Source: Lentisphaerota bacterium (GTDB lineage Bacteria; Verrucomicrobiota; Kiritimatiellia; RFP12; JAAYNR01). Taken from it: DNA of 64,000 nucleotides. Positions 1 to 64,000 of the stretch are shown piece after piece. Within the stretch, counting starts at the first letter, position 1. Every line of letters starts with the position of its first letter. The notes below the pieces were generated by a model. It ran no database searches. It was not told where the DNA came from and saw nothing but the letters and a program-made list of their open reading frames with translations. The stretch is from NCBI GenBank assembly GCA_016873675.1, contig VGWG01000005.1:5648-69647 (forward strand). The letters are read 5' to 3'. The position numbers were made by a program, and so were the translations under genes.

Positions 1-504
1 CTCGCCCGTCTTCAGCGGATAGACATACGTGTAGAGGCCGCCATCGAACGCCAGGGTCTGCGAATACTCCAGCTCGATTTTCTGAAGGCCGTTGGCCGGA
101 ACCGGAAACACGCTGATGCGGAACAGGTTGCCGCCGATGTGCTCCAGCAGCCCCGGATCCTTCATGCGGCGCACGATGTCCTCATAAATCCCCCGCGCCT
201 TGCCTTTTTCCACAAGCTCGCCGCTCATCCGCTTGCCGTTGATCATCATGGCGAAGTCGGAGATGCTGGCGTTCGCGGGAAGCGGGAAGATGAAGACGGC
301 CTCCAAGTCGCGGCCGACGCTGTTGCGGAAGACCTGTTCGATCTTGGCCGTGGCGACGCCGTCCTTGATGCGGATATCGACGCGCTGGCTCTCAATGGCC
401 AGCGGCGGGATGGACGCGTCCTTGGGGATCAGCATGCCCGCAGCAAAGCTGCGCGCGGCGCCGAGCGTTCCCAAACAAGCAAGCATCAGCAGCGTGCGTT
501 TCAT
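1..504 (-). CDS. VIT-domain protein, N-terminal part (probably VIT+vWA); the gene runs off the window start
   Basis: The reverse strand from 504 translates to MKRTLLMLACLGTLGAARSFAAGMLIPKDASIPPLAIESQRVDIRIKDGVATAKIEQVFRN...GELVEKGKARGIYEDIV...VFPVPANGLQKIELEYSQTL. This is a signal peptide followed by the classic vault/inter-alpha-trypsin (VIT) fold pattern. RBS GGAGGA lies 6 nt upstream of the ATG (revcomp of 511-516). It is absent from the ORF track because it has no in-window stop. Confidence 0.7.
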   Translation of the reverse strand, partial: MKRTLLMLACLGTLGAARSFAAGMLIPKDASIPPLAIESQRVDIRIKDGVATAKIEQVFRNSVGRDLEAVFIFPLPANASISDFAMMINGKRMSGELVEKGKARGIYEDIVRRMKDPGLLEHIGGNLFRISVFPVPANGLQKIELEYSQTLAFDGGLYTYVYPLKTGE

Positions 505-681
505 GATATGTCCTCCCGTATTCTGACTCCTGACTCCTGACTTGCAAACGTCCCTGAGGGGTTTTGTAAGAGAGCCTGCAGTTGTTAAGACGTTTGTGGC
601 CGCTCTTTTGTTCCCGCGTTACACGAAATTTTTCTTAATAGGCTTGACGTGCAGGCACCGTATGCCTATCATGCATGCATC

Positions 682-939
682 ATGAAAACAAAGTCCCTTC
701 AGTACACGATTCGCAATGTTCCGGATCGCACCGACCGGCGTCTTCGAGAAGCTGCGGTTGAGTACGGCACCAGCCTCAACAGCGTCACTCTGCAGGCCCT
801 CAACCAGGGCCTGGGCCTGTCTGACAAGTCCGTTATGCACCACGATCTGGATGATTTGATCGGGAGTTGGGTGCCGGACAGCGAATGCGACAAGGCGCTT
901 GAAGAAATGGACCGTACCGATCCGGAGTTGTGGAAATGA
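682..939 (+). CDS. vapB: Ribbon-helix-helix antitoxin (VapB/FitA-like)
   Basis: An 85-aa protein MKTKSLQYTIRNVPDRTDRRLREAAVEYGTSLNSVTLQAL, an RHH N-terminus. Its stop overlaps the start of the downstream PIN gene (ATGA). The ORF-track start at 649 is less likely. Confidence 0.6.
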   Translation: MKTKSLQYTIRNVPDRTDRRLREAAVEYGTSLNSVTLQALNQGLGLSDKSVMHHDLDDLIGSWVPDSECDKALEEMDRTDPELWK

Positions 940-1325
940 AAATCGCCATAGACACCAACCGCTACCGGGACTTCTGTGAAGGAAAGGACGATGCCGTCGA
1001 ACAGTTGAGAGCCGCGTCCCGGATTTACCTTCCGTTCACGGTACTGGCTGAACTGCGGGCCGGATTCGAGTGTGGGACCCTGGCGCGCCGCAACGAAAGT
1101 GCCCTGTCTCGCTTCCTCAATAGTCATCGCGTTTCCATTCTCTTTCCCGACGAACAGACCACATTCCACTATGCCCGGATCTTTCACCAACTTCGGGTCC
1201 AGGGCACACCCATCCCCACCAATGACATCTGGATTGCGGCACTCGTCCAACAGCACAATCTCATCCTCTACTCTCGTGATCGACATTTTGACGTCCTGCA
1301 CCAGCTTGGGAGAGTGCCGTCGTGA
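930..1325 (+). CDS. vapC: PIN-domain toxin VapC
   Basis: MEMKIAIDTNRYRDFCEG...TNDIWIAALVQQHNLILYSRDRHF. The PIN-domain acidic residues (D8, E42, D-like positions) fit, and it is paired with the upstream antitoxin. Confidence 0.75.
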   Translation: MEMKIAIDTNRYRDFCEGKDDAVEQLRAASRIYLPFTVLAELRAGFECGTLARRNESALSRFLNSHRVSILFPDEQTTFHYARIFHQLRVQGTPIPTNDIWIAALVQQHNLILYSRDRHFDVLHQLGRVPS

Positions 1326-1360
1326 TCCTGACGAGCCTCCCTTAGAAACGGGCGCGGGGT

Positions 1361-2485
1361 TCAACGGAGGTCTATCTCCCGATAGTCCCCCGCCGCAAAA
1401 ACGGCCGCATGCACCAGGCCGCCCTTCCACGTCAGCACCTGCCCGTCCATCCGGCCCCGGATGGCGAACGATTCGCCGGCACCGGGCGTGTGCTGCCGCG
1501 ACAGCCCGGTCCGGGAGAGCTCATCCAGAAAGCGCTTGACCGTAGCGGCGTGGTTATCATACACCATTTCCCGGTCTTTGCGCCAATGCTCTTCCTGCGG
1601 ATAGTCGGCCACGTGGGAGCGCATGATCTTATCCCACAGCGCCGCACACAGATCCGCGTCTCCGAACAGATCGGCGCTCACGACGCGGCCCGAGGCGACG
1701 GTGACCAGCCCGACCGTGCGGCGGGTGCGGATGTGGCGGAACCGTTCCACCCGATCGGTAATGCGTCGACCCACATCGGGGTCGTTGTAGAGCGACTGGT
1801 AGCTGCGGGTCGGGGCGGACACGCCGGCCGCCTTGATCTGCTGGTCGATCTCGGTCCAGATCGCCGATTGAGAATTCTCGCGAACGGCCAGTCTGCGGAG
1901 GGTCTGTCCGGCCATCTCAGGCGCGCGATCAAAAGAATCCCGGGTCCCCTTCCACCGATCTTGCTCGCCGCAGTAGACCGGCACCGCGATCGCGCCCAGG
2001 CCGGGCGTCAGCAGGACGTCTTTTTGAAGGATGCGGTCCTGACGGCCGCCGCCGAGAATCTCTCCAGCCATCATGAAGACGGTCTGCCGGGATTCATTGC
2101 GAACGATCACCGCCGAGACGCGGGACTCCTCATACTCGCGAATGGTGATCCAGTTCTGGCTCAACGCCTCGTCCAGTGAACGGATCGCGGGCGGGCCCAT
2201 CGGATCGCCGATCTCCAGCGGGAACACGGTCAGCCGGCCGTAGGCTGCGGGACGACCGATCTCGACCTGACGCAGCATCCGGCGCAACGGGTTGTCGGTG
2301 TCGGGCGGCGGCAACGGCGGCCGCGGCATCGGCCTGTGTATGGGCGGCGCAATCTCGACATCCCGCGTCACTGGACTGCCGCTGTCATCTTCCAGATAGG
2401 CGCCGCAGACCGGAATCGACGACACCCGCATCCACACGGTCAGAAGCAGGGTGACTGTTGCGATCCAATGGATTTTCATGGGCAA
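1361..2485 (-). CDS. Secreted hypothetical protein (ARPP-1/DUF6569-like pattern)
   Basis: N-terminal signal peptide, a Pro-rich linker, then GRLTVFPLEIGDP...IREYEES...VIVRNESRQTVFMMAGEILGGGRQDRIL. I recall this pattern from ARPP-1-family secreted proteins. The family call rests on memory only. Confidence 0.35.
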   Translation of the reverse strand: MPMKIHWIATVTLLLTVWMRVSSIPVCGAYLEDDSGSPVTRDVEIAPPIHRPMPRPPLPPPDTDNPLRRMLRQVEIGRPAAYGRLTVFPLEIGDPMGPPAIRSLDEALSQNWITIREYEESRVSAVIVRNESRQTVFMMAGEILGGGRQDRILQKDVLLTPGLGAIAVPVYCGEQDRWKGTRDSFDRAPEMAGQTLRRLAVRENSQSAIWTEIDQQIKAAGVSAPTRSYQSLYNDPDVGRRITDRVERFRHIRTRRTVGLVTVASGRVVSADLFGDADLCAALWDKIMRSHVADYPQEEHWRKDREMVYDNHAATVKRFLDELSRTGLSRQHTPGAGESFAIRGRMDGQVLTWKGGLVHAAVFAAGDYREIDLR

Positions 2486-2626
2486 CCCTCCTAAGGCTTA
2501 CACCCCTTTAGACGTGGGCACGCCCGAAAAAGTTCCCATTCTGAAGCATGCACGGGGCCAACCGACGTCGAAGGCTTTTGCAGGCGCCTCACGCATTCCT
2601 AAAAAGCGCAGGCGCGAACTCGCTCG

Positions 2627-3568
2627 TCAGGCGGCTCCGGGTTCTCCCACTGACTGTGATCGAAGCGGCTGGGCGGGCAGCGGCCTGAGCACCCAGCGCT
2701 TGTTGTACCAGAACCATTGATCGGGGTTTTGGCGGATGGCAGCCTCGACATGCTCCATCACCGTCCGGGTCATGCGGAGGAGGTCGGCATCCCGATCAGC
2801 GGTTGGATCGGCCAAAACGGGGGAATAGGCAACCATGCGATGGCGAAACCAGCCGACACGGCTGAGGATCACGGGCAGCACGGGGACATGCGCGGTGCGC
2901 GCAAATTGGGCCATGCCGCGGCCCAGATTGGCCTGCGCGCCGAGAAACGGAACCAGAAGATCGGGCGTCGGCATCCGCACGTCGGGAAGGATGGCAAACA
3001 CCCCCCGGTGTTGCAGCCGGCGCAGGATGACGCGCAGGACCGATGACCCGCGCTCCAGCACGTCCATGCTGTAGCCACGAATGTGGTTGAGCCAACGGTT
3101 GACATGCGGATTCTTCTGTTTACCCGCGATCGAAAAGATATCAAATCCCGCCTGTTTGCCGGCGACCCCGGCCAAATCCCAGTTGCCCATGTGCGGGACG
3201 GCGATGACGAGTCCGCCGTGCGCCTCGATCAGCGCCTGCATGCGGATCAGGACCTCGTCCAGCCCCTCCACGTGGCGGCGCAGCCAGACGGGCGAGATCC
3301 GGGTCACCCGCATCATTTCCGCCGCATTGAAGAACAGGTTGCGCCACGAGCGCCAGGCGATCCACTCAGCCTGTCGGGGGGTCACCGCGCCGCCGAACAC
3401 GCTGACAATGCGCCGCACCGCCTCGGCCCGGCGGAAGCGGACGACATGGAATCCCACCCCGGCCACACCCCAAGCCAGCGCCAATGCGGCACCGTGAGGC
3501 AGCGCCCGGCATACGCCAGCGGTCGCGCGCAGGGCGAAATATTCGATCAGGTACCGGATGCGTCGCAT
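2627..3568 (-). CDS. Lipid A late acyltransferase / lysophospholipid acyltransferase (LpxL/HtrB family)
   Basis: MRRIRYLIEYFALRATAGV...RFRRAEAVRRI...HMGNWDL...ILPDVR...WFWYNKRW. HtrB/MsbB family motifs (the HxxxxD-like HMGNWD, C-terminal WYxKRW). The ORF-track start at 3772 is an upstream extension; I prefer the Met at 3568. Confidence 0.6.
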   Translation of the reverse strand: MRRIRYLIEYFALRATAGVCRALPHGAALALAWGVAGVGFHVVRFRRAEAVRRIVSVFGGAVTPRQAEWIAWRSWRNLFFNAAEMMRVTRISPVWLRRHVEGLDEVLIRMQALIEAHGGLVIAVPHMGNWDLAGVAGKQAGFDIFSIAGKQKNPHVNRWLNHIRGYSMDVLERGSSVLRVILRRLQHRGVFAILPDVRMPTPDLLVPFLGAQANLGRGMAQFARTAHVPVLPVILSRVGWFRHRMVAYSPVLADPTADRDADLLRMTRTVMEHVEAAIRQNPDQWFWYNKRWVLRPLPAQPLRSQSVGEPGAA

Positions 3569-3608
3569 GGAGGCAGACTCGATTGGAATTGGGCGAAAGC
3601 CTGCACAC

Positions 3609-3899
3609 CTATTTCTCAGCGTCGTAGACGAAGACAATCTCGTTGGGCCGGATAAGGCGGCCCTGCCGGGCCACCTGCTCGACAAACGAGGGATCCGTCT
3701 GCAACCGCTGTTGGCGCACACGGATACGCTTGATCTCCTGCTGCTTGGCATCGATGAGGCGCTGCATCTCATCGCAGCGCGCTTCGCGGTTTTTCAGCTC
3801 ATGATACTTCGGCAGAAAAAACAAGACCGCGCCGATCAGGCCCAGCACAACCGCCGTGACACAGGTTGTTTTGCACAAAATCCGCAAGAAATCGGCCAT
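3609..3899 (-). CDS. ftsB: Septum formation initiator (FtsB/DivIC-like)
   Basis: MADFLRILCKTTCVTAVVLGLIGAVLFFLPKYHELKNREARCDEMQRLIDAKQQEIKRIRVRQQRLQTDPSFVEQVARQG. One TM helix plus a coiled coil, the FtsB architecture. Confidence 0.5.
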   Translation of the reverse strand: MADFLRILCKTTCVTAVVLGLIGAVLFFLPKYHELKNREARCDEMQRLIDAKQQEIKRIRVRQQRLQTDPSFVEQVARQGRLIRPNEIVFVYDAEK

Positions 3900-3981
3900 A
3901 CGCGAGTCCCCCGGAAAAGGGATGAATAAATAGAACCGGCGCAATTAAAACACCCTTCGTACAAACGGTCAATAGAATTTA

Positions 3982-4971
3982 TTAAGCGATCGGTAACGGC
4001 GGGCGGGCGCTCACCCCCGCCGGCCGGTCCGCTACCGCCAGAAGCGCGCGTGGCAGATTGAAATGAATGTTTTCGGAAACGGTCTCAATGTGCTCGGTGC
4101 GGTCAAAACCTTCTGCAGCGAGGTGTTCGAGAACCTGTGTCATGAAGGATGCGGGCGTCGATGCGCCTGCCGTGACGCCGACTTCCATCCGGTTGGCGAT
4201 CCCGGCGGCGGCGATATCCTCGATGCGGCTGACCAGCACGGCCTCCGCGCCAGCATCGCGGGCGACTTCGGCCAGACGCCGGGTGTTGGAACTGTTTTGC
4301 GCGCCCAGGACGAGGATCATGCCGACCCGCCGGGCAAGCGCCTTGACCGCCTGCTGCCGGTTGGTCGTTGCGTAACAGATATCGTCTGTGGCCGGTGCGC
4401 GGAGGCTGGGGAAACGGCGACGCAGAACCGCGAGCATCCGTCCGGCCTCCTCCGCGCTCAGCGTGGTCTGCGTCACCACAGCCACGCGCGCGGGATCCGT
4501 CGGCGCGAACGCCTCCGCCTCTGCAACAGTCTCGACGACCGTCACCCGGTCGGGCGCCTCGCCCGCGACGCCAATCACCTCGTCGTGGGTGCGATGCCCG
4601 ACGATGACGATGGAATACCCCTCGCGCGCAAAACGAAGGACCTCGACATGGACCTTCAGGACGAACGGACAGGTGGCGTCGATCACCTCCAGACGCCGGG
4701 CGACCGCGGCAGCGCGCACGGCGGGCGGCACGCCGTGGGCGCTGAAGAGCACCGCGCGCCCCTCGGGAACCTCGTCAATGGTGGTGACGAAGGAAACGCC
4801 CCGGCGCTCGAACGATTCGACGACTTGGCGGTTGTGAACGATCTCGTTCAACGCATACAAGGGGAGGGGCCGCAGGCGCAACGCCGCCTCGGCAATCTCG
4901 ACGGCATGCCGCACGCCCGCGCAAAAACCGCAGGGACTGACCAGGACAACGGTTTTGTGTGGTGTGGCCAT
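3982..4971 (-). CDS. ispH: 4-hydroxy-3-methylbut-2-enyl diphosphate reductase
   Basis: VSPCGFCAGVRHAVEI, HNRQVV, TCPFVLKVH, VTQTTLS and SSNTRRL are all canonical IspH/LytB motifs, including the three [4Fe-4S] cysteines. Confidence 0.9.
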   Translation of the reverse strand: MATPHKTVVLVSPCGFCAGVRHAVEIAEAALRLRPLPLYALNEIVHNRQVVESFERRGVSFVTTIDEVPEGRAVLFSAHGVPPAVRAAAVARRLEVIDATCPFVLKVHVEVLRFAREGYSIVIVGHRTHDEVIGVAGEAPDRVTVVETVAEAEAFAPTDPARVAVVTQTTLSAEEAGRMLAVLRRRFPSLRAPATDDICYATTNRQQAVKALARRVGMILVLGAQNSSNTRRLAEVARDAGAEAVLVSRIEDIAAAGIANRMEVGVTAGASTPASFMTQVLEHLAAEGFDRTEHIETVSENIHFNLPRALLAVADRPAGVSARPPLPIA

Positions 4972-5109
4972 TGTTCAACCGCCACGAGAGTAGCGCAGGT
5001 TGTACGCGCCGGTCAAGGAAGAGAAAGTTCTCTCACCTTTGCGCTTGAAATCGCGGCGGTATCGTCGTACGCTGAACCCCGAACCCTGAACTCTTTTTTT
5101 GGGACTCCC

Positions 5110-6396
5110 ATGTCACGTTTTACCATCCGGGGCGGACGCCGCATCACGGGCGCCCACGCCGTTTCCGGCAATAAAAATGCCGCGTTGCCGATGCTGGCCG
5201 CCGCCCTGCTCACGGATGAGCCGGTCACGCTCACCAATCTGCCCCTCATTCAGGATGTCCGCACCATGCTGGACCTCCTCGACGCCATGGGCGTTGCGGT
5301 CTCCCTCGACGAGGCCGCCCGCACGGTCACCCTGCATGCGCGGCGGATCCGTTCGACCACGCTCGACCGCGCACTGTGCGGCCGGGTCCGCTCCTCGATT
5401 CTCTTCGCGGGCCCGCTGCTCGCCCGCTGCGGCGCGGCGCGGATCTATCCGCCCGGCGGCGACGTGATCGGCCGCCGCCGTGTGGACACCCATCTCGACG
5501 GACTGCGCCAGCTCGGCGCCAGCGCCCGCGCCAACGGCTGCTATGCCTTCAAGGCTGCCAAGGGCCTCGCCGGCGCGCGCATCCTCCTCGATGAGTCCAG
5601 CGTCACCGCGACCGAAAACATCCTGATGGCCGCCGTCCGGGCACGGGGCCGAACCACGCTTTACAACGCCGCCTGCGAGCCGCACGTTCAGGACCTCTGC
5701 GCCCTGCTCAACACCATGGGCGCCGCCATCAGCGGCGCTGGCACCAACCTCCTCGTCATTGACGGCGTCGACCGCCTGCACGGCGTCACCCACGCCATCG
5801 GTTCCGACACCATCGAGGCTGGCAGCTACATCGCCGCCGCCCTCGCCACCGGCGGCGAGCTGACTCTCACCGGCATCTCAGCCTCCGACTTCGAGGTCCT
5901 CGAACGCCCCTTCCATCGCTTTGGCGCCCGCTGGACGATCACCGGCACGACGCTCCAGCTCCCCGGCGACCAGAAGCTCCGCACCACCTACGACCTCGGC
6001 GACGCCATCCCCAAAATCGAGGACGGCCCGTGGCCGGCCTTCCCCTCGGACCTGATGAGCGTCCTGATCGTCCTCGCCACCCAGACGCGGGGAACGACCC
6101 TGTTTTATGAGAAGATGTTTGAAAGCCGCATGTATTTCGTGGATCATCTCATCGGCATGGGCGCGCGCATCGTGCAGTGCGACCCCCACCGCGTCGTCGT
6201 GACCGGCCCGACGCGCCTGCAAGGGACGCGCGTCGTCTCCCCCGACATCCGCGCGGGGATGGCGCTCCTGATTGCGGCCCTCTGCGCCCGCAAGGAAACC
6301 GTGATCCTCAACGCTGAAAGCGTGGATCGCGGCTATGAACGGATCGACGCCACCCTGCGCAGCCTCGGTGCCGCCATTGAGCGCACGTCCGACTGA
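5110..6396 (+). CDS. murA: UDP-N-acetylglucosamine 1-carboxyvinyltransferase
   Basis: MSRFTIRGGRRITGAHAVSGNKNAALPMLAAALL...YFVDHLIGMGARI. MurA is full length (428 aa). The 777-aa ORF-track entry is an artefactual N-terminal extension that is antisense to ispH. Confidence 0.9.
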   Translation: MSRFTIRGGRRITGAHAVSGNKNAALPMLAAALLTDEPVTLTNLPLIQDVRTMLDLLDAMGVAVSLDEAARTVTLHARRIRSTTLDRALCGRVRSSILFAGPLLARCGAARIYPPGGDVIGRRRVDTHLDGLRQLGASARANGCYAFKAAKGLAGARILLDESSVTATENILMAAVRARGRTTLYNAACEPHVQDLCALLNTMGAAISGAGTNLLVIDGVDRLHGVTHAIGSDTIEAGSYIAAALATGGELTLTGISASDFEVLERPFHRFGARWTITGTTLQLPGDQKLRTTYDLGDAIPKIEDGPWPAFPSDLMSVLIVLATQTRGTTLFYEKMFESRMYFVDHLIGMGARIVQCDPHRVVVTGPTRLQGTRVVSPDIRAGMALLIAALCARKETVILNAESVDRGYERIDATLRSLGAAIERTSD

Positions 6397-6405
6397 TCGC
6401 TTTCC

Positions 6406-7353
6406 ATGAACAAACCCATTCTCATCATCGGCGACGGCAAGGCCGGGCACGTCAATCAGTCCAAGGCGTTTTGTGACAGCCTCGGCCAGCCGTTCGTGAT
6501 TGCCGACGTCGTCTACCGCGCCAGGTGCTGCAAGGCACTGGCCTATCTGGCTGATCGCTGTCGGCTGAGGCTCGCGTGCCTCTATCGATTCACGGCCCCC
6601 CTTCCTGCGGGCCCCTTCGCGGCCGTGGTCTGCACTGGGTCGACGGCCTTCTATCCCGGCAAAGTCACCGCTCGCCGTCTCGGGATTCCGGTCGCCGCGA
6701 TCCTGAACCCCAGAGGCTGGCGACCCGATTTCGACGTGATTCTCGCGCCCGCCTTCGACAATCCCCGCCCGCGCCCCAACCTCATCACCCTGCCGGTCAA
6801 CCTCACCTCGGTCAACCCGGCGTTCTATGCCGCCGGCGTCGCCGCATTTCGCGAACGACACACGTGGGAAAAGCCCGCCGTCGGCGTCATCATCGGCGGA
6901 CCCAACGACGTGGCCGAAATGACCGCTCGGGGCATGAAGATTCACCTGGATCGCGTATTCGCCGCTACCGAAGGGTGTGAGCGATGGGTCACCACCTCGC
7001 GCCGCACGCCGCCCGAGGTTGAGGCGTTGGTCGATTCCTATCCCTTTGACTACAAGCTCCTGTTCTCACACAATAACTTCAACCCGATCCCCGCCTTCGT
7101 CTCCCTCTGCCACACCCTGTTCGTGACGGCCGACTCGACCGGCATGATCAGCGAGGCGGTCACCCGCGGCAGCGCATCGGTCGAAATCCTCATGACTCTG
7201 CGCGATCCCGCCTCCAAGTTCGCCCGGTTTGTGCGAAACATCGAGACGGCGGGCGCCGCCCATGTCTTCGACGGCGCCTGCGCCGCCGCCCGCACGAAAA
7301 TTGACCTCTCCCCCGCCCTCCGCGCCGCCGCCGCCCGACTGGGGATCGGCTAG
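6406..7353 (+). CDS. ELM1/DUF1022-family protein (putative glycosyltransferase-like)
   Basis: A 315-aa protein MNKPILIIGDGKAGHVNQSKAF...PNLITLP...GVIIGGPN. The pattern matches bacterial ELM1/GtrOC1-type proteins as I recall them. Confidence 0.45.
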   Translation: MNKPILIIGDGKAGHVNQSKAFCDSLGQPFVIADVVYRARCCKALAYLADRCRLRLACLYRFTAPLPAGPFAAVVCTGSTAFYPGKVTARRLGIPVAAILNPRGWRPDFDVILAPAFDNPRPRPNLITLPVNLTSVNPAFYAAGVAAFRERHTWEKPAVGVIIGGPNDVAEMTARGMKIHLDRVFAATEGCERWVTTSRRTPPEVEALVDSYPFDYKLLFSHNNFNPIPAFVSLCHTLFVTADSTGMISEAVTRGSASVEILMTLRDPASKFARFVRNIETAGAAHVFDGACAAARTKIDLSPALRAAAARLGIG

Positions 7354-7596
7354 ACAATCAAGACCGACGGACGCCGCTCGACGCGCGAGATCGTGCGCCA
7401 CCGGGGCGCGGCGGTCGTCCTCGGTGAACGGCCGGACGGGCGCTACGTCTGGGTGCGCCAATACCGCCGCGCCGTCAGCGAGACGCTGCTGGAGGCGGTG
7501 GCCGGCTGTCTGGAGCCGGGCGAGGCGCCCGAGGCCTGCGCGCGCCGCGAGATGGAGGAGGAGAGCGGCTATACCGTGCAGGCTAAAGGGATCTAA
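7354..7596 (+). pseudogene. NUDIX hydrolase gene remnant, truncated at the C-terminus (~80 codons)
   Basis: The full NUDIX box GCLEPGEAPEACARREMEEESGY (GX5EX7REUXEEXGU) is preceded by VVLGERPDGRYVWVRQYR. The ORF stops 7 codons after the box (a normal NUDIX enzyme continues ~60 aa further), and an in-frame stop sits immediately upstream at 7351-7353. Confidence 0.55.
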
Positions 7597-7657
7597 AAAA
7601 TAGTGCGTTTGCCCTTGGCGCTTGAACCGCCAGCCCTGGCAATGTTATAGTGACCGC

Positions 7658-9715
7658 ATGAGCACCACACGAAGAATCGTTGTCACCTCCGCGCTGCCGT
7701 ATGCCAATGGCGACATCCACATCGGCCATCTGGTGGAGTATGTGCAGACCGATTTCTGGGTCCGCTTTCAAAACATGCGCGGCCATGCGTGTGTCTATGT
7801 CTGCGCCGACGACACCCACGGCACGCCGATCATGGTCCGCGCCCGCAACGAGGGGATCACCCCCGAGGCGCTGATCGCCCGCAGCCACGAGCAGCATGTC
7901 CGCGACTTCACCGATTTCGAGGTGGCCTTTAACCACTACGGCTCGACCAACTGCGAAGAGAATCGCGCCTTCAGCACCCGCATCTTTTCCCGGATGGAGT
8001 CGGGCGGCCACGTCTCCTCCCGCCTCGTCCCCCAACTCTACTGCGAGCACGACGGCATGTTCCTTCCCGACCGCTTCGTCAAGGGCGGCTGCCCCGCCTG
8101 CGGCGCGCCCGGTCAGTACGGCGATTCGTGCGACACCTGCGGCGCGACCTATGCCGCCGAAGAGCTGAAGGAACCGGCCTGTACCGTCTGTGGCCGCCCC
8201 CCCGTGACGCGCGACAGCGAACACCTCTTCTTCGAACTCGACCACTTCCGCGATTACCTCCAGACCTGGATTCCGGCCCATACCGCCAAGGACGTGGCGA
8301 ACAAGCTGCTGGAATGGTTCGGCGAGTCGCTGCGCGGGTGGGACATTTCGCGCGACACGCCCTATTTCGGCTTTGAGATCCCCGGCCACCCCGGCAAGTT
8401 CTTTTATGTCTGGGTCGATGCGCCGATCGGCTACATGGCCTCGCTGGAGAATTGGTGCAAGCAGAACAACGCGCAGTTCGAGGACTGGTGGAACAACCCC
8501 GATGTCGAACTCGTCCACTTCATCGGCAAGGATATCGTCCGATTCCACTGCCTCTTTTGGCCCGCTATGCTGGCCTGCAGCGGGTTCAAGGGCCCCAATC
8601 AGGTCTTCGTCCACGGATTTCTGACCGTCAATGGCGAGAAGATGAGCAAATCCAAGGGGACGTTCATCAGCGCGCGAACCTTTCTGGACCATCTGGAGGC
8701 GCAAACCCTCCGCTTCTACTATGCCTGCAAGCTCAACGGCACGACCGACGATGTTGATCTCAACTTCGACGATTTCATCAACCGCGTCAACTCCGATCTG
8801 GTCGGCAAGATCACCAACCTCGCCTCGCGCGGCGCGCAGATGCTCCATAAGCATCTCGACGGCAAGGCTGGCGTGTGTGACGCCGCAGGCGCCGAGGTGC
8901 TCGCTCACGCGCAAGGCCGCGCCGACGCCATCGCCGACGCCTATGAAAAGCGCGACTTCGCGCGCGTGATGGTCGAGGTGCGCGACCTCGCCGACCGCGC
9001 CAACCAATACTTTGACGCCCAGGCGCCCTGGGCGCTGATCAAACGCGACCCCGAGGCCACCCGCCGCGTGCTCACCGCCACACTCAACCTCTTCCGCACC
9101 CTCGCGATCTACCTCAAGCCGGTCCTGCCTGGCTACGCTGCCAAGGTCGAGACACTCTTCGGCGAGCCACCCTATCGCTGGGCCGACGCCCAAACGCGCG
9201 TCGAGAACCGGGCGATCGCGCCGTATGCCTACCTCGCCACGCGGGTCGAACGCGAACCCATTGATCGCATGATCGAGGCCAGCCGGAGCCGCGCGCAACC
9301 CCCCGCTCCACACACCCACACACCCACGCACCCACACACTCACACACCCACTCCCACACCCCCGGCAAAGCCGCTCGCCGCGCCAGCGATCATTCCGTTT
9401 GAGACTTTTGCGCAAACCGATTTGCGGGTCGCGCGGGTGCTCTCGGCCGAAACGGTTGAGGGCTCCGACAAGCTCCTGCGCTTGATGCTCGATCTGGGCG
9501 ATGGCAAACCGCGCCAAGTCTTTTCGGGTATCCGCAAGGCTTATGCGCCTGAAACGCTGGTCGGCCGCAGCGTCGTGGCGGTCGCCAACCTCGCGCCCCG
9601 CAAGATGCGCTTCGGCGTGTCCGAGGGGATGGTTCTCGCCGCGTCCAATCCCGATGGCACGCTCTTCCTCGTCACTCCCGACCCCGGGGCCGCTCCCGGC
9701 GCATCCGTGGCCTGA
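7658..9715 (+). CDS. metG: Methionine--tRNA ligase with C-terminal EMAP/Trbp111-type tRNA-binding domain
   Basis: HIGH motif ([12 protein letters not shown]), KMSKS (EKMSKSKG), the zinc knuckle CPACGA...CDTCG, and a C-terminal [15 protein letters not shown]...MVLA domain. An unusual His/Thr/Pro linker [22 protein letters not shown] separates the two. Confidence 0.92.
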
Positions 9716-9753
9716 ACAGCCTATTTCTCACTGACCGCCGACACTCGCATACC

Positions 9754-10773
9754 ATGAACTACTCCCTCACGCTGACCAAACTGATCGCTCGCATCGACCT
9801 GACTGAGGGCGAGGCCGCCGACTTGGTGGACGCCATCCTCGCAGGGGAGCTGACCGAGGCACAGATCGGCGCGGCTCTGGCTGCGGCTGCGGCCAAGGGC
9901 GAGTCGGTCGCCGAGGTTGCCGGCGCGGCCCGAGCCATGCGCCGCCGCGCGACGCGCATCCAGCCGCTGGTCGCCAACACCCTCGACACCGTGGGGACCG
10001 GCGGCGACGGCGGCATGACCTTCAACGTTTCAACGACGGTTGCCTTTGTCGCCGCAGGCGCGGGGGCGGTCGTCGCCAAGCACGGCAACCGCGCCAGTTC
10101 GGGCAAGAGCGGCAGCGCTGACTGCCTCGAGCAGCTCGGCTTCAACCTGGCCGCCGAGCCCGACCTCATGGAACAGGCGCTGAACGACATCGGCATCTGC
10201 TTCCTTTTTGCCCAGAACTTTCACCGCGCCATGAAATTCGCCGCCCCGGTTCGGAAGCAGCTCGGCGTCCGCACCCTCTTCAACCTCCTCGGCCCGCTCA
10301 CCAACCCGGCGGGGGCGTCCTGCCAGTTGATCGGCGTCTTCAAGCCCGAGCTCACCGAGATGTTCGCCCACGTGCTCAAAATCCTCGGCTCGCGCCGCGT
10401 CCTCGTCGTCCACGGCCATGACGGCATGGACGAGATCACGCTCACAGCCCCCACGCGCTGCTCGGAGCTGAAAGACGGCGTCATCCGCACCTATGACATT
10501 GATCCGACCCGCTATTTCGGCGATTTCTGCGCCCCCGACGAGCTTGCGGGCGGCACCCCCGCCGACAACGCCGCCATCACCCGCGGCATGCTTCGCGGCG
10601 ACATCCGCGGCCCCAAGCGCAACATCGTTTTGATCAACGCTGCCGCCTCGCTGCTCGCCGCCGGTTTGGCCGGATCGATCGAGGAGGGCATCCGAAAAGC
10701 CGAGGCTTCCATCGACTCCGGCGCCGCCCTGGACAAGCTGGATCGCCTGATCGCCTATTCGCGCCAACCATGA
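9754..10773 (+). CDS. trpD: Anthranilate phosphoribosyltransferase
   Basis: DTVGTGGDGGMTFNVST, HGNRASSGKSGSAD and LGVRTLFNLLGPLTNP are TrpD signatures. Confidence 0.9.
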   Translation: MNYSLTLTKLIARIDLTEGEAADLVDAILAGELTEAQIGAALAAAAAKGESVAEVAGAARAMRRRATRIQPLVANTLDTVGTGGDGGMTFNVSTTVAFVAAGAGAVVAKHGNRASSGKSGSADCLEQLGFNLAAEPDLMEQALNDIGICFLFAQNFHRAMKFAAPVRKQLGVRTLFNLLGPLTNPAGASCQLIGVFKPELTEMFAHVLKILGSRRVLVVHGHDGMDEITLTAPTRCSELKDGVIRTYDIDPTRYFGDFCAPDELAGGTPADNAAITRGMLRGDIRGPKRNIVLINAAASLLAAGLAGSIEEGIRKAEASIDSGAALDKLDRLIAYSRQP

Positions 10774-11558
10774 ACATTCTGGACCAGATCGTGGCGGCCA
10801 GACGCGCGGAGGTCGCCGCCGCCAAACAGCGCTTGCCGCTGGCAGCCTGCCGTGCCGCCGCCGCGTCTGCGCCGCGTGACCGCCGTGATTTTGCGGCCGC
10901 TATCCGCGCTCCCGGCATCCGAATCATTGCCGAGATCAAGCGCGCCTCGCCCTCCCGGGGCGACATCGACATCGGCCTCGATCCCGCCACCGTCGCCCGC
11001 GCCTATGCCGCAGGTGGCGCGGTCGCGCTGTCGGTGCTCACCGAGCCGGCCTTTTTCAAGGGCGCGACCGCCGACCTGCAGGCCGCGCGCCGCGCCGTCA
11101 CCCTTCCCGTGTTGCGCAAAGACTTCATCCTCGACCCCTATCAGCTCTACGAAACCGCCGCTCTGGGTGCCGACGCCGTGCTGCTCATCGTCCGCATCCT
11201 CCCCGATCCCCTCCTCGGCGACTTGCATGCCCTCGCCCGCGAGCTTGGCCTCGACGTGCTCACCGAGGTCTACGACGCCGACGACGCACGCCGCGCCAAT
11301 GCCATCGGCGCCGATCTGGTCGGCATCAACAACCGGAATCTTGCCTCGTTCGACACCGACGTCGACCAGGCCTCGCGTCTCGCCGCGCACATCCGCCCGG
11401 GCGCCTGTGTGGTGGCGCTCAGCGGCATCGCCTCGGCCGACGACATCCGCCGCAATGGGACGGCAGGGATCACCCGTTTTCTCGTCGGCGAAACGCTGGT
11501 TCGCGCCCCCGATCCGGCCGCGCTGCTGCGATCCTGGACCTCCATTCATGCCCATTGA
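10770..11558 (+). CDS. trpC: Indole-3-glycerol phosphate synthase
   Basis: IIAEIKRASPSRG, LSVLTEPAFFKG, LRKDFI, GINNRNL. Its start overlaps the trpD stop. Confidence 0.9.
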   Translation: MNILDQIVAARRAEVAAAKQRLPLAACRAAAASAPRDRRDFAAAIRAPGIRIIAEIKRASPSRGDIDIGLDPATVARAYAAGGAVALSVLTEPAFFKGATADLQAARRAVTLPVLRKDFILDPYQLYETAALGADAVLLIVRILPDPLLGDLHALARELGLDVLTEVYDADDARRANAIGADLVGINNRNLASFDTDVDQASRLAAHIRPGACVVALSGIASADDIRRNGTAGITRFLVGETLVRAPDPAALLRSWTSIHAH

Positions 11559-12216
11559 AATCAAAATCTGCGGACTCACCGACCCGGCCGAGGCGCGCGC
11601 GTGCGCCGAGGCTGGCGCCGACGCCATCGGCCTGGTCTTCCATCCGCCCAGCCCGCGGAATCTGGAGCTCGCCCGCGCCCGCGCGATCAGCGACAGCCTG
11701 CCGCCGCGCGTTGCTCGGGTTGGCGTCTTTGCCGATGCCGATGCCGACACCATCCTGCGCATCGCCGCTGTGGCGGGGCTCACCGCGATCCAGCTCCACG
11801 GCGCCGAATCACTGGCCGCCCTGCCTCGTCTCCTTGGTGCCCCCTACCGCATCATCGCCGTTCTGCGCTCGACGGCGGGGCTGATTCAGGCGGCTCGCGC
11901 GCTACCCGAAACCGTCGGCATTCTGGTCGAGTGCGGCCGGGGCGTTTTGCCCGGCGGCAACGGCGCCACCTGGGAGTGGGCCGCCGCCGCACCCCTCGCC
12001 TCCGTCCGCCCTTTCGCCCTCGCCGGCGGCCTCTCGCCCGATACGGTCGTCGAAGCCGTCCGCGACGCGCGCGCCGCCGCTGTGGACATCAGCTCCGGTG
12101 TGGAGTCATCGCCCGGCCGGAAGGATGTGGTCCGCGTCCGTCTCCTCATCCGCCGTCTCACGGAGGCCTTCATCGACCTTCCCGGCCCCGCACACGCCGT
12201 CTTTCGCAGCCTGTGA
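11548..12216 (+). CDS. trpF: Phosphoribosylanthranilate isomerase
   Basis: MPIEIKICGLTDPAEARACAEAGADAIGLVF...IQLHGAE. It overlaps the trpC stop by 11 nt. The ORF-track entry 10852..12216 is an upstream extension. Confidence 0.85.
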   Translation: MPIEIKICGLTDPAEARACAEAGADAIGLVFHPPSPRNLELARARAISDSLPPRVARVGVFADADADTILRIAAVAGLTAIQLHGAESLAALPRLLGAPYRIIAVLRSTAGLIQAARALPETVGILVECGRGVLPGGNGATWEWAAAAPLASVRPFALAGGLSPDTVVEAVRDARAAAVDISSGVESSPGRKDVVRVRLLIRRLTEAFIDLPGPAHAVFRSL

Positions 12217-12288
12217 CGCTCAGGCAGAAATCCAGCAATCGCGATTTGACAATCGGTGATCCCTGTGCGAAAATGCGGCCTCTTTTTT

Positions 12289-12364
12289 GGCGGGTTAGCT
12301 CAGTTGGTAGAGCAACGGAATCATAATCCGTCTGTCGGGGGTTCAAGTCCCTCACCCGCCACCA
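12289..12364 (+). tRNA. tRNA-Met (anticodon CAT; could be tRNA-Ile2/lysidine type)
   Basis: GGCGGGTTAGCTCAGTTGGTAGAGCAACGGAATCATAATCCGTCTGTCGGGGGTTCAAGTCCCTCACCCGCCACCA. The 7-bp acceptor is GGCGGGT/ACCCGCC, the D-arm AGCTCAGTTGGTAGAGC, the anticodon stem ACGGA/TCCGT with loop ATCATAA, the T-arm GGGGGTTCAAGTCCCTC, and CCA is encoded. It is followed by a hairpin AAAACCCCGGCGTTGCTGGGGGTTTTT. Confidence 0.85.
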
Positions 12365-12640
12365 GCCAAAAAGCCCCACAAAACCCCGGCGTTGCTGGGG
12401 GTTTTTCATTTTACGCCCCGGTTTGCGGGCAAGCCCCGGTTGAGTGGCGTTCGTTCTTGTCCGATTCGTTTCTGACGTGGTATCCTTTCCGGTCTATGAC
12501 CGTGTCAGCATTCATTTCCAAGTGGCGTAAGGTGGAATTGAAGGAGCGCTCCGCCGTTTACGGCTGGTCCGCCGACCTCACCGACGATGCAATCCTCGAA
12601 CGGCTTATGCGTTGAATTCGGGGAATGCAAAAGGATGCCC

Positions 12641-14098
12641 ATGTTTGAACAAGCCTTCAAAAACATCGACGACGTCCTCTGGAAAGACGCTGGCTGCACC
12701 AGCGAACTCGATTACACCGAGCAGACCTCCTGGTTGCTCTTCCTGAAGTACCTCGACGCCCTGGAGACCGATCGCGCCACGGCGGCCGCCCTGAACGGCA
12801 AGACCTATACCCACATCCTCGACGCCCCCTTTCGCTGGGCCACGTGGGCCGCCCCCAAGGGCAAGGACGGCAGGATCGACCACAACACCGCCCTCTCCAG
12901 CGACGACCTCATCGCCTTCGTCAACGGCAAGCTCTTTCCCTACCTGCACGGCTTCAAGGCCAAGGCCACCGGCCCGAACACCATCGAATACAAGATCGGC
13001 GAAATCTTCGGCGAGATCAAGAACCGCATCCAGAGCGGCTACAACCTGCGCGAGATCATTGATCACATCGACGAACTCCGCTTCCAGTCCCAGACCGAGA
13101 AGCACGAGCTCTCGCACCTCTACGAAGCCAAGATCAAAAACATGGGCAACGCCGGGCGCAACGGCGGCGAGTATTACACCCCGCGCCCGCTCATCCGCGC
13201 CATCGTCGCCGTCACCGCGCCCCGGCTCGGTGAGACCCTCTGCGACCCCGCCGTCGGCTCGGCCGGCTTCCTCTGCGAATCCTTCGAGTACCTCCGTGTC
13301 CAGAACCCCCAGCGCACCACCGCCCAGGACCGCACCCTGCAAGAGCGCACCTTTTACGGGAAGGAAAAGAAGTCCCTCGCCTACGTCATCGCGATCATGA
13401 ACATGATCCTGCACGGCATCGAGGCGCCCAACATCATCCACACCAACACGCTCGCCGAGAACCTCGCCGACGTGCAGGAAAAGGACCGCTTCGACATCAT
13501 CCTCGCCAATCCGCCCTTCGGCGGCAAGGAGCGCAAGGAGGTGCAGCAGAACTTCCCCATCCGCACCGGCGAGACCGCCTTCCTCTTCCTCCAGCACTTC
13601 ATCAAATTCCTCAAGGCCGGCGGCCGCGCCGGCGTCGTCATCAAGAACACCTTCCTCTCCAACACCGACAACGCCTCCGTCAGCCTGCGCCGGAAGCTGC
13701 TGGAGGAGTGCGACCTCCACACCGTGCTCGACTGCCCCGGCGGCACGTTCATCGGCGCCGGCGTCAAGACCGTGGTCCTCTTCTTCCAGAAGGGCGCCAA
13801 GACGCGCAAGGTCTGGTTCTACCAGCTCGACCCCGGCCGCAACATGGGCAAGACCAACCCGCTCAACGACGCCGACCTCGCCGAGTTCGTCGCGCTCCAG
13901 AAGACCAAGGCCGACTCGCCCAAGAGCTGGAGCGTGGACGCGGCGGCCATCGATCCGCAGACCTTTGACCTCTCCGTCAAGAACCCCAACGCTGGCGAGG
14001 CGGTCGCCCACCGCACCCCGCAGGAGATCATGGACGAAATCGCCGCGCTGGATGCCGAGAGCGCCGAGGTGCTGGCCAACATCCGAGGGCTGCTATGA
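12641..14098 (+). CDS. hsdM: Type I restriction-modification N6-adenine DNA methyltransferase subunit
   Basis: MFEQAFKNIDDVLWKDAGCTSELDYTEQTSWLLFLKYLD is the HsdM N-domain. Motif I is DPAVGSAGFL and motif IV is NPPFGG. Alternative in-frame starts are 12635 and 12587. The stop overlaps the next gene. Confidence 0.9.
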   Translation: MFEQAFKNIDDVLWKDAGCTSELDYTEQTSWLLFLKYLDALETDRATAAALNGKTYTHILDAPFRWATWAAPKGKDGRIDHNTALSSDDLIAFVNGKLFPYLHGFKAKATGPNTIEYKIGEIFGEIKNRIQSGYNLREIIDHIDELRFQSQTEKHELSHLYEAKIKNMGNAGRNGGEYYTPRPLIRAIVAVTAPRLGETLCDPAVGSAGFLCESFEYLRVQNPQRTTAQDRTLQERTFYGKEKKSLAYVIAIMNMILHGIEAPNIIHTNTLAENLADVQEKDRFDIILANPPFGGKERKEVQQNFPIRTGETAFLFLQHFIKFLKAGGRAGVVIKNTFLSNTDNASVSLRRKLLEECDLHTVLDCPGGTFIGAGVKTVVLFFQKGAKTRKVWFYQLDPGRNMGKTNPLNDADLAEFVALQKTKADSPKSWSVDAAAIDPQTFDLSVKNPNAGEAVAHRTPQEIMDEIAALDAESAEVLANIRGLL

Positions 14099-15162
14099 GC
14101 GAACTGCCGGCCAGGGACTACGGCGACTTTCTGGTTGCAGTCAAGACCCGCATCCGGCAGGCGCAATACCAAGCGTTGCGGGCGACGAACAAGGAGCTTC
14201 TGACGCTCTACTGGGACCTGGGCGAGTCCATCCACCGCAAGCAGGATGCGCTGGGATGGGGCCGATCCGTGGTTGAGACGCTTGCCAGCGACCTCCAGGC
14301 TGAGTTCCCGGGGCGGAACGGTTTCTCAGCCCGCAACCTCTGGAACATGAGGGACTTCTACACCGAATATTCCGCCAGGCCAAAACTGCAACCGCTGGTT
14401 GCAGAAATCAGTTGGGCTAAAAACCTGGTCATCATGGCCCGTTGCAAGGATGACTTGGAGAGGGAGTTCTACCTCCGCGCCACCGCGCGCTTCGGCTGGA
14501 CCAAGGCCGTGCTCCAGCACCAGATCGACAACAAGAGCTACGAGAAATACCTGCTCAACCAGACCAACTTCGACGCGACCCTGCCCGCCGAGATCAAGGC
14601 GCAGGCGGCGCTGGCGGTCAAGGACCACTACACCTTCGATTTTCTCGACCTGGCCGAGGAGCACTCCGAGCGCGAACTGGAGCGGTCCCTGGTCAACAAC
14701 ATCCGCCGATTCCTCGCCGAAATGGGCGGTGCCTTCACCTTTGTCGGCAACCAGCACCGCCTGGAGGTGGGCGGACAGGAATACTTCATCGACCTCCTGC
14801 TGTTCCACCGCCGCCTCCGCTGCCTGGTGGCGATCGAGCTGAAGATCGGCAGTTTCGAGCCGGAGCACAAGGGCAAGATGGAGTTCTACCTGGAGGCGCT
14901 CGACGCGCAGGAGCGCATCGACGGCGAAAACCCGCCCGTCGGCATCATCATCTGCCGCGACAAAAACAAGACCGTGGTCGAATACGCCCTGCGCACCGCG
15001 GGCCGCCCCATCGGCGTCGCCACCTACACCGTCGTCCCCCAACTGCCCGCAACCTACCGCGACCAGCTCCCCAGTCCCGAAGCCATCGCCGAACGCCTCC
15101 GCCTGTGGGCCGCCGAGAGCGCCCGACAAGCCGCCGCTGACCAGGCGGAGGGGGCGGGATGA
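14095..15162 (+). CDS. PDDEXK-nuclease-fold protein YhcG/DUF1016, embedded in the type I R-M operon
   Basis: A 355-aa protein with ...YWDLG..I...W..NLVIMARCKD..EREFYL...GWTKAVLQHQI...FDFLDL...ELE..L...FLAEMGGAFTFVGNQHRLEVGGQEYFIDLLLFHRRLRCLVAIELKIG, the DUF1016 pattern. Its location between hsdM and hsdS is classic. Confidence 0.75.
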   Translation: MSELPARDYGDFLVAVKTRIRQAQYQALRATNKELLTLYWDLGESIHRKQDALGWGRSVVETLASDLQAEFPGRNGFSARNLWNMRDFYTEYSARPKLQPLVAEISWAKNLVIMARCKDDLEREFYLRATARFGWTKAVLQHQIDNKSYEKYLLNQTNFDATLPAEIKAQAALAVKDHYTFDFLDLAEEHSERELERSLVNNIRRFLAEMGGAFTFVGNQHRLEVGGQEYFIDLLLFHRRLRCLVAIELKIGSFEPEHKGKMEFYLEALDAQERIDGENPPVGIIICRDKNKTVVEYALRTAGRPIGVATYTVVPQLPATYRDQLPSPEAIAERLRLWAAESARQAAADQAEGAG

Positions 15163-16322
15163 AGAAGGGGTGGCAGACAAAGACGCTGGGGGACGTCTGC
15201 GCTTTCGACAAAGCGCAAGGCATCCACCGGGGTTTGCCTTACGTCGGGCTTGAACACATCGAGTCTCACACAGCGCGTTTTATCGGCTCAAGCGAGCCGC
15301 AGCCTGTCAAAAGCTCGACGTTTCGATTTTCCGACGAGCACGTTCTCTACGGGCGGCTTCGACCTTATCTGAACAAGGCACTCGCGCCGGATTTCGAGGG
15401 CCATTGCTCAACGGAAATCTTCCCACTGAAGCCGCGCCCTGAACTCTCGCGGGAATATCTGCTGTTTTGGCTGCTGGCTGATGAGACGTGTGACCGCATC
15501 AACGAGACTTGCACGGGCGCACGAATGCCACGCGCTCAGATGAACGACGTGCTCGGCTTTGAGATTCCCGTCCCCCCCCTCCCCGAACAGCGGCGGATCG
15601 TCGGCCTGCTCGACGAAGCGTTTGCGGGCCTCGCCACCGCCAAAGCCAACGCCGAAAAGAACCTCCAGAACGCCCGCGCCCTCTTCGAAAGCCACCTCCA
15701 ATCCGTCTTCGCTGACCAATGGCATGTTGGTAAGTTGGTTACACTCTCGGAGTTGGCCACTGACATCACGGACGGCGACCATCTGCCACCGCCGAAGTCT
15801 CCAACCGGTGTACCATTCATCACCATAGGAAACATCGTGAAGGAGACCCGCGAGATTGATTTTAGCGACACCTTCATGGTGCCTCGCGCTTACTTTGACG
15901 CTCTTAAAACCTACAAGAAGCCTCGGCGGGGAGACGTTCTTTATACCGTCACCGGTTCATTCGGAATCCCCGTCATTGTCCGTGATGACGCCGAATTTTG
16001 CTTCCAGCGGCACATTGGCCTTGTTCGTCCGAAGCCCGAGATAAGCAGTTCCTGGCTCTACTATCTCCTCATGTCTCCACAGTTGCTCAAACAGGCAAAT
16101 GAAGGTGCCACGGGCACGGCACAAAAGACTGTTTCATTAAAACTCCTCCGCAGTTTCATGGTGCCCAAGGTTGCGCCGAACCAACAGAGGCAAGCTGTGG
16201 GAAAACTTGACGCCCTCAATGCCGAAACCCGCCACCTCGCCGCCATCTACTCCCGCAAGCTCGCGGTGCTGGAGGCGTTGAAGAAGTCGCTGCTGCACCA
16301 AGCCTTCACCGGAGAACTCTGA
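15159..16322 (+). CDS. hsdS: Type I R-M specificity subunit (two target-recognition domains)
   Basis: The conserved central repeat is LPPLPEQRRIVGLLDEAFAGL and the C-terminal repeat is LRSFMVPKVAPNQQRQAVGKLDAL...LKKSLLHQAFTGEL, separated by two variable TRDs. It is translationally coupled on both sides. Confidence 0.85.
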   Translation: MKKGWQTKTLGDVCAFDKAQGIHRGLPYVGLEHIESHTARFIGSSEPQPVKSSTFRFSDEHVLYGRLRPYLNKALAPDFEGHCSTEIFPLKPRPELSREYLLFWLLADETCDRINETCTGARMPRAQMNDVLGFEIPVPPLPEQRRIVGLLDEAFAGLATAKANAEKNLQNARALFESHLQSVFADQWHVGKLVTLSELATDITDGDHLPPPKSPTGVPFITIGNIVKETREIDFSDTFMVPRAYFDALKTYKKPRRGDVLYTVTGSFGIPVIVRDDAEFCFQRHIGLVRPKPEISSSWLYYLLMSPQLLKQANEGATGTAQKTVSLKLLRSFMVPKVAPNQQRQAVGKLDALNAETRHLAAIYSRKLAVLEALKKSLLHQAFTGEL

Positions 16323-16324
16323 CC

Positions 16325-16999
16325 ATGCCCAATGCCCCAATCACAGAACGCACTTCCAATCCTGCCGAAATCACCACGGTCGGCATCGATGTGGGCGGCG
16401 AACGCAAGGGTTTTCACGCCATCGCGATTACCAACGGAGATTATTCGAGCCACCTTGCCACAAAGGACGTGCAGGAACTTTCCTGCTGGTGTCGTGATAC
16501 GGTGCGAGCACAAGTCATCGCTGTGGATGCACCGTGCGGCTGGAGCATCGACGGACATTCACGCCCCGCCGAGCGCGAGCTAATGCAAAAGAGCATCTGG
16601 TGTTTCTCAACGCCGACGCGAGAGAAGGCAGTCGGGCATCCCACCAATTACTTCGGCTGGATGCTGCGGGGCGAGGCGTTGTTTCGTGCGCTCGAAAATG
16701 ACTTCCCCCTTTGTCGCAAACTGCCCGCAACAAACCGGAAGTGCTGCTTCGAGACTTTCCCGCACGCCATCACCTGGCATCTGCGGGGTGGCAATGCCGA
16801 TGCTCGGCGTAAGCGTGAACAACGCCGGGCCTTGCTGACGCAGGCGAGAATCGACATCACCGGGTTGACAAACATCGACCTCGTTGATGCCGCGCTCTGC
16901 GCCCTCACGGCTAACCGCGCCGCCACGGGCGGTGCGTGCGTGAGTTTCGGTGAGCAGAACACCGGATTGATCATCGTACCCACCCAACCCAACCTATGA
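16325..16999 (+). CDS. DUF429-like predicted RNase-H-fold nuclease, embedded in the R-M operon
   Basis: A 224-aa protein with VGIDVGGERKGFHAIAI...VIAVDAPCGW...DLVDAALCALTA. Size and motif spacing match DUF429 as I recall it. It starts 3 nt after the hsdS stop. Confidence 0.5.
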   Translation: MPNAPITERTSNPAEITTVGIDVGGERKGFHAIAITNGDYSSHLATKDVQELSCWCRDTVRAQVIAVDAPCGWSIDGHSRPAERELMQKSIWCFSTPTREKAVGHPTNYFGWMLRGEALFRALENDFPLCRKLPATNRKCCFETFPHAITWHLRGGNADARRKREQRRALLTQARIDITGLTNIDLVDAALCALTANRAATGGACVSFGEQNTGLIIVPTQPNL

Positions 17000-17106
17000 A
17001 CACCACCGAACCCCAGCGCCTCACCGCCATCTGCACCCGAAAGCGCGCCACGCTGGGGCAGTTGAAGAAGTCGGTGCTGCACCAAGCCTTCACCGGAGAA
17101 CTTTAG
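16996..17106 (+). pseudogene. Orphan 3' fragment of a second hsdS allele (36 codons)
   Basis: It encodes MNTTEPQRLTAICTRKRATLGQLKKSVLHQAFTGEL. The hsdS C-terminus at 16250-16322 reads ...LAAIYSRKLAVLEALKKSLLHQAFTGEL. The final ~43 nt are near-identical (gaagaagtcgGtgctgcaccaagccttcaccggagaactTtag versus ...tcgCtg...actCtga). Confidence 0.65.
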
Positions 17107-17116
17107 GAGACGCCCC

Positions 17117-18157
17117 ATGAGCAGGGAAAAGAAACTCCAGATTCGTAACAGCACCGCCGAGTTCCTGATCTTCACCCGGCAGGCGGGCGAGGACGGCATC
17201 GAGGTGCGCGTCGAAGACGAGACCGTCTGGCTGACGCAGAAGCTGATGGCGGCGCTGTTCGAGGTGACCGTTCCGACCATCAGCGAGCATCTGGCCAACC
17301 TATATGCCCAAGGTGAAATCTCCGAACCGGCAACTCTTCGGAATTTCCGAACAGTTCAAAAGGAGGGTGCCCGCGATGTCGCCCGGAATATGGATTTCTA
17401 CAACCTCGACGCCATCATCGCCGTAGGCTTCCGGGTGAACTCCGTCCGCGCCATCCAGTTCCGGCAATGGGCCACAGGCGTCTTGCGGGATTTCGCGATC
17501 CGCGGCTACGTGCTGGACAAGGAGCGGCTGAAGAACGGGGCGTTCCTGAGCAAGGAGTATTACGAAAACCTGCTGGCGGAGATTCGCGAGATCCGGGCGA
17601 GCGAGCGGAAGTTCTACCAAAAGATCACCGACATCTACGCCACGGCGATGGATTACAGCCCGGAGGCGGAGACGACCCAGACATTTTTCGCCACAGTGCA
17701 GAACAAGCTGCATTTCGCCATCCATGGCCGTACCGCCGCCGAACTGATTGTGGAACGGGCGGACAGCAAAAAGGAGCGCATGGGCCTGACGACCTGGAAG
17801 AACGCGCCGCACGGGAAGATCCTCAAGCCGGACGTCGTGGTGGCAAAGAACTACCTCACCGAAAAGGAACTGAAGTCACTGGATCGGATCGTGACGATGT
17901 ATCTGGATTACGCGGAAGATCAAGCCGAGCGCGGCATCCCAATGACCATGCGGGACTGGGCGACCAAGCTGAACGCGTTCCTCCAGTTCAACGAACGGGA
18001 CATTCTCGATCATCCGGGGAAGGTGAGCCAGGCGGTGGCCAAGGCCTTTGCCGAAAGCGAGTTCGAGAAGTACCGGATCGTACAGGATCGCCTGTTTGAG
18101 TCGGACTTCGACCGGCATATCAGGAAGGCTTTGGAAGGCGGCAAGGAAGAATCATGA
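17117..18157 (+). CDS. rhuM: RhuM-family protein (R-M/island-associated DNA-binding protein)
   Basis: ETVWLTQKLMAALFEV, FYNLDAIIAVGFRVNS, RASERKFYQKITDIYATAMDYS and IVTMYLDYAEDQAERG closely follow the RhuM consensus. RBS AGGAGA is present. Confidence 0.8.
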   Translation: MSREKKLQIRNSTAEFLIFTRQAGEDGIEVRVEDETVWLTQKLMAALFEVTVPTISEHLANLYAQGEISEPATLRNFRTVQKEGARDVARNMDFYNLDAIIAVGFRVNSVRAIQFRQWATGVLRDFAIRGYVLDKERLKNGAFLSKEYYENLLAEIREIRASERKFYQKITDIYATAMDYSPEAETTQTFFATVQNKLHFAIHGRTAAELIVERADSKKERMGLTTWKNAPHGKILKPDVVVAKNYLTEKELKSLDRIVTMYLDYAEDQAERGIPMTMRDWATKLNAFLQFNERDILDHPGKVSQAVAKAFAESEFEKYRIVQDRLFESDFDRHIRKALEGGKEES

Positions 18158-20646
18158 ACGAAGCCGAAACCAGAGCCGAGCACATCGACCCCGCACTTGC
18201 CGCGGCGGGTTGGGGCGTCGTTGAGGGGAGCCGCATCCGGCGCGAGTACCCGATCGCGCCGGGCCGCATCGAGGGGCTCGGCCGGCGCGGCAAGCCGCTC
18301 ATCGCCGACTACATCCTGGAGTACCGCAACCGCAAGCTGGCCGTGGACGAGGCCAAGGCATGGGATGTTGAGTTGACCGAGGGGGTGGCGCAGGCCAAGA
18401 ACTACGCCGGCAAGCTCGCCGTCCGTTTCGCCTACGCCACCAACGGCCGTGGCATCTACGCCGTGGACATGCAGACCGGCAGGGAAGGCGAGATCGCCCG
18501 CTATCCGACCCCCGACGAACTCTGGGCCATGACCTTCGCCGGGGAGAACGCTTGGCGGGACCGGTTCACGGCCGTGCCGTTCGAGGACAAGGGCGGCTCG
18601 CACCCGACCCGGTACTATCAGGACACCGCCATCGAGCGGGTGATGGATGCCATCGCGGCGAACCAGCCGCGCATCCTGCTCACGCTCGCCACGGGCACGG
18701 GCAAGACCTTCATCGCCTTCCAGATCGCCTGGAAGCTCTTCCACTCCCGCTGGAACCTCTCCCGCGAGCCTTCCCGCCGGCCGCGCATCCTGTTCCTCGC
18801 CGACCGGAACATCCTGGCGAACCAGGCCTACAACGCCTTCTCCGCCTTCCCCGAGGATGCGCTGGTGCGGATCGAGCCGGACGACATCCGCAGGAAGGGC
18901 AAGGCGCCGAAGAACGGCAGCCTGTTCTTCACCATCTTCCAGACCTTCATGACCTCCGGCGCCCAGGCGTCCGATGAAGTCAATACGGTCAACGCGGTCA
19001 AACCCGCCGTCGCCCCGCCGCCGATCTATCCGCTGGCGGAGGACGAGGTCGCCCCCTTGGACATGGCGGCGGAACCGCCCGCGCTCTTCGGCGAATACCC
19101 GCCGGACTTCTTCGACTTCATCGTCATTGACGAGTGCTACCGCGGCGGCGCGAACGACGAGAGCGCCTGGCGCGGCATCCTCGAATACTTCGCCCCGGCG
19201 GTGCAGATGGGGATGACCGCCACGCCCAAACGCGAGGAGAACGTGGACACCTACCGCTACTTCGGCGACCCGGTCTACATCTACTCCCTCAAGGACGGCA
19301 TCAACGACGGCTTCCTGACGCCATTCAAGGTGAGGCAAATCCAGACCACGCTTGACGAGTACGTCTACACGCCCGATGATTGCGTTTTGGAAGGAAGCAT
19401 CGAAGAGGGCAAGCTTTACGACGAGGAAGACTTCAATCGCATCATCGAGATCAAGGAACGGGAGAAGAAGCGGGTTGAAATCTTCATGGCGCTGATTGAC
19501 CAAAAGGAAAAGACCCTCGTCTTTTGTGCGAGTCAAATTCACGCGTTGGCCGTCCGCGACCTGATCAACCAGATGAAGACCAGCGCCGACCCGAACTACT
19601 GCCAGCGGGTGACGGCGAACGACGGCGCGCTCGGCGAGCAGCACCTGCGCGACTTCCAGGACAACGAGAAGACGATCCCGACGGTCTTGACCACGTCGCA
19701 GAAGCTTTCGACCGGCGTGGACGCCCGCAACGTCCGCAACATCGTCCTGATGCGGCCCATCAGGCGGATCATCGAGTTCAAGCAGATCATCGGGCGCGGC
19801 ACGCGGCTTTACGACGGCAAGGACTACTTCACGATCTACGACTTTGTGAAGGCGTGCCAGCATTTCAGCGATCCCGAGTGGGACGGCGAGCCGCTCGAAC
19901 CGGAGCCCTGCCCGAAGTGCGGCTGCCAGCCGTGCGCGTGCGTAAAGCCGCCGCCGCAAGCGTGCCCCGTCTGCGGCCAGGCGCCCTGCGTCTGCCCGCC
20001 GGGTCCCTGCCCGAGATGCGGCCAGCGGCCATGCGTATGCAAAAAGCGGGAAAGGGTGAAGGTAAAACTGGCGGACGGCAAGGAGCGCACCATCCAGCAC
20101 ATGATGATGACCAGCTTCTGGCACCCCGACGGCACGCCCATGTCCGCGCAGCAGTTCATGGAACTGCTCTTCGGCAAGCTCCCGGACTTCTTCAAAGACG
20201 AAGCCGAACTCCGCGCCATCTGGAGCGCTCCCGACACGCGCAAGAAGCTCTTGCAAGGGCTGGCCGAGAAAGGTTTTGGCCACGACCAACTATCCGAAAT
20301 GCAGAAGATCATCGACGCCGAAAAGAGCGACCTGTTCGATGTGCTGGCCCATGTGGCCTACGCCTTGCCGCCGGTCACCCGCGAAGTGCGGGCCGCGAAC
20401 GCCAAAGTCCACATCAACGCCCAGTTCAATGCCAAGCAGCAACTCTTCCTTGATTTTGTGCTCCAGCACTACATCACGGTCGGCGTGGAAGAACTGGACC
20501 AGGAAAAACTCACGCCGCTGCTCCTCCTCAAATACCACAACTCCCTCGCGGATGCCGTCGCTGACCTCGGCGGCCGGCCCGAAGAAATCAACAAAACCTT
20601 CGCCGGTTTCCAGAAGTATCTTTATCAACAAACGGCTGCGGCGTGA
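18154..20646 (+). CDS. hsdR: Type I restriction endonuclease R subunit (EcoEI-like C-terminal domain) with a Cys-rich insertion
   Basis: N-terminal HSDR_N (ETRAEHIDPALAAAGW...IADYILEY), helicase motifs (LATGTGKT, DEC, MTATP, TGVD, QIIGRGTR) and a C-terminal EcoEI_R_C-like region. Between them sits 3x CPxCGQxPCxC (CPKCGCQPCACV / CPVCGQAPCVCP / CPRCGQRPCVCK), encoded by a ~45-nt tandem repeat at 19905-20040. The start overlaps the rhuM stop. Confidence 0.85.
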   Translation: MNEAETRAEHIDPALAAAGWGVVEGSRIRREYPIAPGRIEGLGRRGKPLIADYILEYRNRKLAVDEAKAWDVELTEGVAQAKNYAGKLAVRFAYATNGRGIYAVDMQTGREGEIARYPTPDELWAMTFAGENAWRDRFTAVPFEDKGGSHPTRYYQDTAIERVMDAIAANQPRILLTLATGTGKTFIAFQIAWKLFHSRWNLSREPSRRPRILFLADRNILANQAYNAFSAFPEDALVRIEPDDIRRKGKAPKNGSLFFTIFQTFMTSGAQASDEVNTVNAVKPAVAPPPIYPLAEDEVAPLDMAAEPPALFGEYPPDFFDFIVIDECYRGGANDESAWRGILEYFAPAVQMGMTATPKREENVDTYRYFGDPVYIYSLKDGINDGFLTPFKVRQIQTTLDEYVYTPDDCVLEGSIEEGKLYDEEDFNRIIEIKEREKKRVEIFMALIDQKEKTLVFCASQIHALAVRDLINQMKTSADPNYCQRVTANDGALGEQHLRDFQDNEKTIPTVLTTSQKLSTGVDARNVRNIVLMRPIRRIIEFKQIIGRGTRLYDGKDYFTIYDFVKACQHFSDPEWDGEPLEPEPCPKCGCQPCACVKPPPQACPVCGQAPCVCPPGPCPRCGQRPCVCKKRERVKVKLADGKERTIQHMMMTSFWHPDGTPMSAQQFMELLFGKLPDFFKDEAELRAIWSAPDTRKKLLQGLAEKGFGHDQLSEMQKIIDAEKSDLFDVLAHVAYALPPVTREVRAANAKVHINAQFNAKQQLFLDFVLQHYITVGVEELDQEKLTPLLLLKYHNSLADAVADLGGRPEEINKTFAGFQKYLYQQTAAA

Positions 20647-20711
20647 CGAATCGGGTCGCCCGCCGCGAGCCCCCCTTTCCCCTTTTCAGCTTTCCTCTTT
20701 CGGCCAGACAA

Positions 20712-20893
20712 GGGACGGGCCTGAATGGCGTGAATGGCGCTAAGTTAAGGGGCTATTGCCATCTTAATCGTAATCGTAATCTTGATCTTAATATTAATCT
20801 TAATCTCTTGGTGGAGAACGGATTACGATTATGATTATGATTATGATTATGATCGGAAGCATCGCTTTACTTAGCGCCATTCGGGACGGGCCT
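20712..20893. mobile_element. MITE-like non-coding element: 10-bp direct repeats flanking 14-bp terminal inverted repeats and an AT-rich palindromic core
   Basis: Direct repeat GGGACGGGCC at 20712-20721 and 20884-20893. Inverted repeat GAATGGCGCTAAGT (20731-20744) versus CTTAGCGCCATTC (20870-20882). The core is (TAATC/GATTA)-type pentamer runs arranged as an imperfect palindrome around a 15-nt centre, locally AT-rich in a 65% GC genome. It lies 70 bp after the hsdR stop. Confidence 0.5.
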
Positions 20894-20989
20894 TGCATCT
20901 CTCCGGGTGCCTGCAGAACCGACGAAGGAAATGTTGCAATCGCCTCGTAGGGTAACACCCCATCGCCAAAAAAAAGCACGCCGTGCATC

Positions 20990-22042
20990 ATGACGCCCAT
21001 GACCATAGACATCGACAAGCGATCCACGGTGCTCATGCTGTTGACACTGCTCCTTCCCGCACTGACACGTGGCGCGGGCTCGGACATCTCGGCAGGCACC
21101 TTCGGCGTGTACATGGAGAACGACATGTATGCCGGCACGGACCACTACTACACCAGTGGTTCCAAGCTCACGTGGAGTTCTCCCAATCTCGAAACGCTCA
21201 GCGACTCCCCGTATGCCAGCCCGTTCCTGCCGATGTTTGATCGGTTGCCCTACATCAACGCAAGCGACTATCAAAAGAACCTCGTTTTCGCACTTGGGCA
21301 GAACATCTACACGCCCGACGACACCGAGTCGTCTGGGCTGCTCGGCGATGATCGCCCCTACGCGGGCTGGCTTTACATGGGGCTCGGCATCGTGTGGAAA
21401 GATGCGCGGGTGAGAAACTCGCTCGTGCTGAGTATCGGCGTCGTCGGCCCATGGGCCTACGCGCATGAAACCCAGCGCCTGATCCATGATGCGCTTGATC
21501 AAGATCATCCGAATGGATGGGAGAATCAACTACACAATGAACTCGGTGTGAACCTCGCGTACGAACGGATTTGGCGTCTTCCCAAGCTCACGAAACGCAG
21601 CGGGCTTGACTGGGAGCTCCTGCCCCATGGAGGCGCGGTGGTAGGAAACGTCTATACCTATGTCAACCTCGGCGCCGAACTGCGCGCTGGCTTGAATCTG
21701 CCCGATGATTTCGGAACCGGAGTGATCGGTCCGGTGGCCACCACCTCGACGCCCGTCGATGGCATGATGGGCGCAGATCGTTCCCGCTTTGATCTGGGGA
21801 TGTATGTCTTCGCCCGAGCCGATGGCCGCGCGGTGGGACGCAACATTTTGCTGGATGGAAACACCTTTGGGAGTGGCCCATCCGTGGGGCATAATCCCTT
21901 CGTCGCTGATCTCAGCCTCGGCGTGGCCCTGAACATTAAGAATACCAAGATCGCCTACGCCTCTGTCTATCGGACCCGTGAGTTCGACAGCCAGCAGGAC
22001 GCCCAAATCTTCAACATGGTCTCACTCAACTGGACCTTCTAA
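20990..22042 (+). CDS. lpxR: LpxR-family outer-membrane lipid A 3'-O-deacylase (DUF2219)
   Basis: Signal peptide, then GVYMENDMYAGTDHYYTSG (LpxR starts ENDxxxxxDxxYTxG), an OMP beta-barrel with C-terminal ...SLNWTF. Confidence 0.6.
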   Translation: MTPMTIDIDKRSTVLMLLTLLLPALTRGAGSDISAGTFGVYMENDMYAGTDHYYTSGSKLTWSSPNLETLSDSPYASPFLPMFDRLPYINASDYQKNLVFALGQNIYTPDDTESSGLLGDDRPYAGWLYMGLGIVWKDARVRNSLVLSIGVVGPWAYAHETQRLIHDALDQDHPNGWENQLHNELGVNLAYERIWRLPKLTKRSGLDWELLPHGGAVVGNVYTYVNLGAELRAGLNLPDDFGTGVIGPVATTSTPVDGMMGADRSRFDLGMYVFARADGRAVGRNILLDGNTFGSGPSVGHNPFVADLSLGVALNIKNTKIAYASVYRTREFDSQQDAQIFNMVSLNWTF

Positions 22043-22150
22043 ATCACCGTCCATGAATCGTTGAGGCGCTTGAACGACGCGTATGTTTTCGAACGGCACG
22101 CTTGTGCTCCATGGGGGTGCAACCCCACCAAACCGCGAGGCGTCTGGGCC

Positions 22151-25100
22151 TCAGCAGACGCTGACTGCGACGGCGTGCTCGCGGCGGTCGTCAACCAGCG
22201 GGACGATGCCATCAGCTTGTTCCAGGCCGTCGAGCACCACCCGGAACGGCCGCGCGAGGGCCGCTGCGGACCGCGTAACATGAATATGGTAAAACGTGTC
22301 GCGGTAGCGGTAGTGCAGCTTCAGCGCTGTCCAGGCGCGCGGCAGTTGCGGATTGAGCCGCAATTGCTCGGCTTCAAGCCGCACGCCAAGCAGGGTCTCG
22401 ACGAGCAGCCGGTACATCCAACCGGCCGCGCCCGTGTACCAGGTCCAACCGCCGCGCCCGACATGGGGCACGGCGCCGTAAACATCGGCGGCCATGACAT
22501 AGGGTTCGACCTTGTAACACTCCACCCCGGCCGCGTTGGCCGTATGCCGGATCGGGTTGAGCCGCGAGAACAATTCCCAGGCGCGCTCGGTTTCGCCAAG
22601 CTGCGCGAACGCCATGACGGCCCAGATGGCGCCGTGGGTGTACTGGCCGCCGTTTTCGCGCACACCGGGCGGGTAGCTCTTGATGTAACCGGGCTCCATC
22701 GCCGATGTCTCGAAGGGCGGATCGAGGAGCCGGATCAGCCGGTCGTCGTGCCGGACCAGACGCTGATAGACGTGCTCCATAGCCTGACGCGCCCGCGCCG
22801 GCTCCGCCGCGCCGGACAGCACCGCCCAGCTCTGGGCGAGGGAGTCAATCTGGCACTCCTCGTTGGCAGCCGAACCGAGCGGGGTGCCGTCATCGAAGGT
22901 CGCACGCCGATACCATTCGCCATCCCACCCGTGTGCTTCGATGTTCCGCTGCAAGCGCGCCGCTTGCTCGCGGCAACGGTCGGCCAACACCGTATCGTGG
23001 CGGCGGCGGGCGAGTTCCTCGAACCGCTGCAACACGTGGTAAAGAAAGAACGCCAGCCACACGCTTTCACCCCGACCGTGCGCTCCGACCAGATTCATGC
23101 CGTCGTTCCAGTCGCCGCTGCCGATCAATGGCAGTCCATGTTCACCAAAACGCAGGCCATATTCGATCGCCAGCACGCAATGCTCGTAGAGCGTTCCGGA
23201 TTTTCCAGAAAGGCGCGGCAGATCATAGTACGATTCCTCATCGGCGTTTACCGGGCGGCCGTCGAGATACGGCGCACGCTCGTCGAGAACGCCGGTGTCG
23301 CCAGTCATCGTCACGTAGCGACAGGTGGCGTAGGGCAACCAGAGGTAATCGTCGGAGCAGTGCGTGCGCACGCCGCGTCCGCTGGGCGGATGCCACCAGT
23401 GTTGCACGTCGCCTTCGCTGAACTGGCGACTGGCGCACCGCAACAGATGCTCGCGGGCGATCCATGGCGCGGCGTGCAGCAGCGCCATCGTGTCTTGGAG
23501 CTGATCGCGAAACCCGTACGCCCCGCCGGACTGGTAATAGCCGCTCCGCCCCCAATAGCGCGCGGCCAAAACCTGATACTCCAGCCACCCATTGACCAGC
23601 AGGTTCAGGGCCGGGTCGGGCGTCTCGGCGTACACGACGCCCAAGGTGCGCTTCCAGAACTCCCAGACGCTCTCCAGAGCGAGCCGCGCGCCAGCCGGAT
23701 CGCCGAAGCGCCGGATGAGCTGGTGCGCCTCTTCGACATCATTCCCGGCCCCGAGCGTAAAGACCAGTTCGTGTTCCTCGCCATCGGCCAACGCGATACC
23801 CGCTTGCATCGCCGCGCAGGGATCGAGCCCCGCGCCCGTGCGACCCGAAAGACGCGCCCGGCGCATCGCCGCCGGACTGGCCATCATGCCGTTGCGCCCC
23901 AGAAATTCCGCGCGGCTTCCGGTGACGGTCCGCGCGGCGTCGCTGACGTTGACGAAAACGGTTTTGTCGGCAAACTCGCGATTGTACACGGTGCGCGCGA
24001 AGAGCGCGCCCGTGGCCGGGTCCAGGGAGGTGACCACGTGCATCAGGTTCGTGTGGCGCCACTGACCCAAGACCAGCTCCCAGTAGCCGGTGACCGACAA
24101 CCGCCGGGTTCGGCCCGAGCGATTGCGGAGCTTGATCGTCACCACTTTCACGGGTGCATCTTGCGCCACATAGGTCCAGAGTTCCGACTCGATGCCCAAC
24201 TGCGCGTACTCGAACACGCTGTACCCAAACCCGTGACGGCAGACATAGGTTCCGCTTCCCCGCGCGGGCAAAGGCGTGGGCGACCAGAACTGGCCGGTTT
24301 CTTCGTCCCGAATGTAGAAAGCCTCGCCGCTCAGATCTCCCACCGGATCGTTGTGCCAGGGTGTCAGCCGGAATTCATGGGCGTTGTCCACCCAGGTATA
24401 GGCCCCGCCACTTTCGCTGACCACCGAACCGATGCGGGCGTTGGCGAGCACATTGGACCAGGGCGCGGGGGTGGCCCGACCCGGCGCGAGCGAGATCACG
24501 TATTCCCTGCCGTCGGGTGTAAACCCCCCCAGCCCGTTGAAGAAGATACGTTCACGCGGCGGCAGCGCAGACGCGGCGGCCGTCAAGGGGGAGCGGCTCG
24601 GCGTGAAGCGAGGCATTACCCGCTCCAGCGGGGCCTGCCGCTCGACTTGCCCGGTGAGCGTCTCCGCGCTGTCGGTGATGATCACCCGCGCAACCGTTTG
24701 CAGCAGAATCCGCTGCTCCTCCGACAACTGTTCGCTGCGCCGCGGGAAGATGCCGCCTGGCTTATCCACCCGGTGCGCCTCCGTACCTGCGGCAATCAAG
24801 CTCAAAACCTGTTCCTGAAGCACCTGACGATATCCGGAAAAGTCCTCGTTCAAGATAATCAGATCGGTCTTCAAGCCTTTCTCGCGCCAATAGGCGTGGG
24901 CCTTGAGCACCTCCCGCACCCGCTCGATCCGATGCACGTCGGCGATGCGCAGCAGCACGATCGGCAGATCGCCTGAAATGCCAAAGGCCCACAAGCCGGG
25001 CTGCCCGAGCCGATTGCGAACCAGGAGGCCGGCGTCGGCGCGGAGGCGCGGGTTCGCAAACAGCACCGCGCCCGCGAGCTCGACATAGACCTGCGCCTCG

Positions 25101-28100
25101 GCTTCGGTCGCCTGCAACTGGCGCAACACGAGTTGGCTGTGGGACCAGGCCATTTCGAACGCGCGCGCGGCGAAACTGGAATCGCGGTACTTATCGATCA
25201 GTACCAGCGCGGCCGCGCGCGTGTCGGCCATGCCGGAAATGATGTGCCACGTGGCAACGGTGTCGGCGGCGATGACCATGCCGCATCGGATGGCGACGAT
25301 CGGATCGAGCGTCGCGCCCTCCGTGCCCGACAGCGGCCCGGGGGCGTCAAACGCCGCTGGCGCGTCCACCGTGCGATTCCGTCCGATAAACCGCGCCCGG
25401 TCCGTCTCGTAGGAGGCGTCGCCGGCCAGCGCGCCCTGGGTGGTCATCAGGTGGAACATCCACGGCGGCTCCTCGCCCGGCGCACGCGGTCGGCGCATAC
25501 AGAGAATGGCCTGCGTGTCGCGGAGAATCTCCGTGCGCACGAACAAATTGCTGAAGGCCGGGTGCGCGAGATCCGCGTCCGGGGGCGCAAGCACGATCTC
25601 TGCGTAACTCGTCAGTTCGATGGTGCGAAGGCGGGATGAAAAATTCGTGAGTGTCACACGGCGGACTTCAACGTCATCCTCGGGTGACACGGCGATTTCC
25701 GTGTGCGCTTCAATCTCTTCGTCGCGCCGGCGATACTCGGCGCGCCCCTGCAGAAAAATCGCCTCGCCGTATTTCGCTGCGCGCCGCGTCGGTTGGTAAG
25801 CCGTTGACCACAGCACGCCCGTGACGGTGTCGCGCACATAGCAGAACAGGCCCCATCCGTCGCGAGTGGCGTCCTCGCGCCAGCGCGTGACCGCCAGATT
25901 TTTCCAGCGGCTGTACCCGCCGCCCGTGTGGGTGACCATCACGTGATAGCGTCCATTGGACAGCAGATGCACATGCGGCAGCGGCGTGTCCGGCGAGGGG
26001 AAGACGCGCATGAGGGCGGCGGCCGCCTCCGGCGGCTGGCGCGCGGCGCTCACCTCGGCCGCGTGGGGATGCAAGGGGGAGGCGATCTTAGGGATACGCT
26101 CGTGCAACAGCAATTCCGCCGCCTTGAAAGCCGGGTCGGAAAGAAACCGGCGCTGCATCGGCCGGTCCAGCAGCAGGTGCGTCAGCGCCAGCAGGCTCAT
26201 CCCCTGGTGATGCGCCATGTAACTGCGCAACAGGACCCCCTCCTTGCCCTGCGGCATGCGCGCGGGCGAGAAATCAATCGCTTCATACAATCCGTGAGCG
26301 CCGCCGTATCCTTTCTCCACCAGCGTCTGAAGATTTCGGCAGGCCTCGCGGGGCATGACCATCAACGCCAGTGCCGAGGCGTACGGCGCGACAACCAGAT
26401 TCTCCGCCAGGCCGCGCTTGAACCCCAGTCCCGGCACGCCGAAAGCCCCATACTGGTAGACCCCCTGCGCGTCGGTGGCGTTGTAGCACGATTCGGAAAT
26501 CCCCCACGGCACACCGCGCTGGCGTCCGTATTCAATCTGCCGGGCCACGACCGCCCGGTAGGATTGATCGAGCAACGTGTGCTCGTACGTCGGCATCACG
26601 AGCAGGGGCATCAGGTACTCGAACATCGAACCGCTCCACGACAACAAAGCCATCGCGCCGACGTGGGTGGTCACCTGTCGGCCCAGGGCAAACCAATGCT
26701 CCTGCGGCAGCCGATCCTGGGCGATGAGCATGAAACTGGCCAAACGCGCCTCCGAGGCGAGCAGGTCGTAATACGCCGGATCGCGGCGCCGCTCGCTGAC
26801 GTTGTAGCCAATCACCAGCAAAGCGCGGGCGGGATCGTAGAGAAAAGCGAAGTCCATCTCCGCCTGCGCGGCACAACTCCGGGCGAGCCGATCAATCCGA
26901 CGGAGGCGCTCGGCGGCGCGTGGTCCACCGGCGGCCTCGCCGGCCAAATCCTGCAGCGTCGGAATGCCTTCGAACGGGCGGGTATCGGGCACGAGCAACA
27001 GCAAATCGTCGCGCACAGCCCGGCACTGCCGCGCGAATGCGTGCCGCCACGCCTGCCGGTTCGCATCACCGTCGGCGGGCAGCGTCTCGATCTCACGGCC
27101 GAGTTCCTGAAGCAGCGTCATCGTGGCGGACAGGGTCGCCGGCGGGGTCGCATTCAGTTTCGTCCGCAGGGACGCGAGGGGCGGGGCACCCGCCCTGTCC
27201 AGCGTGTCCCGCAGTCCAGAGAGCAGCCGGGGCGAGACGACGGGCTGCGTTTTCAACTCCAGCAGACCGCTGCGCAAGACGGCCAACGCCCCGGCGAGGT
27301 TACCGCTGTCCACGCTCGACACATAAAGCGGCCGAAGCGGCACCAGCGTGCGCGTGTCGTACCAGTTGTAGAAATGGCCATGGTAGCGTTCGAGACGCTC
27401 CATAGCGCCAAGGGTCTGTTCCGTGCGTTCGAGCAATTCACCGGTGGAGAGGTAACCAAAATCCCACGCCGACAGATTGGCCAGCAAGGCCATGCCGATA
27501 TTGGTCGGCGAGGTTCGTGAGGCGACGAGGCGCGTCGGGGTTTCCTGAAGATTGTCAGGCGGCAGCCAGTTTTCCTGAGCGTTGACGAGCGTTTCGAAGT
27601 AGCTCCAGGTTTGGCGGGCCAGCCCGTGCAGGAACACGTGTTGAGCCTCGGAGAGGACCGGTTGGGGGGTCGTCAGCGGCCGGCTGATCCACCAGCCGAC
27701 GGCGGGCGCGATGAGCCACAGCAGCAGCAGCGGCCCGCTGAAGAGCAACTCGGCGGGATGCGCCAGCGCCAGCCACACGCCGGCGATCGCTCCGAACAGC
27801 GGCGCGACCCACATCTCCGAGAAGAAGTCAGCCGGCGTCTTGCAGCCGTTGCGCCGCGCATAGCGCGGCGTGTGCCAGAGCAACAGGCCTCGCCGCGTGA
27901 ACGCCATGCGACCGGCGGAAACAAGGATCGCGTCCAGATGGACCACGGCCCGATACGGCAGGCTGCAAAGCGCAAGCGCGGCCTCAGCCCCCTGTCGGCC
28001 AATCGCTCCGAAGATGGCGTTACGATGGACGGCCCACGTCCGTTCGCGGGGTTTTTGAAGCGCTTCAACCAACACGGTGACGCCCACGGGCAGCAGCAGC

Positions 28101-30670
28101 AGAGCGAACGCAAACAGCGTCCAATACCCCGTCAGCGCGGGGACGCCCATCACCCAACCGCCGAGCAGCAGGAGAAACAGGGCCGGGGGCACCAGACTTC
28201 GGCGCAGGTTGTCGAAGATCTTCCACCACGCGAGCGCGGTCAGCGTATTGGGCACCCGCTTGCTGGACGACCCAAGCACCCGCGGCAGGAGCCATCCGGC
28301 GATCTGCCAGTCGCCACGAATCCAGCGATGACGCCGGCTCATCTCGGCGGTGAAACTCGCGGGATGGTCCTCATGCAACTCCACGTCCGTCACCAATGCC
28401 GACCGGGCATAACCGCTTTCCACCAAGTCGTGACTCAGAATCAGGTTTTCCGGAAACCGCCCGGCTGTGGCCTGCCGGAAGGCGTTTACGTCATAAAGAC
28501 CTTTGCCCACATACGACCCCTCCGCAAACAGGTCCTGGTACACGTCCGACACTTCGCGCGTGTAGGGATCAATGCCCGCTTCGCCGACGCTGAGCTGGGC
28601 AAAGCGCGAACGATGGGCCGCGAGCAGACTGATGGGCGTGCGCGGCTGTAGGATGGCATACCCCTCGACCACGCGCCCGGTGGATGGATCGAAGCGCGGT
28701 CGGTTCAGCGGATGCACCAGCGTGCCGACGAGTTTGCGGGCGGCATCGCGCGGCAAGGCGGTGTCTGTGTCCAACGTCAACACGTAGCGAATCGTGGGCA
28801 GCACCGCCAGATCGGCGATGATCTCGGAGAACGGCGTGCGCGGCCCGCCGCAGAGCAGCGCGTTGAACTGTTCCAGCTTGCCCCGTTTGCGTTCGTAACC
28901 CATCCAGAGGCGCTCGTGCGGGTTCCAGACCCGCGGCCGGTGAAAGAGGTAGAAGCCGGGCGCGTCCACGAAACCATACCGCTCGTTCAACGCGCGGATC
29001 CCGTCACGCACCAGACGCACCAGTTCTGCGTCGTCGTCTTGCGTCGCGGCGGGCGCATCACGAAAGTCGGTCAGCAGTGCGAAGAACAGATGCGGATCGC
29101 GATTTCCCAGAAATCGGACCTCCAGTCCTTCCAGTAAATCGGCGACGGCCCGTGCATCGGTCAGGAGCGTGGGGATCGCCACCAGGGTGCGATCCGTGTC
29201 TGGTATCCCTTTCGATAAGTCCATCCGCGGCAGGGCGCGTGGCCCGACCAAGAGACTCGTCGCCAGGTTCACCAGCGCGACGGCCATCTGGGACGCCACG
29301 AGGATGCCCAGCGCCGCTAGCAGCCAGACCCGCCAGTCGCCCCAGCCCAACAGCCGGAGCGGCTCCAGCAGCGGGCTGGTGGCGACCGCCGTGACCCCAG
29401 CCAGCGCTCCGACATAGAGACCGACCGGAAAGCGGCGCGCCATCCGCGAAAATGACCGGCGCAGCGACCAGCGGACGCGGACGAGGCGCTCCAGCCGATC
29501 ACACCCCTGGTCGATGAGATAGTAGCCCACATGGGCGGTGCGCGACAGCGGGCCGTCACGGCGCAGAGCTTCCGCGGCAAGATCGACGACCGTGCGGGCC
29601 ACCGTCTCCTCGGCGGTTTGGGACCGCCGCGCCAGATCTTCGACGACATGGCGATACCGGTCGCGCGTCAAGAAGTCCATGTCGGCATACACGCCGAGAG
29701 GATCGGCGCGCAGCGCCTGTTCGGTCGCGCTCGACGTTTCCACGAAGGTCCGCCAGTTGATCGCGCCCAACGCGCGCAGACTGCCGATGCAGTTGCCGAT
29801 GGAAACCTGATCAGCCGCCTGGCTCTGGGTGTCGGCCCGCTGCAGGCGCTCGCGGGTCACGCCCTGCTCGGCGAGCCGGTGTTGCACCCAGCTCTCGACG
29901 GTAGCCATGGCCGGCCCTTGCCCCTGCAATCGTTCGCAGAATTCCTCGACAAACGGGCTGCTGAACGACGGCTCGGACTCTGCCATCTCCGCCAGCACCC
30001 GCAGGACCGTCGCTGAATTCTCCTCCGTCGCCGTCAGCAGGCGAGCGGCCCACCGTTTGGCCAGAACCAAATCGCTACGACGTCCGGCGATATGCGCCGA
30101 GACGCGTCGCAAGTTCTCGATCAGCCCCAAACGCAGCATGATCGGCACGGCCCACAGCTCGCCCAGGATCAGCGTTTTGACGGACTGGTAGGCCGCAACG
30201 AAGTGGCTGACGTTTTCGGCGTCCACGCGTCCGTCAGCGTGAGCGATCAGCTCCAGGGCGATGTCATACACGCGGGGAAATCCGGCCGCCGCGCCATGCG
30301 CCAGTCGGGGCAGCTCCCGACTGTAGGTCCGAGGGAAGTGCAGACGCGCGAGACGGATTTGCTCCTCAACCAGGTAAAAATTATCCAGGAGCCACTCGCC
30401 TGCCGGGCTGCCACGCCGCCCTTCGGCCTCCGCGCCGGTCATCATATCATAGGCCTGAATCAGCATCCGTTCGTTGTCCGCCAAACGCGGCAGCAGCCGG
30501 TTCGGACCCGACTGCGGGTCTAGCTGATGTCGCCCCGCCAGGGCAACGGCATGCCGACGCAACTGCTCGACGCTGAACAATTCGGCGCGCAGAGGCCCTT
30601 CCGTCGCGCGAGCGCGCGGCGAAGACCGCCTTTCTTGCCACCGTGTGCGACCTAACCGTGTCGTTTGCAT
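22151..30670 (-). CDS. cgs: Cyclic beta-1,2-glucan synthase (Cgs/NdvB/ChvB), 2839 aa
   Basis: A single giant ORF with an N-terminal multi-TM region, a GT84 glycosyltransferase core (…LDTDT…, QPR, RWIRGDWQ) and a C-terminal GH94-like glucan phosphorylase domain. Size and architecture are diagnostic. Confidence 0.85.
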   Translation of the reverse strand: MQTTRLGRTRWQERRSSPRARATEGPLRAELFSVEQLRRHAVALAGRHQLDPQSGPNRLLPRLADNERMLIQAYDMMTGAEAEGRRGSPAGEWLLDNFYLVEEQIRLARLHFPRTYSRELPRLAHGAAAGFPRVYDIALELIAHADGRVDAENVSHFVAAYQSVKTLILGELWAVPIMLRLGLIENLRRVSAHIAGRRSDLVLAKRWAARLLTATEENSATVLRVLAEMAESEPSFSSPFVEEFCERLQGQGPAMATVESWVQHRLAEQGVTRERLQRADTQSQAADQVSIGNCIGSLRALGAINWRTFVETSSATEQALRADPLGVYADMDFLTRDRYRHVVEDLARRSQTAEETVARTVVDLAAEALRRDGPLSRTAHVGYYLIDQGCDRLERLVRVRWSLRRSFSRMARRFPVGLYVGALAGVTAVATSPLLEPLRLLGWGDWRVWLLAALGILVASQMAVALVNLATSLLVGPRALPRMDLSKGIPDTDRTLVAIPTLLTDARAVADLLEGLEVRFLGNRDPHLFFALLTDFRDAPAATQDDDAELVRLVRDGIRALNERYGFVDAPGFYLFHRPRVWNPHERLWMGYERKRGKLEQFNALLCGGPRTPFSEIIADLAVLPTIRYVLTLDTDTALPRDAARKLVGTLVHPLNRPRFDPSTGRVVEGYAILQPRTPISLLAAHRSRFAQLSVGEAGIDPYTREVSDVYQDLFAEGSYVGKGLYDVNAFRQATAGRFPENLILSHDLVESGYARSALVTDVELHEDHPASFTAEMSRRHRWIRGDWQIAGWLLPRVLGSSSKRVPNTLTALAWWKIFDNLRRSLVPPALFLLLLGGWVMGVPALTGYWTLFAFALLLLPVGVTVLVEALQKPRERTWAVHRNAIFGAIGRQGAEAALALCSLPYRAVVHLDAILVSAGRMAFTRRGLLLWHTPRYARRNGCKTPADFFSEMWVAPLFGAIAGVWLALAHPAELLFSGPLLLLWLIAPAVGWWISRPLTTPQPVLSEAQHVFLHGLARQTWSYFETLVNAQENWLPPDNLQETPTRLVASRTSPTNIGMALLANLSAWDFGYLSTGELLERTEQTLGAMERLERYHGHFYNWYDTRTLVPLRPLYVSSVDSGNLAGALAVLRSGLLELKTQPVVSPRLLSGLRDTLDRAGAPPLASLRTKLNATPPATLSATMTLLQELGREIETLPADGDANRQAWRHAFARQCRAVRDDLLLLVPDTRPFEGIPTLQDLAGEAAGGPRAAERLRRIDRLARSCAAQAEMDFAFLYDPARALLVIGYNVSERRRDPAYYDLLASEARLASFMLIAQDRLPQEHWFALGRQVTTHVGAMALLSWSGSMFEYLMPLLVMPTYEHTLLDQSYRAVVARQIEYGRQRGVPWGISESCYNATDAQGVYQYGAFGVPGLGFKRGLAENLVVAPYASALALMVMPREACRNLQTLVEKGYGGAHGLYEAIDFSPARMPQGKEGVLLRSYMAHHQGMSLLALTHLLLDRPMQRRFLSDPAFKAAELLLHERIPKIASPLHPHAAEVSAARQPPEAAAALMRVFPSPDTPLPHVHLLSNGRYHVMVTHTGGGYSRWKNLAVTRWREDATRDGWGLFCYVRDTVTGVLWSTAYQPTRRAAKYGEAIFLQGRAEYRRRDEEIEAHTEIAVSPEDDVEVRRVTLTNFSSRLRTIELTSYAEIVLAPPDADLAHPAFSNLFVRTEILRDTQAILCMRRPRAPGEEPPWMFHLMTTQGALAGDASYETDRARFIGRNRTVDAPAAFDAPGPLSGTEGATLDPIVAIRCGMVIAADTVATWHIISGMADTRAAALVLIDKYRDSSFAARAFEMAWSHSQLVLRQLQATEAEAQVYVELAGAVLFANPRLRADAGLLVRNRLGQPGLWAFGISGDLPIVLLRIADVHRIERVREVLKAHAYWREKGLKTDLIILNEDFSGYRQVLQEQVLSLIAAGTEAHRVDKPGGIFPRRSEQLSEEQRILLQTVARVIITDSAETLTGQVERQAPLERVMPRFTPSRSPLTAAASALPPRERIFFNGLGGFTPDGREYVISLAPGRATPAPWSNVLANARIGSVVSESGGAYTWVDNAHEFRLTPWHNDPVGDLSGEAFYIRDEETGQFWSPTPLPARGSGTYVCRHGFGYSVFEYAQLGIESELWTYVAQDAPVKVVTIKLRNRSGRTRRLSVTGYWELVLGQWRHTNLMHVVTSLDPATGALFARTVYNREFADKTVFVNVSDAARTVTGSRAEFLGRNGMMASPAAMRRARLSGRTGAGLDPCAAMQAGIALADGEEHELVFTLGAGNDVEEAHQLIRRFGDPAGARLALESVWEFWKRTLGVVYAETPDPALNLLVNGWLEYQVLAARYWGRSGYYQSGGAYGFRDQLQDTMALLHAAPWIAREHLLRCASRQFSEGDVQHWWHPPSGRGVRTHCSDDYLWLPYATCRYVTMTGDTGVLDERAPYLDGRPVNADEESYYDLPRLSGKSGTLYEHCVLAIEYGLRFGEHGLPLIGSGDWNDGMNLVGAHGRGESVWLAFFLYHVLQRFEELARRRHDTVLADRCREQAARLQRNIEAHGWDGEWYRRATFDDGTPLGSAANEECQIDSLAQSWAVLSGAAEPARARQAMEHVYQRLVRHDDRLIRLLDPPFETSAMEPGYIKSYPPGVRENGGQYTHGAIWAVMAFAQLGETERAWELFSRLNPIRHTANAAGVECYKVEPYVMAADVYGAVPHVGRGGWTWYTGAAGWMYRLLVETLLGVRLEAEQLRLNPQLPRAWTALKLHYRYRDTFYHIHVTRSAAALARPFRVVLDGLEQADGIVPLVDDRREHAVAVSVC

Positions 30671-30742
30671 ATCTTTCCTTCATCCAAGCCTTGCCGACTG
30701 AAGGTTACAACACCAATCACGCAAACGATATGGGGTAAAACC

Positions 30743-31456
30743 CTATTTCACCTGCGATGCCGCGAAATCCCAATTTACCAGATGGTCCAGGAATGCCTGG
30801 ACGAAATCTTTGCGGCGGTTCAGGTGGTCGAGATAGTAGGCGTGCTCCCAGACGTCACAGGTCAGGAGCGCGGTTTGCCCGTGCGCGAGAGGCGTATCCG
30901 CATTAGACGTCTTGATGATCTTCAGCGTGTCGCCCTCCTGCACCAGCCAAGCCCATCCGCTCCCGAACTGGGTCAGGGCGGCTTCGCTAAAGGCGGCCTT
31001 GAAGGCATCGAAACTGCCGAATGTGGCGGTGATTCGCTCCGCCAGCTTACCGGTCGGCGCGCCTCCGCCATTGGGCTTCATGCTCTTCCAGAAGAACGTG
31101 TGATTCCAGACCTGGGCGGCGTTGTTGAACAGACCCGCCTGATCCGGTTTGCCCGCCGTCTGCCGAATGATCTCTTCCAGAGGCAAACCGGCCATCTTCG
31201 TGTCAGCCGCGAGTGTGTTCAGATTGTCCACATAGGTCTGATAGTGCTTGCCGTAGTGAACGCTCAGCGTCCGCGCCGATAGGTGCGGCTCCAACGCATC
31301 CTGCGCGTAGGGCAGCGTCGGCAGTACGAAAGCGGGATCGTCTCCGCCTGCGGCCAGAGTCTTCGCGGGTACCTGCGCATTCGCTGCGAGCAACAGGCCT
31401 GTCAACGGAAGCAGGCTCACCATCGCCAACCTACTCTTACTCAAATGCGGATTCAT
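30743..31456 (-). CDS. sodB: Periplasmic iron superoxide dismutase
   Basis: An N-terminal signal peptide, then LPYAQDALEPHLSARTLSVHYGKHYQTYV...FNNAAQVWNHTFFW...DVWEHAYYLD. The AAQVWNHTFFW motif indicates Fe-type. Confidence 0.88.
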   Translation of the reverse strand: MNPHLSKSRLAMVSLLPLTGLLLAANAQVPAKTLAAGGDDPAFVLPTLPYAQDALEPHLSARTLSVHYGKHYQTYVDNLNTLAADTKMAGLPLEEIIRQTAGKPDQAGLFNNAAQVWNHTFFWKSMKPNGGGAPTGKLAERITATFGSFDAFKAAFSEAALTQFGSGWAWLVQEGDTLKIIKTSNADTPLAHGQTALLTCDVWEHAYYLDHLNRRKDFVQAFLDHLVNWDFAASQVK

Positions 31457-31521
31457 GTGTGGATCTCCTTGTTTGGATTTGATGATACCTAATTACTGCA
31501 ATGCAATAGTTTAGACACACA

Positions 31522-32193
31522 TTACCCGAGACCTGTTTCGAGACCGGCTAGATCAGTTGCCGGGTCGATCGATCTGGGCGCCCGAGCGTTCCACGAGGCG
31601 ATGGCGGGTTGGTCGGGGCGATTATGTTCATAGCAGAGCACGCTGACCGATGCGGTGTTTAGTAAAAAATGTTGTGCATGCGCGACGGTCAAGCCGATCC
31701 ACCGCGCGGCGAGCACGCGGCCAACGTGGCCGTGGGAGAAGAGCGCGACATTGCCATCGAGCGTGCGGAGATGGGCAATCACGCGATCCGCGCGGGCGGA
31801 CAGTTGAGCGGGCGTCTCTCCGTTGGGCGCGCCATCGCGAAAGAGATTCCAGCGTGGCCGCGATGCGGCTATCTCAGCAGGTGTACGCCCCTCATCATCC
31901 CCGTTGTCCCACTCCGCCAGATCCGGCACGATTGTCGGCGGCGGCTTCAGCCCCGCCAGCGCGCACGTCTGTCGCGCACGTTGGAGCGGGCTGGTCAGCA
32001 CGTGGGTGAATAGGATGTTCCGGAGCCGCAGCCCCACCTCTCGCGCCTCGTCTTCGCCATGGGCGGTCAGTGGAATGTCCGTGCTCCCGGTGTATTGGCC
32101 GGAGCGTGACCACGCGGTTTCGCCATGGCGGATGAAGTAGATGTTGAGCGACTGAGGAGCACAACCATATTCACTGGTCTTGCGGTTTGTCAT
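31522..32193 (-). CDS. Histidine phosphatase family protein (phosphoglycerate-mutase-like)
   Basis: IYFIRHGETAWSRSGQYTGSTDIPLTAHGEDEAR...LTSPLQRARQT...SHG. The RHG catalytic motif is present. The ORF-track start at 32541 is an extension. Confidence 0.7.
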   Translation of the reverse strand: MTNRKTSEYGCAPQSLNIYFIRHGETAWSRSGQYTGSTDIPLTAHGEDEAREVGLRLRNILFTHVLTSPLQRARQTCALAGLKPPPTIVPDLAEWDNGDDEGRTPAEIAASRPRWNLFRDGAPNGETPAQLSARADRVIAHLRTLDGNVALFSHGHVGRVLAARWIGLTVAHAQHFLLNTASVSVLCYEHNRPDQPAIASWNARAPRSIDPATDLAGLETGLG

Positions 32194-32249
32194 GACGGCT
32201 TTGTCGTCAGCCACCCGCGCCGTTGCGGTGGCGATCAATACGCGGGTAC

Positions 32250-34619
32250 TCATGATCGATCGCCCCACTTCCAGTTCCGCACGTCCGGCATGTCCACACC
32301 ATGCTGGTCGATGTAGCGCGTATGCTCGCTCAGCTTGTCGGTCATCAGCGCGTGCAGCGTTGCGCCTCGATTTCCAAGCGAGCCAACCCGACGAATCGCG
32401 TCCTGCACCAAGTGGAAACGGTCCAGATCGTTCAGCACGGTCATGTCGAAAGTGGTGGTGATGGTGCCTTCTTCCTTGTAGCCGCGCACATGGAGCTGTC
32501 CGTGGTTCGTGCGGCGATAGGTCAACCGGTGGATCAGCCACGGGTAGCCGTGAAAGGCGAAGAGGATCGGTTTGTCCTTCGTGAACAGGGCGTCGAAGTC
32601 CCGATCACTCAGCCCGTGCGGGTGTTCGCTTTCCGGCTGCAGCTTCATCAAGTCCACAATGTTGACCACGCGAATTTTCAGCTCGGGCAGGTGGTTCCGA
32701 AGGATGGAAACGGCGGCGAGCGTTTCCAGCGTGGGCACGTCGCCGCAACAGGCCATCACGATGTCCGGTTCTGTTGCCCGAGCGCATCCCGCCCATTCCC
32801 AGATCCCGATCCCCCGGGTGCAGTGCTCCACGGCCTCGTCCATCGTTAGCCATTGCGGTGCCTGGTATTTGCCGGCGACCACCACGTTGACGTAGTGGCG
32901 GCTCCTGAGGCAATGGTCCCACACCGATAACAGGCAGTTGGCGTCGGGCGGCAGGTACACACGCACGACCGACGCCTTCTTATTGACCACATGATCGATG
33001 AAGCCGGGGTCCTGATGCGTAAAGCCGTTATGAGCCTGCTGCCAGACATGCGAGGCGAGCAAGTAATTCAGCGAGGCGATCTTGCGCCGCCAGGGAAGCT
33101 CGGCACTGACCTTCAACCACTTGGCATGCTGGTTGAACATCGAATCGATGATGTGGATGAACGCCTCGTAACAGTTGAAGAGGCCATGCCGCCCGGTGAG
33201 CAAATAGCCTTCGAGCCAGCCCTCGCATTGATGCTCGCTGAGCATTTCCATCACGCAGCCGTCTGTTGCCAGAAACTCATCATTGTCCCTTGTTCGGGCT
33301 TCCCACTGCCGGTTGGTTACCTCAAAAACGCAATTTAACCGGTTGGACAGCGTTTCGTCGGGGCCGAAGATGCGGAAATTCCGTTGCTTGCTGTTGAGGC
33401 TCACCACCTCGCGCAGAAACTCCCCCAGTTCGTGCGTGTCGGCGGCTTGAACGGCGCCCGGCGCCGGGACCACTACCGCATAGTCGCGAAAGTCGGGCAT
33501 CATCAGGTCGCGCAACAGCAGACCGCCGTTCGCGTGAGGATTGGCCCCCATGCGGCGGTCGCCCGTGGGCGCAAGCTCGGCCAGTTCGGGGATAAGACGC
33601 CCGCTCTGATCGAAGAGTTCTTCCGGCCGATAGCTCTTCATCCAGTCTTCAAGAAGCTTGAGATGGTCAGGATGCTCCGCATCAATCAGGATGGGGATCT
33701 GGTGCGCCCGGAAGGTGCCCTCGATCTGCAGTCCATCGACCTCCTTCGGTCCTGTCCAGCCTTTGGGGGATCTGAGGACGATCATCGGCCAGCGCGGACG
33801 GTCGGGTGCCCCGTTTTCCCGTGCGCAGCGTTGAATCTGGCGGATTTCCTGAACGGCTCTGTCCAGGACTTCGGCCATGCGTTGGTGCATGGTTTTGGGA
33901 TCGTCGCCCTCCACGAAGTAGGGCGTCCAGCCATAGCCGCGGAACAGTTGCTCCAGCTCTTCCGGTTCGATGCGCGCCAGGACAGCCGGATTGGCGATCT
34001 TGTAGCCGTTGAGATGCAGGATCGGCAGCACGGCCCCGTCAGTGATCGGGTTGAGGAACTTGTTGGAGTGCCAGGCCGTGGCCAGCGGGCCGGTTTCGGC
34101 TTCGCCATCCCCGACTACGCAGGCGACGATCAGTTCCGGATTATCGAACGCGGCGCCGAAGGCATGGCTGAGCGAATAGCCGAGTTCGCCGCCCTCGTGA
34201 ATCGAGCCCGGGCACTCCGGAGACACATGGCTGGGAATGCCGCCGGGGAACGAAAACTGCTTAAACAGCTTTTGGAGTCCGGCCTCATCCTGGCTGATGT
34301 CGGGGTAGATCTCGCTGTAGGTACCCTCCAAATACGTGTTGCCCACCAGCGCCGGACCACCATGGCCGGGGCCGGAGATGTAGATCATGTCCAGATCGTG
34401 TTCCGTGATGACCCGGTTGAGGTGCACATAGATGAAATTCTGACCCGGCGTGGTCCCCCAATGGCCGAGCAGCATCGCTTTCACATGGGCGGACTTCAGC
34501 GGCTCACGCAGTAGCGGGTTGTCACGCAGATAGAGCTGGCCGACCGAGAGATAGTTCGCCGCGCGCCAATAGGCATCCATCTTGTGGAGCAGGTCGAGCG
34601 TCAGCGTATCTGTTTTCAT
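32250..34619 (-). CDS. xfp: Xylulose-5-phosphate/fructose-6-phosphate phosphoketolase
   Basis: [25 protein letters not shown] and the [15 protein letters not shown] ThDP motif. A 789-aa full-length XFP. Confidence 0.9.
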
Positions 34620-34622
34620 GGT

Positions 34623-35186
34623 TCAGTTCTCCTTTTTCATCTGACTCGGTTTCATTCTTCTCGCCGGGCGTGGCGCCCAAGTTTGACCATCTCCAGAACG
34701 AGCAACGGGATGGCTCCCACGGCGAGCAGCAACAGGCAATCGGTGAATGGCATGTGTGACGTCTTCAGAAAGCGCCCCAGCATCGCGCTGTGTTGGCTCC
34801 ACACCTGAAGGGTGAAGGAAAGGGCAACCACGAGCATGAGATTGACGTTTGTGAATAGGGAGATGCGCCAGACCGGCTTCGCCGAGCAGGCCGGAGATAA
34901 CACCGGCCGCGATGAGAATCCAGATCAGGAGGCTCTTGAACTGGCCGAGCACAATCCGAAGCGGGCTGATGGGTTTGCCTTCCTTCAGTTCGTTCGGGCC
35001 GCTGGTCGAAAGGCGCTGCGCCGCTTCCTGCGAAGAGAGCCCAACCGCCGCGGACTCAAGCCGGCTCAGCACATCCTCAGCCGACTGGCTGTGCCAAGCT
35101 GTGTTCGCCGGCTGTGCGGCGAACCCCTCGCTATCTGCGGGCAGAAGGCTGTAAGTCGTTGGGTCTGCACCAACCGGATTGTTCAT
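34623..35186 (-). pseudogene. P-type cation ATPase remnant: the N-terminal ~80 aa joined out of frame to the C-terminal ~80 aa
   Basis: The 35186-downward frame gives HSQSAEDVLSRLESAAVGLSSQEAAQRLSTSGPNELKEGKPISPLRIVLGQFKSLLIWILIAAGVISGLLGE (Cation_ATPase_N plus TM1). The second frame (34903-34652) gives ...FTNVNLMLVVALSFTLQVWSQHSAMLGRFLKTSHMPFTDCLLLLAVGAIPLLVLEMVKLG, the last TM helices of P2-type ATPases. About 2.2 kb of the expected core (DKTGT, TGDN and others) is missing. Confidence 0.65.
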
Positions 35187-36322
35187 GCCTTTCCCTTTGG
35201 CTGCTGTTTTGACGACCGTTGCATCAGGTTCTCCATCAATTTGTCGAACGGCTGATTGAACTTCGTGACGCCTTCGTCCTCCAATTGCTGAGTAACCGCA
35301 TCGAGACTGATTCCGATATCCGACAATCGCTTCAAGATCCGTGCCGCATGGGCAACATCTTTCTCGAGACGGGCTTGCGCGTCTCCATGGTCGCGATAGG
35401 CGTCGAACGTTTCGACCGGAGCCGTGTTCACCGTGTCCGGTCCGATGAGGGCCTCAACGTATTTCACGTCGCTGTAATCGGGATTCTTTGTGCCCGTGCT
35501 GGCCCAGAGCAACCGCTGAACGTGAGCGCCCTGCGCCGCCAGACTCCTGAACCGGTCGCCGTCGAAGATCTCTTTGAATATCTGATAGGCCATCTTCGCG
35601 CTGGCGATTGCGACTTGCCCGAGCGCCTCCTTCGCGACATCTGCCGCTGGGCCGTTTTTCTCGATGATTGGTTTCAGCAGCGGGTCCACTAGCACATCGA
35701 TACGGCTCACAAAGAAACTGGCCACCGAGGCCACGTGGTTCACCGCTTGCCTTTGGCTCAACCGCGCTTCGATGCCAGCGATGTAGGCTTCCGCCACCTG
35801 CCGGTAACGAGACAGCCCAAAGATCAAGGTCACATTGACGTTGATTCCTTCCCCTATCAGTTGCCGGATGGCGGGCAGTCCTTCGACTGTGGCGGGCACT
35901 TTGATGAAGACGTTGGGCCGGTTCAGGGCACTCCACAACCGGCGGGCTTCCATCAGCGTGCCAGGAGTGTTATGCGCCAGATGAGGGTTGACCTCCAAGC
36001 TGATGTAACCGTCTTTACCGTCGGTCCGGTCATAAAGCGGCCGGAACGCATCGGCGGCGCTTTGAACATCGCGCCGGGTGATCGCTTCATAGATATCCTG
36101 AGCGCCCTTCCCTTTAACCGCCAAGTCGCGAATATCCTCGTCGTAATCGTGACTCTCCACAATAGCCTTCTCGAAGATGGCGGGATTGGAGGTCATCCCC
36201 CGGAGTCCATCCTCTTCGATCAGACGCCGGAGCTCGCCGCCTGCGATCAGGTCGCGTCGGATGTAGTCCAGCCAAATGGACTGCCCGAGTGTTTCCACGT
36301 GTTTTACAGGATTGATCTTCAT
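35183..36322 (-). CDS. tal: Transaldolase
   Basis: MKINPVKHVETLGQSIWLDYIRRDLI...MTSNPAIFEKAI...ISLEVNP...FIKVPAT are transaldolase signatures, including the Schiff-base Lys region. It is translationally coupled to the P-ATPase remnant. Confidence 0.88.
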   Translation of the reverse strand: MKINPVKHVETLGQSIWLDYIRRDLIAGGELRRLIEEDGLRGMTSNPAIFEKAIVESHDYDEDIRDLAVKGKGAQDIYEAITRRDVQSAADAFRPLYDRTDGKDGYISLEVNPHLAHNTPGTLMEARRLWSALNRPNVFIKVPATVEGLPAIRQLIGEGINVNVTLIFGLSRYRQVAEAYIAGIEARLSQRQAVNHVASVASFFVSRIDVLVDPLLKPIIEKNGPAADVAKEALGQVAIASAKMAYQIFKEIFDGDRFRSLAAQGAHVQRLLWASTGTKNPDYSDVKYVEALIGPDTVNTAPVETFDAYRDHGDAQARLEKDVAHAARILKRLSDIGISLDAVTQQLEDEGVTKFNQPFDKLMENLMQRSSKQQPKGKA

Positions 36323-36351
36323 GGGGTTGCCTCGGTAACACGGTCGTGGAA

Positions 36352-36639
36352 TCAGGCACGGCGTGACTTACGACGGTACGTATGGCCACCACCGCCCCAA
36401 TGAACAATGTCGACAACACAGGCGGCGATGAAGAGCGCCAGCCATCCGCCGGTCAACGTGTGATTGTTGTTCAGCATGGCCGCGACGTAGGCGAGGGTGG
36501 TATACGGCATGAACACAAAGCCCACGAGCGGCCACAACCGGGTTTCAAACGCGCGTTTGAACCAGTCCGTCATCAAGAAAGCGATGACCATCAAAACGCG
36601 AGGCACGGCCAAAGCAATAACTACAAGTAGACATCCCAT
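36352..36639 (-). CDS. Small integral membrane protein (hypothetical)
   Basis: A 95-aa protein with three predicted TM helices. There is no recognisable family. Confidence 0.3.
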   Translation of the reverse strand: MGCLLVVIALAVPRVLMVIAFLMTDWFKRAFETRLWPLVGFVFMPYTTLAYVAAMLNNNHTLTGGWLALFIAACVVDIVHWGGGGHTYRRKSRRA

Positions 36640-36795
36640 CGCTCTTCTCCGTTATGATATCGTAACAACACATCCCAGCCCCTTCTTTTTCTCAGAAGCC
36701 AAGAATAAACGGGCACCCTTTTTAGCAGCACCTATCCTGATGCGCCGTTGATGGCACGCCCGTCTCTGTCGCCGGGGCTACAGGAGAGCGGTCGG

Positions 36796-37023
36796 CTATA
36801 CTGTGTCCCCCGCTTCATCCACGGTCTGCTTGGCAATATCCTTTGCTTTCGCCACGAACTTACGAGCGTTGTCCTTGGCTTTCCGGACGCCAGCCTCCGC
36901 GCTCTGCTTGACGTGTCCCATGGCCTGATCCATCTGGCCCTTGGCGCGCAATTTGTCGTTGTTGACCAGCGTACCCGCCGCTTCTTCGATTCGGCCCTTC
37001 GCTACTTCTATCGATCCATTCAT
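36796..37023 (-). CDS. CsbD-family general stress protein
   Basis: MNGSIEVAKGRIEEAAGTLVNNDKLRAKGQMDQAMGHVKQSAEAG…K..AKD is the CsbD repeat pattern. RBS AAGAGAGGGAATC is present. The ORF-track start at 37086 is an extension. Confidence 0.6.
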   Translation of the reverse strand: MNGSIEVAKGRIEEAAGTLVNNDKLRAKGQMDQAMGHVKQSAEAGVRKAKDNARKFVAKAKDIAKQTVDEAGDTV

Positions 37024-37422
37024 GATTCCCTCTCTTTTCTTGTTTCGAACGTTGGTTCTTTCGTTGGTGACGAGAGCGTACACCATCGGCTGAACACACG
37101 GGTATAGGGTGTAACCCTACGCGCGTATCCCCGGCGTGTCGATCAACATGGCGCCACCCTCCAGAACAAGCAACGGGCGTCGGGAGGTGGTAGAAAAACC
37201 CTCGGGACGACGCTATGAATCATGGCGGGGCCGCCCGATGCGTGGCACTGCACACACACCCAGTCGCCCACACACGGCAGGTCACTGGCGGACTCGACTG
37301 CGAAACGGAACTTGCCCGCGAGCTCCGCAAAGGTGTCGGCCCCTGTGAAAGATATTCTGGACATCTTTACCCGTTTCTGGCACGGTAGCCTCATGCATTC
37401 CCTGCTCCCATCCGGTTCCGGG

Positions 37423-38721
37423 ATGATTTCGGCCAATGCGGACCGATGCCAGCCGAAATGTGATTTGTTATCCATAGCCTTTCAAGCCGTGAGGCGGATC
37501 GCAGAAACACTGATTGTCTTTGCAGTCGGGGCCGGGAGCGTGAGGACCCTGGCCGCCGGGGAGGATCCCTTTGCGGACGTTGTGGCCGCGCCACAGGTCG
37601 TGGTGAACGCCGCCGCCCTGTCGGAACCGCAGTGGACGGATAATCTGCTCCTCCGCAAGGAGGTGTATCTGCTGTTTGCCACGAGTGACGAGACGGACGG
37701 CATCATGTCGCGACTGTCGGCGGGGTTTGAGGTGCAGAAGCGATTCTCCACGGCGACGCGCACGCTGGCATCGGTCGACTATCAGGGACGTCTCGTTTAC
37801 CGGGATCGCATGCGGGATACATCTGTCGACCCGATGGGGCATGACGCATCGCCGTGGGAGTACGAAACGCATAATGCGTATCTTGACTTCTATAACCTGT
37901 TTGGCGGCCCCGGTCGCTTCAATCTCCGGTGCGGCTATTTCTATCAGCCTTTTGGCCTCAACCAGCAGACCGATACGCATGGGACGATCCTGCAACTGTC
38001 CAATGACCGCCTGTTTGGTTCGGATCGCGACGGTCAGGCGATTCTGTACGGCACGTTGACGGACGATCTGGATTACACCGTCGGCTACCTGCTGGGCGCA
38101 GGACCGGATTTCAAGCTGGCGGGTCAGACGGGCATGGGGATCGCACGCGTGGCGCTAAACAGTGATTGGCTCTTCCGCCGCGGACTTGAGGTCGGGATGA
38201 GCGTTGCGGCCGGCGAGCGTGTTTCCGAGTACGACCGGATGCGCATGGAATCGTCTGTGACGAACAACCCGGCCATGGCACGACGCGCCGATACCCCGGC
38301 GCGCAACGCGATGGCCGGGTCAATGATCGGCAACGACCCCCTGATTACGACCTTCCGCGCGGGTCTGGACGTGCGCAAACGGATGGATTCCACGATCGGC
38401 CCCTTTACGCTGACCGGCGAGGCTGCGATGGGCACGGATGACGGCGATCCCATCCTGTCGGGACTGACGCAGGCGGACTGGCTCAATCCCGGGCGGCGCT
38501 GGGGCGTGGCGGCACACGTGCAATACTTCCGGCGCGAGGGTTCAGAGGAACACGACCATGCGGAGGAATCGCGGGCAACCTTTGTGCTTACGCGGTACTT
38601 CCGAAACGACGTGGGCAATGCGTCCTTGCACTGGGTCGCCCTGGCGGTGGCGCAAGATCTCCAGCCGTCTGACGGTCCAGACGACACGCTGGCCATGGTT
38701 CACTATTACCGGTATTGGTGA
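37423..38721 (+). CDS. Putative outer-membrane beta-barrel protein (hypothetical)
   Basis: A signal-like N-terminus (RRIAETLIVFAVGAGSVRTLAA), alternating hydrophobic/aromatic strands, and a C-terminal ...HYYRYW aromatic terminus typical of OMPs. The start is uncertain (37393 or 37423). Confidence 0.4.
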   Translation: MISANADRCQPKCDLLSIAFQAVRRIAETLIVFAVGAGSVRTLAAGEDPFADVVAAPQVVVNAAALSEPQWTDNLLLRKEVYLLFATSDETDGIMSRLSAGFEVQKRFSTATRTLASVDYQGRLVYRDRMRDTSVDPMGHDASPWEYETHNAYLDFYNLFGGPGRFNLRCGYFYQPFGLNQQTDTHGTILQLSNDRLFGSDRDGQAILYGTLTDDLDYTVGYLLGAGPDFKLAGQTGMGIARVALNSDWLFRRGLEVGMSVAAGERVSEYDRMRMESSVTNNPAMARRADTPARNAMAGSMIGNDPLITTFRAGLDVRKRMDSTIGPFTLTGEAAMGTDDGDPILSGLTQADWLNPGRRWGVAAHVQYFRREGSEEHDHAEESRATFVLTRYFRNDVGNASLHWVALAVAQDLQPSDGPDDTLAMVHYYRYW

Positions 38722-38726
38722 GCGTG

Positions 38727-39425
38727 ATGACTGCACACATGCTGCTGTTGACAGGGATTCTGGCGTTGGCTCCGATGATGTCGCGCGCGGCGGTCGGATG
38801 TACGCTCAGCAATCCGGCGCGAGACCTCCAGTCCCTTTTCCCTGAGATGACCTCGTATCGCGAGGATGTGAAGGAACTGCCGAAGTTCCCGCAGGGGCGG
38901 GAGCTGTATGAAGCGCTCCACGCACGCATGGGCGGCGAACTCGATCCGGTCTACGAAGCCTTCGATACGCCTTACACCCTCTATTCGGTCTTCAAAGGCG
39001 AGGAACGGATTGGCTACGTCCACGGCGTCAATGTGCCGGGGCGCGGCGGCGTGATCCAGGTCTTTGTGTCAGCCGAGCCCGCCACAGGGGCGATCAGCAA
39101 GCTCTTTTTCCAGCGCCTGGAGAGTCCGGGCGGCGCGATCCTGCGGGCCCGGGAGACGCGCGATCAGTTCACCGGACTTTCGCTGGCCGATTTCTACAAG
39201 CACGATTATTATGCGGAGGTCGAGCCCGGCAACACGGCCGACAAGATCGCCCGGATCAAGCCGCCGGCCGCGCTGCCCGAGGATGCGAAACCGGATTGGG
39301 ACGCGACCTTGCGCGGACTTCGCAAGAATCTGATCCTGCTGGACATCTTTGCGTTCGACCGGCGCTATGAACCGTTTTTCAAACGTGCCGAAGAGGCGCG
39401 CCAAAAGAAAGGGAACAAACCATGA
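38727..39425 (+). CDS. Secreted protein with possible degenerate FMN-binding-domain-like core
   Basis: A signal peptide, then GYVHGVNVPGRGGVIQVFVSAEPATGAISKLFFQRLESPGG, which resembles the G..G.I.V.V....G.I....ETPG pattern of FMN_bind domains. The downstream S/TGAT flavinylation motif is not intact (PGNTADKIA). The assignment is weak. Confidence 0.3.
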   Translation: MTAHMLLLTGILALAPMMSRAAVGCTLSNPARDLQSLFPEMTSYREDVKELPKFPQGRELYEALHARMGGELDPVYEAFDTPYTLYSVFKGEERIGYVHGVNVPGRGGVIQVFVSAEPATGAISKLFFQRLESPGGAILRARETRDQFTGLSLADFYKHDYYAEVEPGNTADKIARIKPPAALPEDAKPDWDATLRGLRKNLILLDIFAFDRRYEPFFKRAEEARQKKGNKP

Positions 39426-39829
39426 AACCTATCCGCAGCGTCGCATGGATGCTATTGGCCACAGCCGTCGCGGGCGTGCTGATCGCCGGATGCGGGCGCA
39501 AGGCCGGTCACGGAACGCATTTTGGCGAGCCGTTCACATCCGCGCCGGTTGTGACGATTGCGCAACTGCTGGAAACGCCGGAGGCCTTTCAGCGGAAGCC
39601 GGTGCGCGTGCAGGGAACCATCGAACGGCAGTGTCCCATGGCGGGGTGCTGGTTCTTCATACACGACGGGCAGGGCCGTTCCATCAAGGTGGAACTTGGC
39701 GACTACCTGCCCAAGTTGCCGCAAAACATCGGCAACATCGCCGAGGCTGAAGGCGAGTTGATCAAAAAAGGGGCTGCCTACGAATTCATCGGCACACGCG
39801 TAACGTTCACAAAAAAGGACGCTCCATGA
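39422..39829 (+). CDS. Small lipoprotein with a CPMAGC pair
   Basis: Lipobox LIAGC, 135 aa, with QCPMAGCWFFIHDGQGRSIKVE. It is translationally coupled to both neighbours. Confidence 0.4.
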   Translation: MKPIRSVAWMLLATAVAGVLIAGCGRKAGHGTHFGEPFTSAPVVTIAQLLETPEAFQRKPVRVQGTIERQCPMAGCWFFIHDGQGRSIKVELGDYLPKLPQNIGNIAEAEGELIKKGAAYEFIGTRVTFTKKDAP

Positions 39830-41073
39830 CGTTCACGGCTTTCGCATGGAAAAATCTGGTCCGCCGTCCGGTGCGCACGGCGTTGACGGCGGGCGGGGTT
39901 GCGCTGGCTGTCGCGGTGTCGGTGAGTCTGGGCGGGTTCAATCTGGGCTACAAGCGGGCCATTGCCGGGAGCATTGAGCAACTCGGTTTTCAGGTGATGG
40001 TCATGGCCAAGGGTTGTCCGTATGAGGCGGCGACGATGATGCTCAAGGGCGGCACGGGTTTGCTCTATCTGCCCGAAGATGCACACGCGAAGATCAAGAA
40101 TGACCCCGATATTGAGGCGATCACTCCGATCTTCATCGGCATCGCCGAAAAACAGGGATCGTCGATCGACGACGCGCCATCAGCCGCATCCTGGACCATC
40201 CTGTCGGGTGTGGACGAGGTTTCGTTCCGGGTGATGAAACCCTGGCTGACTTTCAAGCAGGGGCCTGGATATGACGGCGGGCGGTGGTTTTCTGCGGATG
40301 CGACCAATGAGGTGGTCATGGGGTTTGAGGCGGCGGAGTACGAGCAGCGCAAGGTGGGCGATGTGTTGTATGCATCCATCACGCCCAATGGCAAAACGGT
40401 GCCGGTGATGCATGCCTTCCGGGTGATCGGTGTGCTCGAGCGGAGCGGCTCCCAGGACGACGGCACGGTCTTTCTGCCGCTGAAGACGGCCCAGCAGATT
40501 TTTGGGCGCGAGGGGCAACTCACGATCATCGGCATCAAGCTGCGCGAGTTCAACGGCATCCGCATGCGCGAATTTGAGGGGCGATGGATGAGCATTCCCG
40601 AGGTGCAGGTGGTGAGCCTGGAGCAGGTGAAAGGCGCGCTGGTGTCGCTCGTCGGCACGGCGCAGACCATGGTGGCGGCGGTGGCCGTGATTGCTGTTAT
40701 TGTGGCGGTGATTGGCGTGATCAACGCGATTCTGATGAGTGTCTACGAGCGCATGGGCGAGATCGGCATCATGAAGGCCGTCGGTGCGACGCGCATTCAG
40801 ATCTTCCGGTTGATCTGGACGGAGACCTTGCTGATCTGTCTGGCCGGGGCGGTTGTCGGCTGCCTGCTGGCGGCCATGGGCGCCGGGGCCACGGATGCCG
40901 CGCTGCGCCATCTGTTGAACATCGGCGTGACGCAGGGGCTGGTCCGCATCACCCCGGGCCTGCTGGGCGCGGCTGTGTCGGGGTCCGTCATGCTCGGCTT
41001 GTTGGCGGGCATCTGGCCGGCGCGCCGCGCGGCGGAATTGCATCCGGTGGAGGCGATTCGCGCCAACGAATAA
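39826..41073 (+). CDS. ABC transporter permease, FtsX/MacB/LolC family
   Basis: An N-terminal TM, a large periplasmic MacB_PCD-like domain, then three C-terminal TM helices of the FtsX fold (…ILMSVYERMGEIGIMKAVGATR…). Confidence 0.75.
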   Translation: MTFTAFAWKNLVRRPVRTALTAGGVALAVAVSVSLGGFNLGYKRAIAGSIEQLGFQVMVMAKGCPYEAATMMLKGGTGLLYLPEDAHAKIKNDPDIEAITPIFIGIAEKQGSSIDDAPSAASWTILSGVDEVSFRVMKPWLTFKQGPGYDGGRWFSADATNEVVMGFEAAEYEQRKVGDVLYASITPNGKTVPVMHAFRVIGVLERSGSQDDGTVFLPLKTAQQIFGREGQLTIIGIKLREFNGIRMREFEGRWMSIPEVQVVSLEQVKGALVSLVGTAQTMVAAVAVIAVIVAVIGVINAILMSVYERMGEIGIMKAVGATRIQIFRLIWTETLLICLAGAVVGCLLAAMGAGATDAALRHLLNIGVTQGLVRITPGLLGAAVSGSVMLGLLAGIWPARRAAELHPVEAIRANE

Positions 41074-41083
41074 GGGGGCATCG

Positions 41084-41764
41084 ATGAACGGAGACGTGAT
41101 TGTCGCGGGACGTGGTCTGTGCCGCTTCTATCTGCGGGGCAGCGAAACGGTGCGTGCGCTCGATGGCGTGGATATCGATGTTCGCCCTGGCGAGTCCGTC
41201 TGCATTCTCGGGCCATCCGGTTCGGGAAAAACGACGCTGATCAATTTGCTTTCGGCTTTGGACGCGCCGACCGCCGGCACGCTGACCATCAATGGCCGGC
41301 GCGTCGACGGGCTGCCCGAAAACGAGCTGGTGAACATCCGGCGCGGCACCCTGGGGTATGTCTTCCAAAAATTTCATCTGATCCCGACGCTGACCGTGGC
41401 CGAGAATGTCGCCCTGCCTCTTTTATTCCTGGGGCGGAAAGCCGATCCAGACGCTCTGGCGCGGGTACTGGATGCGGTGGGCTTGGCTGACCGGGCAACC
41501 CATCTTCCAAAAGAACTTTCGGGCGGCCAGATGCAACGGGTGGCCATCGGGCGGGCGCTTGTCACGGGGCCGCGCGTGCTGATCGCCGATGAGCCCACGG
41601 GCAACCTGGACAGTCAGACGGGCGGTGCGATCATGGATCTGTTTGTCAAGGCCGTGCGCGAGGAGGGCGTTGCGCTCGTGCTGACCACGCACAACCTGGC
41701 GCTTGCGTCCCGATGCGATCACCGTGTCACACTGGAAGACGGACGTGTGAAACAGGGCGCGTGA
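41084..41764 (+). CDS. ABC transporter ATP-binding protein (MacB/LolD type)
   Basis: Walker [12 protein letters not shown]-loop, signature [15 protein letters not shown], Walker [13 protein letters not shown]-loop TTHN. Confidence 0.85.
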
Positions 41765-41986
41765 GGATGCTGCGCGTCCTGTCAGCCCGCCGGTGCAGCA
41801 GGTGCCGCACTTTGGGGAGAAGAAAGAAAGGTGTCGCTTGTCATCCTTCAGTTTTCATGCGATACTTGCCCCGCTGCTTGCTTTGGGTCTTTTGTCGCTC
41901 GAACAGCGCGCAATTATCCAAACGGGGGGCACTGCTGTCAACGCAATCACAACAGGTTCAACCTGTGTGTTGTATTGGGGTTATAC

Positions 41987-42039
41987 TCAACGCAATCCTA
42001 ATCGGTCTGTCGGGGGTGCGCGTCCCTCACCCGCCACCG
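41987..42039 (+). repeat. Degenerate copy of the 3' two-thirds of tRNA-Met (candidate attR / island boundary)
   Basis: tcaacgcaatcctaatcggtctgtcgggggtgcgcgtccctcacccgccaccga versus tRNA 12315-12364 gcaacggaatcataatccgtctgtcgggggttcaagtccctcacccgccacca. About 47/53 nt are identical. The T-loop is mutated, and there is no 5' acceptor or D-arm, so it is not a functional tRNA. Confidence 0.7.
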
Positions 42040-42073
42040 ATCAAACCGGGTTTCGGGGCCCGTCCGGGCAGCC

Positions 42074-42853
42074 ATGATGGTTAAATCTCAGGCGATCGCG
42101 CTTAAAATCCGCCCCTGGTCTCGCACGTCCCATGTGGTGACTTGGCTGACCCCGGATCACGGTCGGACGGTGACCTCGGTCAAGGGCGCCTGCCGGCCCA
42201 AAAGCGCTTTTCTGGGTCAATACGACGTCGGCGCGACCTGCGAGCTGCTCTTCTATGCGCGCGACCGGGGCGGCATCCACGCCATCCGAGAATGCACGCC
42301 ATCGGAAATCCGCGAACCGCTCCACGCCGATTGGCGCGCGGGAGCGGCAGCTTCCTATTTCTGCGATCTGACCGCCTCGGTCACCGTCCCCATGCAGGAG
42401 GCGCAGGCCCTCTTCGCCCTGTTAAGCCAGTCACTCGATGCCCTGTGCGCGCAGACTCCGGGAACCGGACACCTGCTCGCCTTTGAGATCGCCATGCTCG
42501 ACCGGCTGGGCATTCTCCCCGACCTCGCGCGCTGCCCGGGCTGTCACACCCCGGAACGCGACTGGCTCCGGTTTTCACTCGCCTCGGGCCGGCTGCTCTG
42601 CGCCCATGCATCGGCCGCCGCCATCCTGGAACCCTCGATCACCCTCCACCGCGACGTTGTGGCGGCCTTGAGCGGCCACCTGTCTCCGGAATCGGCCCTG
42701 CAGCTCCCGCACAGCGGCGACGTTGCGCTGGGCATACGCCGGTTCCTGGGACTGTTCATCCGCTACCACCTCGATCTTCCGCCCGCCGCTCGGCAGGTGA
42801 CGTTTGACCTGCTCGCCGAACCGCCTGTGTCCGGCGCGACCGCTGACCTGTGA
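42074..42853 (+). CDS. recO: DNA repair protein RecO
   Basis: An N-terminal OB fold (VKSQAIALKIRPWSRTSHVV), a C-terminal CPGC...C zinc motif, ~258 aa. Confidence 0.8.
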   Translation: MMVKSQAIALKIRPWSRTSHVVTWLTPDHGRTVTSVKGACRPKSAFLGQYDVGATCELLFYARDRGGIHAIRECTPSEIREPLHADWRAGAAASYFCDLTASVTVPMQEAQALFALLSQSLDALCAQTPGTGHLLAFEIAMLDRLGILPDLARCPGCHTPERDWLRFSLASGRLLCAHASAAAILEPSITLHRDVVAALSGHLSPESALQLPHSGDVALGIRRFLGLFIRYHLDLPPAARQVTFDLLAEPPVSGATADL

Positions 42854-42864
42854 AAGGACTGCCC

Positions 42865-43593
42865 ATGAAACGCATCCCGATGATTTCCACCACGCTCGCT
42901 TTGGCGCTCGTCGCCGTCACCCTGGCCACGGGGTGTTCGAACAAGGGGACGCTGGCCGACCCGCAGTCGTTGAAGAACCATCCCGAGAGCCTCGCCGTGA
43001 TCATCAACGGCTTTGCGGTGACCTGGGAAGCGGTTGATCGCCGCGCCCGGGCCTTTCTTCAGGACGAGAAGACCTTCAACCATCTGGCGTTTGCCCCGGA
43101 ACAAGAACCCGAGGCGCTCGACCATTTCCGACGCCGCGCCGTGAAGATCGAGGTGATGCGCCAGTTGCTGCTGGAAGAAGCGCGGCAGCAGCGGATCGTG
43201 GTGACTGAACAGGACCGCCAGATCGCCCTTGCGCGACTCGTTCCGCTGATGGCCCGGCGGAATTGGACGACGAACGACTTCTTCACCCGTTCTCCGCTGG
43301 GGCCGGAACAGACGCGCGCCGAGTTCGAGGAGAGTCTCTACATTGACAAGCTGCTGAATGAGCAGGTGCCTCGAACGGTGTCGGCCACGACGGAAGAGAT
43401 TGCGGCTGCCACCGCTGAATTGGCGCGCCTCCGTCCCGATGCCCAGCCGAAGCCGGCTGAAATCCGCCAGTTCGTCATCCGAAGCAAGGCCAAACAGGCG
43501 GCAAACGACTATTACCGGAAACTCGTCGCAAGCGCCACCATCCAATGCGCCTTCCCGGATCTGGTCTTCGAAGAGGTCATGGCCGCCGAGTAA
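42865..43593 (+). CDS. SurA-N-domain lipoprotein (periplasmic chaperone-like)
   Basis: Lipobox LATGC and RBS AAAGGA. The helical SurA_N-like pattern is PESLAVIINGFAVTWEAVD...EIR.FVI. The ORF-track start at 42850 overlaps the recO stop. Confidence 0.45.
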   Translation: MKRIPMISTTLALALVAVTLATGCSNKGTLADPQSLKNHPESLAVIINGFAVTWEAVDRRARAFLQDEKTFNHLAFAPEQEPEALDHFRRRAVKIEVMRQLLLEEARQQRIVVTEQDRQIALARLVPLMARRNWTTNDFFTRSPLGPEQTRAEFEESLYIDKLLNEQVPRTVSATTEEIAAATAELARLRPDAQPKPAEIRQFVIRSKAKQAANDYYRKLVASATIQCAFPDLVFEEVMAAE

Positions 43594-43603
43594 CCAGCCA
43601 CCA

Positions 43604-44887
43604 CTATCCCGAAAACTTCGCCCGGTATGCCCAGAGGCCGAGCGCGGGGTTGCTAATGAAAAAGACCTCTTCTCCATCCGGCATCCGGTTCCAGCCATTC
43701 TGGAGCCGATCTAGATTGTAGCGCGCGGCCATCTCCGCGTACGGACTGGCATCAAACCCGACGGCGCGCACCGCGTCCAGTCCCATCCCGTCGCCCGGAC
43801 AATAGGTGATGTGGAAGCGGTCCTCCGACGAGCCGTGGATCAAATGGGCCGCCGCGCCCAGGTTGCCGCGCAGGTCCTCATTCTCCTCAACCGCCTTCAA
43901 CGTGGCGGGAGTTCCGCGATAGCCGTATTTGCGGATCAGCCCGTCGATCTTCGGGTCCTCACCGAATTCTTTGAGCGCCGGGGCGAGCACGACCAACTCG
44001 CCGCCGTCGGCGATCGCCATGCGCGTGCGGTAGATCGCCTTGTTGCCGAGCCAGGTGCTCTGAAACTCATGCGGATCGAGATAGACCACCACTTTCCGGG
44101 GCTCGCGTTCGAGCAGGTTGATGTTTACCCGGGCCGCCAGCGCGCAGGCCTCGCGATACACCTGCGCATCATCCCCGGCATAAAAACCGCGCAGATGCAT
44201 CTGCCGCGTGACGGCATCCTGCTCAACCACCGTGAGTATGTAAGTAATCGGCAGATCCTTTAAAAACGTCTCAACGGCCGTGTTGAAAAGCCGGCGCACC
44301 GGCGTATCAGCCCGGCCGAGGATGGTCTCCATGTTGCAGACCGCGCCCAAGAAGTGAGATTTGTTGATGATGTCCGCCCCGCCCGCGCCCACGACGATAT
44401 TCTTGGTGTAGTTGGCCATGCCGACCACCTCGTGCGGCACGACCTGCCCGATCGACACGATCAGGTCGTAACCCTTGAACAGCCGTTGGCTCACCTCCAC
44501 CCCGACCGAATACGCAACCTTGCCGCCGGAAAGCTCGGCGAGCAGCGATCCCGGAAGCTCGCCTGCGCGGACAATCCCGTTGCGCCAGTCATGCACCAGG
44601 AATGCCGTCAACGGAATCGTGTCGCCAAACATGAGGCGAAGCTGCTTCTCGGTCATGGCATTGTGCGTGCCCAGCGTCGGCATCACGTCCACCCGCACGC
44701 CCCGGGCCGTCAGCGCCTCGTAGGCCATCGCGGTGATCGGCCCCGCCTGCGAATTGAGACGGGTGTGATCCGGTGGCAGCAGAAGCACGCGGCGCAGGGG
44801 TTCGGGGCGCGAATCCAGGGTCTTTAACACCAGCGCGCGCAGTTCCTCGCTCGAAATAGAAACCTGTTCTCCGCACTGTATGATCAT
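43604..44887 (-). CDS. LarA-family (nickel-pincer-dependent) racemase/epimerase, DUF2088
   Basis: LLLPPDHTRLNSQAGPI, PTLGTHNAMTE and IGQVVPHEVVGMANYTKNIVVGAGG follow LarA N-domain motifs (PDxTR, GTH, the PHE...G pattern). It is 427 aa from the Met at 44887. The ORF-track start at 45088 is an extension. Confidence 0.65.
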   Translation of the reverse strand: MIIQCGEQVSISSEELRALVLKTLDSRPEPLRRVLLLPPDHTRLNSQAGPITAMAYEALTARGVRVDVMPTLGTHNAMTEKQLRLMFGDTIPLTAFLVHDWRNGIVRAGELPGSLLAELSGGKVAYSVGVEVSQRLFKGYDLIVSIGQVVPHEVVGMANYTKNIVVGAGGADIINKSHFLGAVCNMETILGRADTPVRRLFNTAVETFLKDLPITYILTVVEQDAVTRQMHLRGFYAGDDAQVYREACALAARVNINLLEREPRKVVVYLDPHEFQSTWLGNKAIYRTRMAIADGGELVVLAPALKEFGEDPKIDGLIRKYGYRGTPATLKAVEENEDLRGNLGAAAHLIHGSSEDRFHITYCPGDGMGLDAVRAVGFDASPYAEMAARYNLDRLQNGWNRMPDGEEVFFISNPALGLWAYRAKFSG

Positions 44888-44903
44888 AGGCGCAGGACTC
44901 CCG

Positions 44904-46355
44904 TCACACGACGTAGGTGGATGCGGCGGTGCTGCCGCCGCGGCCGGTCCAATTGGTGTGGAAGAACTGGCCCCGCGGCGCATCCGTGCGCTCATAGGTA
45001 TGGGCGCCGAAATAATCGCGCTGGGCCTGCAGCAGGTTCGCCGGCAGTCGCGCGCAGCGGTAGCCGTCATAATAGGCCAGCGCCGCACTGATGGCAGGGG
45101 TCGGAATCCCCAGCTTCACGGCCATGCGGACGACCCGCCGCCAGCCACCCTGGGCGCGCCGCATCTTGCCGCTGAAGAACGGGTCGAGCAGCAGGTTGGT
45201 CAAACCCGGATTGTGGTCAAACGCCTTCTTGATCTTGCCGAGAAACACCGAGCGGATGATGCAGCCGCCGCGCCACATCAACGCGATGCCGCCGTAGTTG
45301 AGGTTCCAGCCGTAGGACTGGGCGGCCGCGCGCATGAGTTGATACCCCTGCGCATAGCTGACCAGCTTCGAGGCGTAGAGCGCCTGCTTCAGGTCATTGA
45401 CAAAGCGCTGACGGGAACCGGTGAACGTCGTCGCTGCCGGGCCGGCGAGCTGCGCCGAAGCCGCCACACGCTCGTCCTTGAGCGCCGAGAGACAGCGGGC
45501 GAAGACCGCCTCGCCGATCAGCGTGAGCGGCTGGCCTTCGTCGAGCGCGGCCACGGCCGTCCATTTTCCGGTGCCCTTCTGACCGGCGGTGTCCAAAATG
45601 TTCTCCAGCACCGCTTCGCCCGCCTCGGTCCGGTACCCCAGGATGTCGCGGGTGATCTCGATCAGGTAGCTGTCCAGTTCCCCCGTGTTCCAGTCGGCAA
45701 AGATGGCGTGCATCTCATCGGCGGTGAGGCCGAGGCCATCCTTCATCACCTGGTAAACCTCGCAGATCATCTGCATGTCGCCGTATTCGATGCCGTTGTG
45801 AACCATCTTCACAAAATGACCGGCGCCGCCCTCGCCGACCCACTCGCAGCAGGGCTTGCCGGAGTCGGTCTGCGCCGCGATCTTCTGAAAGATCGGCTTC
45901 ACGGCGGGCCAGGCTGCGGGTGAACCGCCGGGCATGATCGACGGGCCAAGCAGCGCGCCCTCCTCGCCACCCGAGACGCCCGTGCCGACATACAGCAGCC
46001 CCCGGCTTTCCACGTATTGCGCGCGGCGAATGGTGTCGGGAAAATGACTGTTGCCGCCGTCAATGATAATGTCGCCGGGCTCGAGATGGGGAATGATCTG
46101 CTCGATGAATTCGTCCACGGCCCGGCCCGCCTTGACCAGCATCATCACCTTGCGCGGACGCTCCAAGCTGGCGCACAACGCCGCGATGCTGTGGCACCCG
46201 ATGAACTTCTTGCCGGCCCCGCGTCCGCCGATAAACGCATCCACCTTCTCAACCGTGCGGTTGAACACCGCCACCGTAAACCCCTTGCTCTCCATGTTGA
46301 GCACCAGGTTCTCGCCCATTACCGCCAAGCCAATCAAGCCGATGTCTGCCTTCAT
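44904..46355 (-). CDS. gnd: 6-phosphogluconate dehydrogenase (decarboxylating)
   Basis: MKADIGLIGLAVMGENLVLN (Rossmann fold), GTGVSGGEEGA, and WRGGCIIRS. Confidence 0.9.
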   Translation of the reverse strand: MKADIGLIGLAVMGENLVLNMESKGFTVAVFNRTVEKVDAFIGGRGAGKKFIGCHSIAALCASLERPRKVMMLVKAGRAVDEFIEQIIPHLEPGDIIIDGGNSHFPDTIRRAQYVESRGLLYVGTGVSGGEEGALLGPSIMPGGSPAAWPAVKPIFQKIAAQTDSGKPCCEWVGEGGAGHFVKMVHNGIEYGDMQMICEVYQVMKDGLGLTADEMHAIFADWNTGELDSYLIEITRDILGYRTEAGEAVLENILDTAGQKGTGKWTAVAALDEGQPLTLIGEAVFARCLSALKDERVAASAQLAGPAATTFTGSRQRFVNDLKQALYASKLVSYAQGYQLMRAAAQSYGWNLNYGGIALMWRGGCIIRSVFLGKIKKAFDHNPGLTNLLLDPFFSGKMRRAQGGWRRVVRMAVKLGIPTPAISAALAYYDGYRCARLPANLLQAQRDYFGAHTYERTDAPRGQFFHTNWTGRGGSTAASTYVV

Positions 46356-46379
46356 GTGATTCTCCCGTGTTAATTGAAA

Positions 46380-47462
46380 TTACCGTTGGATCCGAGCCGA
46401 GCCGCCTGCGGCCAACGCCTTCACCTGGTCCAGCGTCGCCATCGTGGTGTCGCCGGGGTAGGTGGTGAGCAGCGCGCCGTGTGCCCAGCCGAGACGCACC
46501 GCGTCGTCAGCCGACACGCCGTTCAGCAGGCCATAGAACAGGCCGGCCGCAAAGCCGTCGCCGCCGCCGACCCGGTCGTACACATCCAGATCGAGCACCG
46601 GTGCCTGAGCGACGGTCCCGTTGATCCAGGCCACGGCGCTCCACCGGTGGCGATTCGTCGAGTGCACCTCGCGCAGGGTCGTCGCGACGACTTTGATGTT
46701 CGGGTGCTTCCGGACAACCGTGTCGATCATGCCGATGAACGCAGCGGAGTCGAGACCCGTCCGGGCGCTCGCTTCCGGTCCGGGGATGCCGAGCCCAAGC
46801 TGCAGGTCCTCCTCGTTGCCGACCAGCACATCCACGTGGCGGAGGATCGGGTCGAGCACGCTCACGGCCCGCTGGTTCCCGCCGAGGATATTCCACAGCT
46901 TTGCGCGATAGTTCAGATCAAAGGAAACCACCGCGCCGGCGGCTTTGGCCGCCTTCATCCCCTCCACGATCACCGCAGGCGTCGTGGCGGAGAGCGCGGC
47001 AAAGATGCCGCCGCTGTGAAACCAGCGCACGCCGTCGGCAAAGATGGCCCTCCAGTCGAAGTCGCCGGGTTGGAGCCGGGCGGCGGCCTCGTTGCAGCGG
47101 TTGTAAAACACCACCGGCGCCCGCGCGCCGCAGCCTCGGTCGCTGAAAACCGTCGCCATGTTCGGACCGTTCACGCCATCGTGCTCGAAGCGCTTGTAGA
47201 ACGGACGGACGCCCATGGCGCGCACGCGCTCGGCAATCAGATCGCCGACGGGATAATCCACCATCGCCGCCGTGATGCCGGTCTTAAGCCGGAAGCAGTC
47301 CGACAAATTGGCCGCGACATTGAATTCGCCGCCGCTGACATGAATCCGGCATTCCGTCGCCTTGCGAAACGGAACCACACCCGAATCGAGCCGATGCACC
47401 AGCGCGCCAAGGGAAACAAAATCCAGCGCGCCAACCGGCTTGATGGCCATTCCATAATCCAT
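46380..47462 (-). CDS. PfkB-family sugar kinase (2-dehydro-3-deoxygluconokinase-like)
   Basis: The VSGGEFNVA (GG motif) and C-terminal DRVGGGDGFAAGL (the DxxGAGD anion hole of ribokinase/KdgK enzymes). Confidence 0.7.
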   Translation of the reverse strand: MDYGMAIKPVGALDFVSLGALVHRLDSGVVPFRKATECRIHVSGGEFNVAANLSDCFRLKTGITAAMVDYPVGDLIAERVRAMGVRPFYKRFEHDGVNGPNMATVFSDRGCGARAPVVFYNRCNEAAARLQPGDFDWRAIFADGVRWFHSGGIFAALSATTPAVIVEGMKAAKAAGAVVSFDLNYRAKLWNILGGNQRAVSVLDPILRHVDVLVGNEEDLQLGLGIPGPEASARTGLDSAAFIGMIDTVVRKHPNIKVVATTLREVHSTNRHRWSAVAWINGTVAQAPVLDLDVYDRVGGGDGFAAGLFYGLLNGVSADDAVRLGWAHGALLTTYPGDTTMATLDQVKALAAGGSARIQR

Positions 47463-47683
47463 TGTAAGCTCCTTATTATTAAATACTTAAGAATATACGA
47501 AAACAAACGTCATGGGGTCTGCGCCCCGCTCTGCAGGCGGGGGGTATTATGCGGGGGAACAAATCAACAGTCAACGGGTTTTTCTATCCCAAGAGGCGCG
47601 TGCAAAACCTCCTTCGTCGGTTCTGCACTCAGTATGCCCAAGAATTCACTTGAATCCAAAACGCACAAGGGCTACAATCAAAC

Positions 47684-48859
47684 ATGATTATGATTCCACT
47701 TTCCGCACACCTGTCCACCCGGCTCGCCCATGCGGGTTCACGCCACGATCTGGTGGCCGGTGCATCGAGCGTTCCCATCTATCAGGTGTCAACCTTCCAC
47801 CAGGAGGATCCGGAGCACCTCGGACGCTACGACTACGCCCGCAGCAGCAACCCGACCCGCGCCGCGCTGGAGGAGACGGTCGCCAGCCTTGAGAACGGCG
47901 CGCAGGGACTCGCTTTCGCTTCGGGCATGGCCGCCATCTCCTCCACCCTGCTCCTCTTTGCTCCCGGCGACCATCTGATCGTGGGGCGTGACATTTATGG
48001 TGGCACCTACCGCATTCTGACCACCCTCTTCAGGCGGTGGAAGTTGGATGTCACGTTTATTGACACCACCGACCCGGAGCAGGTCCGCCGCGCAGTCACC
48101 CCCGCCACACGCGCCCTTTTCGTCGAGTCTCCCGCCAATCCGCTCCTGCAAATCACCGACCTGCGGGCCATGGCCGCCATCGCCCGCGAACACGGCCTGC
48201 TGGCCATTACCGACAACACCTTCATGACCCCCTTGCTGCAGCGGCCGCTCGACCTGGGTTTCGACATCGTCCTGCACAGCGCCACCAAATTCCTCGGCGG
48301 CCACAGCGACCTGATCGCCGGTTTGGCCATAACGCGCGAGGCCGAACTGGGCCGCCGCCTGCGCACCATCCAAAACGCCTTTGGCGCGATCCTCGGTCCG
48401 CAGGACGCCTGGCTCCTCCTCCGCGGCATCAAGACCCTCGCCGTTCGCCTCGAGGCGCAGCAGCGCACCGCCACTGCCGTGGCCGCCTGGCTACGGCAGC
48501 GCCCCCAGGTGCGGCGCATCTTTTACCCCGGACTGGCCGACCACCCGGGCTGCGCGATTCACGCCGGCCAGGCATCGGGTCCTGGTGCCGTGGTGTCGTT
48601 CGAACTGGCCGACCGCGCCGCCGCCGTCGACTTCCTGAAGCGCGTGCGGCTGCCGCTGGTGGCGGTCAGCCTCGGCGGTGTCGAGAGCATCCTCTCCTAT
48701 CCCGCAACGATGTCGCACGCCGCCATGCCATCCGCCGAACGTCTGGCGCGCGGCATTTCCGACGGCCTCATCCGCTTCTCCGCAGGCCTCGAAACCGTCG
48801 AAGACCTGACCGCTGACTTTTCCGCCGCATTCGAGCGAAAGACGGATTTGCGCGTTTGA
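47684..48859 (+). CDS. metB: Cystathionine gamma-synthase/beta-lyase-family PLP enzyme
   Basis: SSNPTR, the HSATKFLGGHSD PLP-lysine motif, and VSLGGVESIL. Confidence 0.85.
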   Translation: MIMIPLSAHLSTRLAHAGSRHDLVAGASSVPIYQVSTFHQEDPEHLGRYDYARSSNPTRAALEETVASLENGAQGLAFASGMAAISSTLLLFAPGDHLIVGRDIYGGTYRILTTLFRRWKLDVTFIDTTDPEQVRRAVTPATRALFVESPANPLLQITDLRAMAAIAREHGLLAITDNTFMTPLLQRPLDLGFDIVLHSATKFLGGHSDLIAGLAITREAELGRRLRTIQNAFGAILGPQDAWLLLRGIKTLAVRLEAQQRTATAVAAWLRQRPQVRRIFYPGLADHPGCAIHAGQASGPGAVVSFELADRAAAVDFLKRVRLPLVAVSLGGVESILSYPATMSHAAMPSAERLARGISDGLIRFSAGLETVEDLTADFSAAFERKTDLRV

Positions 48860-48946
48860 CGAAGATCTGCTAGCTTCTCGCGGTGACTCCTTTGAAAATG
48901 ATCGACACGGGTGCGTCTGCCTGCCGACAGGAGATCGTGGGGGTCT

Positions 48947-51166
48947 ATGAAAGCGATAGAAGAATCGCAAGAGGCGCGCGGTGAGGAGCAACAGGCCAAG
49001 GATCTGCTGCGGATCAAGAACCTGGTCTTCAATGATTCCATCACTGCCATCAGCATCGCCAATCTGGACGGCCTGCTCATGGATGTCAATGTGGCGTTCC
49101 TGCGCCTCTGGCGGTATGCAGACCGGGATGACGTGATCGGCAAGCCTATCTCCCATTTTCTCGACGATCCGAGTGAGTGCGCGATCATTCTGGCGTCTCT
49201 CAATGAGACCGGCTGCTGGGAGGGGGACTATACCGCGAGGCGTGGCGACGGTACGACCTTCCTGGCCAATGGGCTGGCCACGGTCGTGCACGAGAGAGAT
49301 GGTCGCGTGATCGGTTACCAGTCATCCGTTCTGGATGTCACCGCGCGCAAGCGGGCCGAGACCTATCGCGGCATCGGCAGCAGGATCCTGCAACTCCTCA
49401 ACCAGACCGGCACGCTGCAGGAGACCATCCCGCTCGTCGTCGCCGAAGTGAAGCGCCGTGCCGGAGTCGATGCCGTGGGCATTCGCCTGCATGACGGGGA
49501 GGACTTTCCCTATTTCGCCCAGGAGGGATTCTCCGATGATTTTCTGCGCACGGAGAACTCGCTGATCGCGCGTGACGCGGAAGTCACGGCATGCTGTGAT
49601 CGGGAGGGCCGCGTCCAACTGGAATGCGCCTGCGGTCTGGTCCTGACCGGAAAGACCAACCCGGCCCATCCGCTCTTCACGCCCTGGGGCAGCTTCTGGA
49701 CCGACGATGCGCGGTCGTTGCTGGATCTTCCAGCCGAGCAGGATCCGCGCCTGCACCCGCGCAATGTCTGCATTCATCAGGGCTTCGCCTCCATGGCGCT
49801 GGTGCCCATCCGCAACAAGGACCAGATCATGGGTTTGATCCAGCTCAACGACCGCCGTCCGGGACGATTCACGATCGAGACCGTGGAACTCCTGGAAGAG
49901 GCAGCGGCGTACATCGGTGCCGGGCTGATGCGCAGACAGACGGATGAGGAGAAGACCCTGTACGCTGTTCAGAGGTCCAAACTGTTGAAAGCTGAAGGGC
50001 TGAATCGCATGGCCGGCGCCGTTGCCCACCACTTCAACAACAAGTTGATGGTGGTGATGGGCAACCTGGAGCTCGCCATGCGTGCGATGCCCGAGGATTC
50101 GGAACCGGGATCGTATCTGATCCAGGCCATGCAGGGCGCCCGCCAAGCGGCGGATATCAGCACGTTGATGATGACTTACCTCGGCCAGATGAACGGCGTT
50201 CATGAGCCGATGGATCTGGCCGGACTCTGCCGGCAACGCCTGCCGGAAATCCGGCGCGATCTGCCCACCCACATTCATTTCAGAACCGATCTGCCCGATC
50301 CGGGCCCCATCGTTCTGGGGGACTCGCGCCAGATCCGGCAAATCCTGATCAACCTGATTGCCAACGCCCAGGAGGCCATCGGCACCCAGGCGGGGACCAT
50401 CCGTCTGGCCGTCAAGACGGTTTCACGGGTGGACATTCCGGACACCGACCGGTTCCCCTTGGAATGGGAGCCGCAGGCCGGCCGGTACGCTTGCCTGGAA
50501 ATCGAGGATTCGGGCTGCGGCATTGCCGACTCCGACAAGGAAAAGCTGTTTGATCCGTTCTTCTCCACCAAGTTCACTGGCCGGGGTCTGGGCCTGCCCG
50601 TGGTGATCGGCATGCTCCGCGGCAACGACGCGGGCATCACGGTTATGAGCGCGATACGGAAGGGCAGTACGTTCCGCGTCTATATGGCGTTGGCCTCAGC
50701 CGGCCTCAACCGGCCCGAGCGCACGATCCCGCCCCCGCAACAGGCCCCGGGCGAGCTGGCGGCTCGTAGCGCGAAAACCGGCCCGGTGCTGGTGATCGAG
50801 GACGTCCCGGCCATACGCGATGTGGTCGCGATCATGCTCCAGAATCTCGGGCTGACGGTCCTGCTTGCGGACAACGGCGCGGCGGCGGTGGAGCTGTTCC
50901 AGCAACATCGATCCGAAATTGGCTGCGTCCTCTGCGACCTGACCATGCCGCACATGGATGGCTGGGCGACGCTGACCGCGCTCCGGGCGCTGCGTCCCGA
51001 TGTGCCTGTCATACTGGCCAGCGGTTATGACGAGGCGCGGGCTCTGGCGGGCGATCATCCGGAAAGCCCCCAAGCCTTCATCGGCAAGCCGTACAACATG
51101 CGGGAACTGCGCGACACGATTGAAAGGGTGCTGGGCGTTCGCCTCACGGACTCATTGGCCGGATGA
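48947..51166 (+). CDS. Hybrid sensor histidine kinase (PAS + GAF + HisKA/HATPase + receiver)
   Basis: A PAS domain (…ITAISIANLDGLLMDVNVAFLRLW…), a GAF-like middle, the H-box AHHFNNKL, G1/G2 boxes (DSGCGI, GRGLGL), and a C-terminal REC with D (VLCDLTMP) and K (IGKPY). Confidence 0.75.
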   Translation: MKAIEESQEARGEEQQAKDLLRIKNLVFNDSITAISIANLDGLLMDVNVAFLRLWRYADRDDVIGKPISHFLDDPSECAIILASLNETGCWEGDYTARRGDGTTFLANGLATVVHERDGRVIGYQSSVLDVTARKRAETYRGIGSRILQLLNQTGTLQETIPLVVAEVKRRAGVDAVGIRLHDGEDFPYFAQEGFSDDFLRTENSLIARDAEVTACCDREGRVQLECACGLVLTGKTNPAHPLFTPWGSFWTDDARSLLDLPAEQDPRLHPRNVCIHQGFASMALVPIRNKDQIMGLIQLNDRRPGRFTIETVELLEEAAAYIGAGLMRRQTDEEKTLYAVQRSKLLKAEGLNRMAGAVAHHFNNKLMVVMGNLELAMRAMPEDSEPGSYLIQAMQGARQAADISTLMMTYLGQMNGVHEPMDLAGLCRQRLPEIRRDLPTHIHFRTDLPDPGPIVLGDSRQIRQILINLIANAQEAIGTQAGTIRLAVKTVSRVDIPDTDRFPLEWEPQAGRYACLEIEDSGCGIADSDKEKLFDPFFSTKFTGRGLGLPVVIGMLRGNDAGITVMSAIRKGSTFRVYMALASAGLNRPERTIPPPQQAPGELAARSAKTGPVLVIEDVPAIRDVVAIMLQNLGLTVLLADNGAAAVELFQQHRSEIGCVLCDLTMPHMDGWATLTALRALRPDVPVILASGYDEARALAGDHPESPQAFIGKPYNMRELRDTIERVLGVRLTDSLAG

Positions 51167-51191
51167 AAGTCGATGAAGGCGTATCCGCCGG

Positions 51192-52163
51192 TCACAGCCC
51201 GCAGAGGGCGTTCATCATCGCGATGATGAGGCTTCCGGTGATCTGGAAGCTTTTGGGGTCGAGCTTGTCCATCGTGTCCTGGAGCGTGTGCCAGTAGTCG
51301 TTCAGGCCCGGGGCGCTGCCAAAGGCGAAATCGATCAGATTGATCGCCGGGAATCCCTGGTCGAGGAAGGGCTGGTGGTCGTCGAGGATGATGCTGCTGC
51401 CGAGCGTGACGTGCTGGCGGATACCGAGGCGTTCGGCGCACGCGAGGGCGAGCAGGCGCAAATCCGGTGTTCCGTTCCGGGGGATCTCCAGCAGCAGGTC
51501 ACGGTCGCCGATCATGTCGGCGAGGATGACCGCGCGCACGGGCAGGCCCTCGCGCCGGAGGTCGCGGGCGAGACGGCGGCTGCCATGGAGACCGTCACGG
51601 TCGCTGTACGCGACCGCGCATTCCTCGCCGTCGAGAAAGGCGATCATGATGTTGCACGGCGGGGGCTGGGTCGGGAACTGGCGAGCAAAACGGGCGGCGA
51701 GTGCCAGCAGCAGCCCGGTGGATGAGCCGCTGTCGTTGGCGCCGACAAAGGGGGTCTCGTCTGTGTCGCCGGGGACATCGCGCTTGGTGTCGAAGTGCGA
51801 GAGCAGAACGATCCAGGGGGCTTGCGGGTTCGCGGCCGGAAAGGTCGCCAGCACGTTGTGAAAGGTGCGGACGCCGGACGGGGTGGCGTCCTCAAATGAC
51901 GCGATCCGGGCCGTGGAGGCACCCGCCGTCCGCAGCACGCGCTCCAGATAGTCGGCAGCGCGGCGCCCCCCCGGCGTGCCGGCGGCGCGCGGACCGAGGG
52001 CGACAAACCGGGCCGTCTGATCAAATGCATCGGCTGCCTCCGCAGCGGTAAACGGCGAAAGGACCTCAGTGATTGGGGCCTGCCGACGGCAACCGCAGAC
52101 GAGCGCGACCAGCAGTGCGAGGGCAAGCCTGCGGAAAAGCGGGACGGGATGGCGTCGACTCAT
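51192..52163 (-). CDS. M28-family aminopeptidase lipoprotein
   Basis: Lipobox LVCGC, HFDTK, GANDSGSSTG, DGEE and ADMIG are Zn-ligand motifs of the M28 family. The ORF-track start at 52370 is an extension through the palindrome. Confidence 0.75.
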   Translation of the reverse strand: MSRRHPVPLFRRLALALLVALVCGCRRQAPITEVLSPFTAAEAADAFDQTARFVALGPRAAGTPGGRRAADYLERVLRTAGASTARIASFEDATPSGVRTFHNVLATFPAANPQAPWIVLLSHFDTKRDVPGDTDETPFVGANDSGSSTGLLLALAARFARQFPTQPPPCNIMIAFLDGEECAVAYSDRDGLHGSRRLARDLRREGLPVRAVILADMIGDRDLLLEIPRNGTPDLRLLALACAERLGIRQHVTLGSSIILDDHQPFLDQGFPAINLIDFAFGSAPGLNDYWHTLQDTMDKLDPKSFQITGSLIIAMMNALCGL

Positions 52164-52247
52164 CGTTCGGAGACTATCGATCCAAATGCGCATGGCGGAT
52201 AGCGTAGGCGCAAGGCTGCGGGATGTCAATCCCCGGGACGGGGCGTG

Positions 52248-52384
52248 CAGCAATTCTAATTTTGAGCACATCCGTACAGTCGAAATCGAAATCGCTATCG
52301 GGGGCGAATTTCTTGCTTTCTCGTCGATTTCGGTCTCGATCCCGATTTGGATCCCGATAGCGGCTGCCATAATTAGAATTGCTG
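52248..52384. repeat. 137-bp palindromic element: perfect 14-bp inverted repeats flanking (GAAATCG)n-type internal repeats
   Basis: CAGCAATTCTAATT (52248-52261) versus AATTAGAATTGCTG (52371-52384). Internal tcgaaatcgaaatcgctatcggg versus cccgatttggatcccgatagcgg are partly complementary. It lies in the divergent promoter region between the M28 peptidase and the CBM9-like gene. GGGACGGGG sits 7 bp to its left. Confidence 0.5.
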
Positions 52385-52497
52385 GAGGTCTTCATATCCG
52401 TCTTGCGCTCAGCCCCGTCTATGCCGTATCCTCACGTGCGTGACCGACGCACGGGTCAGGTGGCCCGGGCAAACAGTCCAAACGATAGGAAGTGGCT

Positions 52498-53313
52498 ATG
52501 CGTATTCACAGGTCTCAAACACGTCTTTTCCGCATGGGAGTTGTTTCGACGCTGGCGTGCGGGCTTGGCGCCGCCGGGTGTGCGATGGCCGACGCCGGGG
52601 AGCGGATGCCGGCGCAGGAGGCGACGATTCAGAAAGCGGCCGGTGCGATGGTCGTGGACGGCAAGTTGGACGAGCAGGCGTGGCAGACCGCCGCGAAGCT
52701 CCCGATCGCCGTGCTGCACAACAAGAACGGGAAGACGCTGGAGACGCCCATTGGTTATGCGCGCCTCACATGGGATGATGCGAATGTCTACGTGGCGTTT
52801 GATGTGACCGACGACGACATCCGAGCGGTGGGCGCCGGACGTGACGACGTGAACCTGGATGCCCCGAATGATCTCGTCGAAGTCTTTCTCGACGTCCATA
52901 ACGACGACCACCATTTCTTTGAATTTCACGTCAATCCGTTAAACGGGTTCACCGATCTATTCATCCTGCGACCAGCCAAAGACACTCCGCTCTATCAGCG
53001 GCTGCCGCCGTACAAGATCCTGTTCATGAAGGAATATAATCTGCCCGCCTACGAGACGGCCGTCCAGATTCAGGGGACGCTGAACGATTCCGAGCAGAAA
53101 GACGCTGGCTGGACAGCGGAGATCCGCTTGCCGTACACGTCGCTGATGCTGCCCAACGGGCAAAAAAAACCGAAAGTTGGCGACCTGTGGCGCGTCCAGC
53201 TTGTCATCCAGAACGGCGGAGCGGACAACCGGTATGTGAATTGGTCTCCCACGTATGACAACTGGTACCACCACAGTATTGCGACGTGGGGTCGCATCCG
53301 CTTTTCCGAATAA
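52498..53313 (+). CDS. Secreted carbohydrate-binding (CBM9/DOMON-like) domain protein
   Basis: A signal/lipobox ([11 protein letters not shown]), then [19 protein letters not shown]...[21 protein letters not shown]...WRVQL, the CBM9-like beta-sandwich pattern. RBS AGGAAG is present. Confidence 0.45.
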
Positions 53314-53348
53314 CACGGCCCGAAGCCCGTTGCGTCAAAAGAAAACGG

Positions 53349-53391
53349 TGCCGCTATCCGGCGCCGTTTTTTTTTGACGTCGGGCCATTGG
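53349..53391 (+). terminator. Rho-independent terminator
   Basis: ACGGTGCCG-CTATC-CGGCGCCGT forms a 9-bp stem with one G-U pair, followed by T9. Confidence 0.6.
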
Positions 53392-53519
53392 GAAAGGGGA
53401 CGGGAGACCGTCCGCAATCCCCGTTGACCCGGGAGACGACTCAACGATCAAAAATCAGGTATTGCAGCCCGTCAAAATCTGCCTTATACTCATGCCTCAT
53501 TTTTTTAAGGAGACTCCTT

Positions 53520-55607
53520 ATGGCGCGCAGCACCCCATTAACTCACGTACGTAACATCGGCATCATGGCTCACATTGACGCCGGCAAAACCACCTGCAGC
53601 GAACGCATCCTGTTTTATTCGGGAAAGAACTACAAGATCGGTGAAGTGCATGACGGCGCCGCCACCATGGATTATATGGTTCAGGAGCAGGAGCGCGGCA
53701 TCACCATCACGTCGGCGGCAACGGTCGTCACCTGGCGCGACCATCAGATCAGCCTGATCGACACCCCTGGCCACGTGGATTTCACGGCTGAGGTCGAGCG
53801 GTCGTTGCGCGTGCTCGACGGCGCGGTCGCGCTGTTTTGTGCCGTGGGCGGCGTCCAGCCGCAGAGCGAACAAGTGTGGCGGCAGTCCGAGAAATACGAA
53901 GTGCCGAAACTCTGCTTCATCAACAAGATGGATCGCGTCGGCGCCAATTATTTCGAGGTGATCGACGAAATCCGCAGCGAATTGGGCGGCAATCCTGTGC
54001 CGATGGTCTATCCGGTCGGGCAGGGCGAGGCGTTCGCGGGCGTCATCGATCTCCTGAACATGCGGCGGTGCATCTTTGATGAGGCGTCCAAGGGCGTGAA
54101 GATTGTCTATGCGGAGATTCCTGCTGAGTTGCTGGAGGAGTGCCGGAAATGGCGCAAGAATATTGTTGAGAAGGCCGCCGAGCAGGATGACGCCCTGATG
54201 GAGAAGTACTTTGCCGAGGGCGATCTCCCCATGGCGGACATCCTGGCCGGTCTACGGAAGGGAACGGTATCCCGTGCGATCGTCCCCGTCTATTGCGGAA
54301 CAGCCTTCAAAAACAAGGGCGTCCAGTTGCTGCTGGATGCCGTGTGCGATTTTCTCCCCTCGCCGTTGGATGTCGGCGCGGTCCATGCCAACGATGATCA
54401 GACGAAGGTGCGGCAGCCCGACGACAATGAGCCGTTCTCAGCCCTCGCGTTCAAGGTGATGTCGGACAAGCATATGGGCCGGATCATTTTCATCCGCATT
54501 TATTCAGGGACCCTGCGGATCGGCGACACACTCAAGAACAGCTCGCAGGACATCGATGTGCGCGTCGGCCGCCTGCTGCGCATGCATGCCAACCGGCAGG
54601 AGGCGATCGACGAGGCGAACGCAGGCGAAATTGTCGCCGTGGTCGGCCTCGGCAAGACGCGCACGGGCGACACGCTGTGTGATCGCGCACACCCGATCAT
54701 TCTGGAGAACATCGAGTTCCCGGCGCCGGTGATTTCGATCGCCATCCGGCCGGGGACGCGGAATGACAACGATAAACTGGGCGCGTCGCTGCACACGCTG
54801 GCCGAGGAAGACCCGACCTTCTTTGTGAAGTATGACCGCGAGACCGGCGAGACCGTCATCTCGGGAATGGGCGAACTGCATCTCGAAATCATTGTTGATC
54901 GCCTGCGCCGGGAATTCAACGTGGCCTGCGAGGTTGGCCGCCCCGAGGTCGCCTTCCGCGAGACGATCACCCAAGCGGTCGATGGCGAATACAAGCATGT
55001 CAAGCAGTCGGGCGGCCGCGGTCAGTATGCCCATGTCTGTCTGAAGATCGTCCCGCAGCCGGCCGGCACGGGCTTCTCGTTTGTCAGCGAGGTCAAGGGC
55101 GGAACGATTCCTACCGAGTACATTCCTGCTGTGGAGAAGGGGGTCATCAAGGCGCTGGAATCCGGCCCGTATGCGGGATATCCAGTGGTCGATGTGCAGG
55201 TCATCGTCTACGACGGCTCCTATCACGAGGTTGACTCGAACGAGTTTGCGTTCATCGAGGCGGCCCGCGTCTGCTTCCGCCAGGCTTTTATGCAAGGCGC
55301 TCCGGAGTTGCTCGAACCGGTCATGGCGGTCGAAGTGACGGTACCCGAAGACTACATGGGCGCGGCCACGGGCTCGCTCTGCCAGCGCCGCGGACGCGTC
55401 GAGGGCATGGAGGACAAGGGGGGCGCGAAGCTGGTCAACGGCACGGTGCCGCTTGGCGAGATGTTCGGCTATTCCAACACGATCCGCACGCTCACGCAGG
55501 GCCGCGGCTCGTTTGTGATGGCGTTCGAACGCTACGAGGCGGTGCCCTACGAGCTGACGGAGACGATCATCGAGAAGCGCCGCAAGGAAAACAAGATCCG
55601 CGGCTAG
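53520..55607 (+). CDS. fusA: Translation elongation factor G
   Basis: [15 protein letters not shown] (G1), DTPGHVDF (G3), NKMD (G4), and full domains II-V. RBS AAGGAG lies 7 nt upstream. Confidence 0.9.
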
Positions 55608-56374
55608 CCCTTTCGATAATACCCGCCCGTGGTGACGGTGCGGAAGCCGAACCGGTTGTAAAACGCCTCCAGCGGCTTGTCCCGTTCGGTGAGCAGGAAG
55701 AAGCGCGTGGCCCCGCGCCGCGCCTCTTCCGCCAACCCCATCTGCAGCAGCGCGCGGCCCAGGCCGCGCCCGCGTTCCGAGCGGAGCGTGCCGACATTGT
55801 AGAGCCCGGTCAGGCCGCCTCGAGACACGGCTGAGAGCAGACCCTTCGGCACCCCCGATTCTCGGACGAGCCAGTGGCGGATTTCCATCCATCCGCCTGC
55901 GTCCGGCACGCTGTCCGGTATCGGCACAGACGCGCCGGGGTCGGGATCCCCGTCCCAGAACGCATCGGCGTAAAGCCGGTTGAAGATCTCAGCGTCGGCC
56001 GCCGTCTCAACCCGCGTGAGCGAGAGGCCGGGCATCGGGGGCGCCGGGTCGGCGCCGTCGCGCGCCATCCAGCGGTCGGCGCTGAAACGACGCCACGGGG
56101 CGGGCAGCGGATGGGTCTGCGCGGCCTCGTCACGGTCCGCGAGATACCAGATCGGCTCGCGGCCCCGCGCCTCAAATTCGCGGGCGATGCGAGCTTCGTG
56201 TCGTAGGGCCACGTCGGCATCGAGCACGGCAAACAGATTCCATGTCGGATCGGACTCGTGCGCAGAGAAGATCCACACGCCCGAACCGTCGGCGGCCCGC
56301 GCCGCCTCGTCGATGAACATGCCGCGCTGGGCCTCGATATGGAAAGCCAGTAGTTCCCGGAATGTGGTGTTCAT
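55604..56374 (-). CDS. GNAT-family N-acetyltransferase
   Basis: A C-terminal acetyl-CoA-binding motif [27 protein letters not shown]. Its stop overlaps the fusA stop (convergent). Confidence 0.7.
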
Positions 56375-57267
56375 GTGAAAAGCGGCTCCAACCGGTAGCG
56401 CGGCAGCCGCCGCTCGGGGAGGTAGGATCGTTTGGAGCGGCGCAAGCCCGGTATGCCCATGTCCTGCTCAATATTAAGCCAGACGCAGCGGTTCGCCAGA
56501 TGGCGTGCCACCGCCACCCGCATCGCCTGAGCCGCCCCCGGGATACGCCGATCGGCCTTCTCGAAATGGACATTGCCGATCTCGGACCGGGTGAAGCTGA
56601 AAAGCGAGCAGGCGAGAAGTGCGCCATCGGCGGCGGCGAGTGCCAGCCCTTCCAGACCGAGCGCATCAAAATGGGCGAAGGCTCGCCGCAAGGCGTCGGC
56701 TTCGTCGGACAGCGCGCCCGCCGGATGCGCGGCATCGGCTCGCAGGGCAAGCTCCAGCGTCTCCTGCCGATTGACCGGGGTGATCGGAACACCACGCCAC
56801 CCCGGGACGTGTTCGTCAAAGCGGCGGATGAGACGCCGGGTGTTCTGATGGCCACGGCCAGCAAGGGCCGCCACGCTGGCTGTCCGCAGCAGATAGTCGT
56901 CCTCGTCCTCCGTCGTGCTCACCGCATAACGCGCGGACAACGCATCGGCGTGGCGCGTGACATACTCCTGCGGCACATCGCCCCACGCCAGCCGCAAACC
57001 GGTGCGTTCGGCCATCTCAGCCCGAACGGCCTCCAGTTCTACAGGTTCGAACGGCTCGCCGAACGGAAACAGCAGCGTGCTGACACGGCGGTTGCAGACC
57101 ACGCGACGGCCGGCGATCCCGGTGTGGACGGTGTCGTATACCCCGCTCCAGATGAACAGGTTGCAGAAGTTGCATTCACAGCTCCAGCGGCCCTGCACCG
57201 CTAGGGCCGCCTCGAACAGGCCGCGCTGATCCAATGAAACGGGTTGTAGGGGTGTCGAATTCATCAC
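56371..57267 (-). CDS. DUF2156-like acyltransferase-fold protein (MprF C-terminal-like)
   Basis: A 298-aa protein with an FCNLFIW motif near the N-terminus, typical of the DUF2156/lysyl-PG-synthase C-domain as I recall it. Weak. Confidence 0.4.
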   Translation of the reverse strand: MMNSTPLQPVSLDQRGLFEAALAVQGRWSCECNFCNLFIWSGVYDTVHTGIAGRRVVCNRRVSTLLFPFGEPFEPVELEAVRAEMAERTGLRLAWGDVPQEYVTRHADALSARYAVSTTEDEDDYLLRTASVAALAGRGHQNTRRLIRRFDEHVPGWRGVPITPVNRQETLELALRADAAHPAGALSDEADALRRAFAHFDALGLEGLALAAADGALLACSLFSFTRSEIGNVHFEKADRRIPGAAQAMRVAVARHLANRCVWLNIEQDMGIPGLRRSKRSYLPERRLPRYRLEPLFT

Positions 57268-57538
57268 GGCTTAGACCGGCAGAAGGCGCTTCATGGGTCG
57301 AATGGTAACACAGCCACCCGCAACGGGCAATTCACGATTCGCGAATGCGCCACCCCGGGGTAGCGTTTTCCTTCGTTGCGTCGCATCTGGAAATCATTGG
57401 AAATCATTATTTCCACAAGGTTTGAAAATATATGCTACTATTTCTCTGTCCCTAGGATTCTGAGGATTCTAGCCCGGGGGTCTCGTGATTTCTGCGGCGG
57501 TGCACGGTGCACCGGGGCCGATGCGATAGGGAGAACAC

Positions 57539-58906
57539 ATGAAAAGAACGATCCGGATAGCGGCTGCGTCCTTGGGACTCGGCGCGGGTTTTTTGTCGGC
57601 CGGGACTGTCGGGTGGCGGGGTGACGGCACTGGACGCTTCCCCGGCGTGACCGCGCCGCTGCACTGGGACAAGGCCGAGTGCCTGGTGTGGAAGACGCCC
57701 ACGCCCAAGTGGTCGAACGCCAGCCCCATTCTGGTGGGCGACCGGATCTTCCTGTGCGCCGAGCCCGACAGCCTGCTCTGCCTGAATAAGCTCACCGGAG
57801 AGATCCTGTGGCAGCATTCGAACAGCTACGCAGACATCGCCCCGGAGGCGGATCGTGACGCGATCCGGACGAAGATGGTGCAGGTTGTCGCAATCGACAC
57901 ACGGATGAAAGAGCTCCAGAGCAAGCTGCGCCCACTCGAGAAGACGGCGAAAGAAAAGCCCGGCGATGCGGAGGTCCAGGCTGCGATCACCGCAAACAAA
58001 ACCGAGCAGAGTGTGCTGCGCGAGGAACGAAAGGCGGTTCAGGACTACGCCATGCCCAGTACCCACGCAGCCAACGGCTTTAGTTCATGCACCCCGGCGA
58101 CGGACGGGTCCCGCATCTTCGCCTTTTTCGGCAGCGGGGTCGCGGTCGCCTACGATCTCGAGGGAACGCGTCTATGGTCGCGCGTTGTCGAGAAACCAAC
58201 CGAAGGATGGGGCCACAGCGCGTCGCCGGTTCTGGCCGATGGCCGCCTCGTCATTCAGGTCCGCGATGTCCACGGACTCGATCCCGCCACTGGCAAGACC
58301 GTCTGGACGGTCAAATCGAAGCCCCGCTGGGGCGCCTGCGTGGGTGCTGTAATTGACGGTCAGGGGGTCGTGATCACCGCCAACGGCGAGCTCATCCGAG
58401 CAAAGGATGGCCTCGTTCTGGCCTCGGGACTGCACGGGCTGGAATACTGCGCGCCGCTGGTTCACGAAGGCGTGGTCTATTTCATCGAGAATGGCGGCAA
58501 GGCCTTCCGGCTGCCCGCGAAAGCGGATGGCTCTGAAAAGCCCGAGCTGTTGTGGCAGACTTCCCCCCCCAAAGATCGGTACTACGCCTCGCCGCTCTAT
58601 CACGACGGCGCAATTTACTGCATCAACCAGAATCGCGTGTATAGCATCATCGATGCGAAAGACGGAAAGGTGCTGAAGAGCCAAGCCATCAAGAGCCTGA
58701 AGCAAACGGTGTATCCGAGCGTCACCCTCGCTGGTACGTACATCGTGCTCGCCGCAGAGAGCGGAAGTGCCGTCATTCTGGAGCCTGGCGTCGCGATGAA
58801 GGAGGTCGCGACCTCCTCCATGGGGCCCTTCCGATCGACCCCGGTTTTTGACAATGACCGGGTCTACATCCGCACGCATGACGCGATGGTGTGCATTCAA
58901 CGGTGA
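57539..58906 (+). CDS. PQQ-like beta-propeller repeat protein (BamB-like) with a coiled-coil insert
   Basis: A signal peptide, then repeated ...DG.L.A.D..TGK..W motifs (LCLNKLTGEILWQ, LDPATGKTVWT), and a ~60-aa charged helical insertion (…RMKELQSKLRPLEKTAKEKPGDAEVQAAITANKTEQSVLREERKA…). Confidence 0.6.
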   Translation: MKRTIRIAAASLGLGAGFLSAGTVGWRGDGTGRFPGVTAPLHWDKAECLVWKTPTPKWSNASPILVGDRIFLCAEPDSLLCLNKLTGEILWQHSNSYADIAPEADRDAIRTKMVQVVAIDTRMKELQSKLRPLEKTAKEKPGDAEVQAAITANKTEQSVLREERKAVQDYAMPSTHAANGFSSCTPATDGSRIFAFFGSGVAVAYDLEGTRLWSRVVEKPTEGWGHSASPVLADGRLVIQVRDVHGLDPATGKTVWTVKSKPRWGACVGAVIDGQGVVITANGELIRAKDGLVLASGLHGLEYCAPLVHEGVVYFIENGGKAFRLPAKADGSEKPELLWQTSPPKDRYYASPLYHDGAIYCINQNRVYSIIDAKDGKVLKSQAIKSLKQTVYPSVTLAGTYIVLAAESGSAVILEPGVAMKEVATSSMGPFRSTPVFDNDRVYIRTHDAMVCIQR

Positions 58907-58921
58907 AGCCGGGAGCGCCCC

Positions 58922-59656
58922 ATGCAAACGGATCCCATTTTAATGTGCGCCTGTTCGCACGCAGATGTCATACCGGAAGAGAAGAAACGCGCGGTGGCCG
59001 CAGGACTGGAACGCTGCGGCCGCCCGGTGGTGATCGCGCCGGATTTGTGCGGCTGTGCTGCCCGGCGGGATCCGGTGTTGCGGGAGATCGCCGACGCCGC
59101 TCGCGCGACGGTCATCGCCTGTCATCCGCGGGCCGTCCATGGACTCTTCGCGTGGGCGGGCGCGCCACTCGACCCCGCCCGTGTCCAGTTCCTGGATATG
59201 CGCGCGGAGTCCGCCGCAACGCTGCTGGCCGCGATTACCTGCGGGAGCGACACTCCGGCGGCGATCCAGCGCGAACCCGACACGGCGGCCAGCGTTGGGG
59301 ATTTCTGGCGGCCGTGGTTTCCAGTCATCGATTACGCGCGATGCGTGAACTGCCGGCAGTGCCTCGAGTTCTGCCTCTTTGGCGTCTACGAGACCGATGC
59401 GGACGGCCGCGTCGCGGTCCGCCATCCGGATCACTGCAAAAACAACTGTCCGGCCTGCGCCCGCCTGTGTCCGCAGGCAGCGATCTTATTTCCCAAGATC
59501 GACGAGGAGTCGCCTGTGAGCGGCGCCCCCGACGATGCGGCGTCGGCGGCCGGAAAAGTACGGCTGACCCGCGAGCAATTGTTTGGCGCCAACGTCCTCG
59601 ACAAGCTGCGGGCGCGCCAGCAACGGCCGAGCCTGCTCAAGAACGAACACTACTGA
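58922..59656 (+). CDS. Ferredoxin-like protein, two [4Fe-4S] cluster motifs, with a Cys-rich N-domain
   Basis: CVNCRQCLEFC...CKNNCPACARLCP (2x CxxCxxCxxxCP-like), plus N-terminal MCACS...CGCAA...ACHPR. Its stop is 8 nt before the radical-SAM start. Confidence 0.6.
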   Translation: MQTDPILMCACSHADVIPEEKKRAVAAGLERCGRPVVIAPDLCGCAARRDPVLREIADAARATVIACHPRAVHGLFAWAGAPLDPARVQFLDMRAESAATLLAAITCGSDTPAAIQREPDTAASVGDFWRPWFPVIDYARCVNCRQCLEFCLFGVYETDADGRVAVRHPDHCKNNCPACARLCPQAAILFPKIDEESPVSGAPDDAASAAGKVRLTREQLFGANVLDKLRARQQRPSLLKNEHY

Positions 59657-59663
59657 GATCACC

Positions 59664-60860
59664 ATGATGTTTTCGCTCGCCAGACGGATGCTCGTCGAAC
59701 CGGATGCGCGCATTCTCGCAAAGTTTTCGTATCTCTTCGCCTGGAAAGGCTGCCGCTCCATGGCCGCGTTCCAACGGCGGGCCGCGCGCGGCGAGCGATC
59801 GCCCGCCGTGCTCTTCTTCTCCGTGACCGACCGCTGCAATCTGGCCTGCAGGGGGTGTTGGGTCACGCCCGGCCAACCGCCGCGCGAACTCGCTCCCGAA
59901 GCCCTGCACGCCGCGATCGGGGAATGGAAACGCGACAACCGGTCGCATTTCTTCGGGCTGCTGGGCGGGGAACCCCTGCTCTATCCGCACCTGATGGAGA
60001 TTCTCGCCAGCCACAGCGACTGCTATTTTCAAGTCCTCACCAACGGCATGCTGCTGGATAACGCCCGGGCCGCCGCCTTTCGCCGCCTGGGCAACGTGAC
60101 GCCCCTCATCAGCATCGAGGGCGACCGGCCGACGAGCGACGTGCGGCGCGGCGCGCGCGATGTCTGGCAGCGCGGCATGGATGCCATCGAGGCGTGCCGT
60201 CGGAACCGGCTGATCTTTGGCGTGGCGACCAGCATCTGCAAGAACAACCTGGCCGATCTGGCGTCAGACGCGTTTGTCGAGGACATGATCGCGCGCGGCG
60301 CGCATTATCTGTGGTACTACATCTACCGTCCGGTCGGCCCCGATCCCGCGCCTGAGCTGGCGCTCGACGAGGCCGACATTCTCACGCTACGACGCTTCCT
60401 GGTCGAGGCCCGCAGCCGCCACCCCATCCTGCTGGTGGACGCCTATTGGGATGCCGATGGGCGCGCAATCTGTCCCGCCGCCGAAGGCATCAGTCACCAC
60501 ATCGGCCCCGGTGGCGACATCGAGCCGTGTCCACCCGTGCAGTTCAGTTGTGAGACCCTCAGCGACGGAAACAGCCTCAACGCGCTGTTTCAGAACTCAG
60601 CTTTTCTGGAGCAGTTTCGGAAGCGGGCCGCCGCCGAGGGGCGCGGGTGTATCCTGCTGGCCAATCCGGCCGCATTAAGCGACGTGGTGAGCGCGGCGAA
60701 CGCCCGTGACACGAGCGGCCGAGGTTCGGGACGGCGGGAACTGGCCGCCATGGCTTGTCGGCCGTGTCATGATCTGCCCGGCCAAGAAATTCCTGAGAAG
60801 CATTGGCTGTACCGGTTCGCTAAGAAACGATGGTTCTGGGGATTTGGAACCTATGGATGA
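59664..60860 (+). CDS. Radical SAM enzyme
   Basis: The CNLACRGCW motif (CX3CX2C) 35 aa from the N-terminus, GGEPLL (SAM glycine-rich motif), and a TIM-barrel-like remainder. C-terminal Cys residues (CPAAEG, PCPPVQFSC, GRGC, CRPC) may form an auxiliary cluster. The stop overlaps the next start (ATGGATGA). Confidence 0.8.
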   Translation: MMFSLARRMLVEPDARILAKFSYLFAWKGCRSMAAFQRRAARGERSPAVLFFSVTDRCNLACRGCWVTPGQPPRELAPEALHAAIGEWKRDNRSHFFGLLGGEPLLYPHLMEILASHSDCYFQVLTNGMLLDNARAAAFRRLGNVTPLISIEGDRPTSDVRRGARDVWQRGMDAIEACRRNRLIFGVATSICKNNLADLASDAFVEDMIARGAHYLWYYIYRPVGPDPAPELALDEADILTLRRFLVEARSRHPILLVDAYWDADGRAICPAAEGISHHIGPGGDIEPCPPVQFSCETLSDGNSLNALFQNSAFLEQFRKRAAAEGRGCILLANPAALSDVVSAANARDTSGRGSGRRELAAMACRPCHDLPGQEIPEKHWLYRFAKKRWFWGFGTYG

Positions 60861-62523
60861 CGCGATCACACGGGACGCGCCGTCCGAAGGGGCGCACGCG
60901 CGGAAACGGCAAATCCGGCATTGGCGGGAATTGCGCCAGCACGCCGCTTGCGAAGTCGCCGGACTGAAGGACGTGCCTCCGTTTTCGCTGCGGCATCTGG
61001 TGGCGCTGGCTCGATCCCTGGCGAAGCGAATCGGGGTCTGCGACGAGACCGACATCAAACTGCTGGCGATCCTGATCCACAATGAAGCTTGGCGGGGAAC
61101 GGTTGCCAGAATCCCGTTCAGCAGGCGATTGCTGCTGCTGCCCCAATGTCTGCGGTCGCGCGATGCGTGTCCGGCGGGCCGGGACGAATTCGGATTGCTC
61201 TGCGACGCCTGCGGGCGCTGCGCGCTGGGGGCCCTGCAGAGCGAGGCGACGGCGCTGGGTTATGCCGTGCTGATCGCTGAGGGGGCGGAGGCCGTTGCCG
61301 GCATGCTCCGGGAGGGGCATGTGGACGCGGTCATCGGCGTGAGTTGTCTGCAGGCCCTGGAGCAGACCTTTTCGAGAATCGCCGACGAAGCGCTTCCCGC
61401 CATGGCCGTGCCGCTGCTGCGCGACGGATGCGACACCACTGACGTGGACGTGGATCTGCTGCTCGAATACATTCGTCTGACCGGCCCCGCCACCGACCCA
61501 CCGGGCCGCTCCGTGGACGCCATGCAGGCGGCCGTGCAGGCCTGGTTCAATCCCGAGGCGCTCCACTCGCTGCTGGGGCCCGAATCCAGCCACGCGCTCC
61601 ATAGTGCTCGGACGTGGCTGGCCGGATCGGGCAAACGCTGGCGACCGCTCCTGGCCGCTTCTGTGTATGACGCCCTCCAGTATCCCTCGGTCGAGGCCTC
61701 GCCGAAGCTGGTTCAGACCATCGCCGTCGCTGTGGAATGTTTTCACAAGGCCTCGCTGATCCACGACGACATCGAGGACAACGATGATTTCCGGAACGGC
61801 GCCCCGACGCTGCATCACGAGCACGGCGTGCCCATTGCGCTGAATGCGGGCGATCTGTTGATCGGGATCGGCTACCGGCTGCTCGCAACCTGTCCGGCGG
61901 ACGAAACCGCCCGCGTGCGGATGCTGACGGCCGCCGCGATGGCGCACTGCGACCTGTGTGTCGGACAAGGCGACGAGCTTCACTGGCGGGGCCGGTCAGA
62001 TGTGCCGGCATCCGCTGATCTGCTTCAGATGTTCAGCCGCAAGACGGCCCCCGCCTTTGAAGTGGCCCTTCTGATCGGCGCTATTGCCGGCGGTGCCGAT
62101 GCTGAAACGTGCGCAGCGCTGGCCGACTTCAGCCGCGCGCTCGGCGTTGCTTATCAGATCGGCGACGACCAGCAGGATGTCGAAGAGGATTCGGCCGGAG
62201 ACCTCGCATCGGGGCAGCAACCTTCCATGATGCTGGCGCTGCTGTTCGAGCGATGCACCGCCGCCGAGCGCCGGGCCATTCAGGATGCCTTGCTGGAGGC
62301 ACCCCGGTCCGCACGCACGCGGTCATTGACGCAGGCTCTGTTTGAACAGTACCAGGTGGCCGCCGCCGCCGAGGCGTTGCGGGAAGATTACCGTGACCGC
62401 GCCTTGCAGGCGCTGGCCCCGATCCGAGTCGTCCGGCTAAAGAGCCTGCTGACGCGGCTGGTCAAACGCATTCTCCCCCGAACTGAGCGAGGCGCCGATG
62501 TCCGCGAAAGCCCCCGTGCCTGA
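60853..62523 (+). CDS. Fusion protein: N-terminal DUF116-like Cys-rich domain + C-terminal trans-isoprenyl diphosphate synthase
   Basis: N-terminal ~250 aa with LLLLPQCLRSRDACPAG...CDACGRCALG...VIGVSCL, the DUF116 pattern from memory. C-terminal FARM LIHDDIEDNDDFRNG and SARM YQIGDDQQDVEED, plus KRWRP and GxxFQ-like regions of polyprenyl synthetases. It overlaps the upstream and downstream genes. Confidence 0.7.
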   Translation: MDDAITRDAPSEGAHARKRQIRHWRELRQHAACEVAGLKDVPPFSLRHLVALARSLAKRIGVCDETDIKLLAILIHNEAWRGTVARIPFSRRLLLLPQCLRSRDACPAGRDEFGLLCDACGRCALGALQSEATALGYAVLIAEGAEAVAGMLREGHVDAVIGVSCLQALEQTFSRIADEALPAMAVPLLRDGCDTTDVDVDLLLEYIRLTGPATDPPGRSVDAMQAAVQAWFNPEALHSLLGPESSHALHSARTWLAGSGKRWRPLLAASVYDALQYPSVEASPKLVQTIAVAVECFHKASLIHDDIEDNDDFRNGAPTLHHEHGVPIALNAGDLLIGIGYRLLATCPADETARVRMLTAAAMAHCDLCVGQGDELHWRGRSDVPASADLLQMFSRKTAPAFEVALLIGAIAGGADAETCAALADFSRALGVAYQIGDDQQDVEEDSAGDLASGQQPSMMLALLFERCTAAERRAIQDALLEAPRSARTRSLTQALFEQYQVAAAAEALREDYRDRALQALAPIRVVRLKSLLTRLVKRILPRTERGADVRESPRA

Positions 62524-63481
62524 CATCATCGCCGCCGCCGCCCAGGCCCGCATTCTGATCAGTTCGGAAGGCGCGGCTCGTGTGGCTGCCTTTTTTCTGT
62601 CGGCGCGCGGCGCGGCCGGTCTCTTTCGCGACCGGGCCGGCCGGCCGGATCTCTATTACTCGGTCTTCGGCCTCGGGGGGCTGATCGCGCTGGGGGTCGG
62701 CCTGCCGCAACCCCGTGACGTACGACGGTGTCTCGACGCGGAGGCCGGCGTCACGAAGGAAGAATCGTTCACAGACTGTGTTTCGCGCATCCGGTGTCTT
62801 CGCTGTCTGAATCTTCTGGGGGATGTGCAACCGGGAGACGCGCTGAAGTTCGAGCAATCCGTCGCCCGTCTGGAGCGCTATCGCAGCGCCGATGGTGGAT
62901 ACTCGCATGAACGCGAACACGCCCCACAGGGGACAGTCTACGCCGCCTATCTGGTCGAACAGGCCCATCGGGATGCCGGAATCGCCTGGCGCGATCCCGA
63001 GCGAACGATCACCGCACTCGACACGCTTTGCACACCCGACGGCGGCTACACCAATCATTCCGGAACACCGCGCGGCTCCACGACCGCCACCGCTGCCGCT
63101 GCGGTGCTGTTGATCCGGCATGGAAAATGCCAACCGGCGCGTCGGGCGGTGGACTATCTGGCGAGGCAGCGTCATCCCGACGGCGGCTACCGGGCATCGC
63201 AAGCGGCGCCGCTGCCCGACCTGCTCTCAACCGCAACCGCGCTCTACGCCGAAAGCCTGTGCGAACCGCTCACGGATAAACCGCCCTTTCGCCCGACCGC
63301 CGCTTTCATCGAAGGACTCTGGAACGGCGATAGCGGATTCCGCAGCCAGGCAGCCGATCCGGTCTCTGACGTCGAATACACCTTCTACGCGCTGCTCGCT
63401 CTCGGCGCGCTGGCGGCGATCCATCCGTCTCAACCGAAGGCCCTTCCCCCGGCAGCAGTGAGCTGTCAAACATCGTTGTAA
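62498..63481 (+). CDS. Prenyltransferase/squalene-oxidase-repeat (alpha/alpha toroid) protein
   Basis: Four spaced DGG(Y/F) repeats (SADGGYSH, TPDGGYTNH, HPDGGYRAS, NGDSGFRS), each followed by hydrophobic helices. This is the PF00432/PF13243-type repeat of protein prenyltransferase beta subunits and class II terpene cyclases. The start overlaps the previous gene by 26 nt. Confidence 0.6.
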   Translation: MSAKAPVPDIIAAAAQARILISSEGAARVAAFFLSARGAAGLFRDRAGRPDLYYSVFGLGGLIALGVGLPQPRDVRRCLDAEAGVTKEESFTDCVSRIRCLRCLNLLGDVQPGDALKFEQSVARLERYRSADGGYSHEREHAPQGTVYAAYLVEQAHRDAGIAWRDPERTITALDTLCTPDGGYTNHSGTPRGSTTATAAAAVLLIRHGKCQPARRAVDYLARQRHPDGGYRASQAAPLPDLLSTATALYAESLCEPLTDKPPFRPTAAFIEGLWNGDSGFRSQAADPVSDVEYTFYALLALGALAAIHPSQPKALPPAAVSCQTSL

Positions 63482-64000
63482 CGGAACGTGCGGGTGCCAG
63501 TGGCAGTTGTGATGGAAAGGGCGTACTGAAGCGATCGTTCCTTCCCCAGTCGGTGACCCATTCGGGAGATGGCCTTGCTCACCGCATGCGCGGACATCCC
63601 CGTGTGCTCCCCTAACTCGGCCAATGTGAGCGCACAGTGCCGCCGCCCCAGCCAGAGGGCGATGTCCCGCCCCCGTCCGTTACCCCAGCGCCAGACGGAA
63701 GCGTCCGCGCCCGCCGGGCTGCGGACGCCCGCCACAGCACGGGCGATCTCGCCGAAGGGCAGCAGTCGCCGCCACGCGCGCGCGTTGGTCCCCGGAGACG
63801 ACCGACCGAGGATCCCCGCGCGCACCCGCCGCACGAATTCAGTCCCGCCGATCACGAGGGCGCTACTCAAACGCGCGCCCGCGCCCTCTCGCACGCTTTG
63901 AGCCACCGCCCCCTCCGCCTGCCTGCGATACTCCGCCCTCACGCCCCCCGCGCTCGCTAGGAGCGTGCCACAGGTCAACCACTCCTGCGCCGACGCGTAG
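63466..64000 (-). CDS. DnaA-C-like helix-turn-helix protein, partial (N-terminus outside the window; possible transposase-family ORF)
   Basis: The C-terminal ...DIALWLGRRHCALTLAELGEHTGMSAHAVSKAISRMGHRL resembles the DnaA_C/Bac_DnaA_C HTH found at the C-terminus of IS200-like/REP-associated proteins. The frame is open to the window edge. Confidence 0.4.
   Translation of the reverse strand, partial: YASAQEWLTCGTLLASAGGVRAEYRRQAEGAVAQSVREGAGARLSSALVIGGTEFVRRVRAGILGRSSPGTNARAWRRLLPFGEIARAVAGVRSPAGADASVWRWGNGRGRDIALWLGRRHCALTLAELGEHTGMSAHAVSKAISRMGHRLGKERSLQYALSITTATGTRTFRYNDV

Follow-up and report, generated by a model that had tools for sequence, protein, structure and literature searches.

Features of the locus

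The window, the whole stretch of 64,000 nucleotides analysed here, comes from an uncultured freshwater Kiritimatiellia bacterium and contains a single tRNA gene as identified by ARAGORN and Rfam, an intact tRNA-Met(CAT) with a sigma-70-like promoter at 12246–12274. The genes metG-trpD-trpC-trpF lie to its left, and recO follows some 30 kb downstream (Table 1); an earlier account made from the DNA letters without database searches, hereafter the sequence-only reading, had described these flanks (trpDCF and recO) as core housekeeping, and they are.

In local alignment, positions 12313–12363 of the tRNA-Met matched 41988–42038 over 51 nt without gaps, with 45/51 positions identical (88%). The score of 72 compares with 24 for the next best match in the window on both strands. 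The copy comprises tRNA positions 25–75, from the anticodon stem to ACC, and the corresponding att block of the intact gene, from the anticodon stem to CCA, is 12313–12364. Both copies are on the + strand, in direct orientation on one replicon. The displaced copy lacks the 5' half of the tRNA, its anticodon is changed from CAT to CCT, its anticodon stem is disrupted (G30C and C41G), its T-loop reads TGCGCGT instead of TTCAAGT, and its final A is now G; Rfam did not call it as a tRNA even at E<=5. The two att sites are thus not both intact, as 6/51 positions differ, including those in the anticodon loop and the T-loop. These results indicate that the repeat reported by the sequence-only reading (~53 nt, ~89%, at 41987–42039) is real, as are the ruined T-loop and the missing 5' half. 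The fragment starts in the anticodon arm, a canonical integrase sublocation, and ends at the tRNA 3' end (positions 25–75/76).

Table 1. Features between the tRNA-Met gene and recO, with the evidence for each
Feature	Position	Strand	Evidence
tRNA-Met(CAT), intact, attL side	12289–12364	+	ARAGORN; Rfam, 69.8 bits; alignment to remnant
Island left end with terminator-like hairpin	12365–12417	+	Homology to L095; terminator scan
hsdM	12587–14098	+	Pfam; PADLOC
YhcG nuclease	14095–15162	+	Pfam; PADLOC
hsdS	15159–16322	+	Pfam; PADLOC
DUF429	16325–16999	+	Pfam
RhuM	17117–18157	+	Pfam
hsdR	18154–20646	+	Pfam; PADLOC
Long imperfect palindrome containing hexamer repeats	20715–20890		Inverted repeat search, folding
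LpxR-family outer-membrane protein	20990–22042	+	Pfam PF09982, E 3.9e-95
Cyclic beta-1,2-glucan synthase-type protein, 2839 aa, GT2 + GH94	22151–30670	-	Pfam GH94_b-supersand, Glyco_hydro_94, Glyco_trans_2_3
Fe/Mn SOD	30743–31456	-	Pfam, NCBIfam
Histidine phosphatase	31522–32253	-	Pfam, NCBIfam
Phosphoketolase	32250–34619	-	Pfam, NCBIfam
P-type ATPase N-terminal fragment, 187 aa	34623–35186	-	Pfam, NCBIfam
Transaldolase	35183–36322	-	Pfam, NCBIfam
CsbD-like small protein	36796–37086	-	Pfam E 1.6e-8, below curated cut-off; also called in L001
Export module	37222–41764	+	Pfam; NCBIfam LolCDE/MacB-like
Two export-module proteins without family match	37222–38721, 38727–39425	+	Pfam
DUF4920-like protein	39422–39829	+	Pfam
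MacB/FtsX permease	39826–41073	+	Pfam, NCBIfam
ABC ATPase	41084–41764	+	Pfam, NCBIfam
Integrase gene 5' vestige	41825–41862	-	In-register alignment to L093, L095, L100
Integrase-proximal arm of element	41863–41987	-	In-register alignments to L093, L095; promoter scan
tRNA-Met 3' fragment, decayed and displaced, attR side	41988–42039	+	Alignment; 35 nt upstream of recO
recO, first host gene right of the island (flank)	42074–42853	+	Pfam RecO_N/RecO_C

Cargo between the two tRNA copies

The cargo begins with a type I R-M operon (12587–20646, + strand) in which the genes for YhcG, DUF429 and RhuM are embedded, and for which PADLOC called MTase_I, Specificity_I, REase_I, PDC-S02, PDC-S44 and PDC-S05. 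The following palindrome, previously labelled a MITE-like element, has 61-nt arms that are 77% complementary and a fold energy of -80.8 kcal/mol (z -8.8). It is single-copy in the window, its terminal motif is confined to its two arms, and it matched no Rfam family.

The R-M operon, LpxR, the glucan synthase, the SOD, the P-type ATPase fragment and the export module had all been listed by the sequence-only reading, which missed the phosphoketolase, the transaldolase, the histidine phosphatase and the CsbD-like protein. A fuller cluster, TAL-AckA-P-type ATPase-XFP, is present in L105/L106 and L090, whereas the window cluster is without ackA and most of the P-type ATPase. Much of the cargo belongs to central metabolism or envelope biosynthesis.

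Pfam searches of the island genes revealed no integrase (Phage_integrase), excisionase, replication or conjugation gene (relaxase, coupling protein or type IV secretion), and no phage structural or lysis family. In addition, tblastn of the window with the integrase of a related element (L093, see below) gave a best E of 0.49, indicating that an intact integrase gene is absent.

Empty and occupied sites in related genomes

In three species-level relatives (L007, L008 and L009) and a metagenome contig (L091), all Kiritimatiellia, trpC-trpF-tRNA-Met is followed by recO 35 nt on, which is the same distance as that between the displaced fragment and recO in the window. The DNA of these sites is colinear with the window up to 12370 joined directly to 41988 and beyond, with 88–89% identity, and the window recO is 91–92% identical to those of L007–L009. 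The relatives in which tRNA-Met abuts recO, which the sequence-only reading had proposed to look for, therefore exist, and the window carries an insertion relative to these empty sites. None of 80 recO loci had island genes upstream of recO.

The same site is filled by a different, integrase-carrying element in a related strain (L093/L094). At exactly the same tRNA-Met/recO position, this strain has a perfect 50-nt tRNA fragment (tRNA positions 27–76), 35 nt from recO, and a 452-aa Phage_integrase (tyrosine) protein that starts 118 nt from the fragment on the opposite strand. The genes beyond the integrase include AbiE and FtsK/SpoIIIE, and none of the cargo is common to this element and the window island.

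The right junction is identical in five independent assemblies and the left junction in three, without mismatch, in separate samples and with separate assemblers. Both junctions are genuine and no artefact of assembly. It is scarcely conceivable that the locus was joined chimerically during assembly, or that the two stretches are alike by chance or as members of the tRNA family, with no real insertion: metagenome contigs such as the window can be misassembled at repeats, but the repeat is just 51 nt at 88% identity, its alignment score is three times the window background, and the spacing to recO is that of the intact tRNA in relatives.

In the phylogeny, the window is sister to the empty-site clade. 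The tree alone is therefore compatible with both directions of change: the window lineage may have gained the block by insertion, or the sister lineage may have precisely excised or lost it. One loss explains the tree no worse than one gain, which would agree with an ancestral arrangement of two tRNA-Met genes flanking chromosomal genes. In that case, homologous recombination between the two copies would have removed the block from the sister clade, and in the window lineage the second copy would have lost its 5' half and decayed. The host-like composition of the island (see below) also favours such an origin. However, the outgroup (L010/L092) has the order tRNA-Met-DUF502-recO, and neither L010 nor 76 further recO loci have the cargo beside recO. 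The sister clade also lacks a close transaldolase: for this protein, the one cargo protein searched, the nearest sequence besides the window's own is 82% identical, with no homologue between 82% and 100%, whereas sister-clade core proteins are 91–96% identical.

Homology of the island ends to integrase-bearing elements

Three further sets of elements carry related integrases. The integrases of L095 and L100 are 74% and 68% identical to that of L093, respectively, and lie ~125 nt from tRNA-Met blocks. The elements of L096–L099, 7.2 kb long, occupy tRNA-Arg(TCT); their integrase is 52% identical to that of L093 and lies 121 nt from a perfect 50-nt repeat. The perfect att blocks of the elements related to the window island begin at tRNA position 26–28, and the family members have a terminator past the att block. 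The att block and integrase family were not found in IMG/VR.

At the left end of the island, homology to the empty-site relatives ends at ~12370, and a terminator-like hairpin (12384–12400) followed by a T run, missing at the empty sites, lies past the tRNA. Over 54 nt, this end shares 80% identity with the sequence past the att block beside the L095 integrase, with a score of 61 compared with 22+-3.3 (maximum, 36) for shuffles.

At the right end, the integrase-proximal arm of the element family aligns in register with the region ~41825–41987, and GAACAGCGC and TGTCAAC are conserved blocks of this arm. In global in-register alignment, the 100 nt before the remnant scored 14 against the L093 arm (shuffles, -31.6+-9.0), a value reached by 0/2000 shuffles and 0/659 other window segments; the L095 arm gave the same outcome. 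An orphan sigma-70-like promoter, TTGACA-17-GATAAT (11/12 match; 41941 to 41913), points at the integrase vestige, which retains a start codon (41862–41860) and ~13 recognisable codons before it is frameshifted and the remainder lost. The vestige is short, ~40 nt being recognisable solely because they are in register. The previous claim that no integrase is present thus holds for an intact gene, but a vestige survives at ~41825–41941.

These results show that both island ends are homologous to the L093/L095 element family, and it is through these two short ends alone that the island is tied to a mobile element. They also bear on the ancestral arrangement of two tRNA-Met genes, which becomes highly improbable: the fragment starts in the anticodon stem, as do the perfect att blocks of the integrase-bearing elements, and each junction leads, on its island side, into DNA with homology to element arms, in which the integrase start and the promoter-like site are included.

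Composition and age of the island

The GC content is 0.58–0.66 throughout and does not set the island apart, as had been noted from the letters. In the tetranucleotide scan, the island and the flanks had signatures correlated at r 0.94, the value also obtained between the two flanks. The R-M part (12–22 kb) was the most deviant (r 0.77–0.80) and 32–38 kb was also mildly off (r 0.78), whereas the glucan synthase and the export module were host-like (r 0.83–0.89).

The divergence of the fragment from the tRNA-Met (JC 0.128) matches what one lineage contributes (~0.13) to the divergence from the sister clade at four-fold sites (JC 0.25–0.28). Together with the host-like composition, this indicates that the insertion is old and the island probably immobile, in line with the age surmised by the sequence-only reading.

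The uneven composition may reflect a composite origin, in which a small L096-type element (an integrase and a few genes) arrived first, the cargo grew as further elements accreted in tandem and secondary insertions occurred, and the backbone and the integrase were lost to internal deletions. The internal decay of the transaldolase–phosphoketolase cluster, the loss of all backbone genes and the existence of elements as small as 7.2 kb in the same integrase family are consistent with such a history. Conversely, neither a further tRNA fragment nor another att block lies inside the island, and tblastn with a related integrase found no second vestige. The data need only one arrival. We consider a composite origin possible at less than even odds; it would alter the build-up of the island, not its nature.

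A probable immobilised integrative element

From the empty sites, the L093/L094 element and the homologous ends, we conclude, with a probability of roughly 0.87, that 12365–41987 (29.6 kb) is the remnant of an integrative element that entered the 3' part of tRNA-Met via site-specific recombination by a tyrosine integrase and was then immobilised. This supports the candidate integrase-less island proposed by the sequence-only reading. By the established mechanism, the attP of the element would have carried a tRNA copy that began at the anticodon stem and extended through CCA, with a terminator of the element behind it. Recombination, with the crossover probably in the anticodon loop, would have joined the 5' part of the host tRNA to the element's copy, yielding the working gene and its present terminator, so that the 3' half of today's tRNA-Met is likely to be of element origin. 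The original 3' part would have been displaced by 29.6 kb, keeping its gap to recO, and would have decayed since at about the neutral rate. Like its counterparts in the living relatives, the integrase gene presumably occupied the minus strand at the far end of the element, ~120 nt away from the displaced fragment, until it was deleted. The cargo appears to have been brought in with the element. Its integrase lost and its att core mutated, the island has probably become fixed, as the sequence-only reading had supposed.

A broader reading, which we regard as improbable, is that the ends belong to a family of integrative elements, so far undescribed, that targets tRNA genes in uncultured Kiritimatiellia, with a ~50-nt att block centred on the anticodon arm, an element-borne terminator and tRNA-Met or tRNA-Arg as targets. 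Such a family could transfer very large blocks of host-like envelope and central-carbon genes from one Kiritimatiellia to another, here the cyclic glucan synthase gene (8.5 kb) together with LpxR, SOD, phosphoketolase and transaldolase. The window island would then be a captured piece of another Kiritimatiellia's chromosome, taken up by an aberrant excision, as in specialised transduction, and locked by loss of the integrase. If so, recO would be read through from the island export operon, not from the tRNA promoter.

Understood as an immobilised integrative element, the locus is a cleanly mapped case of island-mediated gene gain in Kiritimatiellia, a group known almost only from metagenomes, for which empty, live-integrase and decayed occupied sites are all available. 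One lineage would have gained and kept, at one locus, a type I R-M/defence cluster, an LPS-modifying protein, a cyclic glucan synthase, a secreted-type SOD and a phosphoketolase/transaldolase pair. Annotation tools that require an integrase overlook such old islands, which a tRNA fragment and comparative genomics still recover. The window island alters no general principle.

Comparison with known systems

Islands integrated into tDNA, with their 'Islander' signature, are reportedly treated in work by Williams from 2002. The ends of such islands are marked by a regenerated tDNA and a displaced fragment, and attP sites centred on the anticodon form one of the major classes (Hudson et al., 2015; PMC4383910). 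The locus resembles Islander-type islands in its intact, regenerated tRNA, the displaced 3' fragment at the far end in direct orientation, the repeat from the anticodon stem to the 3' end, the tyrosine integrase family and the alternative islands at the same site. In contrast to them, the window island has a deleted integrase, a decayed att repeat (6/51) and no phage or conjugation genes; because of the deletion and the decay, the locus would fail the Islander integrase filter.

Cis-mobilisable elements (CIMEs), as known from ICESt-type elements of Streptococcus, are flanked by att sites, have lost their recombination and transfer modules, and can have their att sites used in trans by the integrase of a related element. 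Similarly, the window island is bounded by attL and attR and contains cargo only, with no integrase or transfer genes. Unlike in CIMEs, its att core is mutated, including the anticodon loop, so that mobilisation in trans is doubtful.

The closest counterparts are the integrase-bearing relatives. The L093/L094 element shares the insertion site, and it and the L095, L100 and L096–L099 elements share the position of the repeat in the tRNA, the terminator past the att block, the homologous arm, the promoter-like site and the integrase start. They differ in their intact integrases, perfect 50–51-nt repeats and other cargo (AbiE, FtsK/SpoIIIE and AAA_25), so that only the ends are shared with the window island. 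Overall, the window island is a genomic island of a well-documented, ordinary kind.

A displaced part of tRNA-Met precedes recO by 35 nt

The tRNA-Met(CAT) is the sole tRNA of the window according to ARAGORN, and Rfam agrees (69.8 bits). When the tRNA region was aligned locally with 41850-42150, 12313-12363 and 41988-42038 gave an ungapped match of 51 nt, with 45/51 identities and a score of 72; the highest-scoring other 300-nt segment of the window, on either strand, reached 24. The fragment, in which the first 24 nt of the tRNA are missing, runs from the anticodon stem through ACC (tRNA positions 25-75). Six substitutions separate it from the tRNA: G30C, A35C (changing the anticodon from CAT to CCT), C41G, T55G, A57G, and A58C. 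In addition, G replaces the terminal A. Rfam did not call the fragment a tRNA even at E<=5, detected no further tRNA fragment between the two copies, and returned nothing but tRNA. These results confirm the observation of the sequence-only reading, a partial tRNA-Met copy without a 5' half about 30 kb downstream, and place the resemblance far beyond chance.

The genes between and around the two copies were assigned with Pfam, NCBIfam, and PADLOC. The cargo items listed in the sequence-only reading are all present, and the list proved incomplete, since phosphoketolase, transaldolase, and histidine phosphatase had been omitted.

Features of the tRNA-Met/recO region (window coordinates)
Feature	Position	Strand	Location or remark	Source
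metG	7622-9715		left flank	
trpD, trpC			left flank, between metG and trpF	
trpF	about 11563-12216		left flank, followed by tRNA-Met	
tRNA-Met(CAT)	12289-12364	+	intact	ARAGORN, Rfam
Stretch with terminator-like hairpin	12365-12417		left end of island	
Type I R-M operon hsdM-YhcG-hsdS-DUF429-RhuM-hsdR	12587-20646		island	Pfam, NCBIfam, PADLOC
Imperfect palindrome	20715-20890		between hsdR and LpxR; 170 nt; 61-nt arms, 77% complementary	
LpxR	20990-22042		island	Pfam
Cyclic-glucan-synthase-type protein, GT2+GH94, 2839 aa	22151-30670	minus	island	Pfam
Fe/Mn SOD, histidine phosphatase, phosphoketolase, 187-aa P-type ATPase N-terminal fragment, transaldolase, CsbD			after the glucan synthase	Pfam/NCBIfam
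Five-gene module, last two MacB/FtsX permease and ABC ATPase	37222-41764		island	Pfam/NCBIfam
Predicted sigma-70-like promoter	41941->41913	minus	facing the integrase vestige	
tRNA fragment	41988-42039		right end of island	local alignment
recO	from 42074		right of tRNA fragment	

The palindrome, a single-copy feature of the window without an Rfam match, contains internal AT-rich hexamer repeats (AATCGT/GATTAT) and has a fold energy of -80.8 kcal/mol (z -8.8). Outside the island, at 52000-55000, GC falls to 0.58-0.59, compared to about 0.63-0.66 in the surroundings.

Relatives carry the empty site

The window corresponds to the 69-kb JGI metagenome contig Ga0194125_10000444, and named homologues of its RecO come from Kiritimatiellia MAGs. 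RecO was aligned with 35 homologues, and a scan of GTDB with one genome per species gave 80 loci. The three closest are the sister-clade loci L007, L008, and L009 (RecO identity 91-92%), in which a full-length tRNA-Met precedes recO at a distance of 35 nt, just as the fragment does in the window. BLASTN showed them to be colinear with the window up to 12370 joined directly to 41988-43597, at 88-89% identity, and the sole overlap is the 56-nt repeat. In a six-way alignment, the DNA to the left of the window tRNA and to the right of the fragment was homologous to the relatives' flanks, whereas the window DNA from 12365 onward and up to 41987 had no counterpart in the relatives. The metagenome contig L091 provides a fourth empty site, and island genes were found within 10 kb upstream of recO in 0/80 loci. 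Relatives in which tRNA-Met abuts recO, the comparison proposed in the sequence-only reading, thus exist at four loci.

Candidate export modules upstream of recO in the distant relatives L011 and L012 were rejected as low-identity generic ABC matches only, that of L011 being on the opposite strand. In the outgroup loci L010 and L092 (RecO 83%), a single DUF502 gene separates tRNA-Met from recO, and the upstream genes are unrelated; the place of trpF before tRNA-Met is taken by a PAS/GAF histidine kinase and a lactonase (L010 5934-10004, and L092), indicating that the trpF-tRNA linkage is younger than the tRNA-recO linkage.

The MAGs of L008, L009, L010, L040, and L046 (RecO 45-92% identical) bear the titles 'Akkermansia muciniphila' or 'uncultured Akkermansia sp.', which are probably taxonomic mislabels; several of the closest assemblies bear other labels, such as 'Akkermansia' and 'Lentisphaerales'. 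A second variable spot lies downstream (window 43597-43613), flanked by the 242-aa gene that follows recO and by a LarN-like gene, where L008 has about 9 kb (11524-20469) and L009 about 1.2 kb (7241-8485), both missing from the window. At the empty sites (L007 9966-10001; L008, L009, and L091), the 35 nt between tRNA-Met and recO contain no terminator, so that recO may be co-transcribed with tRNA-Met. In the window (41764-42074), recO instead lies behind the ABC export operon of the island, with which it shares the strand, while the orphan promoter of the integrase points away from recO.

A different, integrase-bearing element occupies the same site in a relative

A pattern scan of metagenomes gave three loci only, L091 among them; another, L093, is the key occupied site. 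Here, tRNA positions 27-76 are repeated perfectly, without the 5' half, 35 nt before recO, and a 452-aa ORF of the Phage_integrase family (PF00589, E 6.6e-20) starts 118 nt beyond this fragment on the opposite strand. The 13.7-kb contig L094, whose integrase is 99% identical to that of L093, shows the order PfkB-6PGD-LarN-unk242-recO, fragment, integrase, AbiEii-AbiEi, FtsK/SpoIIIE, and Lactamase_B, with further genes. Its host flank is 90% identical to the window, and nothing beyond its fragment matches the window. The tRNA-Met/recO junction is thus targeted recurrently and holds different cargo in different lineages.

Related integrases have the same arrangement. L095 (74% identical to the L093 integrase) carries a 51-nt block that matches positions 26-76 of the window tRNA perfectly and ends 125 nt before the integrase, and L100 (68%) has a block of tRNA-Met type equally far from its integrase. 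The integrases of L096-L099 (52%) reside in 7.2-kb elements in tRNA-Arg(TCT) that encode the integrase, two small ORFs, and an AAA_25 protein. A perfect 50-nt repeat, covering the tRNA from its anticodon stem through CCA, lies 121 nt away from the start of the integrase gene. In the elements at L096 6478-13773 and L098 3307-10602, the small ORFs are 279 and 99 aa long. The family layout is constant: an intact tRNA, cargo, an inward-pointing integrase, an arm of about 120 nt, and a displaced fragment. In L096 and L098, the perfect repeat runs beyond the tRNA into its terminator. In L095 (1-1455), a hairpin with homology to the left end of the window island comes after the tRNA-Met block and before response-regulator and CheB genes; on this 4.3-kb contig, the block is compatible with attP, in an excised or tandem form, or with attR next to host flank.

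Both island ends belong to the L093-type integrase family

In a global, in-register alignment, the 100 nt before the window fragment matched the L093 arm with a score of 14, which was reached by 0/2000 shuffles (-31.6+-9.0) and 0/659 other window segments, and the result against L095 was the same. Only this in-register alignment is significant, as local alignment alone gave a score of 25 versus a shuffle maximum of 26. In a four-way alignment, the blocks GAACAGCGC and TGTCAAC and the integrase start codon were conserved. The integrase vestige on the minus strand reads ATGAAAACTGAAGGATGACAAGCGACACC in the window and ATGAAACGCAAGCAAGATGAGACGCGGCACC in L093 (M-K-x-K-x-D-x-x-R-H-L), after which the similarity ends. 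The predicted promoter, TTGACA-17-GATAAT (11/12 matches), uses the conserved TGTCAAC block as its -35 hexamer. Elsewhere in the window, no integrase similarity was found (best E 0.49). The earlier statement that no integrase is present thus holds for the rest of the window, whereas at the right end a start-codon vestige and a promoter-like site survive.

At the left end, 12365-12417, which includes the hairpin, and the DNA after the L095 att block (the repeated tRNA part) share 80% identity over 54 nt, with a score of 61 (shuffles 22+-3.3, maximum 36). In the L096 and L098 elements, too, the regenerated tRNA is followed by an element-borne stretch that resembles a terminator. The hairpin therefore needs no special explanation, and it was rejected as proof of a captured donor chromosome. 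These sequence comparisons assign both ends of the window island to the L093-type family.

Age and origin of the island

As a check for artefacts, both junctions were compared with other assemblies: the right junction (231 nt) was mismatch-free in contigs of five other samples, and the left junction (320 nt) in three. An exact-sequence look-up of hsdM for the left junction gave no match, probably owing to another choice of start codon by the gene caller; that of trpC succeeded. Searches of IMG/VR viral contigs for the tRNA-Met att block and for relatives of the L093 integrase were both negative, and thus lend no support to a prophage.

By pairwise identities, the window is sister to ((L007,L008),L009), with L010 outside. 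Because it is sister to all empty-site genomes, the tree alone fits either a sister clade that never had the element or a precise excision; in both cases, this is an integrative element. At four-fold degenerate sites, window and sister clade have diverged by JC 0.25-0.28, about 0.13 per lineage, and the divergence of the fragment from the conserved tRNA is JC 0.128, with a large error as it rests on six substitutions only. The similar values indicate that the insertion is roughly as old as the split. This age fits the host-like composition, the missing integrase, and the junctions, which are the same in every sampled contig of the species. The tetranucleotide signature of the island correlates with those of the flanks at r 0.94, the same as between left and right flank, with mild deviations confined to 12-22 kb and 32-38 kb. 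Both the unremarkable composition and the possible old age noted in the sequence-only reading are consistent with these data.

From the established mechanism of this integrase class, crossover would have occurred in the anticodon loop, and the present 3' half of tRNA-Met would be the element's copy. The window T-loop, TTCAAGT, is identical to that of the L095 block and differs from the sister clade's TTCGAGC. The outgroup L010 also has TTCAAGT, so that the difference was rejected as proof, and the match to L095 is suggestive only as a pointer to an element-derived 3' half.

Elsewhere, the phosphoketolase and transaldolase genes occur within TAL-AckA-(P-type cation ATPase)-XFP clusters (L105 10001-17815; L106; L090 10001-15046). 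Window 32250-36322 is a reduced cluster in which TAL, the ATPase stub, and XFP alone are left, indicating that ackA and most of the ATPase gene were deleted inside the island. In a collection of 5.8 billion proteins, the window transaldolase had no homologue between 82% and 100% identity. Since the same collection contains the sister-clade RecO at 91%, and core proteins of the window and sister clade are 91-96% identical, the gene appears to be missing from the sister clade.

Backbone genes are completely absent from the island, and this is the fact least comfortable for a single arrival. A composite origin, in which the 29.6 kb was built up by later events instead of arriving in one piece, is a real possibility, which we regard as the less probable course.

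Comparison with known tDNA islands

The empty sites, the occupied site at L093/L094, and the family-like ends bear out an integrase-less genomic island in the 3' end of tRNA-Met. The finding is correct and well documented: this is an old integrase-less tDNA island of a known class in a poorly known phylum. The L093-type integrase family belongs to the anticodon-centred attP class, which makes up about half of the tDNA islands mapped in Islander (PMC4383910).

Follow-up and report, generated by a model that had tools for sequence, protein, structure and literature searches.

What does a gene of the DUF429 family do between the specificity and restriction genes of a type I restriction-modification (R-M) operon, and why is it followed by a second, truncated copy of the end of hsdS? 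Both questions are raised by positions 12641-20646 of the stretch of DNA analysed here (the window, 64,000 nucleotides), where hsdM, DUF1016/YhcG, hsdS, DUF429, an hsdS remnant, rhuM and hsdR form a single block on the + strand. The reading that we favour has, taken as a whole, about an even chance of being right (a probability near 0.5): the locus is a complete type IB (EcoAI-like) R-M operon with three unrelated single-gene cassettes, one of which, DUF429, would encode an autonomous anti-phage or conflict nuclease that rides in the operon and entered it via the hsdS tail.

A type IB operon with three embedded genes

The features of the locus, with the sources of their annotation, are the following.

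12289..12364, + strand: tRNA-Met (CAT) (ARAGORN; Rfam tRNA, 69.8 bits)
12641..14098, + strand: hsdM, type I methyltransferase subunit, 485 aa (Pfam, PADLOC)
14095..15162, + strand: embedded gene 1, DUF1016_N + YhcG_C, 355 aa (Pfam, PADLOC)
15159..16322, + strand: hsdS, specificity subunit with two target-recognition domains, 387 aa, intact (Pfam, PADLOC)
16222..16318, + strand: conserved hsdS 3′ tail, which encodes the C-terminal conserved region and forms the upstream member of the direct repeat (repeat search, 97 nt)
16325..16999, + strand: embedded gene 2, DUF429, RuvC-like (RNase H-like superfamily) nuclease candidate, 224 aa
16996..17106, + strand: hsdS-tail remnant, 36-codon ORF, with the repeat copy at 17006-17102 (repeat and sequence)
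17117..18157, + strand: embedded gene 3, RhuM family protein, 346 aa (Pfam, PADLOC)
18154..20646, + strand: hsdR, restriction/translocase subunit, EcoAI/FtnUII (type IB), 830 aa (NCBIfam, Pfam)
19900..20047, + strand: three tandem repeats of ~45-49 nt inside hsdR (repeat search, translation)

An independent gene call on the source contig returned the same seven open reading frames (ORFs). All of them lie on the + strand where an earlier note on this DNA had placed them, and Pfam agrees with the names that it had given to hsdM, DUF1016, hsdS, DUF429, rhuM and hsdR.

The locus contains both an intact hsdM and a two-domain hsdS, and so qualifies as a type I R-M system. HsdM matches Pfam N6_Mtase (2.3e-61) and HsdM_N, matches PADLOC MTase_I over its full length (6e-163), and shares 73-90% identity with complete HsdM proteins at related loci. 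HsdS matches Pfam Methylase_S in two stretches and PADLOC Specificity_I (3e-51; residues 7-387 against positions 3-387 of 387). HsdR passes the equivalog cut-off of the EcoAI/FtnUII (type IB) family at full length (NCBIfam NF046051, 5.4e-234; 779 bits against a cut-off of 550; residues 1-825 against model positions 1-768), and carries Pfam ResIII and EcoEI_R_C. Methylation and restriction by this enzyme are predicted. The tandem repeats in hsdR encode a Cys-rich motif, CPxCG(C/Q)xPCxC, between the helicase and C-terminal domains; it is also present in HsdR of loci L002 and L018, and absent from that of L104.

Two of the embedded genes belong to known candidate groups, given their strong full-length matches and their position inside the operon. 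The DUF1016 protein, a PD-(D/E)xK nuclease-like protein (Pfam DUF1016_N, 1.8e-45; YhcG_C, 3.4e-60), is a member of PADLOC candidate PDC-S02 (8.1e-144; residues 5-338 against 7-340 of 346), and the RhuM protein (Pfam Virulence_RhuM, 2.7e-113) of PDC-S05 (1.4e-157; residues 6-340 against 4-336 of 342), in keeping with the earlier note's remark that both are seen near type I systems elsewhere.

That note had also described most junctions as ATGA overlaps, with only DUF429 and rhuM uncoupled. ATGA overlaps can be read in the sequence on both sides of the DUF1016 gene (hsdM/DUF1016 and DUF1016/hsdS) and at DUF429/remnant; rhuM and hsdR overlap by 4 nt, judged from ORF coordinates only, and a gap of 117 nt (17000-17116) separates DUF429 from rhuM. 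The description fails at hsdS/DUF429, where a 2-nt spacer stands in place of an overlap. A GGAG motif lies 6 nt 5′ of the rhuM ATG, overlapping the stop codon of the remnant. Between hsdM and hsdR, no terminator-like site was found on the + strand except one weak match within hsdS, and the operon genes are probably co-transcribed. The GC content of the operon is 0.56-0.66, versus 0.65-0.72 upstream, and on its left the lower-GC island that carries the operon is bounded by the tRNA-Met; no repeat of the 3′ end of this tRNA was found elsewhere in the window.

The embedding of genes in type I operons is an already known phenomenon. Defence candidates embedded in this way are documented in the consulted part of Payne et al. 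(2024, bioRxiv 10.1101/2024.01.29.577857), where PDC-S02, PDC-S05 and PDC-S44, candidates by genomic context ('guilt by embedding'), are single same-strand genes nested in type I R-M operons, as here; for their origin, that part offers a 'genomic sink' idea only and names no recombination route. TgvAB, a GmrSD-like type IV system in the VPI-2 type I R-M operon of Vibrio cholerae (PMC11411939), likewise consists of independent defence genes inside a type I operon, and functions without HsdR. However, TgvAB comprises two proteins of another fold, is modification-dependent and is experimentally validated, whereas DUF429 is one RuvC-fold gene with a putative defence role. The anticodon nuclease PrrC sits in EcoprrI (type IC) and, almost always, inside a type I operon. 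With such embedding on record (10.1101/2024.01.29.577857; PMC11411939) and PDC-S44 being a DUF429-related candidate, the arrangement is less unusual than the earlier note, which did not recognise it, had supposed.

DUF429 as a candidate RuvC-like nuclease

Pfam finds DUF429 (PF04250) as the sole domain of the 224-aa protein (7.5e-27; 94.9 bits against a cut-off of 23; residues 20-205 against profile positions 1-207 of 214), a family placed in clade D of the RNase H-like superfamily (Majorek et al., 2014). By its structure model (pLDDT 91.7), the protein adopts an RNase H-like fold of the RuvC-like type, in which strands 1 and 4 bear conserved acidic residues and the C-terminal helix is reversed. 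The acidic residues, to which the earlier note had drawn attention as catalytic, are invariant. We treat the protein as a candidate nuclease, which would be metal-dependent.

At the sequence level it does not belong to the RuvC Holliday-junction resolvase family: Pfam returns DUF429 only, the family profile matched none of the PDB chains at E up to 1, and hhalign against an E. coli RuvC sequence gave a probability of 0.4%. Identity to the RuvC resolvases (4ld0, 6lw3) and to the poxvirus and chloroplast MOC1 resolvases is only 8-16%. The protein is also ~60 residues longer than these, with extra helices and four invariant cysteines, and has no ruvAB context.

The match to PDC-S44 is weak (PDLC05019, 3.1e-12, 44 bits, in two stretches) but consistent, as PDC-S44 models were matched across the core by all 50 of 50 aligned relatives (best E 1.2e-15). 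Such a weak match, by a protein of ~224 aa to models of 259-277 positions, points to a homologous but separate DUF429 lineage or clade, which is tied specifically to EcoAI-like type IB systems. The protein is single-domain with no obvious sensor; some homologues are fused to REase-ARP/PD-(D/E)xK or DUF4145 domains.

In the reading that we favour, DUF429 would be a stand-alone, metal-dependent RuvC-fold nuclease and an autonomous anti-phage or conflict effector, which would share the transcription and horizontal transfer of the operon and provide a second line of attack. Given the RuvC-like fold, branched or recombination-type DNA intermediates would be its likely targets. In the literature on the DUF429 family we found no experiment tying any of its proteins to phage defence, and no biochemical data. 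A defence role for DUF429, if real, would mean that the anti-phage repertoire also includes a single-gene nuclease with a RuvC fold, and that a Pfam family lacking any assigned function since 2014 has one. The practical value is modest: the source is an uncultured Lentisphaerae genome bin, and whatever goes beyond gene identity and genomic context is inferred.

Recurrence between hsdS and hsdR

A survey seeded from DUF429, rather than from R-M loci, yielded 107 related loci in many phyla, which form 80 clusters at 95% identity; in 26 of these the flanks are too short for classification. DUF429 lies on the same strand between an EcoAI-like hsdS and hsdR in 34 of the 80 clusters, and 4 further clusters adjoin fragments of EcoAI-like systems. 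Embedding in this one R-M family thus holds for 63% of classifiable clusters, and 16 clusters carry solo copies with no type IB gene nearby. The earlier note had allowed that the gene might occur sporadically next to unrelated genes; its position in the operon is, on these counts, not incidental. In 22 of 31 clusters, at most 52 nt separate the hsdS stop from the start of DUF429, and the minimal order hsdM-hsdS-DUF429-hsdR exists in independent, Pfam-annotated gene calls. Embedded copies are scattered across the whole DUF429 tree and many phyla; Majorek et al. judged DUF429 contexts to be conserved, and mobility unlikely. In this enzyme family, the interval between hsdS and hsdR is a regular location of DUF429, which is probably an add-on anti-phage gene.

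The same regularity could instead reflect functional coupling to the type IB enzyme, with DUF429 acting as a PrrC-like guard, which the R-M complex would keep inactive until a phage anti-restriction protein disabled that complex, or as a helper that processes branched or stalled DNA where type I enzymes cut. The association is specific in both family and position, being confined to the hsdS-hsdR interval of EcoAI-like systems, and the spacing (2 nt after hsdS here; 0-15 nt before hsdR in 8 of the 24 clusters with hsdR downstream) suggests tight translational coupling. PrrC, an effector that a type I system both harbours and controls, sets a precedent and offers a model of how a guard might be tied to the R-M complex; its likeness to DUF429 is a functional analogy only. 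PrrC combines an ABC-ATPase N-domain with an anticodon-nuclease C-domain acting on tRNA-Lys, whereas DUF429 has neither domain and thus is not a PrrC-type guard by domain content. Moreover, DUF429 also occurs in the 16 non-redundant solo clusters, and 17 of 18 solo loci retain the acidic residues; it is therefore not necessarily a subunit that the R-M enzyme has recruited. Unrelated cassettes also occupy the same hsdS-hsdR interval, which marks the site as a general hotspot. We therefore regard coupling as doubtful; since the tie is to one R-M family, an independent add-on and a PrrC-like guard could be told apart experimentally with a small operon.

DUF429 could also be a nuclease of DNA repair or general housekeeping that plays no part in defence and hitch-hikes in the operon incidentally. 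Distant DUF429 genes of Burkholderia (37-43% identity) occur in non-defence or repair-like contexts, adjoining SbcD/YhaN/HD or metabolic genes, and solo copies adjoin ORFs that by eye resemble a sulfatase, lgt and a metallo-beta-lactamase-fold protein. This explanation is nevertheless unlikely, in view of the concentration in one R-M family, a patchy distribution across phyla as is seen for horizontally transferred accessory genes, and neighbours that are mostly toxin-antitoxin genes and defence candidates; those co-embedded in relatives include Fic, MNT/HEPN, YoeB/YefM, Bro-N (PDC-S13), HNH and a NucS-like protein.

A decaying hsdS tail downstream of DUF429

The ORF at 16996-17106 is, as the earlier note held, a remnant of hsdS: the direct repeat of 97 nt (16222-16318 versus 17006-17102) is 84% identical and the longest in a 9.5-kb region, where the runner-up measures 49 nt, and the ORF ends ...LKKSVLHQAFTGEL, as HsdS does. 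It is not a one-off: tail remnants follow DUF429 in at least eight loci (the present locus, L034, L031, L002, L049, L051, L107 and L108). Twenty distinct functional hsdS tails share the consensus ...L..LKKSLL..AF.G.L; the remnant in the window has three residues never found at those positions in functional tails, remnants in general have two to six, and one has an in-frame stop. The remnant is a decaying, recurrent scar, probably of recombination, and such scars provide a concrete, checkable footprint of gene embedding in type I operons.

In two sister pairs (L049 and L051; L107 and L108) homology covers exactly the hsdS tail, DUF429 and the remnant up to its stop, and is lost on both sides of this unit. 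These limits suggest that homologous recombination took place in the conserved 3′ end of hsdS. Tail patches have been exchanged between upstream and downstream copies, and in 4 of 7 loci the closest sequence to the remnant is the hsdS tail of the same locus. From the homology end-points only, we infer that the DUF429 gene probably entered by this route, with the tail-DUF429-tail unit behaving as a cassette: integration at the tail would rebuild an intact hsdS and leave a second tail copy downstream, which would then decay into the remnant seen here. In one relative, L101, illegitimate recombination is the better explanation of the junction.

A bolder version, in which the RuvC-like nuclease itself acts on recombination intermediates at the hsdS 3′ end, would make the unit a self-propagating, resolvase-type homing module that spreads among type IB systems and always regenerates an intact hsdS; more generally, the hsdS tail, together with the hsdR head, would then be the sites at which defence cassettes attach to form an integron-like array. 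We hold this to be decidedly improbable. Slightly less credible again is a selfish homing-like element, whose nuclease would promote the insertion of its own gene at the 3′ ends of hsdS genes while the host gained nothing: non-nuclease genes are also followed by tail copies (L002, L018), the tail shows no nucleotide-level constraint beyond coding (codon identity 0.51-0.59, versus 0.60 in hsdM), many embedded DUF429 copies have no downstream tail, and solo copies persist without tails.

Phase-variable hsdS loci (invertons and shufflons) likewise carry an extra partial hsdS beside a type I operon and recombine in conserved hsdS regions. Unlike these, the locus has only the direct, decaying 97-nt tail repeat, with no recognition domain and no inverted repeats, and is not an hsdS shufflon; no recombinase was found among the called genes of its 20-kb neighbourhood. 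A functional remnant, whether a silent part of hsdS through which specificity is switched or a small protein that mimics the C-terminal helix of HsdS, is very improbable despite its intact 36-codon ORF with an ATGA overlap and a 35-codon ORF at the same place in L031 (whose DUF429, P0070, is 68% identical to that of the window), as it has no target-recognition domain, forms a direct rather than an inverted repeat with no recombinase gene nearby, and is missing from many loci. Remnants also carry the unusual residues and, in one case, the stop described above, and in 7 of 7 loci the local hsdS tail resembles the remnant more than any of the other remnants does.

Operon anatomy and surroundings

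The earlier note had read positions 12641-20646 of the window as seven same-strand open reading frames, and ORF calls find them present as described. They comprise six genes and a "remnant", a copy of the conserved 3′ end ("tail") of hsdS.

Features of the operon at 12641-20646, with Pfam matches of the products
12641-14098, forward strand: hsdM; N6_Mtase (2e-61) and HsdM_N
14095-15162, forward strand: gene for a DUF1016_N and YhcG_C protein
15159-16322, forward strand: hsdS; Methylase_S, in two stretches
16325-16999, forward strand: gene for the DUF429 protein (7.5e-27; 94.9 bits against a cut-off of 23)
16996-17106, forward strand: remnant of the hsdS tail
17117-18157, forward strand: rhuM; RhuM (3e-113)
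18154-20646, forward strand: hsdR; ResIII and EcoEI_R_C

HsdR belongs to the EcoAI/FtnUII (type IB) family by NCBIfam (779 bits against a cut-off of 550), and the restriction-modification (R-M) system looks complete because both HsdM and HsdS are covered along their full length by PADLOC type I models. Most junctions had been described as overlapping. ATGA overlaps are indeed found at hsdM/DUF1016, DUF1016/hsdS and DUF429/remnant, and ORF coordinates give a 4-nt overlap between rhuM and hsdR, but hsdS and DUF429 are separated by a 2-nt spacer. The gap between DUF429 and rhuM, estimated at about 117 nt, measures 117 nt. Within the block, no terminator-like sites were found on the forward strand except for one weak match inside hsdS.

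The block is flanked by a tRNA-Met gene, the sole match of an Rfam scan, and by an LpxR-family gene, and its GC content is lower than that of the upstream trp genes. No integrase is present among the gene calls of the block. The possibility that an att-like copy of the 3′ end of tRNA-Met bounds the island was rejected, as none occurs in the window. Database entries for an identical DUF429 protein come from a Lentisphaerae genome bin and from a 69-kb JGI contig.

Three further elements were observed in and around the block. Between tRNA-Met and hsdM lies a 39-codon ORF (12497-12615; MTVSAFISKWRKVELKERSAVYGWSADLTDDAILERLMR) that looks like a large MmeI/PglX-type methyltransferase reduced to its joined N and C termini, a deletion scar of an earlier defence gene; tblastn gave a weak match (E 0.09) to the beginning of a gene annotated as MmeI. 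The linker that joins the helicase and EcoEI_R_C domains of HsdR contains CPxCG(C/Q)xPCxC motifs, encoded by three tandem repeat units of about 45-49 nt each (19900-20047), which lengthen the window HsdR by about 60 residues relative to the NCBIfam model. HsdR of two loci encoding DUF429 relatives (L002 and L018) also has the motif, HsdR of a third (L104) lacks it, and the repeats may be a variable zinc-ribbon-like insert. Just 3′ of the hsdR stop, an AT-rich inverted repeat (20732-20882; 61-nt arms, 77% complementary) consists of TAATCG/TAATCT hexamer runs together with the complementary GATTAT; no Rfam match was found for it.

The DUF429 protein

The DUF429 similarity proposed for the 224-aa product is borne out by its Pfam match. 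Conservation of acidic residues, suggested earlier as a check, is evident from an alignment of 50 DUF429 homologs (60-79% identity), in which D22, D68, E83, E143, D185 and D188 are invariant. Four cysteines (C56, C71, C93 and C192) are invariant in the same alignment and kept in 103 of 107 surveyed loci; they could bind a metal or cluster and are not known from RuvC enzymes.

An AlphaFold2 model of the protein is confident (pLDDT 91.7, pTM 0.88). According to model and alignment, D22 and D68 lie at the ends of strands 1 and 4, and D185/D188 in the last long helix. With residue correspondence set by secondary structure position, this placement is the RuvC-type layout, in agreement with the assignment of DUF429 to clade D of the RNase H-like superfamily (Majorek et al., PMC3985635). 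Further matches in the fold comparison include poxvirus resolvase, the Tex YqgF-like domain and chloroplast MOC1, as well as phage RuvC, IS110-type transposase and terminase nuclease domains. A profile search of the PDB found no sequence-level match to solved structures, and hhalign against an E. coli RuvC sequence returned a probability of 0.4%; the proposed DUF429-RuvC link is carried only by the fold comparison.

Scanning all 1.84 billion representative proteins of the collection yielded only 693 clusters at E ≤0.001 and 122 at E ≤1e-30. A few homologs are fused to REase-ARP/PD-(D/E)xK, DUF4145 or PCC domains.

Genomic context and possible function

Genomic context was surveyed at 27 genome and 80 metagenome loci encoding relatives at 44-79% identity, collapsed at 95% identity into 80 clusters. 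R-M genes were detected by tblastn with the window's own R-M proteins. De novo ORF calls gave antisense artefacts in high-GC loci, and the context counts are therefore based on tblastn and Pfam-annotated gene calls; the latter agree with the tblastn picture for five proteins, and independently confirm a minimal order of hsdM-hsdS-DUF429-hsdR. As the survey was seeded from DUF429, the counts represent shares of DUF429 relatives, not of EcoAI-like systems.

Context of DUF429 relatives (80 clusters)
34/80: same-strand EcoAI-like hsdS upstream and/or hsdR downstream
4/80: fragments alone of EcoAI-like R-M genes nearby
16/80: solo, without R-M genes resembling the window's over at least 2 kb upstream and at least 2.5 kb downstream (other type I families could be missed)
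26/80: flanks too short for classification (many surveyed contigs are short)

Of 31 cases, 22 have the DUF429 start at most 52 nt from the hsdS stop, and of 24, 8 have the hsdR start at most 15 nt from the DUF429 end. Embedded loci, nested inside a type I R-M operon, are scattered over the entire neighbour-joining tree, interleaved with solo clades, and occur in Nitrospirota, Verrucomicrobiota, Cyanobacteria, Proteobacteria, Planctomycetota, Actinobacteria and others. These contexts are not those of a gene found sporadically beside unrelated neighbours, and the operon position, which the earlier note had allowed might be incidental, is therefore not so for this subfamily. DUF429 of this subfamily can also exist outside an R-M operon, and solo copies keep the acidic residues in 17/18 loci and the cysteines in 18/18.

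The best-supported reading is that the DUF429 protein is a putative autonomous nuclease effector hitch-hiking in the R-M operon. It is favoured because solo copies are conserved, because neighbouring genes have a defence or toxin-antitoxin character, and because of the fusions to conflict-system nuclease domains. In the main rival reading, the protein could serve the type IB enzyme as a PrrC-like guard or as a helper (PrrC being the classical example of an embedded gene), a reading favoured by a linkage that is both family-specific and position-specific. It is less likely that the DUF429 unit is a selfish homing-like element, or that the protein is an incidental repair nuclease.

On Burkholderia replicons, DUF429 genes that are more distantly related (37-43% identity) lie among unrelated neighbours, and a plasmid search recovered only distant Burkholderia homologs, again in unrelated contexts. 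No DUF429 homolog was found in phage genomes. On a Burkholderia multivorans plasmid (NZ_CP020399.1, L114), a same-strand run at 1561-7642 encodes an SbcD-like exonuclease, a YhaN family protein, an HD-domain protein and, last, DUF429, a possible repair or defence module of another DUF429 branch. In a toxin-antitoxin-rich island (L116), an intact DUF429 gene lies downstream of hsdR and a second is broken into two ORFs of 95 and 123 aa (9555-10220), which suggests duplication followed by decay.

hsdS tail copies and the hsdS-hsdR interval

The hsdS remnant reported after DUF429 is confirmed: 97 nt of the hsdS 3′ end recur there as a direct repeat, 84% identical and the longest repeat of the region, and the remnant forms a 36-codon ORF with the C-terminal end ...LKKSVLHQAFTGEL. 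Additional tail copies are common. They follow DUF429 in the window and at L034, L031, L002, L049, L051, L107 and L108; three loci (L002, L016 and L018) have a tail copy ahead of DUF429, behind a different inserted segment. Each post-DUF429 remnant carries 2-6 residues absent at those positions from 20 distinct functional tails, and that of L002 has an in-frame stop.

Over 96 nt at seven loci, remnants share 0.71-0.93 identity with their own hsdS tail and at most 0.72 with other remnants. The own tail is at least as close as the hsdS tails of other loci in 4/7 (window, L034, L031 and L108), and another locus's tail is marginally closer at L049, L051 and L107. In the sister pairs L049/L051 and L107/L108, nucleotide homology extends from the hsdS tail start through DUF429 to the remnant stop, while upstream recognition domains and downstream genes are unrelated; in L049/L051, a mid-tail patch is swapped between upstream and downstream copies.

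A conserved small gene co-travelling with DUF429 was rejected, given the greater proximity of remnants to the local hsdS tail than to each other (7/7 loci), their non-functional-tail residues and the one in-frame stop. Nor is the tail a dedicated DNA site, because its synonymous positions are not conserved beyond those of hsdM (where residues are identical, the codons are too at a frequency of 0.51-0.59, against 0.60 in hsdM). An hsdS shufflon was discarded, as inverted copy and recombinase are both absent. We conclude from these comparisons that the remnant is a decaying scar. The simplest insertion route would be homologous recombination within the conserved 3′ part of hsdS, in which Campbell-type or ends-in integration of a tail plus DUF429 segment would rebuild hsdS and duplicate the tail.

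One relative (L101) has a different junction, with a chimeric 91-codon ORF (3137-3412) in which the first 44 hsdR codons are fused to an hsdS-tail-like end. It lies between DUF429 and a Fic/Doc-like gene, followed by an hsdR ORF that matches the first 409 HsdR residues by tblastn before the contig ends. The chimera is a mirror image of the tail scar, with a duplicated hsdR head, and its junction suggests a second route, illegitimate recombination anchored by homology.

Defence genes nested in type I, BREX, DISARM and Hma operons are described in the sections of Payne et al. considered here (bioRxiv 10.1101/2024.01.29.577857), and TgvAB of V. cholerae has been validated as an example in a type I operon (PMC11411939). 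The window DUF1016 and RhuM proteins strongly match the PADLOC phage-defence candidates PDC-S02 and PDC-S05, and the DUF429 protein and 50/50 relatives weakly match PDC-S44. The locus therefore belongs to an already known kind of arrangement, to which two modest additions are made: a lineage of DUF429 linked to EcoAI-like systems, and a footprint of cassette insertion in the form of tail scars, which those sections of Payne et al., discussion included, do not describe.

The hsdS-hsdR interval is a cassette hotspot. In relatives it holds Fic/Doc proteins, MNT/HEPN and YoeB/YefM pairs, a Bro-N protein (PADLOC PDC-S13), HNH and NucS-like proteins, a zinc-ribbon protein, a predicted membrane protein without family match, and a protein with a sub-threshold match to the polyvalent-protein kinase family. 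At L031, the 512-aa product encoded upstream of DUF429 (6460-7998) combines an MNT-like nucleotidyltransferase with Methylase_S, and at 8791-10002 rhuM is shortened to its first 84 codons, followed by another tail fragment and then Bro-N (PDC-S13).

Follow-up and report, generated by a model that had tools for sequence, protein, structure and literature searches.

How the many anti-phage genes that sit within other defence operons came to be there is an open question, on which the seams between such genes bear as physical traces of their joining. Type I restriction-modification (R-M) operons are documented to carry such genes, for example the rlo genes of C. jejuni, PrrC in EcoprrI and TgvAB in VPI-2 of V. 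cholerae. The families PDC-S02, PDC-S05 and PDC-S44 are 'guilt-by-embedding' candidates of Payne et al. (bioRxiv 10.1101/2024.01.29.577857), a preprint that describes its 145 PDC systems as candidates untested for anti-phage activity and, in the part of its text available to us, offers a 'genomic sink' as the only idea on the origin of the embedding. In the 64,000-nucleotide stretch of Lentisphaerota DNA analysed here (the window), members of these three families lie within one type I operon, and between two of them stands an ORF of 36 codons. We ask here what this ORF is and how it came to stand there.

A type I operon with three embedded genes

The gene order is hsdM, DUF1016, hsdS, DUF429, the 36-codon ORF, RhuM and hsdR, all on one strand and arranged as an operon (Table 1), and past about position 12,050 the GC content falls from 0.70–0.73 to 0.55–0.66. 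In addition to the domains listed in the table, the hsdM product matches the PADLOC MTase_I model (E 5e-163) and the hsdS product the Specificity_I model over residues 7–387 (E 3e-51). The latter has the two target-recognition domains (TRDs) and the conserved central and C-terminal regions of an HsdS, and its second half is lower in GC (0.51–0.54 at 15,650–16,250). By HsdM, HsdS and HsdR alike, the locus is a type I R-M operon with an EcoEI_R_C-type HsdR, and it appears intact.

Table 1. Features of the operon and of the repeat within it (window positions).
Feature	Position	Strand	Evidence or remark
tRNA-Met (CAT)	12289..12364	+	ARAGORN; left border of lower-GC restriction island
hsdM, type I methyltransferase	12587..14098	+	Pfam N6_Mtase PF02384 E 2.6e-61, HsdM_N PF12161 E 1.5e-7
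Embedded DUF1016/YhcG PD-(D/E)xK nuclease gene	14095..15162	+	Pfam YhcG_C E 3e-60, DUF1016_N E 2e-45
Intact hsdS, 387 aa	15159..16322	+	Pfam Methylase_S PF01420, two stretches; last ~32 codons are tail copy A
GCCGAAACC (Ala-Glu-Thr codons) in hsdS tail	16221..16229	+	exact sequence search
Direct repeat copy A, hsdS 3' end (tail A)	16222..16318	+	repeat search, family D1
Embedded DUF429 gene	16325..16999	+	Pfam DUF429 PF04250 E 7.5e-27; PADLOC candidate PDC-S44 E 3e-12
36-codon ORF (putative seam)	16996..17106	+	encodes MNTTEPQRLTAICTRKRATLGQLKKSVLHQAFTGEL; called as gene on source contig
Direct repeat copy B, orphan hsdS tail (tail B)	17006..17102	+	repeat search, family D1
RhuM cassette block (tail core, spacer and RhuM)	17040..18150	+	83-97% nucleotide identity to simple hsdS-RhuM-hsdR operons
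GGAG Shine-Dalgarno-like motif	17106..17109	+	stop TAG of the 36-codon ORF plus GAG; 7 nt 5' of RhuM ATG
Embedded RhuM-family gene	17117..18157	+	Pfam Virulence_RhuM E 3e-113; PADLOC candidate PDC-S05 E 1e-157
hsdR, ResIII/helicase and EcoEI_R_C	18154..20646	+	Pfam PF04851 E 5e-32, PF08463 E 2.6e-32; PADLOC REase_I E 1e-125

As in other embedded-gene systems, the three accessory genes lie between hsd genes in the same orientation, and all of them match PDC models, the DUF1016 gene being the PADLOC candidate PDC-S02 (E 8e-144). ATGA overlaps join this gene to hsdM and to hsdS, and no duplicated gene ends above shuffled controls were found at the hsdM/DUF1016/hsdS junctions. The hsdR start, ATGAACGAAGCCGAAACC, overlaps the stop of RhuM. 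The DUF429 product is a predicted RuvC/RNase H-like nuclease; its AlphaFold2 model has a pLDDT of 90.4, and the PDB structure that it matches best is RuvC of T. thermophilus (4ep4_A, E 1e-4). The DUF429 profile had no match among PDB sequences, and among annotated plasmids it gave distant Burkholderia matches only. RhuM homologues at 86–94% identity are spread over many phyla, and the RhuM region had no match in the E. coli annotated collection.

A second hsdS tail downstream of DUF429

The preliminary description had taken the 36-codon ORF for an orphan hsdS 3' tail, one of two copies bracketing the DUF429 gene, and on both counts this proved right. Copies A and B form a direct repeat of 97 nt with 84% identity at a spacing of 784 nt, on which pairwise alignment agrees with the repeat search, and they are the largest repeat family within 12,000–21,000. 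The near identity that had been noted for the last 43 nt is seen in a 42-mer core, GTTGAAGAAGTCGCTGCTGCACCAAGCCTTCACCGGAGAACT, which occurs twice in the window (exactly at 16,277–16,318 and with one mismatch at 17,061–17,102) and has no match in 100 dinucleotide-preserving shuffles; the repeat as a whole is longer than this, however, at about 97 nt or ~32 codons.

At the protein level, PADLOC type I specificity-subunit profiles match the ORF at their extreme C-termini (E 0.002–0.005), and tblastn aligns it with HsdS at 62–66% over 32–34 residues, the last ~30 codons alone being alignable. A Pfam scan of the ORF gave no match, Methylase_S included. Since the ORF has no TRD, it is not a functional hsdS gene; it does have the C-terminal homology, the hsdS frame and the stop in the homologous position that mark a 3' remnant of hsdS. 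Nor is it a recent simple duplication, a point on which the preliminary description was also right: tail B agrees with tail A at 33/45 positions over the upstream 45 nt and at 41/45 over the last 45 nt, and the pN/pS between them is 1.27, against 0.30 for intact-tail pairs (1120 pairs).

The ATG of the ORF overlaps the DUF429 stop (ATGA at 16,996–16,999), a detail overlooked in the preliminary description. No promoter-like or terminator-like site was found at or near this point, and the sole promoter-like site inside the operon is weak and lies within hsdR. From the comparisons below, we consider it probable that the ORF is a recombination seam of two cassettes and not a gene with a function of its own. 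The earlier claim that it is a recombination footprint is thus upheld, in the form that DUF429 and RhuM were brought side by side.

The right part of the ORF continues into an hsdS-RhuM junction

Simpler relatives of the operon carry hsdS, a 10-nt interval, RhuM and, across an ATGA overlap, hsdR (L169, and also L170 and L171, in which hsdS is cut by the contig end). Tail B, its TAG stop, the 'gagac' spacer, the 10-nt distance and RhuM are colinear with these simple hsdS-RhuM-hsdR operons (L169/L170), and TAGGAGAC, the string around the stop and GAG motif, is also present in both. The RhuM proteins of L169–L172 are 93–94% identical in amino acids to that of the window. High nucleotide identity begins within the tail core at about 17,040 and stops at the hsdR start: sliding identity to L169/L171 is about 0.3–0.45 left of 17,040, 0.78–1.00 inside the block and mostly 0.63–0.88 in hsdR.

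Tail B agrees with the RhuM-linked tails of L169–L172 at 30–32/45 positions upstream and 38–41/45 in the core. The resident tail A and these tails are equally similar to it, so that neither can be named as its donor. We also discarded the idea that the 43-nt core is a site specialised for recombination or attachment (att), because no other part is as well conserved across all tails and the core of L169 resembles tail B as closely as tail A does. Among other orphan tails, the core is not consistently better kept than the upstream part.

A probable hsdR start in the left part of the ORF

A second group of simple operons has the order hsdS-DUF429-hsdR, and in them the ATG of hsdR overlaps the stop codon of DUF429 (L007, L022, L055, L059, L102, L104, L109 and L133). 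The overlap is ATGA in seven of them and a 1-nt TGATG overlap in L022. The ATG of the window ORF stands in this same hsdR-start register, on the stop of the upstream cassette. The 53 hsdR heads compared are nearly invariant (ATGAACGA[AG]GCCGAAACC). Codons 2–6 of the window ORF (AAC ACC ACC GAA CCC) match the hsdR head at 10/15 positions, a value reached by 29% of intact hsdS tails at that register, and the case for an hsdR origin is accordingly made from the ATGA overlap, the ATG register and the analogy with cleaner loci. By that analogy, the first ~6 codons of the ORF are probably an hsdR start. The cleaner loci match the hsdR head at 15/15 (L115) and at 12/15 (L008 and L088), in every case above 48 of 48 intact hsdS tails.

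The string GCCGAAACC occurs exactly and in the same frame in the hsdS tail and in the hsdR head (18,163–18,171) of the window, and is a plausible microhomology joint between the two genes.

Seams recur in related operons

Operons akin to that of the window carry comparable joints in many phyla. In L088, L009, L064, L159 and L160, a DUF429-stop/ATG overlap is followed by a 5'-truncated hsdS tail in the same register, the tail being shorter by one codon in L009 and L064. The chimera of L115 is undecayed: ATGAACGAAGCCGAAACC is joined to CAACGCCTC, giving MNEAET followed by QRLARIYEWK..FTGEL, and then comes RhuM. Further chimera heads read MNQLETQRL.. (L008) and MNAAATQRL.. (L088). In L172, MNEAETRAEHIDPALK is joined in frame to KSLLHQAFTGEL between RhuM and an MNT/HEPN-type pair, and in-frame breakpoints of other kinds are found in L153, L047 and L152. 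Altogether, five kinds of breakpoint were found, all in frame and lying between various cassettes. What is observed is the hsdS remnant, the way in which it lines up with hsdS-RhuM junctions, the two parental operon types and, repeatedly at other loci, chimeras without decay.

Across 161 loci, 20 of the 71 tails found (about a quarter) are orphan tails. They are absent from single-cassette hsdS-hsdR intervals (0/8, under 1,100 nt) and present in 7/23 longer ones. Two thirds of the multi-cassette loci have no detectable tail scar, and seam formation is therefore not the sole route to stacking. When the 36-aa ORF was searched with phmmer against 1.84 billion representatives, 17 matches were returned, one of them its own entry. 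Short ORFs of 37–105 aa make up 14 of the other 16, and eight of these 14 begin, in the same register, with M[NS]xxE[TA] or MNxxT (for example P0256, MNEAETQRLARLYERKHAALEALKKSLLHQAFTGALE).

In nine of ten loci, the orphan tail falls within the top ~6% of intact tails for likeness to the intact tail of its own locus, and in four it is strictly the best. To judge from these alignments, such likeness fits unequal recombination of closely related operons, in-situ duplication or gene conversion. A shared Tyr-to-Cys change was considered as a marker of common descent of the orphan tails and was dropped, as intact tails carry the Cys too (L152; P0247, P0248, P0253 and P0255).

How the two cassettes may have been joined

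The parental operon types would be hsdS-DUF429-hsdR, with its ATGA overlap, and hsdS-(10 nt)-RhuM-hsdR, and the operon in the window, hsdS-DUF429-[seam]-RhuM-hsdR, would be the two joined end to end. On the right of the seam, the last ~30 codons, TAG and 'gagac' are the 3' end of the hsdS that once preceded RhuM; on the left, the ATG on the DUF429 stop and the second codon AAC most probably come from the beginning of the hsdR that once followed DUF429. The joint may lie at the Glu-Thr codons GAAACC, which are common in frame to the hsdR head (MNEAETR) and to hsdS tails (..EETQRL..). Such a product could arise from an illegitimate, microhomology-guided crossover on one side and a homologous crossover in hsdR or in hsdM/hsdS on the other, and it would be the same whether the DUF429 side or the RhuM side came in. 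Since the microhomology is in frame, every seam found is an in-frame mini-ORF. With the joint in frame, the ORF has a coupled start, and its stop, the native one of hsdS, bears the ribosome-binding site of RhuM; for that reason, the seam ORF may passively keep RhuM and hsdR translationally coupled, a bridging role suggested by its context.

The preliminary description had instead suggested that hsdS, together with DUF429, recombined into the 3' end of an older hsdS. In such an allele replacement, the older gene would already have preceded RhuM, and its tail would have been left behind. An hsdS remnant and a recombination event are common to both readings, which differ in direction only and predict an identical product. 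The colinearity of tail B with hsdS-RhuM junctions means that an older hsdS beside RhuM did exist, and the lower-GC second half of the intact hsdS is what exchanged TRDs would be expected to show. However, allele replacement by itself leaves the ATG-on-DUF429-stop breakpoint, present in six loci, unexplained unless an hsdR start was carried in, which amounts to the chimera of two cassettes. RhuM moreover looks like the more recently spreading block: in contrast to its 93–94% amino-acid identity to L169–L172, the hsdR of these operons is below 73% (the value at which the list of best matches, without them, stops), and DUF429 has its nearest relatives at 79–82%. We regard allele replacement as possible and somewhat doubtful, and the part of the earlier proposal that places the joint within hsdS alone gives way to a seam of two cassettes.

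Constraint on the encoded peptide

In addition to its origin, we considered whether the 36-aa product could be a functional small protein, for example one that imitates the C-terminal helix of HsdS and so modulates how the methylase or restriction complex assembles. The ORF is intact with a coupled start, its last 14 residues are near the family consensus, most seam ORFs elsewhere are intact and predicted by gene callers, and the pN/pS against the closest relative, L173, is about 0.34, by itself compatible with constraint. Against such a function, the length of tail that is kept differs among loci, in the range of about 8 to 30 codons, and premature in-frame stops or frameshifts interrupt the seam tails of L064, L008, L153 and L051/L052/L145. 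The window tail itself carries radical helix changes (Y to C, L to R and E to G) along with the high pN/pS relative to the intact tail given above, and no Pfam or PADLOC match was obtained beyond the weak ones to the HsdS C-terminus. Constraint on the seam peptide thus looks relaxed, judged from these substitutions, and a peptide function is improbable.

Insertion and shuffling as alternative sources of the repeat

A single gene bracketed by direct repeats could also suggest that DUF429 is a mobile element whose insertion, site-specific or driven by a nuclease, duplicated its target and left the two tails as att-like repeats. The RuvC-like nuclease fold predicted for DUF429 and its occurrence across phyla at 55–80% identity would suit such an element. 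We nevertheless hold this to be very unlikely, as no integrase or transposase domain was found in the seven operon proteins scanned, the two tails are 16% divergent, and an hsdR-type start, not a fixed element end, stands at the left breakpoint, with breakpoints varying by locus. Furthermore, like seams part cassettes that lack DUF429 (RhuM and the MNT/HEPN-type pair in L172; also L174), and DUF429 often lies between hsdS and hsdR with no second tail.

Other type I systems are well known to have shufflons of several hsdS genes, partial ones among them, and the tail copies had been proposed to provide homology for TRD shuffling; a part in programmed hsdS variation, be it shuffling or phase variation and be it as silent donor or as homology arm, is nonetheless hardly credible here, because the fragment holds the C-terminal conserved helix alone and no TRD, is in direct orientation with no inverted repeat to hsdS, is accompanied by no recombinase or invertase domain in the seven operon products, would on recombination between the copies do no more than delete DUF429, and has no alternative arrangement on contigs of the source population (identical-protein contigs only). 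These contigs show the same hsdS-DUF429-seam-RhuM order; they were retrieved by exact-protein look-ups of DUF429, HsdS and RhuM, which can find only contigs with identical proteins and are insensitive to a DUF429-deletion variant.

Discussion

Homology-facilitated illegitimate recombination and microhomology joining are known from foreign DNA uptake, and the proposed origin of the seam is akin to them. One end would be anchored by real homology (hsdR or hsdM/hsdS), and the other joined at a short string (GCCGAAACC in the window, GCGTTGAAG in L172), bringing new DNA together with partial duplicates of flanking genes. Unlike in those cases, the microhomology at the seam would pair the beginning of one operon gene with the end of a different one, in the same frame, and the mechanism is read from its products.

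The locus can also be compared with three other arrangements. As in the tRNA-gene 3' duplications at genomic islands, a direct repeat of a gene 3' end brackets the insert and the upstream copy is the functional one; unlike at such borders, there is no integrase and no exact core, and the downstream copy is fused to what is probably the start codon of another gene. By analogy only, promoterless cassettes of the same orientation, stacked in one slot with short recurring separators, recall integron cassette arrays; here, however, IntI and attC are absent, what recurs between the cassettes is a piece of the genes of the operon itself, and exchange would proceed by general or illegitimate recombination. 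An extra hsdS fragment beside an intact hsdS is likewise seen in phase-variable type I systems, but these carry TRDs, inverted repeats and a recombinase, and the window fragment has none of the three.

The papers on embedded genes, in their available portions, deal with which genes are embedded and not with the junctions, whereas the junction in the window bears a readable scar. A literature search found no description of hsdR::hsdS seam ORFs. For the window genome alone the consequence is small, in that the two direct repeats could occasionally delete DUF429. As a single feature the seam is ordinary; its value lies in being direct evidence of defence-gene stacking in type I R-M operons. A practical rule for annotation also follows: an ORF of 30–70 codons that ends in ..LLHQAF.GEL between hsdS and hsdR is to be read as a seam and not as a gene.

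Taken together, the seams point to the hsdS tail and the hsdR head as sites of cassette exchange and stacking. We tentatively propose, as a conjecture more likely wrong than right, a cassette slot that needs no recombinase. The conserved hsdS 3' end and hsdR 5' start would be its portable homology arms, and homologous recombination within them would swap defence genes between type I operons of unrelated phyla. Stacking would follow if the tail of an incoming hsdS paired, through an in-frame microhomology, with the head of the resident hsdR, and only in-frame seams would persist, since these keep translation of the operon coupled. If this is true, type I operons would be integron-style platforms made of their own gene ends.

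Tail repeat and its operon

The 36-codon seam ORF between the DUF429 and RhuM genes translates as MNTTEPQRLTAICTRKRATLGQLKKSVLHQAFTGEL, and the intact HsdS C-terminus reads ...LNAETRHLAAIYSRKLAVLEALKKSLLHQAFTGEL. At the nucleotide level, the 3′ end of the intact hsdS (tail A, 16222–16318) and the orphan tail within the seam ORF (tail B, 17006–17102) form a 97-nt direct repeat with 84% identity, 784 nt apart. Its 42-nt core, differing by one base between the two tails, is present nowhere else in the 64 kb and had zero matches in 100 shuffles. The orphan hsdS 3′ tail repeat reported in the preliminary description is therefore real, and the recombination footprint had been correctly recognised there.

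The genes listed below form a single plus-strand operon (12587–20646) adjoining tRNA-Met (12289–12364), with a GC content of 0.55–0.66 vs 0.70–0.73 in the trp genes on the left, and with an ATGA stop/start overlap at nearly every junction. In a simple scan, neither promoter-like nor terminator-like sites turned up in or around the seam, the sole promoter-like match within the operon being a weak one inside hsdR. The contig comes from JGI lake metagenome 3300020222, and an identical DUF429 protein is assigned at NCBI to a Lentisphaerae MAG. The PADLOC phage-defence candidate (PDC) models matched here are untested candidates, derived from genes that lie within BREX, DISARM and type I R-M operons (bioRxiv 10.1101/2024.01.29.577857).

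Genes of the type I R-M operon and the seam ORF
Feature	Position	Strand	PDC model matched
hsdM	12587–14098	+	
DUF1016/YhcG nuclease gene	14095–15162	+	PDC-S02
hsdS	15159–16322	+	
DUF429 gene	16325–16999	+	PDC-S44
Seam ORF, 36 codons	16996–17106	+	
RhuM-family gene	17117–18157	+	PDC-S05
hsdR	18154–20646	+	

Between tRNA-Met and hsdM lies a 39-aa ORF (12498–12617, plus strand; MTVSAFISKWRKVELKERSAVYGWSADLTDDAILERLMR) with no Pfam match, which matches the PADLOC type IIG REase-MTase profile PDLC03627 in two stretches (E 6.8e-6), residues 21–38 corresponding to profile positions 1001–1018 of 1136. It looks like a type IIG R-M gene remnant with an internal deletion joining N-terminus to C-terminus, which would make it another scar of this island. 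Directly after hsdR, a 61-nt inverted repeat (20732–20882; 77% complementary, 29-nt gap, GC ~0.47–0.49) composed of ATCGTA/ATCTTA-like hexamer runs may be an island border or terminator region. Within hsdR, three tandem Cys-rich units of 45–49 nt with CP.CG..PC.C motifs (19900–20047) sit between the helicase and EcoEI_R_C domains, and HsdR has 830 aa vs 787 aa in the related locus L169. Further left, the methionyl-tRNA synthetase gene metG (7622–9715) carries a His/Thr/Pro-rich repeat linker at 9290–9370, ahead of the C-terminal tRNA-binding domain.

Right side of the seam

Among the matches listed, the closest RhuM relatives (93–94% amino-acid identity) are in loci L169–L172. In L169, which has one of the two parental architectures, a full hsdS ends 10 nt ahead of RhuM, and RhuM overlaps hsdR by ATGA; L170 and L171 share this junction, their hsdS being truncated at the contig edge, whereas in L172 RhuM and hsdR are separated by a further seam and an MNT/HEPN-type pair. 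The L169/L170 hsdS tail is colinear with tail B, including the TAG stop and a spacer starting with gagac (...CACCGGAGAACTTTAGGAGAC..). Sliding-window nucleotide identity to L169/L171 is ~0.3–0.45 left of 17040, 0.78–1.00 from 17040 to ~18150 and mostly 0.63–0.88 in hsdR; the well-conserved RhuM block begins within the tail core and stops at the hsdR start. Colinearity and identity profile together argue that tail B is the remainder of an hsdS that formerly preceded RhuM.

RhuM is 86–94% identical in amino-acid sequence across unrelated phyla (Holophaga, Geobacteraceae, Verrucomicrobiota; at least 120 homologues among the matches listed), while the window hsdR is <73% identical to those of L169–L172 and the nearest DUF429 relatives are 79–82% identical. 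RhuM is a more uniform and apparently more recently spreading block than hsdR or DUF429, and its uniformity across phyla beside such divergent hsdR genes suggests that the RhuM cassette has recently spread widely and alone.

Left side of the seam

In 160 DUF429-homologue loci taken from genomes and metagenomes, hsdS and hsdR often flank DUF429 directly, the other parental architecture, with the DUF429 stop overlapping the hsdR ATG as ATGA (L007, L055, L059, L102, L104, L109, L133) or TGATG (L022). In the window, L088, L009, L064, L159 and L160, the ATGA overlap opens a mini-ORF running into a 5′-truncated hsdS tail, in a register common to all six except for one codon missing in L009 and L064. 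L088 has the same composite DUF429-seam-RhuM order as the window (RhuM 90%, DUF429 73% identical).

The first hsdR codons (the hsdR head) are nearly invariant in 53 loci (ATGAACGA[AG]GCCGAAACC, MNEAET). The head persists intact in several mini-ORFs: in L115, ATGAACGAAGCCGAAACC joins CAACGCCTC.. (MNEAET, then QRLARIYEWK..FTGEL) ahead of RhuM, L008 has MNQLETQRL.. and L088 MNAAATQRL.., and all three come closer to the hsdR head than does any intact hsdS tail of the 48 compared at that register. The window head is decayed (ATGAACACCACCGAACCC), its codons 2–6 matching the hsdR head at 10/15 positions, which 29% of intact tails equal at this register, so that it is its ATGA overlap and register, together with the better-preserved relatives, that point to a probable hsdR origin. 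A head like that of the window (ATGAACACTCGCGAAACC) precedes a RhuM-like start in L173. The string GCCGAAACC (Ala-Glu-Thr codons, same frame) occurs in both the window hsdS (16221–16229) and hsdR (18163–18171), and is the joint position of most seams.

L009 (a Chromatiales MAG; 6690–6776, 7037–7135) has hsdS-DUF429-seam-RhuM with only the first 84 RhuM codons; downstream come, in this order, another stretch resembling a tail (..SPCKLAEQKALKKSLWRRAFNVDF), an ORF of 281 aa and hsdR. Most of RhuM seems to have given way to a later cassette, with one more tail fragment marking the joint. In L008, the DUF429 stop is joined directly to the last 16 tail codons (5174–5221; TTGAGGAAGTCGCTGCTGCACTAG...), and this tail has the resident-type end ..SGDL, so that the insert of 245-aa ORF, seam and DUF429 is flanked by two resident hsdS tail ends.

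Recurrence of the seams

Head-to-tail chimeras recur in frame at other breakpoints: MNEAETRAEHIDPALK joined to KSLLHQAFTGEL at GCGTTGAAG in L172, between RhuM and the MNT/HEPN-type pair; ~15 hsdR codons plus tail in L153; ~38 hsdR codons then ..LHRAFNGEL in L047; and 44 hsdR codons then ELQTRRLHELKK.. in L152, of which L051, L052 and L145 are frameshifted derivatives. Five kinds of breakpoint were found, with no out-of-frame joint among them in the examined loci, which suggests that in-frame seams are favoured. Another scar class of the same operon family, without an hsdS tail, comprises orphan hsdR heads (13–25 codons) or internally deleted hsdR in picocyanobacterial L046 (5049), L060 (3620), L057 (7807) and L085 (1901).

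Orphan tails account for 20/71 tails detected in 161 loci. Where the hsdS-to-hsdR interval is complete (31 loci), an inner tail is present in 0/8 single-cassette intervals (<1,100 nt) and 7/23 longer ones. A phmmer search of 1.84 billion representative proteins with the 36-aa ORF gave 17 matches (E <= 0.001); 14/16, own entry excluded, are ORFs of 37–105 aa and not full HsdS, flanked here too by unrelated small genes in type I remnants, and 8 of these 14 start with an M[NS]xxE[TA] or MNxxT head in that register, protein P0256 (MNEAETQRLARLYERKHAALEALKKSLLHQAFTGALE) being one.

Proposed formation of the seam and alternative readings

The seam would have formed by an illegitimate, microhomology-guided joint of hsdR head to hsdS tail; combined with a crossover of the usual homologous kind in the hsd genes on either side, it would concatenate two cassettes; which cassette arrived is irrecoverable from the product. 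Judged by its resemblance to the intact tail of the same locus and ranked against 48 intact tails, the orphan tail comes within the top ~6% in 9/10 loci and strictly first in 4 of them, window included. These rankings suggest either that the recombining operons were close relatives in most cases or that the two copies have since exchanged sequence. An in-frame seam ORF would have a coupled start and end at the native hsdS stop, a plausible reason for its being favoured; this stop contributes GGAG 7 nt ahead of the RhuM ATG (17106–17109), and the seam ORF is a plausible translational-coupling element for RhuM.

That the 36-aa peptide itself is functional has a small probability. The seam ORF and its L173 relative do give a pN/pS of ~0.34, but this divergence could date from the time when both were parts of working hsdS genes. 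Tail B differs from intact tail A by 12.5 nonsynonymous and 3.5 synonymous changes (pN/pS 1.27, against a pooled 0.30 for 1120 pairs of intact tails), and seams elsewhere keep anywhere between ~8 and 30 codons of the tail and show frameshifts or stops; the peptide is probably not functional.

An att-type duplication caused by insertion of a mobile DUF429 element was rejected, since no operon product has an integrase domain, like seams lie between cassettes without DUF429, and the second tail is commonly absent beside DUF429. A confident AlphaFold2 model of the DUF429 product (pLDDT 90.4) shows an RNase H fold, and among solved structures it best matches the Holliday-junction resolvase RuvC (4ep4_A, E 1e-4, TM 0.46/0.59). 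The product has invariant acidic residues D22, D68, E143, D185 and D188, and its homologues, at 55–80% identity, are spread over Nitrospirota, Verrucomicrobiota, Gammaproteobacteria, picocyanobacteria and others; no link between this product and the seam was found. TRD shuffling or phase variation, the former proposed in the preliminary description, fails because the fragment has no TRD, the repeats are direct, no inverted repeat pairs the fragment with hsdS, and no recombinase is encoded in the operon.

Significance

Type I operons with other genes embedded in them are amply documented (bioRxiv 10.1101/2024.01.29.577857), and it is ordinary for gene remnants to mark a recombination junction. 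The literature searched, with incomplete coverage, contained no description of seam ORFs joining an hsdR start to an hsdS tail, or of hsd gene ends as exchange arms. Taken alone, the seam of the window is ordinary; its value is as a clear instance of a recurrent seam, which shows the stacking of defence cassettes in type I R-M operons.
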